The notes below the pieces were generated by a model. That model had not been told where the DNA came from. It ran no database searches and saw only the letters and a program-made list of their open reading frames with translations. Position numbers and translations under genes: made by a program. From assembly GCF_047305125.1 (NCBI RefSeq), contig NZ_CP138977.1: a stretch of 24,000 bases of DNA. One strand, given 5' to 3'. Shown piece by piece: positions 1-24,000 of the stretch. Source of the DNA: Prochlorococcus marinus str. MIT 9201 (GTDB lineage: Bacteria > Cyanobacteriota > Cyanobacteriia > PCC-6307 > Cyanobiaceae). How positions within the stretch are numbered: the stretch's first letter is position 1; each line of letters opens with the position of its first letter.

Positions 1-547
1 TATTTTGCAACCAGGAATATTCGTCTTTATTATTTATGGTCACTAAATTACCACCTAAGGATTGTGATCTTTGCTGCGCTTCATCCCAATTTGAAGCCTC
101 TAAGATCACATAATCTGAACATTCATTATTAATTGCAGCATTCTGAACAACGAAATCAAAATTATTATATTTTTGAGCTATTAGATTAAATGACTGACAT
201 GAATCAAAAGATTCAGCCCATCCTGTTTTAGCTCCATTTGACATATCTAGCGAGATAGAACATGTTTTATCAATTGTTGCGGACATCAAGCTTGAACAAT
301 CTGTTGACTGAAAAGTAATGCCTGGGATCAAAGGAGCATTTGGTGATTTATTAGAATTGTTTAGACAACTTGTATAGTTTTCACTGAGAACCATTTTTGC
401 AGCCGCAAATCTAGCCATATTTAGTAATCTTAAAAGATAAGGTCCTCCTATAGTGGCTAAAATTGATAGAACGGCTATTACTATTATTAACTCAGTCAAT
501 GAAAATCCAAGCTCGTTATATTTTTTCTTTGTTTTTAATGATTTCAA
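1..547 (-). CDS. Type IV pilin-like (prepilin N-terminal methylation motif) protein with a C-type-lectin-like distal region; the 3' end runs off the window
   Basis: Manual minus-strand translation is open from 547 to 1. It is absent from the ORF track because there is no stop in the window. The only possible start is TTG 545-547, just after an in-frame TGA. The N-terminus (M)KSLKTKKKYNELG|FSLTELIIVIAVLSILA shows the G/FxxxE prepilin cleavage motif followed by a hydrophobic helix. The distal part ...YVILEASNWDEAQQRSQSLGGNLVTINNKDEYSWLQN resembles the C-type lectin signature. Confidence 0.6.
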   Translation of the reverse strand, partial: MKSLKTKKKYNELGFSLTELIIVIAVLSILATIGGPYLLRLLNMARFAAAKMVLSENYTSCLNNSNKSPNAPLIPGITFQSTDCSSLMSATIDKTCSISLDMSNGAKTGWAESFDSCQSFNLIAQKYNNFDFVVQNAAINNECSDYVILEASNWDEAQQRSQSLGGNLVTINNKDEYSWLQN

Positions 548-635
548 TTTAACGAAAAATCAACTACCAAAATATTATAAAATTTTTCACAAAGAAACTA
601 AATTTTACAAATATCTTAAAAAAATTCTTTATCTT

Positions 636-682
636 GGTACTTTGGGAGCATTAGGTCGCAGGTTTCAATCCTATCGCCCCGA
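636..682 (+). repeat. Partial tRNA-Pro(UGG) 3' fragment, copy a (degenerate)
   Basis: ggtactttgggagcattaggtcgcaggtttcaatcctatcgccccga runs from the anticodon loop TTTGGGA to the acceptor 3' strand CGCCCCG plus A. The T-loop is mutated and there is no 5' half upstream. Confidence 0.75.
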
Positions 683-754
683 TTTGGATCTCAGCAATTA
701 GCAAAATAGCTTGTGTGCAAAATGTAAGCAAAATCTATTCTTCTTCAAGACTTG

Positions 755-1021
755 TCAATTTTTGGTCCTTTTGCGAAAAATTAGATATGTACTTATTACT
801 GATAAAGGTAGTGAGAGAAATCCTGATATTGTAGAAGAGACCTTGAATTTATCATAGTATTGAGAAACTTCTAAACGCTCTTCTTTTGTCATGTCCTTAA
901 ATTGCTTTTCTTTAGATAAAGGGGGTTCCCCTAACAATAAGAAGGCTATATTTACTTGAAAAAAAATGTAGGAAGCAAAAAATGTTGAAAATTTGATGAA
1001 TATATCTAAACAACCTTTCAT
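755..1021 (-). CDS. Hypothetical small membrane protein (88 aa)
   Basis: ORF track. Hydrophobic N- and C-terminal segments; no family recognised. Confidence 0.4.
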   Translation of the reverse strand: MKGCLDIFIKFSTFFASYIFFQVNIAFLLLGEPPLSKEKQFKDMTKEERLEVSQYYDKFKVSSTISGFLSLPLSVISTYLIFRKRTKN

Positions 1022-1071
1022 TTGATGATTTCCATAATCTTTATCTTAACTCTGAGCTTATTTCTTGACCT

Positions 1072-1118
1072 AGTGCTTTGGGAGCACTAGGTCGCAGGTT
1101 CGAATCCTGTCGCCCCGA
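1072..1118 (+). repeat. Partial tRNA-Pro(UGG) 3' fragment, copy b (best preserved, ~47 nt)
   Basis: agtgc-tttggga-gcact is the anticodon arm with anticodon TGG. It is followed by aggtc, then the T-arm gcagg-ttcgaat-cctgt, then cgccccg-a. No CGGGGCG 5' acceptor strand lies upstream, so this is not an intact gene. Confidence 0.85.
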
Positions 1119-1147
1119 TTGGGTTTTCAGCGATTGGTAAATATTAC

Positions 1148-1190
1148 AATACGAAAGCGATACGAATAGCAAAACTCTTCTGGACACTTT
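1148..1190 (+). repeat. Direct repeat R (partner at 2321-2372) flanking the 1298..2158 gene
   Basis: tacgaaagcgatacgaata...ctggacact matches tacgaaaagcgtacgaaag...ctggacact at 2321-2372. Confidence 0.5.
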
Positions 1191-1297
1191 TAATAAGTCT
1201 CAGACTGCCTTTCGTACCAATCCAGAATTGTAGGGTTGAATTAAAAGAAATTGTTTTTCTGTATAAAAATGCTATAGTTTTAAAAATTTTTTTTGAT

Positions 1298-2158
1298 TTG
1301 AAATTACTTTTTAACCTAAATTTTAAATTACTTACTGGAGCAATTTTTATTTTTCTTGCAATTCTATTTGACGCTAATACTCCAATTAAATCAGAAACTT
1401 GTGAAGAAAATCCAGAAACTTTTGCAACTAGTTGTTTTAAAACACCAGTGACCTACAAAACAAGAGTTTATGAACTTGGTTTTTGTAAATCTGACCCTTT
1501 ATCAGGCACTACTGGGACGGGAATTAATGTAACCTCGAATCACGTGATTGATGAAACGAGTTGTGTTCCAACATTTATTTCAGATTCCGGAAGTCTTGTT
1601 GACCTTTCGACAATTGGAGCATCTCAAATTCTAGACGGAACTAATATATCACCGCCATCTGGAACCTACCCATTTGCGTACATAAAAGTAAGCAATACAT
1701 TTGTACTTAAAGGAACTCAATTAGTCAATGGTGTGCCTTTTTATTCCAGTTCAGATGGAACTGCCACTAAACTTTTGTCAGAATATGTTGAATGGAATAA
1801 TACGGTTATTGATTTTGAAAAAGGAACAGAATGCGAACCTCTATCCAATAACAGGATGATGGCAGGTGCAGAAACTTATACAAGTGGTATTACAGGAACT
1901 ATGAAAGCCTTGCTCTCACATATTAGTGATGAAAAAATTGTTGCAACAACTCCTGATGATTGTGGTATTTCAAATCGTATTTATGCCAGTTTTAAACCAA
2001 CAAATCCTGTAATTATTACAGATTCCACTAAAGGTTTAGAAGTATTATTTTCTATAAAAAATACTGGCTTAAGTGTTGTTCCATGGAGTGGACCAAATGA
2101 TCTTGAAGTGGGATATTTTTCAACTGGACCAATTTTGCCTAAGTTTCAAACTTTTTAA
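1298..2158 (+). CDS. Secreted or envelope Cys-containing protein; orphan member of the 'partner' family also found at 21234..22151 and 23398..>24000
   Basis: ORF track (TTG start). Hydrophobic N-terminal signal or anchor. Shared motifs with the two paralogues: TP-x-[YF]-x-T-[RK]-[VI]-Y-x-[LV]-x-[FL]-C-x-S-x-P, [FY]YS[ST]SDG, and a C-terminal P-x-F-[QS]-T-F. Confidence 0.7.
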   Translation: MKLLFNLNFKLLTGAIFIFLAILFDANTPIKSETCEENPETFATSCFKTPVTYKTRVYELGFCKSDPLSGTTGTGINVTSNHVIDETSCVPTFISDSGSLVDLSTIGASQILDGTNISPPSGTYPFAYIKVSNTFVLKGTQLVNGVPFYSSSDGTATKLLSEYVEWNNTVIDFEKGTECEPLSNNRMMAGAETYTSGITGTMKALLSHISDEKIVATTPDDCGISNRIYASFKPTNPVIITDSTKGLEVLFSIKNTGLSVVPWSGPNDLEVGYFSTGPILPKFQTF

Positions 2159-2320
2159 GTACTAAAAAATACCCAGAGTGGACCCAAGATATATTTTCAA
2201 TCAGAAATTTTTTATGTAATCTAAGATTTTCCTTTTAGCAAAATAAATCTCAAATATTAATTTGCTTGTCCGGATATTTTTGGATAACAAAGTAGTTTAT
2301 GGACTTTCATATAAGAAAGG

Positions 2321-2372
2321 TATACGAAAAGCGTACGAAAGGGACAACCTTTTATAAACAATACTGGACACT
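2321..2372 (+). repeat. Direct repeat R' (partner of 1148-1190)
   Basis: See 1148-1190. It lies immediately upstream of tRNA fragment c. Confidence 0.5.
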
Positions 2373-2443
2373 ATAGAACAGCCTTTTATTCTTATATCTA
2401 TTGTTATGACTGAGATCCAAGATGCTCACTAATTTTATGTTAA

Positions 2444-2487
2444 TGCTTTGGGAGCACTAGGTCGCAGGTTCGAACCCTGTCGCCCCA
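2444..2487 (+). repeat. Partial tRNA-Pro(UGG) 3' fragment, copy c
   Basis: tgctttgggagcactaggtcgcaggttcgaaccctgtcgcccca. The last acceptor bases diverge and there is no 5' half. Confidence 0.8.
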
Positions 2488-2733
2488 ACCATTTCAAAAC
2501 CTATTCATACCAGCTAGTTACACAGACTCGCTTTTTTATTGCAAAAATATGAATACTCGAAATGTGGTCAAATAGCGTTAAATAAGATCTTAAATTTGCA
2601 ATATTATTCCTAAGAAATTTACTTGAGAATATAATTTGGTAATCCATAAAAAATAATTCCAATAAGATCAATATTTTTAATAGTAATTTGCAATGTTAGG
2701 GTATTTTTATAAAGAAATCGTATAAAAATTAAA

Positions 2734-3099
2734 ATGAAAAAGTTTCTGAGATATATCTTTTCAGGAGTAATAAATACAATAGTCACATATATCACCTCAA
2801 TAATTCTTTTAAAAATATTCAATATATTTTTAGTTATCAGTAATCTATTAGGTTACGTAGTTGGTATTTTTGTTTCTTTTTATTTGAATAGAAATTTTGT
2901 ATTTAGAAGTAACCAAGTGGGAATAAAAAAACAATTTTACAAATTTATTTGTGCTTGTTTATTTTCTTATTTTATAAATTTAATTTTTTTAATTTTCTTT
3001 TCCTATATTTTTGAATTAAATGATTATATTTCGCAAATTTTATCTATGACAACTTATAGTTTGACTTTTTACTACTTGTCCAATAAATATATTTTCTAA
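2734..3099 (+). CDS. GtrA-family small polytopic membrane protein (lipid-linked sugar flippase-like)
   Basis: 121 aa with about four hydrophobic helices. It begins MKKFLRYIFSGVINT and contains SFYLNRNFVFRS, both typical of the GtrA family. It sits next to a GT2 gene. Confidence 0.7.
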   Translation: MKKFLRYIFSGVINTIVTYITSIILLKIFNIFLVISNLLGYVVGIFVSFYLNRNFVFRSNQVGIKKQFYKFICACLFSYFINLIFLIFFSYIFELNDYISQILSMTTYSLTFYYLSNKYIF

Positions 3100-3100
3100 A

Positions 3101-4504
3101 TTATTTTTCACATAGCTCTAGACCATTATCCCATTTAAAACAATCCCAATTATTCTCTTTTGCAGTCTTTATATATTCTTTCTGCAATTTATTAGAAGAG
3201 TCCCATCCAGGATCCAATGGATTAAGAAGTAAAATATTAAACTCTTTTAAATCTGATTTAATATCATCTTCATTTTTAGGATATTTTATGAAAGATCTCT
3301 GGGATAAATGAGGGACCAAATAACTTGTCGTGATCACATTTGCATTTTTTGGTATTTCTTTAAATGCTTCCCTAGCTGGAATGATAGAATCCAAACGACT
3401 AAGGTATGGGCCTGCAAAGAAAAGAGGCTTAGCTAATGCCGCCCAACAAATAATCATCCATAGAAATGTTTTTCTTCTATAAATGAAAATATCCTCATTA
3501 TTTGCCAATCCATTTATTACTGAAACTACAATTACAAGAGCAATTGGAAGGCTGTATTGGTGAATCAAAGTTCTTTGTGAAGAAGATTCTGAAAGAATAT
3601 TTGAAAAAACCAATGGGAATGAACTTATTAATGTAATAAAAGAAATGTTTTTCAAAAAAACTAAAGCTGGAGCAAATAAAATTAATAAATAAAATATTGA
3701 ATCAATTAACTTTATTTGTTTTAGAACATATAGTGGATTCAAAAATAATGTAAATAATATTTCCTTAAACGAATCCCCATAATTTGAATATCTCGCAAGA
3801 GCCATAACAGATCCTTTATCGCCATTCAAAATTGGATACATCAAATTATTTAAGAATAAAAACCAGAGTATAGAAATTAAAAAAAGAATTAAGGCTCTTC
3901 TAAATTTCTTTTTCAAAATTTGCTCCAAACCAAAACCAAAAATTAAAAGTACTAATCCATCCCTTGTTCCAAGAATTAAAACAGTAAGCAAAATTGATAT
4001 ACTGAAATTCTTATTTTTTTCGAAATAATAATAAAAGGCAATGCAAGGCATTGCCCAAACCTCTGGATGAAAATCAAATAGATTAATATTAAAAACTACT
4101 GGCTGTAGAAGCCAAAAAGTTCCTACAAGAAATCCTACTTTACTGCTTAAGTTATTTTTTTTGCACAGAAGCCATAGAGGAATTGTCGTAAAACAAAGAG
4201 ATAAAGATTGTGAAAGAAATAAAATATTTATATCAGGAATTAATTTATATATCACTGAAATTATGTATAGTGTCCAGGCACCATGATCTGCAAACATATG
4301 TAATCCAGTCATGGTTGAATATGAAGGTAAATTTTTACTAGTGAGCCATATCCATTGATCAAATAACCCTAAATCATAAGCGTTACTCTGCAACAAATAA
4401 TGTCTTAAAACTGCTAGTAAAAAAAATGCAAGAGAAGAGAAAGTAGTAATTAAAAAAAGTTTCTTAAAATAAATATCACTTCTAAAATTATTTAACTTAT
4501 CCAT
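3101..4504 (-). CDS. Large polytopic membrane protein, DUF2079-like (putative GT-C-type glycosyltransferase, gtrC analogue)
   Basis: 467 aa with more than 10 hydrophobic segments. The N-terminal SNAYDLGLFDQWIWL...FADHGAWTLY resembles the DUF2079 signature. It starts 10 nt downstream of the GT2 gene on the same strand. Confidence 0.65.
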   Translation of the reverse strand: MDKLNNFRSDIYFKKLFLITTFSSLAFFLLAVLRHYLLQSNAYDLGLFDQWIWLTSKNLPSYSTMTGLHMFADHGAWTLYIISVIYKLIPDINILFLSQSLSLCFTTIPLWLLCKKNNLSSKVGFLVGTFWLLQPVVFNINLFDFHPEVWAMPCIAFYYYFEKNKNFSISILLTVLILGTRDGLVLLIFGFGLEQILKKKFRRALILFLISILWFLFLNNLMYPILNGDKGSVMALARYSNYGDSFKEILFTLFLNPLYVLKQIKLIDSIFYLLILFAPALVFLKNISFITLISSFPLVFSNILSESSSQRTLIHQYSLPIALVIVVSVINGLANNEDIFIYRRKTFLWMIICWAALAKPLFFAGPYLSRLDSIIPAREAFKEIPKNANVITTSYLVPHLSQRSFIKYPKNEDDIKSDLKEFNILLLNPLDPGWDSSNKLQKEYIKTAKENNWDCFKWDNGLELCEK

Positions 4505-4513
4505 GAAAACTAC

Positions 4514-5458
4514 TTACTTTTTATTAAGAACTTTTTTCTCCTCAACAATATAGAGGGGTCTATTTTTTGTCTCGAAAAATATATTTCCAATATATTCTCC
4601 CAATAATCCGATAAAAATTAACTGAATACCAGAGGAGAGTAATATTGTCATACAAATTGCTGCCCACCCTGCTACCCAGTTTTGCGTCAATAATCTTATG
4701 TATAAGACATAGACTATGCCAAAAAATGATAATGACGAGAAAAAGAAACCCATAAAAGTAGCAAGCCTTAGCGGTCTCCTTGAAAAATTAGTTAAACCCT
4801 CAATCGCAAAAGAAATCATTTTCCTTAGAGAATATTTTGTAACCCCAGCGAAGCGAGGATCTCTCTCATATAAAACACTTATTTGATTAAAACCGACCCA
4901 TGCGATCAAACCTCTCATAAATCGACCTTTCTCTGAAAATTTTTGTAATTCATCAATAACAGTTCTGTCAATTAATCTGAAATCACCAGTATCAACAGGT
5001 ATTTTTATTCCTGAAAAAAAATTCAATAACCTATAAAAAATGAATGCAGTAAATTTCTTAAAAATGTTTTCTTGTCTTCTAATAGTTCTTTGACCATATA
5101 CCACCTTATATCCTTTTTCCCACTTTTCAATCATTCTTTCAGCTATTTCAGGAGGGTCTTGTAAGTCCGCATCTATGATGACAGAAGCAGATCCTGTACA
5201 ATTGTCTAATCCAGCTTGAACAGCCTGCTGATGCCCAAAATTTCTTGAAAAACTTAATAAAATTATTTTCAAAGGATAATTTTTAATTCCAAGAATAGTC
5301 TTCTTAGTACTGTCAGTACTTCCATCATTAATTAAAATTAACTCCCAATTATATTTATTTATTTTTTTTGAAACTTTACTGATTCTTTTTAATGTTTCTA
5401 GAATTACTTTCTCTTCATTAAAGCAAGGAACAACCCATGATATCGTTTTCTTATCCAT
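4514..5458 (-). CDS. Family 2 glycosyltransferase, polyprenyl-phosphate sugar transferase type (GtrB/ArnC/DPM1-like)
   Basis: VVPCFNEE...LINDGSTD...FSRNFGHQQA...IDADLQDPPE...VVYGQR, plus two C-terminal TM helices. Confidence 0.9.
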   Translation of the reverse strand: MDKKTISWVVPCFNEEKVILETLKRISKVSKKINKYNWELILINDGSTDSTKKTILGIKNYPLKIILLSFSRNFGHQQAVQAGLDNCTGSASVIIDADLQDPPEIAERMIEKWEKGYKVVYGQRTIRRQENIFKKFTAFIFYRLLNFFSGIKIPVDTGDFRLIDRTVIDELQKFSEKGRFMRGLIAWVGFNQISVLYERDPRFAGVTKYSLRKMISFAIEGLTNFSRRPLRLATFMGFFFSSLSFFGIVYVLYIRLLTQNWVAGWAAICMTILLSSGIQLIFIGLLGEYIGNIFFETKNRPLYIVEEKKVLNKK

Positions 5459-5658
5459 AAATATCTTTCACTAATATTTATCATGATTAATTTTTATTTT
5501 ATCACTATGATTTAAAAGGAATTTGAATTAAAAGTAAATCAGCTTAAAAGAATACAAAGGTAATTAATATAAAAAACTTTTCAATGTAGAAACTTTTTTA
5601 AAATTAACTCTCCAATATACAACACAACAAAAACCTATAAACCAAGCTAAACCCCATT

Positions 5659-5704
5659 AAAAAAAAAGAGGGTCTTATCCCTCTATGTTAGATCGACTGT
5701 CAAT
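5659..5704 (-). promoter_or_regulatory. Composite junction element copy 1 (block + TAACAT + hairpin + T9)
   Basis: Minus strand: ATTGACAGTCGATCTAACATAGAGGGATAAGACCCTCTTTTTTTTT. The hairpin is AGAGGG/CCCTCT. It lies ~200 nt upstream of the GT2 gene. Confidence 0.6.
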
Positions 5705-5738
5705 CTTATTTAAAATAGCGGTGCAAGTAGTAAGCGTT

Positions 5739-5831
5739 TTATTTTTTAGAGGTCATTTTGAAGGTTAAGTACGCAAAGCCACCTAGTAATAACAAACTAA
5801 CAACCCCATAAGCTATTGCTATGCCGTACAT
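5739..5831 (-). CDS. Small hydrophobic peptide, 30 aa (MYGIAIAYGVVSLLLLGGFAYLTFKMTSKK)
   Basis: Manual translation; ATG start; single TM-like segment. Below the ORF-track length cutoff. Confidence 0.35.
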   Translation of the reverse strand: MYGIAIAYGVVSLLLLGGFAYLTFKMTSKK

Positions 5832-5852
5832 ATTCTGACTATTGTTTACTTG

Positions 5853-6242
5853 CTAATCCCAAAGAGACAGATCTGAATCTCCTGTTGATCTTTGCATCCA
5901 ATGAATTTTCCAAATCCCATTAATCTTTTTGAAGATAGAAGTTACGGTTGGCAAATCATCATTAGGAGTTCCTTTGTAGGAGAATTTTGCCCCAAGAGTA
6001 AAAACACACATTGCTACATCGGCAGAAAGAAATTCAAACTTATGAATTTTTGTAATTTCTGCTTTTTCCTGAACAACATCACCAGAACTCATCATTTCCT
6101 CGAATCCCTTTGCACTTATTGGATTCCCGCTAGGTCTGATAAGTAAAAAATCTGCAGTGGCATTATTTACAAAAAATGAGCCCATTTTCTGCGGTGTTGC
6201 CAACTCATACAACATCGATTCAATTGTTTCTCTATCTGTCAT
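5853..6242 (-). CDS. NTF2-fold / SnoaL-like (DUF4440-like) protein
   Basis: 129 aa. The pattern ...DFLLIRPSGNPIS...DVAMCVFT...NGIWKIHWMQRS is typical of the NTF2-like superfamily. Confidence 0.6.
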   Translation of the reverse strand: MTDRETIESMLYELATPQKMGSFFVNNATADFLLIRPSGNPISAKGFEEMMSSGDVVQEKAEITKIHKFEFLSADVAMCVFTLGAKFSYKGTPNDDLPTVTSIFKKINGIWKIHWMQRSTGDSDLSLWD

Positions 6243-6284
6243 AAAAAAAACTTATTGCCCCTTATTTTAGATCAACTGTCAATT
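6243..6284 (-). promoter_or_regulatory. Composite junction element copy 2 (hairpin decayed)
   Basis: Minus strand: AATTGACAGTTGATCTAAAATAAGGGGCAATAAGTTTTTTTTATG. The T-run abuts the start codon of 5853..6242. Confidence 0.55.
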
Positions 6285-6462
6285 CTTTTTTTAGTTTAAA
6301 AATTGCAAGATGGCACTTGGGTGTAATAGGGGGAGCTAAGTGACGATCTCATACTATTTCTGGCGATCGCAAGGCATGATTTTGAGACTCAAATACGTTC
6401 CAAAAACAAAGAAAACATTAGTTATAATCAATATGCTTATCTTTTTCTCAATTTTACATACA

Positions 6463-6509
6463 AGTGCATTGGGAGCACTTGGTCGCAGGTTGGAATCCTA
6501 TCGCCCAGA
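6463..6509 (+). repeat. Partial tRNA-Pro(UGG) 3' fragment, copy d (degenerate)
   Basis: agtgcattgggagcacttggtcgcaggttggaatcctatcgcccaga carries several substitutions relative to copy b. Confidence 0.7.
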
Positions 6510-6707
6510 CTCTAATAATCCAAGTCATAGAATTGTTTCCCAAACTGTCTTTTTTATAGTTACATTTAAGAATAATGAGGCTGAGCGAGTTTCGAAAGAG
6601 ATTCCGCCATACTTTGCATAACTTTGCCGAATGATATCGCTCAAAATGGATATGAAATTCACAAAATAATCACAATAATTCGTATGATTGAAAAAACATT
6701 AATCATA

Positions 6708-6881
6708 ATGAAATCTATTCTTGCAGATAAAAGAACAAAAGCAATATTAGGAATTGGTTTAATAGCTATTGGTATTGGCGCAATTTCAAAAAAGTTTATA
6801 CGCTATCCAACTGGAGGATGTATGAAAGGTACTCAAGAATTGACTTTAAATAAAGAGATAAAAAACAAGATCTTTATTTAA
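6708..6881 (+). CDS. Hypothetical small membrane protein (57 aa from the internal ATG)
   Basis: The ORF track lists 6624..6881 with a TTG start. ATG 6708 gives MKSILADKRTKAILGIGLIAIGIGAISKK... with one TM segment. Convergent with 6898..7311. Confidence 0.3.
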   Translation: MKSILADKRTKAILGIGLIAIGIGAISKKFIRYPTGGCMKGTQELTLNKEIKNKIFI

Positions 6882-6897
6882 CGAGTAAGTGTTTCAC

Positions 6898-7311
6898 TTA
6901 CTCAATAATAATTGATCCGCCCGTTCCAAAAGGTGCATGAGGAGAGCAAACATAATAGTATTTGCCTTTAGATACGCCCTTTGTATTCCATGATAATGTT
7001 CCATTTTGAATCCCTGGAGTACCAGAAAGTATTCCTGTGGTTATCTGATCACCACTCCCACGAGAAAATTCAGTCTTTATATAAAAAGGATGACGAGATG
7101 CATCAATATCAAAGATGATTATATCTCCTTTATTAACAGTGACTGTAGGATCATTTCCACTTAAAGGTCCGTTCCTATCAGTTCCACTCAAGATATAGTC
7201 ACGATAACCCTCTGCTGATACGTCTATTTTAAATGTTTCTGAATCTGCAAAAGCTGATCCTGAGAACCCTATGAGCAAAGGTAGTAAAAAAATAGAACGC
7301 ATAATTTTCAT
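6898..7311 (-). CDS. Secreted cupredoxin-like (plastocyanin/azurin-fold) protein
   Basis: Signal peptide MKIMRSIFLLPLLIGFSGSAFA. RHPFYIK and the C-terminal YYYVCSPHAPFGTGGSIIIE align with the plastocyanin Y-x-x-x-C-S-P-H-x4-M-x-G motif. Confidence 0.7.
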   Translation of the reverse strand: MKIMRSIFLLPLLIGFSGSAFADSETFKIDVSAEGYRDYILSGTDRNGPLSGNDPTVTVNKGDIIIFDIDASRHPFYIKTEFSRGSGDQITTGILSGTPGIQNGTLSWNTKGVSKGKYYYVCSPHAPFGTGGSIIIE

Positions 7312-7334
7312 ACTATGTATATGTAAATAGTAAG

Positions 7335-7379
7335 AAAAAAAAGGAGCTAATTGCTCCTTATTTTAGATCGACTGTCAAT
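7335..7379 (-). promoter_or_regulatory. Composite junction element copy 3
   Basis: Minus strand: ATTGACAGTCGATCTAAAATAAGGAGCAATTAGCTCCTTTTTTTT. The 7-bp stem is AAGGAGC/GCTCCTT. It lies upstream of 6898..7311. Confidence 0.6.
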
Positions 7380-7384
7380 CGTGT

Positions 7385-7516
7385 TTAATATAGCAGTGCA
7401 AGTAGTAAGCTTCCCATCTTCTTCTGTTTTTTATATTTAAAAATAAGTTTGTTCAATTCGAAATAACTAATAACAGCAAAAAAGGTATAAATGGACATAC
7501 AAAAGAGGGTAGTCAT
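7385..7516 (-). CDS. Small hydrophobic peptide, 43 aa (MTTLFCMSIYTFFAVISYFELNKLIFKYKKQKKMGSLLLALLY)
   Basis: The track ORF 7385..7585 is trimmed to an internal ATG because its 5' part reads through element copy 4. DNA-level paralogue of 19365..19454. Confidence 0.4.
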   Translation of the reverse strand: MTTLFCMSIYTFFAVISYFELNKLIFKYKKQKKMGSLLLALLY

Positions 7517-7543
7517 AACCTCTAATGTAGATCGATTGTCAAT
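7501..7543 (-). promoter_or_regulatory. Composite junction element copy 4
   Basis: Minus strand: ATTGACAATCGATCTACATTAGAGGTTATGACTACCCTCTTTT. It starts just after the stop of 7548..7814. Confidence 0.55.
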
Positions 7544-7547
7544 CGAA

Positions 7548-7814
7548 TTATTTTGTTTTAAGTTCAGGTTCGTACACAGCACCATTGCAAACTGCTACCG
7601 CAATACTTTCTTTTGATGCTTTATCCCAACTTTTTAGTTCCATCTCATATTTATCAATCCAATGAAAAGTTTTTTTAAAGCATTGATTCCAATAAAATGC
7701 TTTTTTTGAAATAGGAATCAAGGAAATAAAAATGAGTACTATTGCAGTTGTAGATGTAATTACACAATATTTGATGATTTTTGGGCCTTTATTAGGAGAC
7801 ATGAAAAAGAGCAT
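7548..7814 (-). CDS. Hypothetical membrane protein (88 aa, or 84 aa from the second ATG)
   Basis: ORF track. One TM segment (VITSTTAIVLIFISLIPI); no family recognised. Confidence 0.5.
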   Translation of the reverse strand: MLFFMSPNKGPKIIKYCVITSTTAIVLIFISLIPISKKAFYWNQCFKKTFHWIDKYEMELKSWDKASKESIAVAVCNGAVYEPELKTK

Positions 7815-7846
7815 TTTATCCCTCTCATTTTAGATCAACTGTCAAT
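7804..7846 (-). promoter_or_regulatory. Composite junction element copy 5
   Basis: Minus strand: ATTGACAGTTGATCTAAAATGAGAGGGATAAAATGCTCTTTTTCATG. The TGA stop of 7842..8021 lies inside the TTGACA. Confidence 0.55.
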
Positions 7847-8021
7847 CATTTTTCTCTTGTATCTTCTTTAGTCTTTCGTATTCAACATGTAGAACACCCA
7901 AACGCCAAGCATCTTTTAATCCTTTCACACCTCCCATTAATAGCTTTGCATCTGCAGGGGAATGTGACTTAATATTCAAGAAATCTTTTTGCCAAGATTT
8001 GTCATACCATTTATTAGTCAT
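7842..8021 (-). CDS. Hypothetical soluble protein, 59 aa (MTNKWYDKSWQKDFLNIKSHSPADAKLLMGGVKGLKDAWRLGVLHVEYERLKKIQEKND)
   Basis: Manual translation; one codon below the track cutoff. Third gene of the chain 8273->7842. Confidence 0.45.
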   Translation of the reverse strand: MTNKWYDKSWQKDFLNIKSHSPADAKLLMGGVKGLKDAWRLGVLHVEYERLKKIQEKND

Positions 8022-8034
8022 TCAATTTATTCCT

Positions 8035-8118
8035 TTAGTAATGCCAAAGTAACCAAAATAATCCACAGCCATAAATAATCCCTATCGTTAGAATTATTGC
8101 CAAAGAAAATTTTTTCAT
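8035..8118 (-). CDS. Small hydrophobic peptide, 27 aa (MKKFSLAIILTIGIIYGCGLFWLLWHY)
   Basis: Manual translation. Its ATG overlaps the TGA of the upstream ORF (ATGA). Paralogue of 13503..13571, sharing ...GII..CGLFWLL.HY*. Confidence 0.5.
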   Translation of the reverse strand: MKKFSLAIILTIGIIYGCGLFWLLWHY

Positions 8119-8273
8119 TTAATTAAAAATCTACCCATATCATTCATGAAAAACCAAATTGCTATTGAGAGATTTAATACTACTGTGATAGAAATGGATA
8201 TTATTAAAAACTTTTTACCAACTCCTGATTGATTTGAAGCTTTACCAGCAACTGAAATCGACTCAAGTTTCAT
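8115..8273 (-). CDS. Small membrane protein, 52 aa (MKLESISVAGKASNQSGVGKKFLIISISITVVLNLSIAIWFFMNDMGRFLIK)
   Basis: Manual translation. First ORF downstream of element copy 6. Confidence 0.45.
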   Translation of the reverse strand: MKLESISVAGKASNQSGVGKKFLIISISITVVLNLSIAIWFFMNDMGRFLIK

Positions 8274-8276
8274 ATC

Positions 8277-8318
8277 AAAAAGGGGTTAACTGAAGATTAT
8301 TCTAAATCAACTGTCAAT
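8277..8318 (-). promoter_or_regulatory. Composite junction element copy 6 (no clear hairpin)
   Basis: Minus strand: ATTGACAGTTGATTTAGAATAATCTTCAGTTAACCCCTTTTTGATATG. Confidence 0.5.
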
Positions 8319-8546
8319 CATTATTAACCAGAATTCACTGATCTAGTGCTTAGATAGTGATCAGCTACCTTTATCAAATTCAAAACTATAAGATAACGAA
8401 AAGGAGATACAAAGGGTAGAAGTTGAATATTTTAGTCATTATCAAACCGCTACCCGAAATTGCAATTTCGTTACAATCAAAAATAAATTTTCTCTACTAC
8501 TGTTGTCGTGTATTAACTGAAGTCAGTTATTAAAAAAGGGGACCCT

Positions 8547-8693
8547 CTAAACTTGTTTTGGAGCATAATCACAAATACCGAATTGCATACATTCCATTTG
8601 ATCATCAGATAGCTTTTTTTCAACTGAGAACATATCAAGCCAATTATCAACTGCTTTTTGAAGTTTATGTTTAATAGGATTTCTGCAAGTCAT
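8547..8693 (-). CDS. Hypothetical protein, 48 aa (MTCRNPIKHKLQKAVDNWLDMFSVEKKLSDDQMECMQFGICDYAPKQV)
   Basis: Manual translation. A canonical AAGGAGG (8700-8706) sits 6 nt upstream of the ATG. Confidence 0.45.
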   Translation of the reverse strand: MTCRNPIKHKLQKAVDNWLDMFSVEKKLSDDQMECMQFGICDYAPKQV

Positions 8694-8770
8694 AATTAAC
8701 CTCCTTTGATCTGGTATTTATCTAGTATCAGTCAAATATAAAAATCAAGAGTGCAAATACCTAAAAAATA

Positions 8771-8793
8771 AGAGGGCATTTATTCTGCCCTCT
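8771..8793 (-). terminator. GC hairpin (8-bp stem AGAGGGCA/TGCCCTCT) followed by a T-run on the minus strand
   Basis: Minus strand: AGAGGGCAGAATAAATGCCCTCTTATTTTTT. It resembles the hairpin part of the junction element but lacks the ATTGACAGTCGATC block. Confidence 0.4.
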
Positions 8794-8978
8794 TCGAGTC
8801 TTAGGTACCTCGCTATCCACAAAGTCGATGAAGTACTTTTGGCTACTGTACTATTTTTAATTCAAATGAATTCGAAAAGATATTCTTGACAACCACAAAG
8901 CACTTTTACTCGGGTAATAATACTCTATGAATTTCAAGTCAAAAGGAGGAAAATATAGATATAGATCTAGGAGGTCTT

Positions 8979-9161
8979 ATGAAACTATTCAATCAATTTA
9001 ACATTCTTCCAAGATACATAACGGCGTTTAATTATTCAGGATTAAACCTTAACGAAACTCCAAAAGAACTTGAGAAATGTAATCCTGATTTTCAAAACTT
9101 TTGGGAGAAAGAGTGTAGAGAACATCCAACAAATCAAAATTGTTTAATTTACTGTAACTGA
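8979..9161 (+). CDS. Hypothetical Cys-containing small protein (60 aa)
   Basis: ORF track. AGGAGG (8969-8974) sits 4 nt upstream of the ATG. First gene of a plus-strand operon. Confidence 0.55.
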   Translation: MKLFNQFNILPRYITAFNYSGLNLNETPKELEKCNPDFQNFWEKECREHPTNQNCLIYCN

Positions 9162-9200
9162 GTTATTAATTTTTATTCTTTAATTAAATAAGGAGGTTTT

Positions 9201-9350
9201 ATGAAATTAACTACACCATTCACAATCCTCAATCAAAATTTCCGAGAAACGGATTTGATTAAGGAAGCAATGAATAACAGAAGATTAGCAACTGAAAGAT
9301 TGCATTTAGATTATAGAAAAATGTATAAAAACCACCAATTTCCTTATTAG
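9201..9350 (+). CDS. Hypothetical protein, 49 aa (MKLTTPFTILNQNFRETDLIKEAMNNRRLATERLHLDYRKMYKNHQFPY)
   Basis: Manual translation. AGGAGG (9191-9196) sits 4 nt upstream of the ATG. Confidence 0.5.
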   Translation: MKLTTPFTILNQNFRETDLIKEAMNNRRLATERLHLDYRKMYKNHQFPY

Positions 9351-9356
9351 TAATTA

Positions 9357-9470
9357 ATGGGATTTTTAAATGATCTTTGGAATAATCAACCAAATATACT
9401 TATTGGAGTAGCTTTAGCGACATTTGTATTGTTAGGGATTTATACAAAATTACTCGATATTTATCAATGA
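9357..9470 (+). CDS. Small membrane peptide, 37 aa (MGFLNDLWNNQPNILIGVALATFVLLGIYTKLLDIYQ)
   Basis: Manual translation. Clear paralogue at 15136..15249. Confidence 0.6.
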   Translation: MGFLNDLWNNQPNILIGVALATFVLLGIYTKLLDIYQ

Positions 9471-9538
9471 AAATTAACTCGCAAGGATGGGGCTTAATTT
9501 TTAGTATTGGTTCAATTATTTGTTTGTTAATTATTTAA
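9467..9538 (+). CDS. Small hydrophobic peptide, 23 aa (MKINSQGWGLIFSIGSIICLLII)
   Basis: Manual translation. It has an ATGA overlap with the upstream ORF and a TAATG overlap with the downstream ORF. Paralogue on the minus strand at 13418..13489. Confidence 0.55.
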   Translation: MKINSQGWGLIFSIGSIICLLII

Positions 9539-9795
9539 TGGAGAAATTAGAAAAATTTACTCTTATCAATAAAGATAGGTCAAGAATAAAAGTATTTGAA
9601 CCATTTGAGGATGTATCAAAGCCTTGTCCAGGTATTGATGCAATACTGATTAGCTATGGATGCGTTTATAAAAAATTAAGCAAACCAGTAATGAAAGGTA
9701 GCAGGGTAGAAACTATTGAAGCTGCAAGAAAAGAATATGCAGAATTATTGAAAGAAGGTTGGAAGAAGACCAGTATTTTTAGAAGTTATTTTTAA
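9538..9795 (+). CDS. Hypothetical 85-aa protein (paralogue of 18017..18274; possibly WGR-like)
   Basis: The track ORF 9520..9795 is trimmed to the ATG overlapping the preceding stop. Shares FTLINKDRSRIKVF / YWLINSNRTEVKRF and A-x-[KE]-[EI]-Y-x-x-L-L-x-x-GW-x-K with 18017..18274, which has the same length. Confidence 0.6.
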   Translation: MEKLEKFTLINKDRSRIKVFEPFEDVSKPCPGIDAILISYGCVYKKLSKPVMKGSRVETIEAARKEYAELLKEGWKKTSIFRSYF

Positions 9796-9862
9796 TCTTT
9801 AGACTATTGCATTTGCATAATTTCCCACCTCTGTTAATTTTAATGGGCTTCAATAAGTTCAA

Positions 9863-10078
9863 ATGCAAGATCAAAGAATTGAAAAGATAGCAGCTGTTGC
9901 GGTAAACATGACTAAGGTGCTGGTAATAATTTTTCTAGGCTTTGTAGAAGTATTTAAAATTGGTAAATTACTTAGAGAGAAGTTAGATGCTGAATTTGAG
10001 GTTTCCCGAAAATGGGCTTCACAAGCTTATTCAATCCTAAAAAAACGACAAGCGGAACGAAAAGCAGCGGGAGTTTAA
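9863..10078 (+). CDS. Hypothetical protein with one TM segment (71 aa)
   Basis: ORF track; no family recognised. Confidence 0.45.
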   Translation: MQDQRIEKIAAVAVNMTKVLVIIFLGFVEVFKIGKLLREKLDAEFEVSRKWASQAYSILKKRQAERKAAGV

Positions 10079-10083
10079 ATTTT

Positions 10084-10179
10084 TTATCTCACAAAATAAA
10101 TAATCCCACCAACAAAGGTACTACCTACAAGTAGCAAAACCATAAGAATTGCAATTAGTTTTGGTAAACTACCAATCAT
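10084..10179 (-). CDS. Small hydrophobic peptide, 31 aa (MIGSLPKLIAILMVLLLVGSTFVGGIIYFVR)
   Basis: Manual translation; single TM-like segment. Confidence 0.35.
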   Translation of the reverse strand: MIGSLPKLIAILMVLLLVGSTFVGGIIYFVR

Positions 10180-10546
10180 TTTTAAAAACCAATATTGTAT
10201 TTAGGATTCGTAATAAAAATAATTAGATTTAAAACAAAGTTTACAGGTAAATTTATAGGCTTCAAAAGTAGTAAAGCCATGCCCTTAGAAACGTTAAAAC
10301 CTTTATTCAAGAAAGTCATCAAAACCTATGTGAAAGTTTTATTACTATTCAAGCCAAGATAACACTTCTATGATTAACAACCAAATTAGATATTGGTTAT
10401 TTTAGTAAAAACCATCCTGATAGTTTGCTTTCAAGATTTCTTAATTCATGCATTATTAACAAATTTCTATTTTTAAAATTCTCTAGCGCAATATTAAATA
10501 AAAATCTGTGCTCAATAATTGTGGATAAATTGCCGGCAAAATATGC

Positions 10547-10960
10547 TTAGTTGAAAGGTGATGTGTTATTGGTAGGAGCTATTAGCAAGATTTCAAAAAT
10601 TATCCCAGTAAGGGCAATAGGTAAAACCCAAATACCAATAAATCTATGATCAAAAAATCTCAAATGATCGTTACCCTTGAAAACACTTCTCAAAGCAGTA
10701 AATAGTGTCTCTGGTTGCTTATATGTTGGACCATTTTTAGAGGGAGAATATGGTTTAACAAAAGCTGATGATGATGAAAACTTTACTAACTTTTTAATGA
10801 AAAAAATTGGCAACACCCATATAGCAACAAATCTACCACCTAACCATTGCCTCGCATTAGGAAGGGCATACTCTTTTATAGATTTATTCTCTGGCATTCC
10901 AGACTCTAAATCTCTATAAATATTTTCTAAAGAATCTTTATTATTTAATTCATTAATCAT
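10547..10960 (-). CDS. Hypothetical membrane protein with an internal repeat (137 aa)
   Basis: ORF track. The repeated segment is GGRFVAIWVLPIFFIKKL / DHRFIGIWVLPIALTGII. Preferred over the antisense ORF 10677..10919. Confidence 0.55.
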   Translation of the reverse strand: MINELNNKDSLENIYRDLESGMPENKSIKEYALPNARQWLGGRFVAIWVLPIFFIKKLVKFSSSSAFVKPYSPSKNGPTYKQPETLFTALRSVFKGNDHLRFFDHRFIGIWVLPIALTGIIFEILLIAPTNNTSPFN

Positions 10961-11259
10961 TAAATTAGCTTGTTAATTTAAATGATTCTAATATAGTAAA
11001 TTCTCTAAAAGTTAAATATTTAATAAAAATATTCCTAACTACTAAAATAACTAAAACGTAGTTAGAAATATTTTCGTTGGCTAGGTTCATAAAGACGGAA
11101 TCTATACCGTTGCAGATTCGCCAAATATCTACATATTCTTTATAAATAAAAAAATCTTTTTTAAAAAGTAAATAATATACAAGTGGATAGATATTTTTTT
11201 AATTAAAAAAGTTTATTTTTTAATCCCAAATTTATATTATTTCTTATTTAAAATATTTA

Positions 11260-11298
11260 AACCTCATTTTCTAAGATTGCGAAAAAGAAAATGAGGTT
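11260..11298. other. Perfect 12-bp inverted repeat (AACCTCATTTTC-N15-GAAAATGAGGTT)
   Basis: Read directly from the sequence. It lies in an ORF-poor ~500-bp stretch, and a second 7-bp hairpin AGTAGAT-N9-ATCTACT sits at ~11345-11367. Confidence 0.5.
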
Positions 11299-11449
11299 AA
11301 AGGGAGGTTCTCATTACAAACCGTACTTATCAAAGCTAGCGGTTAGTAGATTGCCCTAATATCTACTCCTATATTTATATAATGAATTTCTTAATTTAGA
11401 AAGATTAATTTTATACAAATAAGTGTTTAATATTTTATTTAATTATTAT

Positions 11450-11548
11450 TTAGTAAAGGCTAATTAATGCACTTGCTATGCTTATTGAAAGATGGAAAAA
11501 AGCGAAAAGAGAAACTGCAAAAAATAAACACTGTTCTATTGGAATCAT
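11450..11548 (-). CDS. Small hydrophobic peptide, 32 aa (MIPIEQCLFFAVSLFAFFHLSISIASALISLY)
   Basis: Manual translation. Downstream of 11583..11768 on the same strand. Confidence 0.3.
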   Translation of the reverse strand: MIPIEQCLFFAVSLFAFFHLSISIASALISLY

Positions 11549-11582
11549 GGCATTTAAATAAATAAAAATTGATGAAATTAAA

Positions 11583-11768
11583 TTAATTTTTTGTTAAAAA
11601 GATATTTTCCAGAATATAACTTTCTTCAATTGATTCATTTTTTTGAGTCATTTTTTTTGACAAATTATTTGTTGTATTAAAAGCACCCCATTTTCTAAGC
11701 CAATATAAGGTATAGAAAAAAGCAATAATAAAAGGAGCACCTACAACTAAGTATCTTATATCCATCAA
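11583..11768 (-). CDS. Small membrane protein (61 aa); N-terminal paralogue of 11778..12074
   Basis: ORF track. MMDIRYLVVGAPFIIAFFYTLYWLRKWGAF matches [29 protein letters not shown]. Confidence 0.5.
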   Translation of the reverse strand: MMDIRYLVVGAPFIIAFFYTLYWLRKWGAFNTTNNLSKKMTQKNESIEESYILENIFLTKN

Positions 11769-11777
11769 AATACCAAA

Positions 11778-12074
11778 TTAATAAGATTTAAACTGCATGG
11801 CCAAAATAGCACCTAAAAAGAAAACAGTAGGAATGCCTAAAGCGTTTACAGCTGCTGTTCTGACAGTAAAAACAGGATAACCTTCTGGAGGTCTGCCAGT
11901 AGCAGGAACTAGGGCAGTATCATCCCATACCTGATAGTTTTTAAAAGGAGCTACTCCCTTTTTTGGTAGTCCTAGTGGTGTCAATCTAAATACATCCCAT
12001 CTACCTAACCAAAAAACTGTAAATATCCATGAAAATACTATTGGTGTAATGACAAGTACGACTCTAAAATCCAT
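11778..12074 (-). CDS. Conserved-looking two-TM membrane protein (98 aa), function unknown
   Basis: ORF track. N- and C-terminal TM helices with a Pro/Gly-rich loop ([25 protein letters not shown]). No confident family assignment. Confidence 0.6.
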
Positions 12075-12300
12075 TTCTGTAAAAACAATAATTAATTTGG
12101 TAATTATTCTGCCCTTTTTAAATTAATAATTGATTAGATAATTAACTTATATTTATAGAAAAACACTTAATAACATTATTTTTAATCATTAATCACAAAT
12201 AATTATGATTAATTGATTATTTTTTTGTATATTTTTTTAAATAAAAATATTTGAATATTTACTTTGATGTAGATTAATTTTAATTAAAAACTAAAAAAAT

Positions 12301-12666
12301 ATGGAAACTTTTAGATTTTTACTTTTTGGAATCGCAGGAGTAAGTGTAGTATTTTGGGCGGCAGTCATAGCATTGTGGCATACTTATATGTTCCCAAAAT
12401 TCTTTAATGAAGATAAAGTTTTAAATTCAGTTATCAATCAAGAGGTCAATGTCTCAACTGAACCCATTTTAGGTAGCTTAGTTAATAGTGAAAATTTTAA
12501 AAGTAGAGATAAATATTCAATGAAAAATTTAGTTGTAGCCGATTTTTCATCAAGGAATGATTTCAAATTAAATAAACTTTATACAACTGTAATGATTGGA
12601 GTTACTTTCGCAAGTTTTATTTTTCTCACTTATGGATTAAGCAGTTCAATAACAACAGTAAGTTAA
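12301..12666 (+). CDS. Hypothetical two-TM membrane protein (121 aa)
   Basis: ORF track; no family recognised. Confidence 0.5.
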   Translation: METFRFLLFGIAGVSVVFWAAVIALWHTYMFPKFFNEDKVLNSVINQEVNVSTEPILGSLVNSENFKSRDKYSMKNLVVADFSSRNDFKLNKLYTTVMIGVTFASFIFLTYGLSSSITTVS

Positions 12667-12667
12667 T

Positions 12668-12751
12668 ATGGAATCTATATATGTAATTGTTTTTATTACT
12701 TGTTTCGTTTATTTAATTTTTGACTCATTCAAAAATATAAATATTAAATAG
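12668..12751 (+). CDS. Possible small hydrophobic peptide, 27 aa (MESIYVIVFITCFVYLIFDSFKNINIK)
   Basis: Manual translation. The ATG is 2 nt after the stop of 12301..12666. Confidence 0.25.
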   Translation: MESIYVIVFITCFVYLIFDSFKNINIK

Positions 12752-13181
12752 TTTGCTATTGTTTTTTTCCAGCTAATAAAATTTTTCTTCTTATATAAAA
12801 GAATAATAATGTAGTTATTATCATTACAGGTGGATGAAATGATATTGAATTTAAATATTCGAAGTAATCAAATGATTCCAAAATTTTTGCTCATAATTTT
12901 CTTAAACTATATTTCATCTCTCAAATTTTTATTGATTTAAATAGATCAATATCTTGTATAAAATGCTAGTTAAATTTTTCTTAACTAATATTTTCGCACA
13001 AATTACCGACAAATCATTTATTTAAATAAATAAATCCAACATAGATTTTTAGAAATACATGGAGGTTTAGATTGAAATACTTTGTTCTACTTTTTGCCTT
13101 TGAATTACTAAAAGAGATTTGGCTAAAAAAACAAAACATTTATTCCTTAGTATTTGAAATATTTTTTTAGATATTTATTCT

Positions 13182-13421
13182 TTACTTGTTAATTATTTGA
13201 TCAAGGTATTTGGCGTACAAAACATTATTCATTCGTTGGCTCATAGGAAGATAAGTTAGCAACATTAGAATTTCTTTCTCATCATTTTTAGAAATTACAT
13301 ATTGAGAATTTTGTTTCTTAATCCATAACTTACATTCACTAAATGAGGGGTAATTTGGCTCGGTATCAATAATCCAATCAGCGAGTCGATTAAATAATTC
13401 TTTTTTAACTTCTTTATTCAA
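13182..13421 (-). CDS. Hypothetical protein (79 aa), TTG start overlapping the upstream stop
   Basis: ORF track. The start codon TTG overlaps the TGA of 13418..13489 (TTGA). Confidence 0.5.
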   Translation of the reverse strand: MNKEVKKELFNRLADWIIDTEPNYPSFSECKLWIKKQNSQYVISKNDEKEILMLLTYLPMSQRMNNVLYAKYLDQIINK

Positions 13422-13489
13422 ATCAAAAAAATAATTAATATAGTTCCAATACTAAAAATCAAGCTCCAACCCTGCGAGTTGATAGTCAT
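13418..13489 (-). CDS. Small hydrophobic peptide, 23 aa (MTINSQGWSLIFSIGTILIIFLI)
   Basis: Manual translation. Paralogue of 9467..9538. Confidence 0.55.
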   Translation of the reverse strand: MTINSQGWSLIFSIGTILIIFLI

Positions 13490-13502
13490 TTAATTTACTT
13501 CT

Positions 13503-13571
13503 TTAGTAATGCAAAAGTAGCCAAAACAATCCGCATTCGCAAATAATCCCTTCCAATACTATTGCCGACAT
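13503..13571 (-). CDS. Small hydrophobic peptide, 22 aa (MSAIVLEGIICECGLFWLLLHY)
   Basis: Manual translation. Paralogue of 8035..8118. The 3' flanking DNA (TACTAAAGrAr TAAATTrAATGACTA) is also conserved between the two loci. Confidence 0.5.
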   Translation of the reverse strand: MSAIVLEGIICECGLFWLLLHY

Positions 13572-13590
13572 TAGTTTAGTAAGAGTTTCA

Positions 13591-13872
13591 TTAACAATAC
13601 AAAGCTACTGTTTGATCTAAATCTGCACAAGGTTCAATAGTAAATTCCAATAACTCTTTCCAAGGTCTCCATTGTTTCCAAATGATTTCTAGAGAATTAG
13701 CATCTACAACAGAGTAACCATTGCCATGTTGAGGTAAGAAAATCCAAGATTTAACTTCATAACCTTCTGGTCTATTTTGTGGCCCTCCTTTGTCGTACCA
13801 TTCCTTTAGCATTTTTGCTCCCTTTTCTTGGGCATTTGCATCATTGAATTTATAAGAAATTAGAAACAACAT
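13591..13872 (-). CDS. DUF3303-like small protein (93 aa)
   Basis: ORF track. The pattern ...WYDKGGP..PEGYEVKSW......W.PW.ELLEFTIEPC resembles my memory of the DUF3303 family. Tentative. Confidence 0.55.
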   Translation of the reverse strand: MLFLISYKFNDANAQEKGAKMLKEWYDKGGPQNRPEGYEVKSWIFLPQHGNGYSVVDANSLEIIWKQWRPWKELLEFTIEPCADLDQTVALYC

Positions 13873-13876
13873 AAAT

Positions 13877-13921
13877 AAAAAAAAGGAGCTAATTGCTCCT
13901 CATTTTAGATCGACTGTCAAT
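13877..13921 (-). promoter_or_regulatory. Composite junction element copy 7
   Basis: Minus strand: ATTGACAGTCGATCTAAAATGAGGAGCAATTAGCTCCTTTTTTTTATTTATG. It differs from copy 3 at one base over ~44 nt, by eye. Confidence 0.6.
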
Positions 13922-14071
13922 AATAGAAGCATTATTTTGACTAAAAATTGCAATAAAAAAGTTTTTCATAGGGTTTGACGATTTTTAATCATATAAATTT
14001 TCGATCAAAAAAATAAATAATCTTATTCTTCATCAAGATATCCTAAAGTATAAATAATAAATATTTTATTT

Positions 14072-14374
14072 ATGAGGAAATTATTTGCTGCATTCACCGT
14101 TTTCTTAAGTACGTTATTCATTTCTTCAAATTTAAATGCATCATCATTTAACTTGAAAAACGAAACTAATTATCTTACTAGTAATCTTTTAATTTCTTAT
14201 GGCGGCGGCGGCGGCGGTGGTGGTGGCGGAGGGAAGAATTCCGCAAAAGGCAGAGCGAAAGAAAAAGCAAAACTTTTATTTAAGAAAAGACAAGCAGCAA
14301 AAAAAGTTTCTGAAGGTTTACCTTTAACAGAAGAAGAAAAAAAGATCCTTTATTTTGATGAAATTGGAGATTAA
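14072..14374 (+). CDS. Secreted Gly-run / Lys-rich small protein (100 aa)
   Basis: ORF track. Signal peptide MRKLFAAFTVFLSTLFISSNLNA, a run of 11 Gly, and a basic tail. Confidence 0.6.
   Translation: MRKLFAAFTVFLSTLFISSNLNASSFNLKNETNYLTSNLLISYGGGGGGGGGGGKNSAKGRAKEKAKLLFKKRQAAKKVSEGLPLTEEEKKILYFDEIGD
14201..14233 (+). repeat. (GGN)11 trinucleotide run: (GGC)5(GGT)3 GGC GGA GGG
   Basis: Read directly from the sequence. A GC-rich microsatellite inside an AT-rich gene. Confidence 0.9.
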
Positions 14375-14395
14375 AAAAATTTAAAGGTCATAAAT

Positions 14396-14433
14396 AGAGG
14401 GTTTTATCCCTCTATATTAGATCAGCTTTTAAT
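14396..14433 (-). terminator. Composite junction element copy 8 (block degenerate: ATTAAAAGCTGATC); hairpin between convergent genes
   Basis: Minus strand: ATTAAAAGCTGATCTAATATAGAGGGATAAAACCCTCT. It lies between the stops of 14072..14374 (+) and 14443..14832 (-), so it is a likely bidirectional terminator. Confidence 0.5.
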
Positions 14434-14442
14434 ATTACCTAA

Positions 14443-14832
14443 TTAAAGTCTGCTGTAGCCTAATTTTGACTGAAAAACTTTAAAGGAAACACCTGTTCCT
14501 TTCATTACTTCGAGACATTTATCCCCAACTGTTCCATATACTTCAACAGTAAAATCATCAGCAAGTTTTGGATGCTCTTTTAAATATTCACCTATTGCTG
14601 GATTGGCCAAGTGAGCGATAAAAGCATCATCATTTTTATAAGCCTCAGACCACACAAAGTTCAGAGGATTTTCTGGATCCTGATCAAAAGTATGATGTAA
14701 CATTCCTGGCTCAACAGCCTTAACGGCTTTATCTGTTTTATCTGCAAGTTCTAAATACTCAGAAACTTTATTTTCTTTTACTGTGATTTTTGCTAAAAGA
14801 ATAAAAGGGGTATCTGCTCCGAAATTTGTCAT
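14443..14832 (-). CDS. ABM-domain (antibiotic biosynthesis monooxygenase-like, dimeric alpha/beta barrel) protein
   Basis: 129 aa. ...MLHHTFDQDPENPLNFVWSEAYKNDDAFIAHLANPAIGEYL fits the ABM pattern (H..D....f.f.E.y.d..A...H). Confidence 0.7.
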   Translation of the reverse strand: MTNFGADTPFILLAKITVKENKVSEYLELADKTDKAVKAVEPGMLHHTFDQDPENPLNFVWSEAYKNDDAFIAHLANPAIGEYLKEHPKLADDFTVEVYGTVGDKCLEVMKGTGVSFKVFQSKLGYSRL

Positions 14833-14871
14833 GAATAAAAATAGTTTTAATTATATTATTAATTTTTTAAT

Positions 14872-14914
14872 AAAAAAGAGGGTTTTATCCCTCTATGTTA
14901 GATCTACTGTCAAT
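14872..14914 (-). promoter_or_regulatory. Composite junction element copy 9
   Basis: Minus strand: ATTGACAGTAGATCTAACATAGAGGGATAAAACCCTCTTTTTT. Two mismatches relative to copy 1. It lies upstream of 14443..14832. Confidence 0.6.
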
Positions 14915-15135
14915 TATTAAAAATACCTCCTACGAGGTCTTCTAAAAAAATTGTCATTTTTAATGAAATTTGCTTTTATGAGTGAAGAGTTATTTTTATT
15001 ATGCAAATCTCATTTTTTGCAAAAGTAGTTTTTTTTAAATCTTTATTGTATTTCTGATTTATCAATCAAAAATAATATTTTGAGAAAAGTAATGAATAGA
15101 GCTAACAGAGCTAAAATTTTTAAACTTCCCAATTA

Positions 15136-15249
15136 ATGGAATTTTTAACTAATTTCTGGAATAATCAACCCAATACAGTTATTGGAATAGGTGTGGCAAT
15201 ATTTGTGTTATTAGGGATTTATATATCTTTACTCCAGACATACCAATAA
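15136..15249 (+). CDS. Small membrane peptide, 37 aa (MEFLTNFWNNQPNTVIGIGVAIFVLLGIYISLLQTYQ)
   Basis: Manual translation. Paralogue of 9357..9470. Confidence 0.6.
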   Translation: MEFLTNFWNNQPNTVIGIGVAIFVLLGIYISLLQTYQ

Positions 15250-15250
15250 G

Positions 15251-15568
15251 TTAGTTAATTATCTTTTTAATTTTTTCTAGATTCCATTTATCAAATATTA
15301 ATTTCATTTCTCTTTCGTAGTATCTTACTTTCTTAGCAAAAGGAAGTTGTTGAATAATTATCCCAAAGGGAAATTTAAAGAAAGAAGAGACATAAACAAT
15401 ATAAAACTCGACAAATGAAGGCTTTGGTGGGAGAGGTAAATTTTTTATATATGCCCAATCAATGCAGGGTTTTAGTTGCTTATCACTAGCGATAATATTT
15501 TTTTTACATCTCCACCAAGAGAATAGATAAATGCAAATAAAAATCGGTAACGGAAGAAGTCGCAACAT
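15251..15568 (-). CDS. Hypothetical membrane protein (105 aa)
   Basis: ORF track; no family recognised. Confidence 0.45.
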   Translation of the reverse strand: MLRLLPLPIFICIYLFSWWRCKKNIIASDKQLKPCIDWAYIKNLPLPPKPSFVEFYIVYVSSFFKFPFGIIIQQLPFAKKVRYYEREMKLIFDKWNLEKIKKIIN

Positions 15569-15598
15569 TAATTAAAAAGTTATTTCTTCAAGAGTTAT

Positions 15599-15796
15599 TT
15601 ATTCAGGATAAACAAACATCATACCTATCCCTGATATTTCTTTATCTTTTTTAAGAGAAAATTTTTTATTAGAATTCACGTAACCTGCATAATCTCGGGC
15701 ATCTGAAATTTTTTTATGTAATTCATCAGATATTCCAGCATGAACTGAAGTAGATAAAGTAAGTGCAGATATTGGTGGGAATAGCGGTCTTTTCAT
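15599..15796 (-). CDS. Hypothetical small secreted protein (65 aa)
   Basis: ORF track. Signal-like N-terminus. It starts 4 nt after the stop of 15800..16105. Confidence 0.4.
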   Translation of the reverse strand: MKRPLFPPISALTLSTSVHAGISDELHKKISDARDYAGYVNSNKKFSLKKDKEISGIGMMFVYPE

Positions 15797-15799
15797 TTG

Positions 15800-16105
15800 T
15801 TAATCACAACAATCGTCCTTTGTTAATGAAGCGGTCCAAGAGGTTTCCTCCATTGTTGACAAGTCAACTCTATGAGTTGCCATCCAGTCACCATTGGCTT
15901 CCACAAACTTTTGAACATTGCCTTCTGGAGCTTGATGAATAACAATTATTTTTTGAGGATCTTCCTTGCTTACTCCTCTGAAAAGTGGCTTAATATCAAA
16001 TTCTGAATGCCTTTTATCTGCTTCCGCACTATCAAATATTGCAGCCCATTCATCGAAAGTGCTTTCAATTTTAAAAGTAAACACGGAGGTAACTGAACAA
16101 GACAT
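15800..16105 (-). CDS. Small soluble protein (101 aa); paralogue of 19500..19778
   Basis: The track ORF 15800..16147 is trimmed to ATG 16103-16105 because the 5' extension reads through element copy 10. MSCSVTSVFTFKIESTFDEWAAIFDS aligns with MSIETTVFTFKISVPFEEWAAVYDS. Confidence 0.65.
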   Translation of the reverse strand: MSCSVTSVFTFKIESTFDEWAAIFDSAEADKRHSEFDIKPLFRGVSKEDPQKIIVIHQAPEGNVQKFVEANGDWMATHRVDLSTMEETSWTASLTKDDCCD

Positions 16106-16148
16106 AAAAAAGGAGCTAATTGCCTCTAATTGTAGATCGACTGTCAAT
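16106..16148 (-). promoter_or_regulatory. Composite junction element copy 10 (chimeric hairpin arms)
   Basis: Minus strand: ATTGACAGTCGATCTACAATTAGAGGCAATTAGCTCCTTTTTTATG. The 5' arm is of the AGAGG type and the 3' arm of the GCTCCT type. Confidence 0.6.
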
Positions 16149-16162
16149 CAGATGAATATTAT

Positions 16163-17107
16163 TTAAGATGCCCAATCGCAAGGTTTAGAGTATTTTTTAT
16201 AAATTTCAGCATGACCCTCTTGAACTAGCAGTTGTTGAAGATTCTCTCCATTAAGACTTAATTCACCTACGGTCCTTCCATACTTATCCTCAGTCACCCT
16301 ACGAATTGATACTTTCTCGCCCTTAATCATTTCATTTAAGAAATTTTTTGCCGCTATTGCCTCATTTGGCTTTGCTCTTTTCCCTTTTATTTCGGGAGTA
16401 TCGATACAAGCTAATCTTATTTTTTCGCCTTCACTTGAAGTACAGGTATCTCCGTCATAACAATCTTTGATTATAATTTCTCCATTCTCCGGTCTATTTG
16501 ATTTTCTACCAAGAGCTTCGCAGGCTTCCCCATCATTATCTCTATCAAGATAAGCGTGTCCTGCTTGGAGAAACTTTTGAGCTTCTGACCAATCACCAAT
16601 GTCTCCACATCTTTGTTTCTCTCTTTCTGATAAGGGGACTTTCTTACATTCTGGAAAGTCAGAAGCTTCAGACCCTTCATAAATACATGATATTTCACCA
16701 CTAGTGAAGTTATAGAAAAAAGAGGGTTGTTTTTTTAAATCTTCAGGAATTATTGATACAAGTGAAAAATTCTCATTACCAATACAGTTATTGCTTTCCT
16801 CATTATCAAATTCATAACCAATTAACTTTGAAGGGGTGAATGTTAACTCTCTTCCCAGAGAATTATTACTTTCGCACTCGATTTTTATATTTAAGATTGA
16901 ATTTGCAGCTATTACTTTCTCTGCTTTTTGGATAACTTCAAGAAATCTAGGTAAAGCAATAATTCCAAGGATTGAACATACTCCAATAACAGTTATCAAC
17001 TCAATTGAGCTAAAACCTACGTTTGATTTAGTTAATTTTTTAAATAAATACAACAAAAAAGGAATTTTTCTTATTAGTTTAAATCTGCTTTCAATTAAAT
17101 TAATCAT
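16163..17107 (-). CDS. Pilin-like N-terminus + Excalibur Ca-binding domain + staphylococcal-nuclease (SNase/thermonuclease) domain
   Basis: SNVG|FSSIELITVIGVCSILGIIALP gives the G/FxxxE motif plus a hydrophobic helix. CGDIGDWSEAQKFLQAGHAYLDRDNDGEACEAL is Excalibur-like. DGDT...IRLACIDTPE...EDKYGRTVGEL...LVQEGHAEIY matches the SNase motifs DGDT, RL.giDtPE and DkYGR. The true start may be an internal TTG giving a shorter leader. Confidence 0.8.
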   Translation of the reverse strand: MINLIESRFKLIRKIPFLLYLFKKLTKSNVGFSSIELITVIGVCSILGIIALPRFLEVIQKAEKVIAANSILNIKIECESNNSLGRELTFTPSKLIGYEFDNEESNNCIGNENFSLVSIIPEDLKKQPSFFYNFTSGEISCIYEGSEASDFPECKKVPLSEREKQRCGDIGDWSEAQKFLQAGHAYLDRDNDGEACEALGRKSNRPENGEIIIKDCYDGDTCTSSEGEKIRLACIDTPEIKGKRAKPNEAIAAKNFLNEMIKGEKVSIRRVTEDKYGRTVGELSLNGENLQQLLVQEGHAEIYKKYSKPCDWAS

Positions 17108-17160
17108 ATTGTTAAAACTAGTAAGAGTTTTTCTATAATTTCGCGGCTTAACCCCAAAGA

Positions 17161-17883
17161 CTAGTCAAATGTTTTTGAAGAGTTTTCTAGTAATAAATTT
17201 AGTTCTAAAAGTTCTTTTTTAGTAAATTCACGATATTTTCCTATTGGTACGTCTAATTTAATATTCATAATTCTTACACGCTTTAATGAAAGTACTCTGT
17301 AGCCTAATGACTGACACATTCTCCTAATCTGACGATTAAGTCCTTGCGTGAGTATGATCTTGAATTTTTTTGGTCCCAACTTTTCTACAAAACAATTCCT
17401 AGTTATGGTGTCTAATATTTCAACTCCATTACTCATCCTTTTAATAAACTCTCTACTAATCAAACGATTAACACTTACAATATATTCTTTTTCATGATTA
17501 TTTCTTGCTCTTAGTATTTTATTCACGATATTTCCATCATTAGTTAAAAAAATTAAACCCTCGCTGGGCTTATCCAATCTTCCAATAGGAAAAATTCTTT
17601 TAGGATATTTAATGAAATCTATAACATTATTGGGTTCTACTCTTGTATCAGTTGTGCAAACAATTCCAACAGGTTTATTAAAGGCTAAGTATATATTTTT
17701 TTGTTTTGATAATTTTTCTATTCTTTGACCTTTGACTTCTACTTGGTCATCTTCATCTACCTTGGCTCCAATCTTTGATATTTCCCCATTAATAGTAACT
17801 TTTCCTTCTTTAACTAATCTATCTGCAACTCTTCTAGAACAATAACCAACTTCGCTTAAATATTTATTTATCCTGGTAGCCAT
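17161..17883 (-). CDS. Pseudouridine synthase, RsuA/RluB/RluF family, with an N-terminal S4 domain
   Basis: RINKYLSEVGYCSRRVADRLVKEGKVTINGE is the S4 domain, and PIGRLDKPSEGLIFLTNDG carries the catalytic Asp motif. Confidence 0.9.
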   Translation of the reverse strand: MATRINKYLSEVGYCSRRVADRLVKEGKVTINGEISKIGAKVDEDDQVEVKGQRIEKLSKQKNIYLAFNKPVGIVCTTDTRVEPNNVIDFIKYPKRIFPIGRLDKPSEGLIFLTNDGNIVNKILRARNNHEKEYIVSVNRLISREFIKRMSNGVEILDTITRNCFVEKLGPKKFKIILTQGLNRQIRRMCQSLGYRVLSLKRVRIMNIKLDVPIGKYREFTKKELLELNLLLENSSKTFD

Positions 17884-17924
17884 ATTGGGTATTTCTTTTT
17901 ATCTCCCTAAATTATTTAATTAAT

Positions 17925-17953
17925 TACTTCTTATTTTAGATCAGCTGTCAAAC
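17925..17953 (-). promoter_or_regulatory. Composite junction element copy 11 (block + TAAAAT; hairpin decayed)
   Basis: Minus strand: GTTTGACAGCTGATCTAAAATAAGAAGTAATTAATT. It lies ~45 nt upstream of the pseudouridine synthase ATG. Confidence 0.5.
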
Positions 17954-18016
17954 TAAGTGAATATTAAAGACATTAGATTTAGATTAATATTAACCAGGGA
18001 TTTTTGGAGAGCGCAC

Positions 18017-18274
18017 CTAACTCTCTTTTTTTTTCCAAACTTCTTCAATTTTAGTCCATCCTTGGGAAAGTAATCTTTCATAAATTTCTCTTGCCAAATC
18101 TATATCTACTGAAACTGTATTTGTCATTACAGGTGGTTCTTTTCCGGATATGTCCAATATTTTTCCAGTATCCACAAACATATACTCGAAGACACCACTT
18201 ATACTCTTATCGTTTCTCATAAATCTCTTCACTTCTGTTCTGTTTGAATTAATCAACCAGTAAGATTTAGACAT
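18017..18274 (-). CDS. Hypothetical 85-aa protein (paralogue of 9538..9795)
   Basis: ORF track. See 9538..9795. It lies 32 nt downstream of the SRAP gene on the same strand. Confidence 0.6.
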   Translation of the reverse strand: MSKSYWLINSNRTEVKRFMRNDKSISGVFEYMFVDTGKILDISGKEPPVMTNTVSVDIDLAREIYERLLSQGWTKIEEVWKKKES

Positions 18275-18306
18275 TAATTAGGGGATAGAGTTAGTATGCA
18301 TTCAAT

Positions 18307-18945
18307 TTAAAACAAACTCATTTGATTAGTTTCTTTTTTGTTAATATTTTCTACTAACCATCCATCAGGTGACCAACCCATCATAATTGGAAGTAAACCA
18401 TTTAATTCAACAGTATCTTTAACCTGCTCAGTCCATTGCTCCTCTAAACCATTGGGAACAACAACAGGCATGCGATGATGAAAAGGTTTAATTAATTCAT
18501 TTGGTTCAGTTGTTAAGATACAGCAACTCTCTAACTCAGCGCCATCTGGAGAGGTCCACTTGCTCCAGATTCCTCCTAACCAAAACGTTTCATAATTCTC
18601 TTTTCGAATACGATATTTTTTTTCAAAAAACCCACTTGCTGGTATTAAACACCTTTTATATTTCCAACTTCCACTAAATAATCTTTTTTCTTCTATGCTT
18701 TCTGATCTTGCATTAAATGGTCTTGGCCTTTTTTTGTCAAATGGGTCGTAAGTCCAAGGTGAAATAAACCCCCATGACATGAAAGTAGTCTTAATTCTTC
18801 CTTCGTTTTTGACTACAAGTACAGGATCAGTTGGTCTTATTAAATTTTGAATATCATATCTAGTTTGAAGTCCCTTTGGATAATCTTGTTTCAGAATCTT
18901 TGGTAAATCATCAAACTTGGTTTTCAGCTCAAATCTTCCACACAT
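18307..18945 (-). CDS. SOS-response-associated peptidase (SRAP / YedK / DUF159) family protein
   Basis: The N-terminal MCGRF (catalytic Cys2) is the family hallmark, and the 212-aa length is typical. Confidence 0.9.
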   Translation of the reverse strand: MCGRFELKTKFDDLPKILKQDYPKGLQTRYDIQNLIRPTDPVLVVKNEGRIKTTFMSWGFISPWTYDPFDKKRPRPFNARSESIEEKRLFSGSWKYKRCLIPASGFFEKKYRIRKENYETFWLGGIWSKWTSPDGAELESCCILTTEPNELIKPFHHRMPVVVPNGLEEQWTEQVKDTVELNGLLPIMMGWSPDGWLVENINKKETNQMSLF

Positions 18946-18976
18946 TTATTTTTTAAAATCTTTTTAAAAACTCTTT

Positions 18977-19018
18977 AAAAATCGAGCTAATTATTCCTAT
19001 TTTAGATTGATTGTCAAT
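18977..19018 (-). promoter_or_regulatory. Composite junction element copy 12 (decayed hairpin)
   Basis: Minus strand: ATTGACAATCAATCTAAAATAGGAATAATTAGCTCGATTTTT. This is clearly a decayed AGGAGCAATTAGCTCCT-type copy. It lies upstream of the SRAP gene. Confidence 0.55.
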
Positions 19019-19144
19019 ATTCAATAATTAAAAAATATAAATCCTTTTTGATGGTCATAAAAGGGTCTTCATTTAATAGTTAAGAGAACATGTAGATATT
19101 GAAAAGTTTTCTCAAATTTTATTTCAATCTTACACAATTAATCT

Positions 19145-19294
19145 ATGACAGATCCTATCTTTTATTTATCAATGTTCCTTGGGCTGGGAGGAGTATATGT
19201 TTTAATATCTTCTTTCAATGATGATGATGATGATAGCGATGATGATGGAGAAAGAGATATTTATAATTTTGAATTAGCAAGCTTAGCCAAGTAA
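19145..19294 (+). CDS. Possible small protein, 49 aa, with a TM segment and poly-Asp tract (MTDPIFYLSMFLGLGGVYVLISSFNDDDDDSDDDGERDIYNFELASLAK)
   Basis: Manual translation; ATG start. Confidence 0.35.
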   Translation: MTDPIFYLSMFLGLGGVYVLISSFNDDDDDSDDDGERDIYNFELASLAK

Positions 19295-19350
19295 TTTACG
19301 AGATAGCAAAACTATAACAGGAATTAGTAAGACAAGTATTCTTCTCATTT

Positions 19351-19390
19351 TCAACTATTTTCAACTATTTTCTACTATTTTCTACTATTT
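19351..19390. repeat. 10-bp tandem repeat x4 (tcaactattt x2, tctactattt x2)
   Basis: Read directly from the sequence. It overlaps the 3' end of the small ORF 19365..19454. Confidence 0.9.
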
Positions 19391-19454
19391 TTAAAAATAA
19401 GTTTGTGTAGTTTGCAAAAACTAATAAAAGCAAGAGAAATGTATTAATTGTCAT
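19365..19454 (-). CDS. Possible small hydrophobic peptide, 29 aa (MTINTFLLLLLVFANYTNLFLKIVENSRK)
   Basis: Manual translation. DNA-level similarity to 7385..7516 (shared tttaaaaataagtttgt and aactaataa.agcaa). Confidence 0.3.
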   Translation of the reverse strand: MTINTFLLLLLVFANYTNLFLKIVENSRK

Positions 19455-19499
19455 TTTAAGAGGAGAGTGTTGCACCCTCTAATGTAGATCGACAATCAA
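19455..19499 (-). promoter_or_regulatory. Composite junction element copy 13 (TTGATT variant)
   Basis: Minus strand: ATTGATTGTCGATCTACATTAGAGGGTGCAACACTCTCCTCT. It begins directly at the TAA stop of 19500..19778. Confidence 0.5.
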
Positions 19500-19778
19500 T
19501 TAAAAGTAGCTCGATATAACAGTTGAATCATAAATATGACCAGCTCCCTCAATTAATGGTTTAACTGCTGGATCTTCAAACATAGCAATTGATTTACCTT
19601 CCTCACCCTGCTCAATAAGAATTACACTAGTTGGATCATCTTTCTTTACACCTTTGTATAAGCAAATAATTCCACGTTCTTTATTCATTTGTATATTTTC
19701 TTCACTGTCATAAACCGCAGCCCATTCTTCAAAAGGGACACTAATTTTGAAAGTAAAAACAGTAGTTTCAATTGACAT
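19500..19778 (-). CDS. Small soluble protein (92 aa); paralogue of 15800..16105
   Basis: ORF track. N-terminal alignment with 15800..16105. Confidence 0.65.
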   Translation of the reverse strand: MSIETTVFTFKISVPFEEWAAVYDSEENIQMNKERGIICLYKGVKKDDPTSVILIEQGEEGKSIAMFEDPAVKPLIEGAGHIYDSTVISSYF

Positions 19779-19972
19779 AAAAAAACACTAATTAATTTTA
19801 ATTTTATATCTCCTCACCAATATTTCTACTTAAATTATTATCAAAAGAAGGTACTTGGTCGTAAGGGTGATTTTAAAGAGGATTTATCATCCAGAAATAA
19901 CAATAATAATTTTCGGAGATATTCAATAAAGAACATCAAACCCTCTACTATAATTTCCTTTTGATTAATTAC

Positions 19973-21126
19973 TTTTTAGTGTTTTGGTAACAATCGCTAG
20001 ATTTTATGTCTCAAATTATGTTAACTTCTTAAAAATTTAAAAATAAGTGAAATTACCTAAAGCCCTCTCTCTTATTCCCTTAGCTTTTGGTTCTATTCTG
20101 TCTGTTTCTGCCCAAGAATATAAATTTGATAATATCAAATTTGATCAGGTTGAAGACTCTCAGAATACATATCAACCAAAAGATAAATTAGATGAATACA
20201 TAATTAAAGGAGCAACTTACTCTACAAAATTTGTTCCTTTAATGAACGATGGCTCTGACGGAAGTGATTACACAAACATGATGAGCAAAGATGCCAAGAG
20301 ATTATTAGTTGATAAGGGATTTAATTTTGTTAATTCCACCGCTAATAGTCAAATCCAGAAAATTCCATTCTTTGCTCAAACAACAGTTAATTTCTCTGGC
20401 GGAACAGAATCAGATACCAGTTTCTCAGTTAATAGCTTGATGAAACTTGGAGAACTTGCAAAAGATGACGAAGGCGATCTTAAAACACTCGTCTTCTCTC
20501 AAGCAAGATTTGCAACTGCAACAGATGCAGAAGGCTCCACAGTTAACTTAGGTTTAGGTATTAGAAATCGTCCTGACGATGTATCGATGGTTGGAGGTAA
20601 CGTTTTCTTAGACTACAGAATGACAGACTACAGCGATGCTCATAGCAGACTTGGTCTTGGTGGAGAATATTTTTGGAAAGATTTTGAATTTAGAAATAAC
20701 TGGTATATGGCAATTACTGATGAAAAAGATGTAACTATTGATGGGAGTTCTTTTGTAGAAAGAGTAGTACCTGGATGGGATCTAGAAGTTGGCTACAGAT
20801 TACCAAGCAATCCAGAACTTGCTTTCTTTGTTAGAGGTTTTAATTGGGACTATAAATATACTCAAGACAACTCAGGTTTAGAAGGTGCAGTTAGCTGGCA
20901 AGCAACTCCTCATGTTGGTTTAGAAGCTTTTGTTTCTAATGAAATTTCTGCTGCATCTACAACTGCTAATACTGACCTACCAGGAACAGATGAAACTTTC
21001 TTTGGTTTAAGAATGAACATTACTGGTAATCCTGTGAAGTTTGAGAAATCAAATTATAAGAAGAACATGATTACTCAAATGACTCAGCCTGTAAAACGTA
21101 AATATGATGTTTTACTTGAAAGAGCT
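19973..21126 (+). repeat. 1154-bp direct repeat, copy 1 (offset 2184 bp to copy 2)
   Basis: Side-by-side reading found only two mismatches (19981 g/a and 20259 c/t). Identity ends abruptly after ...gaaagagct. Confidence 0.85.
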
Positions 21127-21177
21127 GCTACAGATGGCAGTGGAGTTGCTTTCCAAAATAGAGCTAAAGGGGTATAA
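20047..21177 (+). CDS. Inverse-autotransporter (intimin/invasin-type) beta-barrel domain protein with no passenger, copy 1
   Basis: GTG start immediately after an in-frame TAA gives the signal peptide (M)KLPKALSLIPLAFGSILSVSA|QE. LVFSQARFATATDAEGSTVNLGLGIRNR...GGNVFLDYRM..SDAHSRLGLGGEYFWKDFEFRNNWYM...ERVVPGWDLEVGYRLPSNPELAFFVRGFNWDY...RKYDVLLER parallels the intimin/invasin beta-domain (NlGlG.R, N.F.DY....h.RlG.G.EYWrDylk.saNgY, ERpanGwD....gYLP..PqL, RydLveR). Confidence 0.8.
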   Translation: MKLPKALSLIPLAFGSILSVSAQEYKFDNIKFDQVEDSQNTYQPKDKLDEYIIKGATYSTKFVPLMNDGSDGSDYTNMMSKDAKRLLVDKGFNFVNSTANSQIQKIPFFAQTTVNFSGGTESDTSFSVNSLMKLGELAKDDEGDLKTLVFSQARFATATDAEGSTVNLGLGIRNRPDDVSMVGGNVFLDYRMTDYSDAHSRLGLGGEYFWKDFEFRNNWYMAITDEKDVTIDGSSFVERVVPGWDLEVGYRLPSNPELAFFVRGFNWDYKYTQDNSGLEGAVSWQATPHVGLEAFVSNEISAASTTANTDLPGTDETFFGLRMNITGNPVKFEKSNYKKNMITQMTQPVKRKYDVLLERAATDGSGVAFQNRAKGV

Positions 21178-21233
21178 ATATGGACCTGCATGAATATTCA
21201 AATTTTAATTTTTTCAAAACTTCAATTAAAAAA

Positions 21234-22151
21234 ATGAAACCAAAACAATATCTCATGAAGAATATAAATTCAATTTTAATTGGATTTGGTTTATTAGGTT
21301 TTGCTTCTTTTGCAAATACCGCTAAAGCCGATGAATTCACTCCTGATAAATGTATAGATGCAATCGGAGAAAAAGTTGATGGTAAATATACAAAAACAGC
21401 TGCACAAATTAATAATCTTAATGTCTTTTTTTGTACAGAAACTCCTGAAAGATTTGAAATTACTATCCATGAATTGGGACTGTGTACTTCTCCACCTATT
21501 ACTATTACAGAAAATTCAGAAACATTTAGCAAGGATAATTGCGTCACAACAATGGCAAGTGATGGAATCGCGGCTGATTTAGCTAGTGGTCTAGTTGCTT
21601 TACCATCAATGGACGGAAGGCCTGAATCAAATACATACTCACATGCGTACATTATCATTACGAATACATTTGGATTAAGAGGTAGTGTTACCATAAAAGA
21701 TGCCAATACAGGCGCTTATAATACTTATTGCTCTATGACTGATGAAGATCAATTCGGATCTAATTCTACAGGACCTACAACTGGTGGCAGCTTATGTACG
21801 CCAGAAAATCATACGGAGATCCTAGATACTTTTGGAAGTACAGATGAAAATGGGGTTCATACTTTTGATGCTTATTTCCCTGATGAATCAATGGATGGAG
21901 GTGGTAAAGTATCAGCTCTTCTTACCAAGGGCGATGCAAATTTAACAACTGCTCAAAATCAAGGCGAGGTGGAGAGACTAATTGGCGTTTTTGAGACTAA
22001 TTCTGGTTCTCCTGTTGTTATAAATGACGCTACTAATGGTTTAGAAATGGAATTAACAGTTACTGATATTGGTTACGGAATTGCATTTGGCGGCGGTGAA
22101 CCTATCTATTTCGGATCAATGCCATTTAAACCTATATTTTCTACTTTTTAA
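21234..22151 (+). CDS. Secreted Cys-containing 'partner' protein A (family of 1298..2158)
   Basis: The track ORF 21180..22151 is trimmed to ATG 21234 (or 21255), giving the signal peptide MKPKQYLMKNINSILIGFGLLGFASFANTAKA|DEF. Family motifs IHELGLCTSPP and the C-terminal PIFSTF are present. Confidence 0.7.
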   Translation: MKPKQYLMKNINSILIGFGLLGFASFANTAKADEFTPDKCIDAIGEKVDGKYTKTAAQINNLNVFFCTETPERFEITIHELGLCTSPPITITENSETFSKDNCVTTMASDGIAADLASGLVALPSMDGRPESNTYSHAYIIITNTFGLRGSVTIKDANTGAYNTYCSMTDEDQFGSNSTGPTTGGSLCTPENHTEILDTFGSTDENGVHTFDAYFPDESMDGGGKVSALLTKGDANLTTAQNQGEVERLIGVFETNSGSPVVINDATNGLEMELTVTDIGYGIAFGGGEPIYFGSMPFKPIFSTF

Positions 22152-22156
22152 TCAGA

Positions 22157-23310
22157 TTTTTAGTATTTTGGTAACAATCGCTAGATTTTATGTCTCAAAT
22201 TATGTTAACTTCTTAAAAATTTAAAAATAAGTGAAATTACCTAAAGCCCTCTCTCTTATTCCCTTAGCTTTTGGTTCTATTCTGTCTGTTTCTGCCCAAG
22301 AATATAAATTTGATAATATCAAATTTGATCAGGTTGAAGACTCTCAGAATACATATCAACCAAAAGATAAATTAGATGAATACATAATTAAAGGAGCAAC
22401 TTACTCTACAAAATTTGTTCCTTTAATGAACGATGGCTCTGATGGAAGTGATTACACAAACATGATGAGCAAAGATGCCAAGAGATTATTAGTTGATAAG
22501 GGATTTAATTTTGTTAATTCCACCGCTAATAGTCAAATCCAGAAAATTCCATTCTTTGCTCAAACAACAGTTAATTTCTCTGGCGGAACAGAATCAGATA
22601 CCAGTTTCTCAGTTAATAGCTTGATGAAACTTGGAGAACTTGCAAAAGATGACGAAGGCGATCTTAAAACACTCGTCTTCTCTCAAGCAAGATTTGCAAC
22701 TGCAACAGATGCAGAAGGCTCCACAGTTAACTTAGGTTTAGGTATTAGAAATCGTCCTGACGATGTATCGATGGTTGGAGGTAACGTTTTCTTAGACTAC
22801 AGAATGACAGACTACAGCGATGCTCATAGCAGACTTGGTCTTGGTGGAGAATATTTTTGGAAAGATTTTGAATTTAGAAATAACTGGTATATGGCAATTA
22901 CTGATGAAAAAGATGTAACTATTGATGGGAGTTCTTTTGTAGAAAGAGTAGTACCTGGATGGGATCTAGAAGTTGGCTACAGATTACCAAGCAATCCAGA
23001 ACTTGCTTTCTTTGTTAGAGGTTTTAATTGGGACTATAAATATACTCAAGACAACTCAGGTTTAGAAGGTGCAGTTAGCTGGCAAGCAACTCCTCATGTT
23101 GGTTTAGAAGCTTTTGTTTCTAATGAAATTTCTGCTGCATCTACAACTGCTAATACTGACCTACCAGGAACAGATGAAACTTTCTTTGGTTTAAGAATGA
23201 ACATTACTGGTAATCCTGTGAAGTTTGAGAAATCAAATTATAAGAAGAACATGATTACTCAAATGACTCAGCCTGTAAAACGTAAATATGATGTTTTACT
23301 TGAAAGAGCT
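22157..23310 (+). repeat. 1154-bp direct repeat, copy 2
   Basis: See 19973-21126. Confidence 0.85.
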
Positions 23311-23367
23311 ACTAATGATGGAGGGCCGGCTAGTTTTACAGTCAGGGTCAGTGCCCAGGGTTCTTAA
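22231..23367 (+). CDS. Inverse-autotransporter beta-barrel domain protein with no passenger, copy 2
   Basis: Identical to copy 1 through ...KYDVLLERA. The tail then differs: TNDGGPASFTVRVSAQGS here versus ATDGSGVAFQNRAKGV in copy 1. Confidence 0.8.
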   Translation: MKLPKALSLIPLAFGSILSVSAQEYKFDNIKFDQVEDSQNTYQPKDKLDEYIIKGATYSTKFVPLMNDGSDGSDYTNMMSKDAKRLLVDKGFNFVNSTANSQIQKIPFFAQTTVNFSGGTESDTSFSVNSLMKLGELAKDDEGDLKTLVFSQARFATATDAEGSTVNLGLGIRNRPDDVSMVGGNVFLDYRMTDYSDAHSRLGLGGEYFWKDFEFRNNWYMAITDEKDVTIDGSSFVERVVPGWDLEVGYRLPSNPELAFFVRGFNWDYKYTQDNSGLEGAVSWQATPHVGLEAFVSNEISAASTTANTDLPGTDETFFGLRMNITGNPVKFEKSNYKKNMITQMTQPVKRKYDVLLERATNDGGPASFTVRVSAQGS

Positions 23368-23397
23368 ATTTTTAAAATCTAAATTACATTTTTTATT

Positions 23398-24000
23398 ATG
23401 AAAAAACTTTTTTTATCTTCCGCTTTATTAGCAGCCTCTTTAATTATTCCTTCATCAGTTAAAGCACAAGATGGGCCAGGACAGTCTTTAGGTAATACTG
23501 TAAATTCATGCAGTACATCTTCTGGTTCATGCCCTATAACTCCAACCAAATTCAGTACAAAAATATATAGAGTGGCATTATGTACATCTAATCCTATGGA
23601 GACAGCAGCCGCAGAAGCGGGTCTTCCAGTAGACTGGGATAGCAACGGTTGTGTGGATGTTTATAACAGCGAAGGTGGAGAAGATACTGGAGATATTTTC
23701 AGCGATACTGGAACAACTCTTTCAGCAGAAAATATTACAATTCCTAGTGAGGGCGAATATAGTTACGTCGCAGCTTTATTCGATAAAGAATTTAAAGTAG
23801 CAAGCCATCACCAGGTCTATAACGCTGGAGACGATACTATACCACCTCTTGGAGAAAGATATTATTCAACAAGCGATGGTGGGGCAGCCGTTGGACCAGC
23901 AGAATCAGCAGAACTAATAGCAGGAAGTTTTGAAACTTTTATGCCACAAATAGCTTGTGAAAATGGATCTGCCCTTGCAGATAGGAGTGCTACAACCGAA
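23398..24000 (+). CDS. Secreted Cys-containing 'partner' protein B (partial; runs off the window end)
   Basis: Manual translation gives 201 codons with no stop. It is absent from the track because there is no stop in the window. Signal peptide MKKLFLSSALLAASLIIPSSVKA|QD. Family motifs TPTKFSTKIYRVALCTSNP, EYSYVAALFDKEFKVAS and YYSTSDGG are present. Confidence 0.7.
   Translation, partial: MKKLFLSSALLAASLIIPSSVKAQDGPGQSLGNTVNSCSTSSGSCPITPTKFSTKIYRVALCTSNPMETAAAEAGLPVDWDSNGCVDVYNSEGGEDTGDIFSDTGTTLSAENITIPSEGEYSYVAALFDKEFKVASHHQVYNAGDDTIPPLGERYYSTSDGGAAVGPAESAELIAGSFETFMPQIACENGSALADRSATTE

Follow-up and report, generated by a model that had tools for sequence, protein, structure and literature searches.

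The stretch analysed here, referred to as the window (24,000 nucleotides in full), is an island in the genome of a cultured high-light Prochlorococcus and carries 13-14 co-oriented copies of an element of about 45 bp. These copies form an array of gene cassettes (Table 1), which is broken by about 5.3 kb without the element (8319-13590). The repeated composite element described in the earlier note proved to be real. A search for ATTGACAGTCGATC with at most 2 mismatches returned 11 matches, all on the minus strand, where 0.09 would be expected by chance, and none of 100 shuffles reached 11. A looser search (at most 4 mismatches over 16 nt) recovered two copies that had been described as decayed (14418-14433 and 17937-17952) and added a possible 14th (17080-17095). 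At this tolerance, the only plus-strand matches were at 5692-5707 and 7535-7550, with 4 mismatches each; both are palindrome echoes of copies on the minus strand.

Table 1. Features of the co-oriented cassette array in the window.
Feature	Position	Strand	Block	Hexamer	Hairpin and T-run	Surroundings
Whole co-oriented cassette array	5659..19800	(-)				
First cassette of array, DUF3764	19500-19778		absent	TAAAAT, -10-like	decayed hairpin, T7 before ATG	
Element copy	19455..19500	(-)	ATTGATTGTCGATC (19487-19500)	TACATT	hairpin	ATG 19454 of 29-aa hydrophobic peptide ORF; TAA of upstream DUF3764 overlaps first base of block
Decayed copy	18977..19018	(-)	ATTGACAATCAATC	TAAAAT	degenerate hairpin	SRAP gene ATG (18945) 53 nt past hexamer
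Decayed copy	17925..17952	(-)	TTTGACAGCTGATC	TAAAAT	no clear hairpin	upstream of pseudouridine synthase gene (ATG 17883)
Possible 14th copy, strongly decayed	17051..17095	(-)	ATTGAAAGCAGATT	TAAACT		start of SNase/Excalibur gene
Element copy	16106..16148	(-)	canonical	TACAAT	chimeric hairpin AGAGGCAATTAGCTCC, T-run	next ATG 16105, 101-aa DUF3764 (PF12594) protein
Element copy	14872..14914	(-)	ATTGACAGTAGATC	TAACAT	type-A hairpin AGAGGGATAAAACCCTCT, T-run	ABM-domain gene start 62 nt past hexamer
Decayed copy	14396..14433	(-)	ATTAAAAGCTGATC	TAATAT	type-A hairpin, intact	between convergent genes; no minus-strand ORF downstream
Element copy	13875..13921	(-)	canonical	TAAAAT	type-B hairpin GAGGAGCAATTAGCTCCTT, T8	upstream of 93-aa DUF3303 protein (ATG 13872)
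Element copy	8274..8318	(-)	ATTGACAGTTGATT	TAGAAT	weak hairpin	next ATG 8273, 52-aa ORF
Element copy	7803..7846	(-)	ATTGACAGTTGATC	TAAAAT	hairpin	next ATG 7802, 84-aa ORF; TGA of upstream 59-aa ORF inside block
Element copy	7499..7543	(-)	ATTGACAATCGATC	TACATT	hairpin AGAGGTTATGACTACCCTCT	next ATG 7498, 37-aa hydrophobic peptide ORF
Element copy	7333..7379	(-)	canonical	TAAAAT	type-B hairpin AAGGAGCAATTAGCTCCTT, T8	upstream of 137-aa plastocyanin-like ORF (ATG 7311)
Element copy	6243..6283	(-)	ATTGACAGTTGATC	TAAAAT	hairpin with decayed 3' arm, T8	next ATG 6242, 129-aa DUF3804 protein
Last copy of array	5658..5704	(-)	canonical	TAACAT	type-A hairpin, T9	no cassette ORF after; glycosyltransferase gene begins at 5458, ~200 nt further downstream; 3'-end remnant of a cassette for a small peptide upstream (5705-5735)

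The element comprises a conserved block, an abutting hexamer TAnnnT, a G+C-rich hairpin and finally a T-run, which in most cases reaches an ATG. Beyond what the earlier note had seen, the block is a 15-bp near-palindrome, (G)ATTGAC-A-GTCGATC, whose arms are asymmetric throughout (T left vs C right). The claim that the hexamer always fits TAnnnT held for all 14 blocks of the window, and the copies at 7335-7379 and 13877-13921 do differ at a single base. Outside the window, a cross-strain pattern search found 199 further copies at about 115 other Prochlorococcus loci. Arrays were co-oriented at 102 of 105 loci, and the lower quartile of the spacing was about 350 nt. TAnnnT lies directly 3' of the block in 199 of 244 blocks, and the block is exact in 55% of copies in a set ascertained by the hairpin. 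At one conserved locus (L003, L022 and L024), TAnnnT is missing and a strong terminator follows directly, hence the block can exist without a promoter. The element was found in 3 of 2.9 million viral contigs, and no earlier description of it was found in the searchable literature.

Evidence for a promoter comes from the hexamer and its distance to the gene. In the hairpin-ascertained set, T1, A2 and T6 are conserved at 98%, 97% and 98%, respectively, while positions 3-5 vary. In about 105 of the 199 copies, an ORF of 40 aa or more opens with an ATG 21-31 nt past the hexamer (mode 24), and the T-run ends 0-3 nt before the ATG in most copies. The TTGACA of the block, which lies within the palindrome, does not form a canonical -35/-10 pair with the hexamer, as had been noted, given the spacing of 7 bp. 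No -35 element was found at 16-18 bp from the hexamer, which counts against a promoter, and canonical -35/-10 pairs are rarer in the region than expected (46 found vs 77 expected). The usual promoter type in Prochlorococcus is -10-only, and TAnnnT is probably a promoter of this kind. Transcription would then start about 7 nt past the hexamer, in the 5' arm or loop of the hairpin, and the downstream gene would have a U-rich leader of about 17 nt without a Shine-Dalgarno sequence.

The hairpin resembles an intrinsic terminator. An independent pattern scan classed four of the window's element hairpins as terminator-like (5684-5667, 7359-7341, 13901-13883 and 14894-14877), and the mean minimum free energy of the hairpins was -5.9 kcal/mol vs -2.5 kcal/mol in shuffles. 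Sixty-nine distinct stems form compensated series that pass through G.U, with 25 G.T pairs inside stems vs 2 A.C, many of the former representing one inherited type-B hairpin pair rather than independent events. Stems scored 5.24 vs 3.92 for arm-swapped chimeras. RNAalifold, run on a MAFFT alignment, gave no consensus structure, as the register differs between the two hairpin types; the covariation evidence therefore depends on our own structural anchoring. In about 57 of 179 scored copies (about one third), a same-strand upstream stop codon lies at -5 to +14 nt of the block, leaving no space for another terminator. The three such stops reported for the window were confirmed (a TGA within the block at 7846, a TAA overlapping it at 19500 and a stop 4 nt before it at 7543), as was the position of the 14396 copy between convergent genes. 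Judged from these features, the hairpin and U-tract would form only in RNA arriving from upstream and would end the transcript of the preceding cassette shortly ahead of the following ATG; such termination would leave each cassette transcriptionally insulated.

The main addition to the earlier note is that insertion, loss and reshuffling of cassettes take place exactly at the element. In genome comparison, cassette boundaries each carry one palindromic block and homology between genomes stops exactly at the palindrome. Where the downstream gene is the same and the upstream gene differs, identity stays at background as far as -5 and reaches about 0.95 from block position 0 onward; where the upstream gene is the same and the downstream gene differs, it amounts to 0.75-0.85 as far as the block and then drops. 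The hairpin type and the variable hexamer bases of an element go with the downstream gene. Comparison of L068 with L085 and L114 revealed a clean insertion/deletion of a 351-bp cassette, bounded by the 16-bp direct repeat ATTGACAGTCGATCTA and with identical flanks. This cassette also occurs in another context in L038, compared with an empty site in L012; one cassette can thus occur between different neighbours. Cassette order in the window also differs from that in L006. Cassettes may be inserted, deleted and reshuffled by recombination between conserved blocks, with homologous recombination or short-repeat slippage as the likely mechanisms and a dedicated protein also possible.

On balance, we consider it fairly probable that the element combines a -10-only promoter with an overlapping intrinsic terminator and, in addition, acts as the junction at which the cassettes of a gene-cassette array recombine. 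Of the interpretations offered in the earlier note, the terminator-plus-promoter insulator appears best supported by the comparative evidence, owing to the -10-type conservation of the hexamer, its fixed distance to the ATG, hairpin covariation via G.U intermediates, abutting upstream stops and the coincidence of element and cassette junction. The attenuator or tiny RNA also proposed there is disfavoured, since the ORFs whose ATG the T-run abuts are real and conserved. If the preferred reading holds, each single-gene cassette carries its own start signal and stops its upstream neighbour. However, the block is closer to invariance than is usual for promoter-flanking sequence, and a promoter-terminator model alone is insufficient to account for this.

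The palindrome could act as an operator, a crossover site or an RNA hairpin, and at about -27 to -13 it may additionally bind a dimeric regulator. The position fits a dimeric DNA-binding protein, as in the suggestion of the earlier note that the block is a dedicated regulator's operator. In a stronger version, which we regard as possible but doubtful, the block is above all an operator: a dimeric transcription factor, by the position of the site a repressor, would control through it an island-wide regulon induced, for example, by stress or phage infection, and cassette shuffling would be a by-product of block conservation. The inverted repeat abuts the -10 at invariant spacing, is far more conserved than the adjoining hairpin and varies most freely next to its dyad centre. 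However, no candidate DNA-binding protein was found in the window or in 43 cargo families, the T/C arm asymmetry is as compatible with a U.G pair or a single GATC site as with a homodimer site, and the block also stands beside a terminator where no -10 is present. The single palindromic regulator site of Prochlorococcus that was compared, CGRE1, is likewise a conserved promoter element of marine picocyanobacteria, bound by PMM1637 (GntR) upstream of yfr2 genes; it is an activator site of 21-22 nt, flanked by GTTA/GTTG and starting at -55 to -57 (Lambrecht et al., 2018, PMC6191309), and differs from the block in sequence, length and position. Alternatively, a dedicated site-specific recombinase might use the block as its core site, in an integron-like array whose cassettes leave as circles and can re-enter at any block. 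Each cassette has one almost invariant block that provides stop codons, insertion/deletion edges fall exactly at the 16-bp repeat, and several sites hold the same cassette. We nevertheless consider this unlikely, given that the window ORFs scanned contain no integrase or recombinase domain, that the block lacks attC architecture and, with 7-bp arms flanking one central base, is unlike a typical recombinase core, that the cassettes have their own predicted promoters, and that deletion between 16-bp direct repeats needs no enzyme.

It is quite improbable that the arrays are long polycistronic transcripts in which the hairpins act as intercistronic stability or processing elements and TAnnnT is a single-stranded AU-rich nuclease site between the block hairpin and the G+C hairpin. 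Of 6 copies folded as RNA, 4 do form the block hairpin GAUUGA-CAG-UCGAUC with its U.G pair, the frequent changes in the block (C9 to T, G10 to A) preserve pairing, and G.U is tolerated in stems. However, this block hairpin is weak with a loop of 3 nt, an RNA linker does not predict the -10 pattern T1-A2-n-n-n-T6, a G+C stem followed by T5-T9 has the shape of a terminator, and cassettes working in many different contexts favour autonomy. The high similarity of sequence before unrelated genes could suggest that the 45-bp unit moves by itself, as a MITE-like small mobile element or a mobile promoter that inserted independently before many genes, yet terminal inverted repeats and target duplications are absent and no orthologous genes were seen that differ solely by its presence or absence. 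The polymorphic unit is element plus gene rather than the element alone, and the tight T-run-ATG distance and the association of hairpin type and hexamer bases with the downstream gene also make this very improbable. T7-type promoters offer a loose likeness, with a specific 14-nt block, an AT-rich stretch and a purine-rich start. A promoter for the single-subunit RNA polymerase of a T7-like cyanopodovirus, expressing island genes during infection, would also suit the very high conservation; it is close to refuted and scarcely credible, as the 16-mer is absent from podovirus-like contigs among the 2.9 million viral contigs and from 50,697 phage genomes down to exact matches of 16-17 nt.

Among known systems, the promoter-early stem-loops (PeSLs) of T4-type phages are the closest analogue of the element. 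For PeSLs whose stem-loop lies downstream of the -10, promoter and terminator function have both been demonstrated, and crossovers have been mapped to their interior (PMC2839356); PeSL promoter, terminator and mini-circle activities have been measured (Arbiol et al., 2010, PMC2839356; Comeau et al., 2014, PMC4122927), whereas the activities of the element are predicted from sequence alone. Both are short, conserved promoter-plus-terminator composites with G-T pairs in stems, both are located at insertion, deletion and replacement breakpoints, and in both the cassette carries in its own expression signals. However, the PeSL promoter is a complete sigma-70 one (-35, N17, -10) and is accompanied by a Shine-Dalgarno sequence, whereas the element has a -10 only and its TTGACA is placed inside a palindrome; PeSLs also reside in phage genomes rather than a cellular chromosome. 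Membership of the element in the PeSLs was rejected on these grounds (no -35 at 17 bp, no Shine-Dalgarno sequence, cellular genome).

Integron cassettes and attC sites share with the element co-oriented single-gene arrays, one conserved and partly palindromic site per cassette that can contain stop codons, presence/absence exactly at that site and the same cassette in different contexts. Unlike integrons, the arrays show no intI, attI or Pc, the site has neither the R''-L''/L'-R' structure nor the GTTRRRY core of attC, and the cassettes have their own predicted promoter, with the site at the gene's 5' end alongside expression signals. Phage morons are autonomous promoter-gene-terminator units, as outlined in the discussion of them in PMC2839356. 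Like the cassettes as predicted here, each is a single gene inserted between other genes and equipped with a promoter and a terminator of its own. The cassettes differ in the nearly invariant block flanking every unit, whereas we know of no conserved flanking sequence that mediates the movement of morons. Tycheposons are multi-gene elements moved by an integrase at tRNA genes, and a term search of the main text of the preprint describing them found no such repeat (Hackl et al., preprint 10.1101/2020.12.28.424599). The element differs in bounding single small genes without an associated integrase; it occurs in the same kind of Prochlorococcus island as tycheposons and partial-tRNA sites, and all are proposed sources of variability. 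As a separate observation, four partial tRNA 3' halves lie within the window.

The repeated element in the window is real and strongly non-random. Each copy is headed by a near-palindromic block in the forms GATTGACAGTCGATC and ATTGACAGTCGATC, and the 14-mer ATTGACAGTCGATC has 11 matches in the window at no more than two mismatches, all on the minus strand, where 0.09 would be expected by chance. A relaxed block search recovered the two decayed copies described in an earlier note on this DNA (14418-14433 and 17937-17952) and added a candidate 14th block at 17080-17095. TAnnnT lies directly 3' of every window block, and most of these hexamers are followed by a G+C-rich hairpin and then by a T-run reaching the ATG; four of the element hairpins were scored as terminator-like by an independent pattern scan. 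Other details in the earlier note also stood on the window sequence: the copies at 7335-7379 and 13877-13921 differ by a single base, stop codons overlap the block, and the chimeric and decayed copies are as named. The window (G+C approximately 30%) encodes DUF2079, family-2 glycosyltransferase, DUF3804, DUF3764, DUF3303, ABM, SNase, pseudouridine synthase, SRAP and inverse-autotransporter proteins, and is in our judgement a typical Prochlorococcus genomic island. An Rfam search of the window (E up to 1) returned two sub-threshold chance matches only and no tRNA genes.

Scanning of ATTGACAGTYGATCTA across 185,579 species genomes identified at least 119 loci. Prochlorococcus genomes from single cells or isolates make up nearly all of the matches listed, and the few from other organisms are chance matches in which the rest of the element is absent. 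The window and the Prochlorococcus loci listed hold at least 244 blocks, with TAnnnT following directly in at least 199 (among the loci listed, TAAAAT 73, TAACAT 32, TAAACT 30 and TACAAT 24). To avoid ascertainment through the block, copies were also gathered by their hairpin (n = 129); the exact block was present in 71 of these and a block with at most three mismatches in 103, and their logo reads tG-ATTGACAGTCGATC-TAaaaT. In this collection T1, A2 and T6 of the hexamer are conserved at 97-98% and the inner bases vary, which is the conservation pattern of a -10 box. Together with the preceding G, the block forms a 15-bp inverted repeat, GATTGAC-A-GTCGATC, in which one pair is non-complementary (T against G) and GATC occurs once.

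Among the loci listed, about 105 of 199 copies have the ATG of an ORF (40 aa or longer) 21-31 nt past the hexamer, with a mode of 24, and in 102 of 105 loci the array runs in one orientation. A same-strand upstream ORF ends -5 to +14 nt from the block in roughly a third of the copies scored (about 57 of 179), and its stop codon is sometimes the block's own TGA. No Shine-Dalgarno sequence was found between the T-run and the ATG, the only similar purine run being the 5' stem arm, 18-24 nt upstream of the ATG. The aligned copies have no conserved -35 at 16-18 bp; TTGACA is 7 bp from TAnnnT, and positions -9 to -4 ahead of the block are merely T-rich. Canonical sigma-70 pairs are rarer in the region than expected (46 found vs. 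77). A canonical promoter with TTGACA as the -35 and the hairpin loop as the -10 was rejected, given that the loops (GATAAA, GCAATT) do not have the TAnnnT pattern; the sole TTGACA-16-AATAAT arrangement is in a decayed copy at 19018. Cyanobacterial -10-only promoters are recognised by a conserved T-A-n-n-n-T close to the gene and at a set distance from it, and the element has this feature. The motif does not occur in the 5'-end tables of PMC2518516.

Two main hairpins follow the hexamer, AGAGGG-ATAAAA-CCCTCT and AAGGGGC-AATTA-GCTCCTT, with numerous intermediates, and they nearly always accompany the block (55 of 58 and 60 of 65 cases for the two types). Their mean MFE is -5.9 kcal/mol, compared with -2.5 kcal/mol in shuffles. 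The 69 distinct stems include two compensated series, one running through AAGGGGC/GCCCCTT, AAGGGGC/GCTCCTT (G.U), AAGGAGC/GCTCCTT, AAAGAGC/GCTCTTT and AAAAAGC/GCTTTTT, and the other through AGAGGG/CCCTCT, AGAGAG/CTCTCT and AAAGGG/CCCTTT. Real stems scored 5.24 and arm-swapped chimeras 3.92. RNAalifold on a plain MAFFT alignment produced no consensus structure, since hairpins of the two types do not line up with each other, and structure-anchored counts were used instead. Internal non-Watson-Crick stem pairs comprise 25 G.T and 2 A.C, many of the G.T being one inherited pair; the excess of G.T over A.C points to a stem that would form in RNA of the sense strand. At the sequence level the hairpin has the G+C-rich stem-loop, direct U-tract and location downstream of a stop codon of an intrinsic terminator. 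The exact type-A hairpin AGAGGGATAAAACCCTCTTTT was also seen without the block in two unrelated low-G+C phage contigs (L145, 8868-8888; L147, 8585-8605), where it lies between convergent genes and is likely a terminator. This suggests that the type-A sequence is simply a good terminator that has arisen more than once.

Homology between the window and the compared loci consists of single-gene pieces ending at elements, and the order of these pieces varies between genomes, with a different arrangement in locus L006, for example. One downstream gene family sits behind up to six upstream families. When the downstream gene is the same and the upstream gene differs, identity remains at the background of about 0.3 until -5 and is about 0.95 from block position 0; when the upstream gene is the same and the downstream gene differs, identity is 0.75-0.85 up to the block and lower after it. 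The hairpin type and the inner hexamer bases track the downstream gene. Loci L085 and L114 are arranged as U-block-TACCAT..., and locus L068, with identical flanks, as U-block-TAAAAT-hairpin-ATG-(102-aa ORF)-CACG-block-TACCAT.... The extra unit in L068 is 351 bp long and has the direct repeat ATTGACAGTCGATCTA at both ends; the same cassette recurs between other neighbours in L038, at a site that is empty in L012. The spacing of elements has a lower quartile of about 350 nt among the loci listed, and the cargo comprises 43 families, mostly small proteins of unknown function. On the evidence of these alignments, the element is shown to act as the junction between cassettes.

A conserved variant at L003 +1349, L022 and L024 (reverse-complement position 2881) has the canonical block with no TAnnnT; the block is followed directly by a strong terminator, GCTAGGGGC-TTTTA-GCCCCC plus T6, where an ABM-like gene ends, with the next gene about 90 nt on. 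This variant shows that a block need not be accompanied by the -10. In the first cassette of the window array, a -10, a decayed hairpin and a T-run are present and the block is absent. Since there is a block without a -10 (at one locus) and a first cassette without a block, a junction role fits better than a purely promoter-linked role.

The best-supported mechanism is the one first put forward in the earlier note, a compact terminator-plus-promoter insulating each small gene cassette, whose promoter and terminator roles we infer from sequence. The element would provide a -10-only promoter, the -6 to +12 region of which doubles as the terminator of the preceding cassette. Transcription would start about 7 nt past the hexamer, inside the 5' hairpin arm or loop, so that the stem would form only in RNA arriving from upstream. 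As the promoter would overlap the neighbour's terminator, each cassette would be self-expressed and shielded from read-through. Cassettes may be inserted, deleted and reshuffled via recombination between shared blocks; deletion between the 16-bp direct repeats would require no special enzyme, and insertion would require a circular intermediate or donor DNA carrying two flanking elements.

The palindrome itself may be an operator, the core of a recombinase site, or a small RNA hairpin in the 3' UTR of the upstream gene. Neither the scanned ORFs of the window nor the cargo proteins include a candidate regulator or recombinase. Recombinase domains were absent from the window ORFs scanned, and a 286-aa ORF near the partial tRNAs, with no Pfam match (E up to 0.01) and no PDB sequence match (E up to 1), starts with hydrophobic residues and resembles a secreted protein more than a recombinase. 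The palindrome could fold as RNA, with one U.G pair. We regard it as rather improbable that the palindrome is specifically bound by a recombination or regulatory protein and that the element is an integron-like exchange system of high-light Prochlorococcus, shared with T4-like cyanophages. Single-gene cassettes in such a system would be self-expressing and self-insulating, and T4-like cyanophages would ferry them between host islands and phage hyperplastic regions; if true, this would put a concrete mechanism behind the 'small cassettes of genes' by which coexisting Prochlorococcus subpopulations differ.

The closest known system is the promoter-early stem-loop (PeSL), and the element is best described as a PeSL-like motif of a cellular genome. 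PeSLs separate small ORFs in the hyperplastic regions of T4-type phages; they are conserved and combine a promoter with a terminator. Activity of both kinds has been measured for them, crossovers have been mapped within the motif, and circular cassette intermediates have been described (PMC2839356; PMC4122927). The element shares with them, judging by sequence, a stable stem-loop at or overlapping the promoter that would terminate upstream transcripts, and a location between small ORFs of a hypervariable region at breakpoints of insertion, deletion and replacement. However, the PeSL promoter is sigma-70-like, with -35 and -10 about 17 bp apart, its 3' end is a Shine-Dalgarno sequence plus start codon, and its home is the genome of a T4-like phage, whereas the ATG of the element comes directly after the T-run and the window belongs to a Prochlorococcus isolate. 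The element is thus not a PeSL member, having no -35/N17/-10, no Shine-Dalgarno sequence and a cellular residence.

The element also follows integron logic, but attC architecture and an integrase are absent. Among the window ORFs scanned there is no integron integrase that would head the array together with attI and Pc, and instead of the attC R''-L''...L'-R' imperfect hairpin with a GTTRRRY core at the cassette 3' end, the site is a 7-1-7 palindrome, then the -10, then a separate terminator hairpin. A MITE or REP-type repeat was rejected, as the copies share one orientation and keep a tight position relative to ATGs, and a gene is part of the mobile unit; terminal inverted repeats, target-site duplication and insertion independent of gene starts were not found. 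The PMM1637 regulator site CGRE1 is a 21-22-nt palindrome with GTTA/GTTG flanks that starts 55-57 nt upstream of the transcription start (PMC6191309), and membership of this regulon was rejected on the sequence and position given there, which are unlike those of the block. Neither the motif strings nor a link of PeSL-like elements to Prochlorococcus islands was found in the openly searchable (non-subscription) literature, and the element was not found in the mobile-promoter literature. It likewise did not appear in the supplementary tables of the Prochlorococcus ncRNA paper, or by term search in the main texts of the preprint on tycheposons and the papers on sRNA prediction, Red Sea mdRNA-seq and cyanomyovirus comparison.

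The full element occurs in only three of 2.9 million viral contigs (L135, L136 and L125). L135 and L136 are uncultured IMG/VR contigs with cyanomyophage-type genes, and L135 matches cyanomyophage genomes by blastn. L135 (1-1101, 1102-6609) has three copies of the element and, immediately ahead of uvsX, two cassettes of host-like type, with 2OG oxygenase, gp41 and mazG following, at about 75% identity to P-SSM2; its DUF3764 cassette is 87.5% identical to window 19450-19785, and a search of viral contigs for DUF3764 relatives gave this contig alone. In L136, an element (548-563) and a 41-aa cassette come right after a putative phoH gene (566-1270), and its genes, read by eye, are putative phoH, RNase H (rnh) and a denV-like glycosylase. 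L125 (IMGVR_UViG_3300030060_005467, 85 kb) has the element at 45-60, downstream of three co-oriented ORFs that belong to no PHROG family and, by tblastn, match nothing in 50,697 phage genomes. The L135 and L136 elements may mean that cyanomyophages really carry island cassettes, or these contigs may be assembly chimeras. Cultured phages lack the motif down to exact matches of 16-17 nt, and a near-identity search of the window against phages gave no match. A phage RNA-polymerase promoter was rejected because copies are absent from phages.

Prochlorococcus populations differ mainly in small gene sets within genomic islands, and to our knowledge the cells are without most classical gene-transfer tools. 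Integrase-driven tycheposons account for the movement of large blocks and not for the turnover of single small genes. A near-invariant 16-bp junction that flanks each cassette and carries the cassette's promoter and the neighbour's terminator would offer a testable mechanism for this turnover, and would also account for the immediate expression of an incoming gene, with its neighbours undisturbed, in a very compact genome. The element would carry the PeSL principle over from T4-type phages to a cellular genome, and the few element-bearing phage contigs are a hint of exchange between host islands and the hyperplastic regions of phages. It would also be a compact natural promoter-terminator part, in a group of organisms for which we know of no genetic system.

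Further features of the window, with positions on the whole stretch
Feature	Position	Strand	Remarks
Hydrophobic-peptide cassettes, 29-37 aa (MTINTFLLLL..., MSIYTFFAVI...)	7385-7498, 19365-19454	-	Shared C-terminus ..GSLLLALLY
Pseudogenised 3' remnant of hydrophobic-peptide cassette	5705-5735		Before the last element of the array
~82-nt repeat, four copies	624-705, 1060-1141, 2430-2511, 6451-6532	+	62-100% identical
Inverse-autotransporter beta-domain genes	20047-21177, 22231-23367	+	Tandem paralogues, 2184 bp apart
First 300 nt of the inverse-autotransporter paralogues, upstream region included	19973-20272, 22157-22456		99% identical
98-aa ORF	11778-12074	-	Cytochrome b559 (psbE/psbF) transmembrane-helix match, PF00283, E 3.7e-8
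10-nt unit (TATTTTCAAC / TATTTTCTAC)	19346-19393		Four to five tandem repeats, overlapping the 3' end of the 29-aa peptide ORF
69-nt repeat	8015-8083, 13483-13551		84% identical; at or upstream of two minus-strand ORF starts

An 'upstream extension' common to the copies at 5704 and 7379 was considered as an extra module of the element and rejected, as it is really the conserved C-terminus of the small-peptide cassette. The ~82-nt repeat includes the 3' half of a tRNA (T-arm GGTTCGAATCC plus acceptor end), and the window holds no intact tRNA gene; the four copies look like the partial-tRNA attachment-site remnants known from Prochlorococcus islands and tycheposons, and one of them falls within the cassette array. 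The 69-nt repeat is a second, distinct shared 5' region without the block. The cytochrome b559-like ORF lies within an element-free 2.5-kb stretch that is conserved in two of the compared loci (L006 and L020).

What the first reader, a model, noticed from the sequence alone, without database searches (positions are those of the whole stretch)
16163..17107. Pilin-like signal fused to Excalibur and SNase domains: a possibly pilus-, pseudopilus- or membrane-presented extracellular nuclease
The protein begins with a prepilin-type motif (G|FSSIE plus a hydrophobic helix). It then carries a Cys-rich linker, an Excalibur-like Ca-binding motif (DRDNDGEACE) and a complete-looking staphylococcal nuclease domain (DGDT, RLACIDTPE, DKYGRTVGE).

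SNase is Ca-dependent and extracellular, so the domain combination is coherent. Delivery via a type IV pilin-like leader is unusual. Possible roles are scavenging of DNA phosphorus, processing of incoming DNA, or degradation of phage or foreign DNA at the cell surface.

The gene starts 53 nt downstream of the stop of the pseudouridine synthase gene and has no junction element of its own, so it is probably co-transcribed from element copy 11.
Basis: partly seen in the sequence, partly recalled or inferred. Interest (0 to 1): 0.7.

Follow-up and report, generated by a model that had tools for sequence, protein, structure and literature searches.

The report
Type IV pilin carrying a nuclease
A gene in the marine cyanobacterium Prochlorococcus MIT9201 joins the building block of type IV pili to a calcium-binding motif and a DNA-cutting enzyme, so the cell probably displays a nuclease on or beside its pili; such a pilin has never been studied.

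Summary
The minus-strand ORF 16163-17107 scores above Pfam's cut-offs for SNase and Excalibur. It begins with a class III (prepilin) signal: G|FSSIE here, and the canonical G|FSLIE in nearly all orthologs.

AlphaFold predicts a 51-residue helix followed by a beta-sheet. About 100 distant relatives share this domain but carry other C-terminal modules, such as lectin, discoidin and propeller domains. The protein is therefore a modular type IV pilin whose effector is a nuclease.

The window is Prochlorococcus MIT9201 (HLII). A published table lists pilA1, pilB, pilC and pilQ for this strain but no comEA or comEC. All six fusion-carrying genomes I could check have pilus genes. Three genomes in which I found only the stand-alone, Sec-signal nuclease have none. 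In one single-cell genome the fusion lies 0.9 kb from the prepilin peptidase gene and the pilus operon. All three modules are under purifying selection (dN/dS 0.09-0.20).

Corrections: the conserved start is the TTG at 17053 (296 aa). A decayed junction element overlies the 5' end. Adjacency to the pseudouridine synthase gene is not conserved. The nuclease lacks the C-terminal helix of the S. aureus enzyme.

Display on the pilus and the biological role remain untested.

The parts
16163..17053 (-). Coding sequence of the pilin-Excalibur-SNase protein read from the conserved TTG start (296 aa plus stop codon 16163-16165)
   Evidence: The TTG lies 12 codons before the cleavage-site Gly and is conserved in 16 of 17 sequences compared (window plus 16 loci, some redundant; L009 has TTA). 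Most homologs are called at 296 aa. Eleven orthologs have 296 codons with no indel or stop.
17054..17107 (-). Eighteen-codon extension if the upstream ATG is used (314-aa reading); probably untranslated
   Evidence: This stretch lies inside a decayed copy of the intergenic junction element, and MINLIESRFKLIRKIPFL is that element's translation. The extension is shared with the 89%-identical P0002; other upstream extensions in homologs are unrelated in sequence.
17015..17053 (-). Leader peptide (M)YLFKKLTKSNVG, ending in the Gly at position -1 of the prepilin peptidase site
   Evidence: G13 and F14 are invariant in orthologs and at least 90% conserved in distant relatives. Matches to solved pilins start at F14, which is their mature residue 1.
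16616..17014 (-). Mature pilin module (residues 14-146): F+1, E+5, hydrophobic alpha1-N, a long alpha1 helix, then a beta-sheet domain with conserved Cys60, Cys90, Cys123 and Cys136
   Evidence: AlphaFold (pLDDT 77-95 over most of this module, falling to about 65 at its C-terminal end) gives helix 16-66 and strands 80-82, 98-103, 111-115 and 120-126. About 100 relatives at 28-40% identity cover query residues 3-147. N_methyl is found in 61 of 70 relatives. The module is 36% identical over 128 aa (E=2e-20) to MIT9201's own lectin-type pilin. dN/dS is 0.20.
16517..16615 (-). Excalibur calcium-binding domain (residues 147-179, motif DRDNDGEACE)
   Evidence: Pfam PF05901 scores 24.3-24.5 bits against a cut-off of 22 and is found in 14 of 14 orthologs. 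The structural model is weak here (pLDDT 49-65). A sister family of ~198-aa pilin+Excalibur proteins ends right after this domain.
16166..16486 (-). SNase-type nuclease module with its short preceding linker (residues 190-296; Pfam match 211-290), lacking the C-terminal helix of S. aureus nuclease
   Evidence: Pfam E=4.4e-15. Alignment to 1a2t shows all catalytic and Ca2+-ligand residues. pLDDT is 85-97. Foldseek matches S. aureus nuclease structures at E~2e-6, TM(target) 0.64-0.69. The nearest relatives are 127-172-aa Prochlorococcus thermonucleases at 60-67% identity. dN/dS is 0.09.
16104..16160 (-). Intact copy of the repeated intergenic 'junction element', directly after the stop codon
   Evidence: It belongs to repeat families D2, D4 and D7 and aligns with nine other copies. 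On the minus strand it reads ATTGACAGTCGATCTA, then an imperfect hairpin, then a T-run.
17051..17126 (-). Decayed copy of the same junction element, overlapping the 5' end of the gene
   Evidence: It is 61% identical to the 76-nt reference copy (family D3). The alignment shows the shared core ATTGAaAGcaGATtTAAA and the left arm TTACTA.

Best explanation
The gene encodes a modular type IV pilin whose effector module is a calcium-dependent nuclease.

Shown by computation:
- The N-terminus is a class III (prepilin) signal with Gly at -1, Phe at +1, Glu at +5 and a hydrophobic alpha1-N.
- Residues 14-146 form a full pilin module. This module serves as a common 'carrier' in a large family of marine pilins with interchangeable C-terminal modules.
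- Residues 147-296 are an Excalibur motif followed by a compact SNase domain with every catalytic and Ca2+-binding residue.
- The host, Prochlorococcus MIT9201, is listed in a published table as having pilus genes. A related genome places the gene beside pilD and the pilus operon.

Inferred:
1. The prepilin inserts into the cytoplasmic membrane with its C-terminal part in the periplasm.
2. PilD cuts after Gly13 and methylates Phe14.
3. The ten conserved cysteines form disulfides. The nuclease becomes active only outside the cytoplasm, where Ca2+ is abundant.
4. The pilus machine lifts the protein out of the membrane as a low-abundance (minor) subunit, most likely at the pilus tip because of its bulk.
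5. The pilus, or at least the pilus base, thereby carries a nuclease that cuts dissolved DNA.

The most likely use is breakdown of environmental DNA for nutrients, or keeping the long pili free of DNA. Processing of DNA for transformation is less likely.
For: Domains and catalytic residues.

Class III signal:
- G13, F14 and E18 are invariant in orthologs and conserved in distant relatives.
- N_methyl is found in 12 of 14 orthologs, and TIGR02532 scores above its cut-off in orthologs.
- The module profile hits solved T4a pilins from their residue 1.

Pilin fold: the AlphaFold model has pLDDT 80.3, with helix 16-66 followed by strands 80-82, 98-103, 111-115 and 120-126.

Carrier family:
- 237 representative proteins match the N-terminal query (E<=1e-3), many with lengths of 140-689 aa.
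- Among 70 of them, Pfam finds Lectin_C in 14, F5/8 type C in 4, SNase+Excalibur in 2, and FG-GAP, PD40 and an RCC1-like domain in 1 each.

Host machinery:
- The window is 100% identical to MIT9201 contig JNAL01000013.1 over 14,146 bp.
- MIT9201 has PilA1, a lectin-type pilin, PilC, PilQ and PilB (PMC7994388 Supplementary Data 1).
- In L024 the fusion lies 0.9 kb from a gene with A24_N_bact (113.9 bits) and Peptidase_A24 (48.3 bits) matches, and next to genes for pilins, PilB, PilT, PilC and PilM.

Co-occurrence:
- Five of five fusion-carrying SAGs in the published table, plus MIT9201, have pilus genes, against 14-24% of HL SAGs overall.
- MIT0604, MIT9107 and AG-347-K20, in which I found only the stand-alone Sec-signal nuclease, have none.
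- Other pilin genes lie within 10 kb in 4 of 10 distinct loci.

Selection: dN/dS is 0.20 for the pilin module, 0.12 for Excalibur and 0.09 for SNase across 11 orthologs, with no indels.

Abundance: 596 homologous protein clusters (E<=1e-3) were found; the 120 listed come mostly from ENA, JGI and TARA assemblies, and those traced to genomes are Prochlorococcus.
Against: - Nothing here shows cleavage, methylation, export or incorporation into a filament.
- The window's allele (GFSSIE) misses the N_methyl and TIGR02532 models.
- pilD itself was not checked in MIT9201. The published table lists only PilA1, PilE, PilB, PilC and PilQ.
- The nuclease lacks the C-terminal helix that stabilises the S. 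aureus enzyme, so its activity is assumed, not shown.
- The Excalibur region is modelled poorly (pLDDT 49-65), and pTM is 0.49, so the arrangement of the domains is unknown.
- The co-occurrence sample is small (nine genomes) and rests on another group's BLAST table.
Confidence: 0.65

Rival explanations
1. The protein is a membrane-tethered periplasmic nuclease. The pilin-like N-terminus, cleaved or not, only anchors the protein in the cytoplasmic membrane. It stays in the membrane pilin pool, is never or rarely polymerised, and cuts DNA that reaches the periplasm.
For: The module is bulky: the mature protein has 283 residues. No evidence of assembly exists. Precedents for surface-anchored SNase-type nucleases include the lipoprotein thermonuclease MMJJ_16440 of Methanococcus maripaludis (PMC10133366). 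The stand-alone Prochlorococcus nuclease already uses an ordinary Sec signal, so export does not need a pilus.
Against: A plain anchor would not need an invariant Gly at -1, Phe at +1 and Glu at +5, nor a conserved 130-residue pilin globular domain under purifying selection (dN/dS 0.165). Nor would it need to track pilus genes so closely. The same carrier module bears lectin and discoidin domains, which make sense only if exposed outside the cell.
Confidence: 0.2
2. The protein is a DNA-entry nuclease for natural transformation. It rides on a competence-type pilus and cuts or trims incoming DNA before uptake.
For: Type IV pili take up DNA in other cyanobacteria (PMC7994388 introduction). An anchored thermonuclease is required for pilus-dependent transformation in M. 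maripaludis. PilT is present in the L024 cluster.
Against: The published table lists no ComEA, ComEC or PilA3 for MIT9201, nor for the ~92%-complete fusion-carrying SAGs AG-402-O16 and AG-355-P07. No com genes lie in the 10-kb flanks of any locus. Marine picocyanobacteria are not known to be competent.
Confidence: 0.1
3. The protein is a secreted, released nuclease. The pilin-like N-terminus routes it to the type IV pilus / type II secretion-like machine, and the nuclease part is then shed into the medium by cleavage in a linker.
For: Pilus and type II secretion machineries are related. The two short linkers (residues ~137-148 and 180-189) are basic and could be protease sites (read directly from the sequence). 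The region around the Excalibur domain is modelled as flexible.
Against: No protease site is known. The stand-alone nuclease already provides a free secreted form, so a fusion that only re-creates it has no evident advantage. The linker sequences are conserved rather than variable.
Confidence: 0.08
4. The fusion is a non-functional accident: a chance junction, a pseudogene or a mis-called ORF in a shuffled genomic island.
For: The gene lies in a mosaic island of small cassettes with decayed repeats. One metagenomic copy is frameshifted (P0278).
Against: All eleven orthologs have 296 codons with no stop or indel. dN/dS is 0.09-0.20 in every module. Homologs form 596 clusters, and a 54%-identical ortholog keeps the same architecture (P0121). 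All catalytic residues and 10 cysteines are invariant.
Confidence: 0.02

Closest known systems
Modular type IV pilins, e.g. Streptococcus sanguinis PilB (pilin + vWA) and PilC (pilin + lectin) (Raynaud et al. 2021, PMC8179133)
   Same: A small N-terminal pilin module with a class III signal is joined by a short linker to a functional domain that is not specific to pili. That paper's InterPro survey lists more than 1,200 such proteins in 264 architectures, including a single IPR012902-IPR016071 (pilin-SNase-like) entry.
   Different: The effector here is a nuclease with an Excalibur motif, not a binding domain. No pilin-nuclease has been described or tested. The host is a diderm planktonic phototroph. 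The carrier module belongs to its own marine family with swapped effectors.
Staphylococcus aureus nuclease (thermonuclease, PF00565) and the Excalibur-containing B. subtilis YokF (the latter from my own knowledge of the Pfam Excalibur description)
   Same: The OB-fold core is shared, together with Ca2+ ligands D21, D40 and T41 and catalytic residues R35, E43 and R87, all present. The pairing of SNase with Excalibur in extracellular nucleases is known.
   Different: Identity is only ~24%. The C-terminal helix is absent. Excalibur lies N-terminal to the nuclease. Export is through a prepilin signal rather than a Sec or lipoprotein signal.
Stand-alone Prochlorococcus 'thermonuclease family protein' (127-172 aa; e.g. 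MIT 0604, MIT 9107, CUG1439)
   Same: It is 60-67% identical to the fusion's nuclease module and ends with the same short C-terminus (...C.W..). It occupies the same island neighbourhood, next to DUF1651 genes.
   Different: It has an ordinary Sec signal peptide and no pilin or Excalibur part. It is found in strains without pilus genes.
~198-aa pilin+Excalibur proteins of marine metagenomes and Prochlorococcus SAGs (P0272, P0280, P0324)
   Same: They share the same pilin carrier family (38-41% identity) and have an Excalibur domain at the same place.
   Different: They end right after the Excalibur domain and carry no nuclease. They look like the scaffold to which a resident thermonuclease was added, or from which it was lost.
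Extracellular or anchored nucleases linked to DNA use: Vibrio cholerae Dns/Xds (PMC3212620, title only seen here) and M. maripaludis MMJJ_16440 (PMC10133366)
   Same: These nucleases act outside the cytoplasm. MMJJ_16440 is an SNase-family enzyme tethered at the surface and functionally tied to a type IV-like pilus.
   Different: None of them is itself a pilin. Their tethers are lipid anchors, or they are free secreted proteins.

Membership tests
Type IV pilin / type IV filament subunit (class III signal peptide) | Short hydrophilic leader ending in Gly (or Ala), then Phe at +1 and Glu at +5 | tested here: met
   The sequence reads ...KSNVG|FSSIE. G13, F14 and E18 are invariant in 14 orthologs. 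Among 70 distant relatives E18 is invariant and G13 and F14 are at least 90% conserved.
Type IV pilin / type IV filament subunit (class III signal peptide) | About 21 mostly hydrophobic residues after the cleavage site, forming the N-terminal half of a ~50-residue alpha1 helix | tested here: met
   FSSIELITVIGVCSILGIIALP can be read directly from the sequence. AlphaFold gives helix 16-66 with pLDDT 77-95. Profile matches to solved pilins begin at their residue 1.
Type IV pilin / type IV filament subunit (class III signal peptide) | Match to the curated motif models (Pfam N_methyl PF07963, NCBIfam TIGR02532) | tested here: inconclusive
   The window's allele does not hit either model. Twelve of 14 orthologs hit N_methyl. 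P0003, P0056 and P0121 pass the TIGR02532 cut-off.
Type IV pilin / type IV filament subunit (class III signal peptide) | Globular alpha/beta pilin domain (antiparallel sheet packed on alpha1-C, usually with a disulfide-bounded C-terminal region) | tested here: inconclusive
   The predicted topology fits: strands 80-82, 98-103, 111-115 and 120-126, and conserved Cys60, Cys90, Cys123 and Cys136. No structure search against pilins was possible. Sequence matches to solved pilins cover only alpha1.
Type IV pilin / type IV filament subunit (class III signal peptide) | Prepilin peptidase and an assembly machine encoded in the same genome | tested here: met
   MIT9201 has PilA1, PilB, PilC and PilQ (PMC7994388 Supplementary Data 1), but its pilD was not examined. 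In L024 pilD, pilB, pilT, pilC and pilM adjoin the fusion.
Type IV pilin / type IV filament subunit (class III signal peptide) | Cleavage and N-methylation by PilD, and incorporation into a filament | not testable with these tools
   This needs proteomics of pili or a PilD co-expression assay.
Modular pilin (sense of Raynaud et al. 2021) | N-terminal pilin module plus at least one extra domain not specific to pilus biology | tested here: met
   The pilin module (residues 1-146) is followed by Excalibur and SNase. The same carrier appears with Lectin_C, F5/8 type C, FG-GAP and PD40 modules.
SNase / thermonuclease family (PF00565) | Profile match above the curated cut-off, and the OB-fold | tested here: met
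   The match scores 56.3 bits against a cut-off of 21. Foldseek matches S. aureus nuclease at E~2e-6, TM(target) 0.64-0.69. Model positions 83-107 (the C-terminal helix) are not matched.
SNase / thermonuclease family (PF00565) | Ca2+ ligands (D21, D40, T41) and catalytic residues (R35, E43, R87) | tested here: met
   D202, D218 and T219 are the Ca2+ ligands; R213, E221 and R260 are the catalytic residues. They align and are invariant.
SNase / thermonuclease family (PF00565) | Ca2+-dependent hydrolysis of DNA/RNA | not testable with these tools
   This needs recombinant protein.
Excalibur domain (PF05901) | Profile match and the DxDxDGxxCE motif | tested here: met
   The match scores 24.3 bits against a cut-off of 22. 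The motif DRDNDGEACE is present. The domain is found in 14 of 14 orthologs. Calcium binding was not tested.
Competence (DNA-entry) nuclease systems | Co-occurrence with the DNA-uptake genes comEA and comEC | tested here: not met
   No ComEA or ComEC entries appear for MIT9201, AG-402-O16 or AG-355-P07 in the published table. This rests on that study's BLAST, not on my own scan.

The most novel reading that the evidence does not exclude
Prochlorococcus pili may be enzymatically armed 'fishing lines'. A nuclease-bearing minor pilin would ride on the micrometre-long pili of the ocean's most abundant phototroph. Dissolved DNA that the pili meet would be cut and, on retraction, delivered to the cell surface as a phosphorus and nitrogen source. 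The nuclease pilin would be one cassette in a swappable set (lectin, discoidin, propeller, nuclease) that genomic islands exchange to retool the pilus.
Probability: 0.2. Interest if true: 0.85.

Novelty: new variant of a known kind. Interest (0 to 1): 0.62.

Why it matters
[quoted passage not shown] An enzyme built into a pilin would add catalysis to what a pilus can do. Peptidase-bearing pilins have so far only been predicted from databases.

In Prochlorococcus the pili are thought to serve flotation and escape from grazers. A nuclease on them would link pili to the turnover of dissolved DNA, a large pool of organic phosphorus in nutrient-poor oceans.

The gene is common in marine metagenomes. 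It sits in the exchangeable island fraction of the genome. It also occurs in a cultured strain (MIT9201), so the idea can be tested directly by proteomics of sheared pili and by a simple nuclease assay.

The wider family of carrier pilins with swapped modules suggests that wild populations customise their pili by exchanging cassettes.

Tried and rejected
- A first AlphaFold run on 14 near-identical orthologs was unusable (pLDDT 42.5). A second run with 59 sequences, including distant pilin and nuclease relatives, gave pLDDT 80.3.
- A Pho-box scan (three YTTAAYYW repeats, 11-bp phase) upstream of the gene in the window and 11 loci gave best scores of 16-19 out of 24. That is what chance gives in 250 nt of this AT-rich DNA. 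There is no evidence of PhoB control.
- The promoter/terminator scan found no sigma-70-like site on the minus strand between the pseudouridine synthase gene and the fusion, and no terminator there. This neither proves nor excludes co-transcription.
- Rfam (gathering thresholds) and ARAGORN found nothing in the window, so the junction element is not a catalogued RNA.
- A scan of viral contigs found no relative of the fusion, so it is not evidently phage-borne.
- The exact-sequence look-up of a neighbouring window protein (DUF2079) found nothing. The cluster-member look-up gave no organism names for the distant relatives, so their taxonomy is unknown apart from the marine/TARA sources.
- I considered that the fusion might be a gene-calling artefact joining two genes. 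I rejected this because the frame is continuous and conserved in 11 genomes.
- I considered a type II secretion pseudopilin. The family models gave only weak alpha1-level hits to GspG and GspH, and the adjacent machinery in L024 includes PilT and PilM, which fits a pilus.
Full report
**What is there.** The finding is a minus-strand ORF at window 16163..17107 (314 aa from ATG). Pfam places an SNase domain at residues 229-308 (E=4.9e-15, 56.3 bits, cut-off 21). It places an Excalibur domain at residues 165-197 (E=3.9e-5, 24.3 bits, cut-off 22). The 53-nt gap to the stop of the upstream pseudouridine synthase gene is correct for the ATG start. That gene (17161..17883) is RluF-like (304.5 bits).

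**Organism.** Relatives found in genomes are all Prochlorococcus of the high-light clades. The exact protein, in the same gene context, is in NCBI assembly GCA_000759955.1, contig JNAL01000013.1. That contig is 100% identical to window 6163-20308 over 14,146 bp. JNAL00000000 is Prochlorococcus MIT9201, clade HLII (Biller et al. 2014, PMC4421930). The window is therefore from a cultured strain.

**Start codon and leader.**
- Most of the homologs listed are 296 aa long. The search found 596 homologous clusters in all.
- In 16 of 17 sequences compared (window plus 16 loci, some redundant) a TTG lies 12 codons before the cleavage-site glycine; L009 has TTA there.
- The 18 extra codons of the ATG reading lie inside a decayed copy of the window's repeated intergenic element (17051-17126).
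- I therefore take the TTG at 17053 as the start. This gives a 13-residue leader, (M)YLFKKLTKSNVG. Numbering below follows this 296-aa form.

**The N-terminus is a prepilin signal.**
- G13, F14 and E18 (positions -1, +1 and +5) are invariant in 14 orthologs. In 70 distant relatives E18 is invariant and G13 and F14 are at least 90% conserved.
- The window's allele reads GFSSIE, whereas nearly all orthologs read GFSLIE.
- This explains why the window copy misses Pfam N_methyl and TIGR02532. Twelve of 14 orthologs hit N_methyl, and orthologs pass the TIGR02532 cut-off.
- A profile of the module matches solved type IV pilins starting exactly at their mature residue 1. Examples are Geobacter PilA-N (8.7e-15), M. 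xanthus PilA (1.1e-10) and PAK pilin (4e-10). Neisseria PilE, MshA and PpdD also match, and GspG matches weakly.
- The published study of picocyanobacterial pili notes that GFSLxE is the Prochlorococcus variant of the PilA1 motif (PMC7994388).

**The 'Cys-rich linker' is the pilin's globular domain.**
- I searched residues 1-187 against 1.84 billion representative proteins. This gave 237 hits, 101 of them at E<=1e-10. About 100 align over residues 3-147 at 28-40% identity, while their total lengths range from 140 to 689 aa.
- In 70 of them Pfam finds N_methyl in 61. As C-terminal modules it finds Lectin_C in 14, F5/8 type C in 4, SNase+Excalibur in 2, and FG-GAP, PD40 and an RCC1-like domain in 1 each.
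- The module alignment shows conserved C60, F72, Y80, C90, P110 and C136, and a signature IK.ECE at the end of the helix.
- With a 59-sequence alignment AlphaFold gives mean pLDDT 80.3. The model has helix 16-66 and then strands 80-82, 98-103, 111-115 and 120-126 (pLDDT 77-95 over most of the module). This is the layout of a type IV pilin.
- I could not confirm the fold by structure search.
- MIT9201's own 'PilE' in the published table is a 345-aa lectin-type member of this family. It is 36% identical to the fusion's module over 128 residues (E=2e-20).

**The nuclease.**
- The alignment to S. aureus nuclease puts D200, D202 and T203 on D19, D21 and T22. R213 falls on R35, and D218, T219 and E221 fall on D40, T41 and E43. 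Y258 and R260 fall on Y85 and R87. All are invariant.
- The modelled domain (pLDDT 85-97) matches S. aureus nuclease structures (E~2e-6, TM 0.64-0.69).
- One caveat: the protein ends eight residues after the residue aligned to Y115. It therefore lacks the last helix of the S. aureus enzyme, and Pfam matches only model positions 1-82 of 107.
- The nearest relatives share this short form. They are 127-172-aa Prochlorococcus 'thermonuclease family' proteins at 60-67% identity, and the one I read (L013) has an ordinary Sec signal.
- A sister family of ~198-aa proteins consists of the same pilin carrier plus Excalibur and stops there.
- The fusion thus looks like a pilin-Excalibur scaffold joined to the resident secreted nuclease. 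This is an inference.
- Ten cysteines are invariant, which fits a protein that folds outside the cytoplasm.

**Is the gene functional?** Eleven orthologs have 296 codons with no indel or stop. Pairwise dN/dS (Nei-Gojobori, 55 pairs) is 0.20 for the pilin module, 0.12 for Excalibur plus linkers and 0.09 for the nuclease. The low value for the pilin globular part (0.165) contrasts with the hypervariable C-terminal part reported for the major pilin PilA1. This suggests a minor pilin.

**Does the host have the machinery?** In the supplementary table of Aguilo-Ferretjans et al. 2021, MIT9201 has PilA1, the lectin-type pilin, PilC, PilQ and PilB. It has no PilA2, PilA3, ComEA or ComEC. Only 14-24% of high-light SAGs have pilus genes. 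The table below sets out the genomes I could check.

| Genome | Nuclease form found | Pilus genes in published table |
|---|---|---|
| MIT9201 | fusion | yes |
| AG-402-N10 | fusion | yes |
| AG-388-D03 | fusion | yes |
| AG-402-O16 | fusion | yes |
| AG-355-P07 | fusion | yes |
| AG-418-K17 | fusion | yes |
| MIT0604 | stand-alone only | none |
| MIT9107 | stand-alone only | none |
| AG-347-K20 | stand-alone only | none |

In assembly GCA_902585675.1 (locus L024) the fusion lies 0.9 kb from a prepilin peptidase gene (A24_N_bact 113.9 bits, Peptidase_A24 48.3 bits). It is also next to genes for two pilins, PilB, PilT, PilC and PilM. Other pilin genes, including a Lectin_C pilin, lie within 10 kb in L001, L003/L018 and L005. 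pilD itself was not examined in MIT9201.

**What is it for?** The evidence is thin.
- Against a role in transformation: no ComEA or ComEC is listed for MIT9201, AG-402-O16 or AG-355-P07.
- For phosphorus scavenging: in two lineages the gene lies 1.1 kb and 6.4 kb from pstS, which scores above the TIGR00975 cut-off, beside arsJ, gap and an ArsR-type gene.
- However, a Pho-box scan was at chance level, and the position varies between genomes.
- A surface-anchored thermonuclease needed for pilus-dependent DNA uptake in Methanococcus shows that such nucleases can work with pili (PMC10133366).

**Context and transcription.**
- The gene sits in a mosaic island of small cassettes that recur in shuffled order in other genomes.
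- The order SRAP, DUF1651, pseudouridine synthase, then fusion is kept in L006 and L009, but with 3.2-3.4 kb inserted before the fusion. L004 has 4.8 kb between, and L002 has the synthase gene on the other strand.
- Most genomes have their own conserved sequence upstream of the fusion.
- In L001-L003 and L006-L008 the cassette is followed by GAGGGAA-type repeats and a partial tRNA 3' end. The same GAGGGAA repeat also precedes the gene in most of these loci, though not in L003.
- In the window an intact junction element follows the stop codon (16104-16160) and a decayed one overlies the 5' end. The statement 'no junction element of its own' is therefore not correct.
- Co-transcription with the synthase gene remains open.

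**Comparison with what is known.**
- Modular pilins are an established class. Raynaud et al. 2021 found more than 1,200 of them in 264 architectures. Their dataset lists one IPR012902-IPR016071 (pilin-SNase-like) protein, which the paper does not discuss.
- Full-text searches found no paper describing a pilin-nuclease or the Prochlorococcus protein.
- I file the protein as a new variant of a known kind: a modular type IV pilin with a nuclease effector, belonging to a marine carrier family with exchangeable modules.

Noticed in passing
On the minus strand it reads ATTGACAGTCGATCTAAAAT, followed by a short G+C hairpin and a T-run. It usually sits just after the stop of minus-strand genes. It has no Rfam match. 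The hairpin plus T-run suggests a terminator-containing cassette boundary.
   Followed up: partly
window 624-705, 1060-1141, 2430-2511, 6451-6532: There are four direct repeats of a tRNA 3' half (…GGTCGCAGGTTCGAATCCTGTCGCCCCGA…), but ARAGORN finds no intact tRNA in the window. They look like scars of repeated integrations at a tRNA gene, as described for Prochlorococcus genomic islands and tycheposon-type elements (from my own knowledge).
   Followed up: no
L001, L002, L003, L006, L007, L008: immediately after the fusion's stop codon, and about 80 nt upstream of its start in most of these: In other genomes the fusion gene is followed by the repeat TTTGAGGGAAnTTTGAGGGAAA and then a reverse-oriented partial tRNA 3' end. 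In most of them (not L003) the same repeat also precedes the gene. The gene may therefore travel as a discrete island cassette. The window lacks these repeats and has the junction element instead.
   Followed up: partly
window 20047-21177 and 22231-23367, with 21180-22151 in between: These are two tandem genes for inverse-autotransporter beta-domain (porin-like) proteins. They are 98% identical over 373 aa and differ only at the extreme C-terminus. A 323-aa ORF without family matches separates them.
   Followed up: partly
proteins P0272, P0280, P0324, P0126 (marine metagenomes and Prochlorococcus SAG contigs): An abundant ~198-aa protein family (one 90% cluster has 287 members) consists of the same pilin carrier, an acidic Asp/Asn-rich linker and an Excalibur domain, with nothing after it. 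A calcium-binding pilin of unknown role.
   Followed up: partly
proteins P0133-P0258 (representative library); L003 5025-6062; Pro_MIT9201_0077: The carrier pilin module occurs with C-type lectin, F5/8 type C (discoidin), FG-GAP, PD40 propeller and RCC1-like modules, with long coiled-coil-like tails, and with many C-termini that have no family match. This is a largely unannotated repertoire of modular pilins.
   Followed up: partly
window 11778-12074 (minus strand): A 98-aa island ORF has a C-terminal match to the cytochrome b559 (PsbE/PsbF) family (E=3.7e-8, 33.1 bits, cut-off 30). It recurs at 89-91% identity in L007, L008 and L012, next to the same neighbouring ORFs.
   Followed up: no
window 19346-19393: A short tandem array of a 10-nt unit (TATTTTCAAC / TATTTTCTAC) lies upstream of the DUF3764 gene at 19500-19778 (family D10).
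   Followed up: no
proteins P0415 and P0501 (stand-alone SNase relatives): Some stand-alone Prochlorococcus-type thermonucleases carry an N-terminal His/Cys-rich segment (…GCHN.KK…YHCH…) before the nuclease domain. This is another N-terminal variant of the same enzyme.
   Followed up: no

Follow-up and report, generated by a model that had tools for sequence, protein, structure and literature searches.

Intimin and invasin (PDB 4E1S and 4E1T) are type Ve proteins, or inverse autotransporters, with an N-terminal signal peptide, a beta-domain and a covalent passenger. In Salmonella, experiments established ZirT/ZirS(/ZirU) as a two-partner system that uses such an intimin/invasin-type barrel (PMC2270342, PMC4943183). 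Secretion of ZirS was found to depend on ZirT (PMC2270342), and two-partner inverse autotransporters were proposed by Heinz et al. (PMC4943183). ZirT has IgSF passenger domains of its own, to which ZirS and ZirU are homologous. Two further arrangements were described in 2010 (PMC3008723): in Ahy1 of Aeromonas hydrophila, a barrel-only first gene precedes others to which the passenger function is ascribed, and in the Yfr4 operon of Yersinia frederiksenii, all products have signal peptides. Cyanobacterial Int/Inv proteins were already reported as barrel-only in 2010 (PMC3008723), and beta-domain-only cyanobacterial members, including Prochlorales, form cluster E of Tsai et al. (2010) and the 'invasin_beta-only' groups of Heinz et al. 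(2016), and were also recorded by Simm et al. (2015). None of these last three papers reports a partner, and the genome context of other short members gave Tsai et al. no functional clue.

Here, a two-gene unit conserved in the genomic islands of high-light Prochlorococcus is described, starting from a window of 24,000 nucleotides of Prochlorococcus marinus str. MIT 9201. A passenger-less barrel gene is followed by a gene for a separate, highly variable partner. The initial annotation had read this arrangement as a split system for which it knew of no characterised precedent. The passenger-less barrel, the separate partner with its own signal peptide, the synteny and the constant/variable pattern all stood up to analysis; the claimed lack of precedent is contradicted by ZirT/ZirS(/ZirU), Ahy1 and Yfr4, and the diversifying selection also proposed was not borne out (see below). 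The barrels themselves are probably of the same kind as the recorded barrel-only cyanobacterial proteins. In the literature that could be searched, no report was found of the strict pairing of barrel with partner, of the diversity of the partners or of the covariation with the tail.

Barrel genes

The window contains two barrel genes, each ending in a short variable tail:

20047..21177, + strand: barrel A, 376 aa, GTG start, signal-like N-terminus MKLPKALSLIPLAFGSILSVSA; passenger-less inverse-autotransporter beta-domain protein
21127..21177, + strand: variable tail A, codons 361-376 plus stop, FQNRAKGV type
22231..23367, + strand: barrel B, 378 aa, residues 1-360 identical to barrel A; PF11924 E 1.8e-63
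23311..23367, + strand: variable tail B, codons 361-378 plus stop, FTVRVSAQG type

Both barrels matched Pfam PF11924 (IAT_beta) at 215 bits (E 1.8e-63; model positions 13-279 of 279, residues 71-353), the gathering threshold being 22.3 bits. An NCBIfam search gave partial matches to SinH, intimin and Inv, all below cut-off, and intimin (4e1s) and invasin (4e1t) were the sole matches of barrel A in a PDB sequence search. The ..QPVKRKYDVLLER segment is invariant among barrels and, with the full-length Pfam match, agrees with the published topology (PMC3467248). At the sequence level, the annotation of both proteins as intimin/invasin-type beta-domains was thereby confirmed, and they are genuine type Ve beta-domains without a passenger. 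The full-length match also suggests the order short periplasmic region, barrel and linker. Since the AF2 model of the barrel reached a pLDDT of only 33, the tail is placed at the surface, and the fold given 12 strands, on the basis of Pfam homology and the published intimin/invasin topology (PMC3467248).

The chain ends 17 residues past ..RKYDVLLER in barrel A and 19 in barrel B, in agreement with the ~17 originally noted, and a covalent C-terminal passenger (Big/Ig, lectin or similar) is absent from both. Unlike intimin and invasin, with which they share a homologous beta-domain and an N-terminal signal peptide, the Prochlorococcus barrels thus have no covalent passenger, and also no LysM domain. 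Counted with A360, the tail after ..LLER is AATDGSGVAFQNRAKGV in barrel A and ATNDGGPASFTVRVSAQGS in barrel B. A putative Sec signal peptide, MKLPKALSLIPLAFGSILSVSA/QEY, was read straight from the sequence. Among 70 Prochlorococcus genome loci, 66 have a complete barrel; a hydrophobic N-terminal segment was found in 66/66 of these, 62/66 are Cys-free, and the tails have 10-20 residues. The best 120 barrel homologues are all 369-388 aa long and carry the name 'inverse autotransporter beta domain-containing protein [Prochlorococcus marinus]'.

Partner family

Three partner-family genes were identified in the window:

21234..22151, + strand: partner A, a Cys-rich, all-beta protein of 305 aa with a signal peptide; family uncharacterised; C-terminus FSTF
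23398..24000, + strand: partner B, first 201 codons, running off the window; signal peptide, then C-x-TP-x-F...LCTS motif
1298..2158, + strand: third gene of the partner family, an orphan of 286 aa that starts with TTG and ends FQTF; no barrel upstream

Partner A begins 56 nt after barrel A and partner B 30 nt after barrel B, and both have a hydrophobic signal-like N-terminal segment, in line with the original observation that each barrel is followed within 30-60 nt by a protein with its own signal peptide. The start codon of partner A is backed by the N-termini of its homologues, 271 of which were found. The orphan matched partner A by tblastn (E 2.6e-14). Partner B gave a weak pairwise match to partner A (2e-4), but was placed in the family because P0404 (308 aa), which on our reading of the two sequences is probably its full-length homologue, scored E 1.9e-21 against the family profile. 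The cysteines at partner A positions 40, 67, 84 and 103 are kept in 86-89% of 66 sequences, the Cys count is usually 4-6, and a signal-type hydrophobic N-terminus is present in 66/66 partners. The partners therefore do form one divergent family with conserved Cys positions. The closest paired relatives of the orphan have barrel tails of the NRAKG type, as in barrel A. The orphan was also observed to sit between two tRNA-like repeats.

Partner A matched nothing in Pfam or NCBIfam, in line with an uncharacterised family, and the partner family has no relative in these databases or in PDB. The AF2 model of partner A (pLDDT 84, pTM 0.81) is all-beta with ~20 strands; a Foldseek search of it against PDB and BFVD gave no match, and Pfam and structure searches revealed no Ig/Big signature. 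The F-[QS]-T-F ending noted for the complete members is present in both (FSTF in 21234-22151, FQTF in 1298-2158), but the family at large does not share it: 44/66 partners close with F or Y and the remainder with E, N, Q, D, K or S, these latter endings spanning whole classes, partner B homologues included. On this ground, identification of the partner as an outer-membrane beta-barrel by a C-terminal aromatic beta-signal was rejected. Four to six conserved cysteines are more typical of a soluble disulfide-bonded protein.

Synteny and genomic context

Downstream of every complete barrel (66/66) lies a partner-family ORF on the same strand, at a distance of -14 to 149 nt. Strains with the pair include MIT 9302 and MIT 9107. 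Anchored on the partner, a barrel 3' end lies directly upstream in 61/63 metagenome loci; of the remaining two, one has a second partner gene in that position and the other is an orphan. The adjacency suspected from the window thus holds in both directions. No fused barrel-partner ORF was seen, the two genes lying in different frames or at variable spacing. Barrel-less partners are represented by window 1298-2158 and locus L136, and loci with one barrel and two partners exist as well. In three of the latter (L012, L054 and L058), the second partner is from a class usually paired with the local FQNRAKG tail, and the other extra partners belong to the same NRAKG tail supergroup. The genomic context of the pair varies, only ~8/70 loci sharing the neighbours seen in the window. 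Pilin- and T2SS-type genes lie near a few loci, a pilin-like nuclease being found at 5/70.

Repeat and gene conversion

The constant part of the unit is repeated in the window:

19973..21126, + strand: repeat copy 1, 1154 nt, 74-nt leader plus barrel codons 1-360 (constant module)
19973..20046, + strand: shared upstream leader of barrel A, 74 nt, part of the repeat; presumed promoter and RBS region
22157..23310, + strand: repeat copy 2, again the leader and codons 1-360 of the barrel, starting 5 nt past the partner A stop codon

The copies differ by 2 mismatches in 1154 nt, one non-coding (leader, 19981) and one synonymous (codon 71). Both edges are sharp: the left lies 74 nt upstream of the barrel start codon and the right at the exact end of codon 360, divergence of barrels A and B beginning at codon 361. 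A consensus scan detected no promoter or terminator signal above background in the region; no terminator-like site was found between barrel and partner, the same scan giving none anywhere in the region. In the complete genome of MIT 9302, two barrels separated by ~43 kb share 1010 nt at 100% identity, and the identity tract stops at the same ..LLER codon, the partners there being 27% identical. The conversion tracts end at the stub.

A conserved segment that serves as a recombination handle, an exchanged variable 3' module and orphan modules nearby are also features of pilE/pilS, CdiA-CT and Rhs. Unlike in these systems, the variable module of Prochlorococcus spans a gene boundary, comprising the barrel stub and a whole second gene, and no toxin/immunity or pilin function is indicated.

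Constant core, variable tail and partner

Column conservation in the barrels is 0.8-0.96 at residues 41-360 and 0.40 in the tail. Median pairwise identity is 0.84 for the barrel core and 0.29 for the partner (~84% versus ~29%), and the partners fall into 713 clusters at 50% identity, which substantiates the contrast of constant barrel and variable partner first drawn from the window. Core divergence is decoupled from that of the partner (Spearman 0.18), whereas the tail is coupled to it (0.71; partial correlation 0.69, reached in 0/999 Mantel permutations). Core identity is 0.83-0.89 in every partner-divergence bin, whereas tail identity climbs from 0.34 to 0.88. Tail type maps to partner class in genomes and metagenomes: the FQNRAKGV tail of barrel A co-occurs with PFKP.F..F partners, and the FTVRVSAQG tail of barrel B is also found in L013 and L053, whose partners end ..P[IV][TS]ASE.

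Because tail and partner adjoin, this covariation could be pure linkage. Two independent envelope proteins might co-travel in a mobile island cassette with no direct interaction, the covariation reflecting linkage and breakpoint positions, a reading that we consider improbable. Homologous exchange cannot enter already diverged sequence, breakpoints necessarily ending where homology ends; the tail shows no resemblance above chance to the C-terminus of its own partner (own 11.3, cross 11.7, shuffled 11.5); and the loci lie in variable island contexts beside tRNA-like repeats. However, near-absolute two-way adjacency across at least 19 partner classes and many contexts would be hard to keep without selection for co-function, and tails are strongly conserved within superclasses even among partners that are only 36-50% identical (FQNRAKG. 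being one such tail), which indicates that tails are constrained and class-specific rather than drifting. The second partners of L012, L054 and L058, which match the tail class of the local barrel, also count against mere co-travel, but weakly, since the NRAKG supergroup is the commonest.

Crude within-class dN/dS came to 0.18 in partners and 0.11 in barrels, indicating that the partner is a maintained gene and that both genes are under purifying selection; the suggested diversification of the partner under selection thus finds no support. Partner diversity looks instead like many old classes swapped as cassettes. The same ratios tell against decay of a classical inverse autotransporter in which mutation detached the passenger, a pseudogene origin that could be invoked from passenger-less barrels being atypical for the family and from the fragmented copies L001 and L074. 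The ORFs are intact and of constant length in >120 independent loci, every one of the 66 partners has its own signal peptide, and the two genes occur in different frames or at variable spacing, with no fused ORF. An assembly or duplication artefact is opposed by recurrence of the repeat pattern in the complete MIT 9302 genome. Decay or artefact is thus extremely improbable, being effectively refuted by the conservation data.

Proposed mechanism

By analogy with ZirT/ZirS, the most probable reading of the unit is a two-partner type Ve module in which recombination inside the conserved barrel core exchanges tail and partner as one cassette; we judge this reading about as likely as not. The first gene product would be an outer-membrane type Ve beta-domain with a lumen-crossing linker and a C-terminal stub of 10-20 residues but no passenger, and by homology with intimin and invasin the stub should emerge at the cell surface. 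The second would be a Sec-exported, disulfide-rich, all-beta protein of a diverse uncharacterised family, which the barrel may export and/or hold at the surface, the variable stub being the putative partner-specific element. Recombination or gene conversion would maintain the diversity, and stub and partner would travel as one cassette because the conserved barrel core serves as the homology tract.

As in ZirT/ZirS/ZirU, an intimin/invasin-type barrel gene is followed by one or more separately encoded Sec-dependent partner genes, and one barrel can serve several partners (compare the loci with one barrel and two partners). Dependence of ZirS on ZirT is an experimental result, whereas the Prochlorococcus pair is known here from sequence. 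ZirT retains its own passenger domains, whereas the Prochlorococcus barrel has a stub; the partner, unlike ZirS and ZirU, has no Ig/Big signature or PDB fold match and appears unrelated to any passenger domain of its barrel protein; and, unlike in ZirTS, it is hypervariable and exchanged as a cassette with the stub. The lack of likeness between tail and partner C-terminus and the occurrence of barrel-less partners also speak against the ZirTS model. Ahy1 and Yfr4, whose downstream genes encode typical Int/Inv or autotransporter passenger repeats not found in the Prochlorococcus partners, lack the constant/variable cassette structure. An outer-membrane barrel and a separate Sec-exported cognate substrate in one operon also characterise type Vb two-partner secretion (FhaC/FHA). 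However, the type Vb barrel is an Omp85 protein with POTRA and its substrate has a TPS domain, neither of which occurs in the Prochlorococcus pair; type Vb was rejected, the barrel giving only IAT_beta and the partners no Pfam match.

More specifically, the stub might confer specificity by docking or guiding one cognate class of partner, for example by beta-strand augmentation, with gene conversion holding the barrel core uniform and at the same time exchanging cassettes of stub and partner, barrel-less reserve copies among them; this is a tentative possibility. If so, the ocean's most abundant phototroph would have a modular, antigenic-variation-like means of changing a major surface protein when phages or grazers exert pressure, and the pair would offer a natural model, reduced to the minimum, of type Ve secretion acting in trans. 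The barrel-partner unit looks like a swappable cell-surface module of Prochlorococcus.

Export through the barrel has a difficulty of its own: a 12-stranded barrel with a linker-filled lumen would be a poor conduit for a folded, probably disulfide-bonded protein. The genes could instead form an operon whose partner is not translocated by the barrel but is periplasmic, outer-membrane-associated or vesicle-released via another route and at most docks, the barrel being an anchor or having a separate function, which we regard as rather unlikely. A Cys-rich partner beside a Cys-free barrel would suit folding and oxidation of the partner in the periplasm, the barrel's own linker is expected to plug the lumen (PMC3467248), orphan partners occur, and genes of the pilin and T2SS types are found close to some loci; InvL is a known invasin-like adhesin that a T2SS secretes (PMC9245377). 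However, the variable element linked to the partner is the C-terminal stub, which by homology lies outside the cell, whereas the periplasmic N-terminal region is conserved; and pilus/T2SS genes are found in few loci (pilin-like nuclease, 5/70), whereas the barrel is nearly always present.

Passenger-less barrels and their signal-peptide partners

The window has a G+C content of about 30% and contains two barrel genes, each followed by a gene for a secreted-type protein (its partner), and a third partner-family gene without a barrel (the orphan).

Barrel and partner genes in the window
20047-21177 (+), barrel A: 376 aa; Pfam PF11924 IAT_beta, E 1.8e-63
21234-22151 (+), partner A: starts 56 nt after barrel A; signal peptide
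22231-23367 (+), barrel B: 378 aa; Pfam PF11924 IAT_beta, E 1.8e-63
23398 onward (+), partner B: starts 30 nt after barrel B; signal peptide
1298-2158, orphan third family member: no barrel upstream

In both barrels the IAT_beta alignment covers model positions 13-279 of 279 (residues 71-353), and both barrels are 98% identical to proteins listed by NCBI as 'inverse autotransporter beta domain-containing protein [Prochlorococcus marinus]'. The sole NCBIfam matches of the barrels were SinH, intimin and Inv, all partial and far below cutoff. Intimin (4E1S) and invasin (4E1T) were the only PDB sequence relatives found, with alignments that span the barrel core only, the ..KRKYDVLLER segment lying outside them. 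Both barrels end 17-19 residues after ..RKYDVLLER and therefore have no passenger. The initial annotation of intimin/invasin-type barrels stopping about 17 residues after this segment, each followed within 30-60 nt by a separate signal-peptide protein with conserved Cys positions, is thus borne out. An AF2 model of the barrel had a pLDDT of 33, obtained from a shallow alignment with every sequence at least 81% identical. A PHROGs search matched the barrel alone, to a family of unknown function.

The partners form a family of their own. No Pfam match was found for the window partners and ten further family members tested, no NCBIfam match for the partners among the four window proteins, and no PDB sequence relative of the family profile. 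Partner A has 271 homologues in a 90% clustered collection, none of them functionally named or assigned a precomputed Pfam domain. When 1.84 billion representatives at 50% identity were searched with a profile, 342 clusters scored at E <= 1e-10 and at least 713 at E <= 1e-3, mostly of 260-315 aa. No homologues were found in phage genomes, and PADLOC gave no match. Four Cys are 86-89% conserved in the partners, which usually contain 4-6, and 62/66 barrels contain none. Conserved motifs are C-x-TP-x-Y...YE-x-GLCT, RP-x-x-GTY-x-HAY and a terminal GPF-x-x-x-F. The ..F-[QS]-T-F ending read earlier in the window partners does not hold as a family rule, F or Y being the last residue in only 44/66. 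One metagenomic protein of 498 aa (P0276) has the partner-family domain at residues 239-498, and its first 240 or so residues are repeats of the G-x-I-x-N-x-G type, similar to the passengers of beta-helix adhesins. It has no Pfam match, and shows that an N-terminal extension of the partner domain is possible.

Constant core, variable tail and partner

Column conservation in the barrel was 0.8-0.96 at residues 41-360 and 0.40 in the tail, the short variable C-terminus after ..LLER. Median pairwise identity was 0.84 for the core and 0.29 for the partner, which, with the large number of partner clusters, agrees with the constant barrel and variable partner first described from the window. Core and partner identity were almost uncorrelated (Spearman 0.18), and tail and partner identity were strongly correlated, at 0.71 (partial 0.69), a value reached in 0/999 Mantel permutations. 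Across partner-divergence bins, core identity was 0.83-0.89 throughout and tail identity rose from 0.34 to 0.88. Barrel tail types correspond to partner classes.

Tail types and C-termini of the corresponding partner classes
Tail F.NRAKG.: partner C-terminus ..PF.P.F..F/Y
Tail FVNRVGGS: partner C-terminus DSGPFSVTFETF
Tail DGWTARVKTK: partner C-terminus NSGDFDMSVITE
Tail FTVRVSAQGT: partner C-terminus ..VKVVPITASE

At three loci with the order barrel, partner, second partner, the second partner belongs to a class usually paired with the FQNRAKG tail of the local barrel; the orphan of the window and the other extra partners also belong to this NRAKG supergroup. This match carries little weight because the supergroup is the commonest. 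The tail as a mimic of the partner C-terminal strand was rejected: the best ungapped BLOSUM scores were 11.3 for own, 11.7 for cross and 11.5 for shuffled pairs, and 7280/9999 permutations reached the observed score.

Synteny of barrel and partner

Scanning one genome per species with the barrel as anchor gave 70 loci, all from Prochlorococcus except one labelled Synechococcaceae. In an ORF/HMM survey, a partner-family ORF lay downstream on the same strand of 66/66 complete barrels, the distance between them being -14 to 149 nt; some of the 70 loci have a second partner behind the first, or two successive barrel/partner pairs. A partner-anchored metagenome scan (query set A3; loci where 150 nt or more of sequence lay upstream), biased toward PFKP-type partners, found a barrel 3' end directly upstream in 61/63 loci, the remaining two being a partner behind another partner and a true orphan. 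The adjacency noticed in the window recurs in both surveys. Fusion of the two proteins by read-through or frameshift was ruled out by the varying frames and spacing and by the partner's own signal peptide, and decay or artefact is a highly improbable account of the arrangement. No terminator-like site was detected between barrel and partner by a scan that gave none anywhere in the region.

Because only about 8/70 loci share the window's neighbours and MIT 9302 carries two barrel/partner pairs at different places, the pair behaves as a unit moving between island contexts. That barrel and partner are independent envelope proteins travelling together is unlikely. The covariation of tail and partner could be pure linkage, a point against a functional two-partner reading.

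Origin of the diversity

The direct repeat 19973-21126 versus 22157-23310 spans 1154 nt with 2 mismatches, 1 non-coding and 1 synonymous. Its left edge lies 74 nt 5' of the start codon and its right edge exactly at the end of codon 360, and the tail codons and all sequence 3' of the repeat are unrelated between the two window copies. Among nine genomes with two copies, within-genome barrel identity was exceptional in two, that of the window and MIT 9302, at a similarity seen in only 0.4% of all barrel pairs. The MIT 9302 barrels, about 43 kb apart, show 100% identity across a 1010-nt stretch that runs from roughly codon 22 to roughly codon 358, and their partners are 27% identical. In both genomes the identity tract ends at the ..LLER codons, which suggests that gene conversion or recombination uses the barrel core as homology, with tail and partner as the exchangeable cassette.

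Within partner classes, the partner had a dN/dS of 0.18 and the barrel one of 0.11 (NG86; dS was close to saturation). These values fit purifying selection on many old partner classes; no gene-wide positive selection on the partner was seen, and the earlier proposal that selection drives its diversification is not supported in that form.

Both MIT 9302 loci are flanked by roughly 100-nt repeats with 92-99% identity (12652-12753 and 8468-8568 in L007 versus 623-725 in L071), which could be further island repeat elements with a part in cassette movement. The most divergent barrel (51% identity) is in Prochlorococcus sp. AG-363-N20 (locus L074, 5743-7846), where two ORFs make up the barrel and another two its partner; the copy may be decaying, or a frameshift may have arisen in sequencing. 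Locus L001, from a long-read assembly, is fragmented much like it.

Relation to known systems and possible mechanism

No paper on the Prochlorococcus barrel/partner pair was found in the literature outside subscription journals. The query protein of Tsai et al., gi 78779562, is presumably from MIT 9312. The barrel-only architecture in cyanobacteria was described by Tsai et al. 2010 (PMC3008723), who found the genome context of such short members uninformative; it reappears in Heinz et al. 2016 (PMC4943183) and in Simm et al. 2015 (PMC4365693). The initial annotation knew of no characterised split inverse autotransporter; ZirT/ZirS, a two-partner system on an intimin/invasin-type barrel, is in fact experimentally established (PMC2270342), and ZirU, SinH/SinI, Yfr4/Rat-like and Ahy1 have been inferred (PMC4943183, PMC3008723). 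In all of these the partners resemble Ig-type passenger domains, whereas the Prochlorococcus partner family has no detectable relatives. The Prochlorococcus pair also differs in its wholly passenger-less barrel, the extreme partner diversity beside a constant barrel, a tail that tracks the partner, and conversion tracts that define a cassette across the gene boundary.

The intimin/invasin barrel has 12 strands and a helical turn at the periplasmic face, and an extended linker spans the lumen and brings the C-terminus to the surface (PMC3467248). The ..KRKYDVLLER segment is probably the equivalent of this linker. Since the whole Pfam beta-domain is matched and an invariant QPVKRKYDVLLER segment immediately precedes the tail, the tail would be a short surface-exposed stub. 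The preferred reading, being the most economical, is a two-partner type Ve module, which has about an even chance of being correct: the barrel would export and/or anchor its cognate partner, and the stub would carry partner specificity. Counted against this are the lack of similarity between tail and partner C-terminus, the occurrence of orphan partners, and the disulfide-rich nature of the partner, which a plugged 12-strand barrel would not readily carry. A partner that is periplasmic or exported otherwise, and only docks on the barrel, is a somewhat doubtful alternative.

Few routes for surface display of proteins are known in Prochlorococcus, and its relations with phages and grazers are believed to be governed by its hypervariable islands. 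Should the partner indeed be exported or anchored by the barrel, the most abundant phototroph would possess in this pair a surface determinant that is both widespread and swappable. For type V secretion, the pair would offer a natural minimal case of barrel and linker, with a stub replacing the passenger and a partner in trans; the natural tails bear on whether a folded inverse-autotransporter barrel can serve a separate substrate, a question that dates from ZirTS.

Other features of the island

Envelope-modification cluster 2734-5458, which fits a surface-related genomic island
2734-3099, GtrA-like
3101-4504 (-), DUF2079 membrane protein
4514-5458 (-), family-2 glycosyltransferase

An 82-nt direct repeat occurs in four copies (624-705, 1060-1141, 2430-2511 and 6451-6532), two of which flank the orphan partner gene. 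It resembles the 3' half of a tRNA (..GGTCGCAGGTTCGAATCCTGTCGCCCC..); ARAGORN found no intact tRNA, and Rfam gave only a sub-threshold tRNA match at 1055-1110. Possibly the repeats are what is left of the attachment sites of integrative island elements. A 44-60-nt element, present in 10 copies at 5673-19030 (e.g. 7348-7391, 13890-13933 and 16117-16160), consists of a G+C-rich hairpin adjoining a conserved 17-mer, TTAGATCGACTGTCAAT. On the minus strand the order is 17-mer, hairpin and T-run. The element resembles a conserved terminator module placed behind small minus-strand genes.

The 314-aa protein at 16163-17107 (-) has a prepilin-like hydrophobic N-terminus by eye (..GFSSIELITVIGV..), followed by Excalibur (Pfam E 3.9e-5) and staphylococcal-nuclease (E 4.9e-15) domains, and 4 further loci have homologues of it close to barrel and partner. 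In L001 the pair has pilin, T2SSE and prepilin-peptidase genes nearby, and in locus L003 an N_methyl (pilin-type) gene. Two DUF3764 paralogues, at 15800-16147 (-) and 19500-19778 (-), and two-copy repeats (9352-9468 versus 15131-15247, 79%; 8015-8083 versus 13483-13551, 84%; 7417-7479 versus 19371-19433, 76%) suggest repeated small cassettes across the island.
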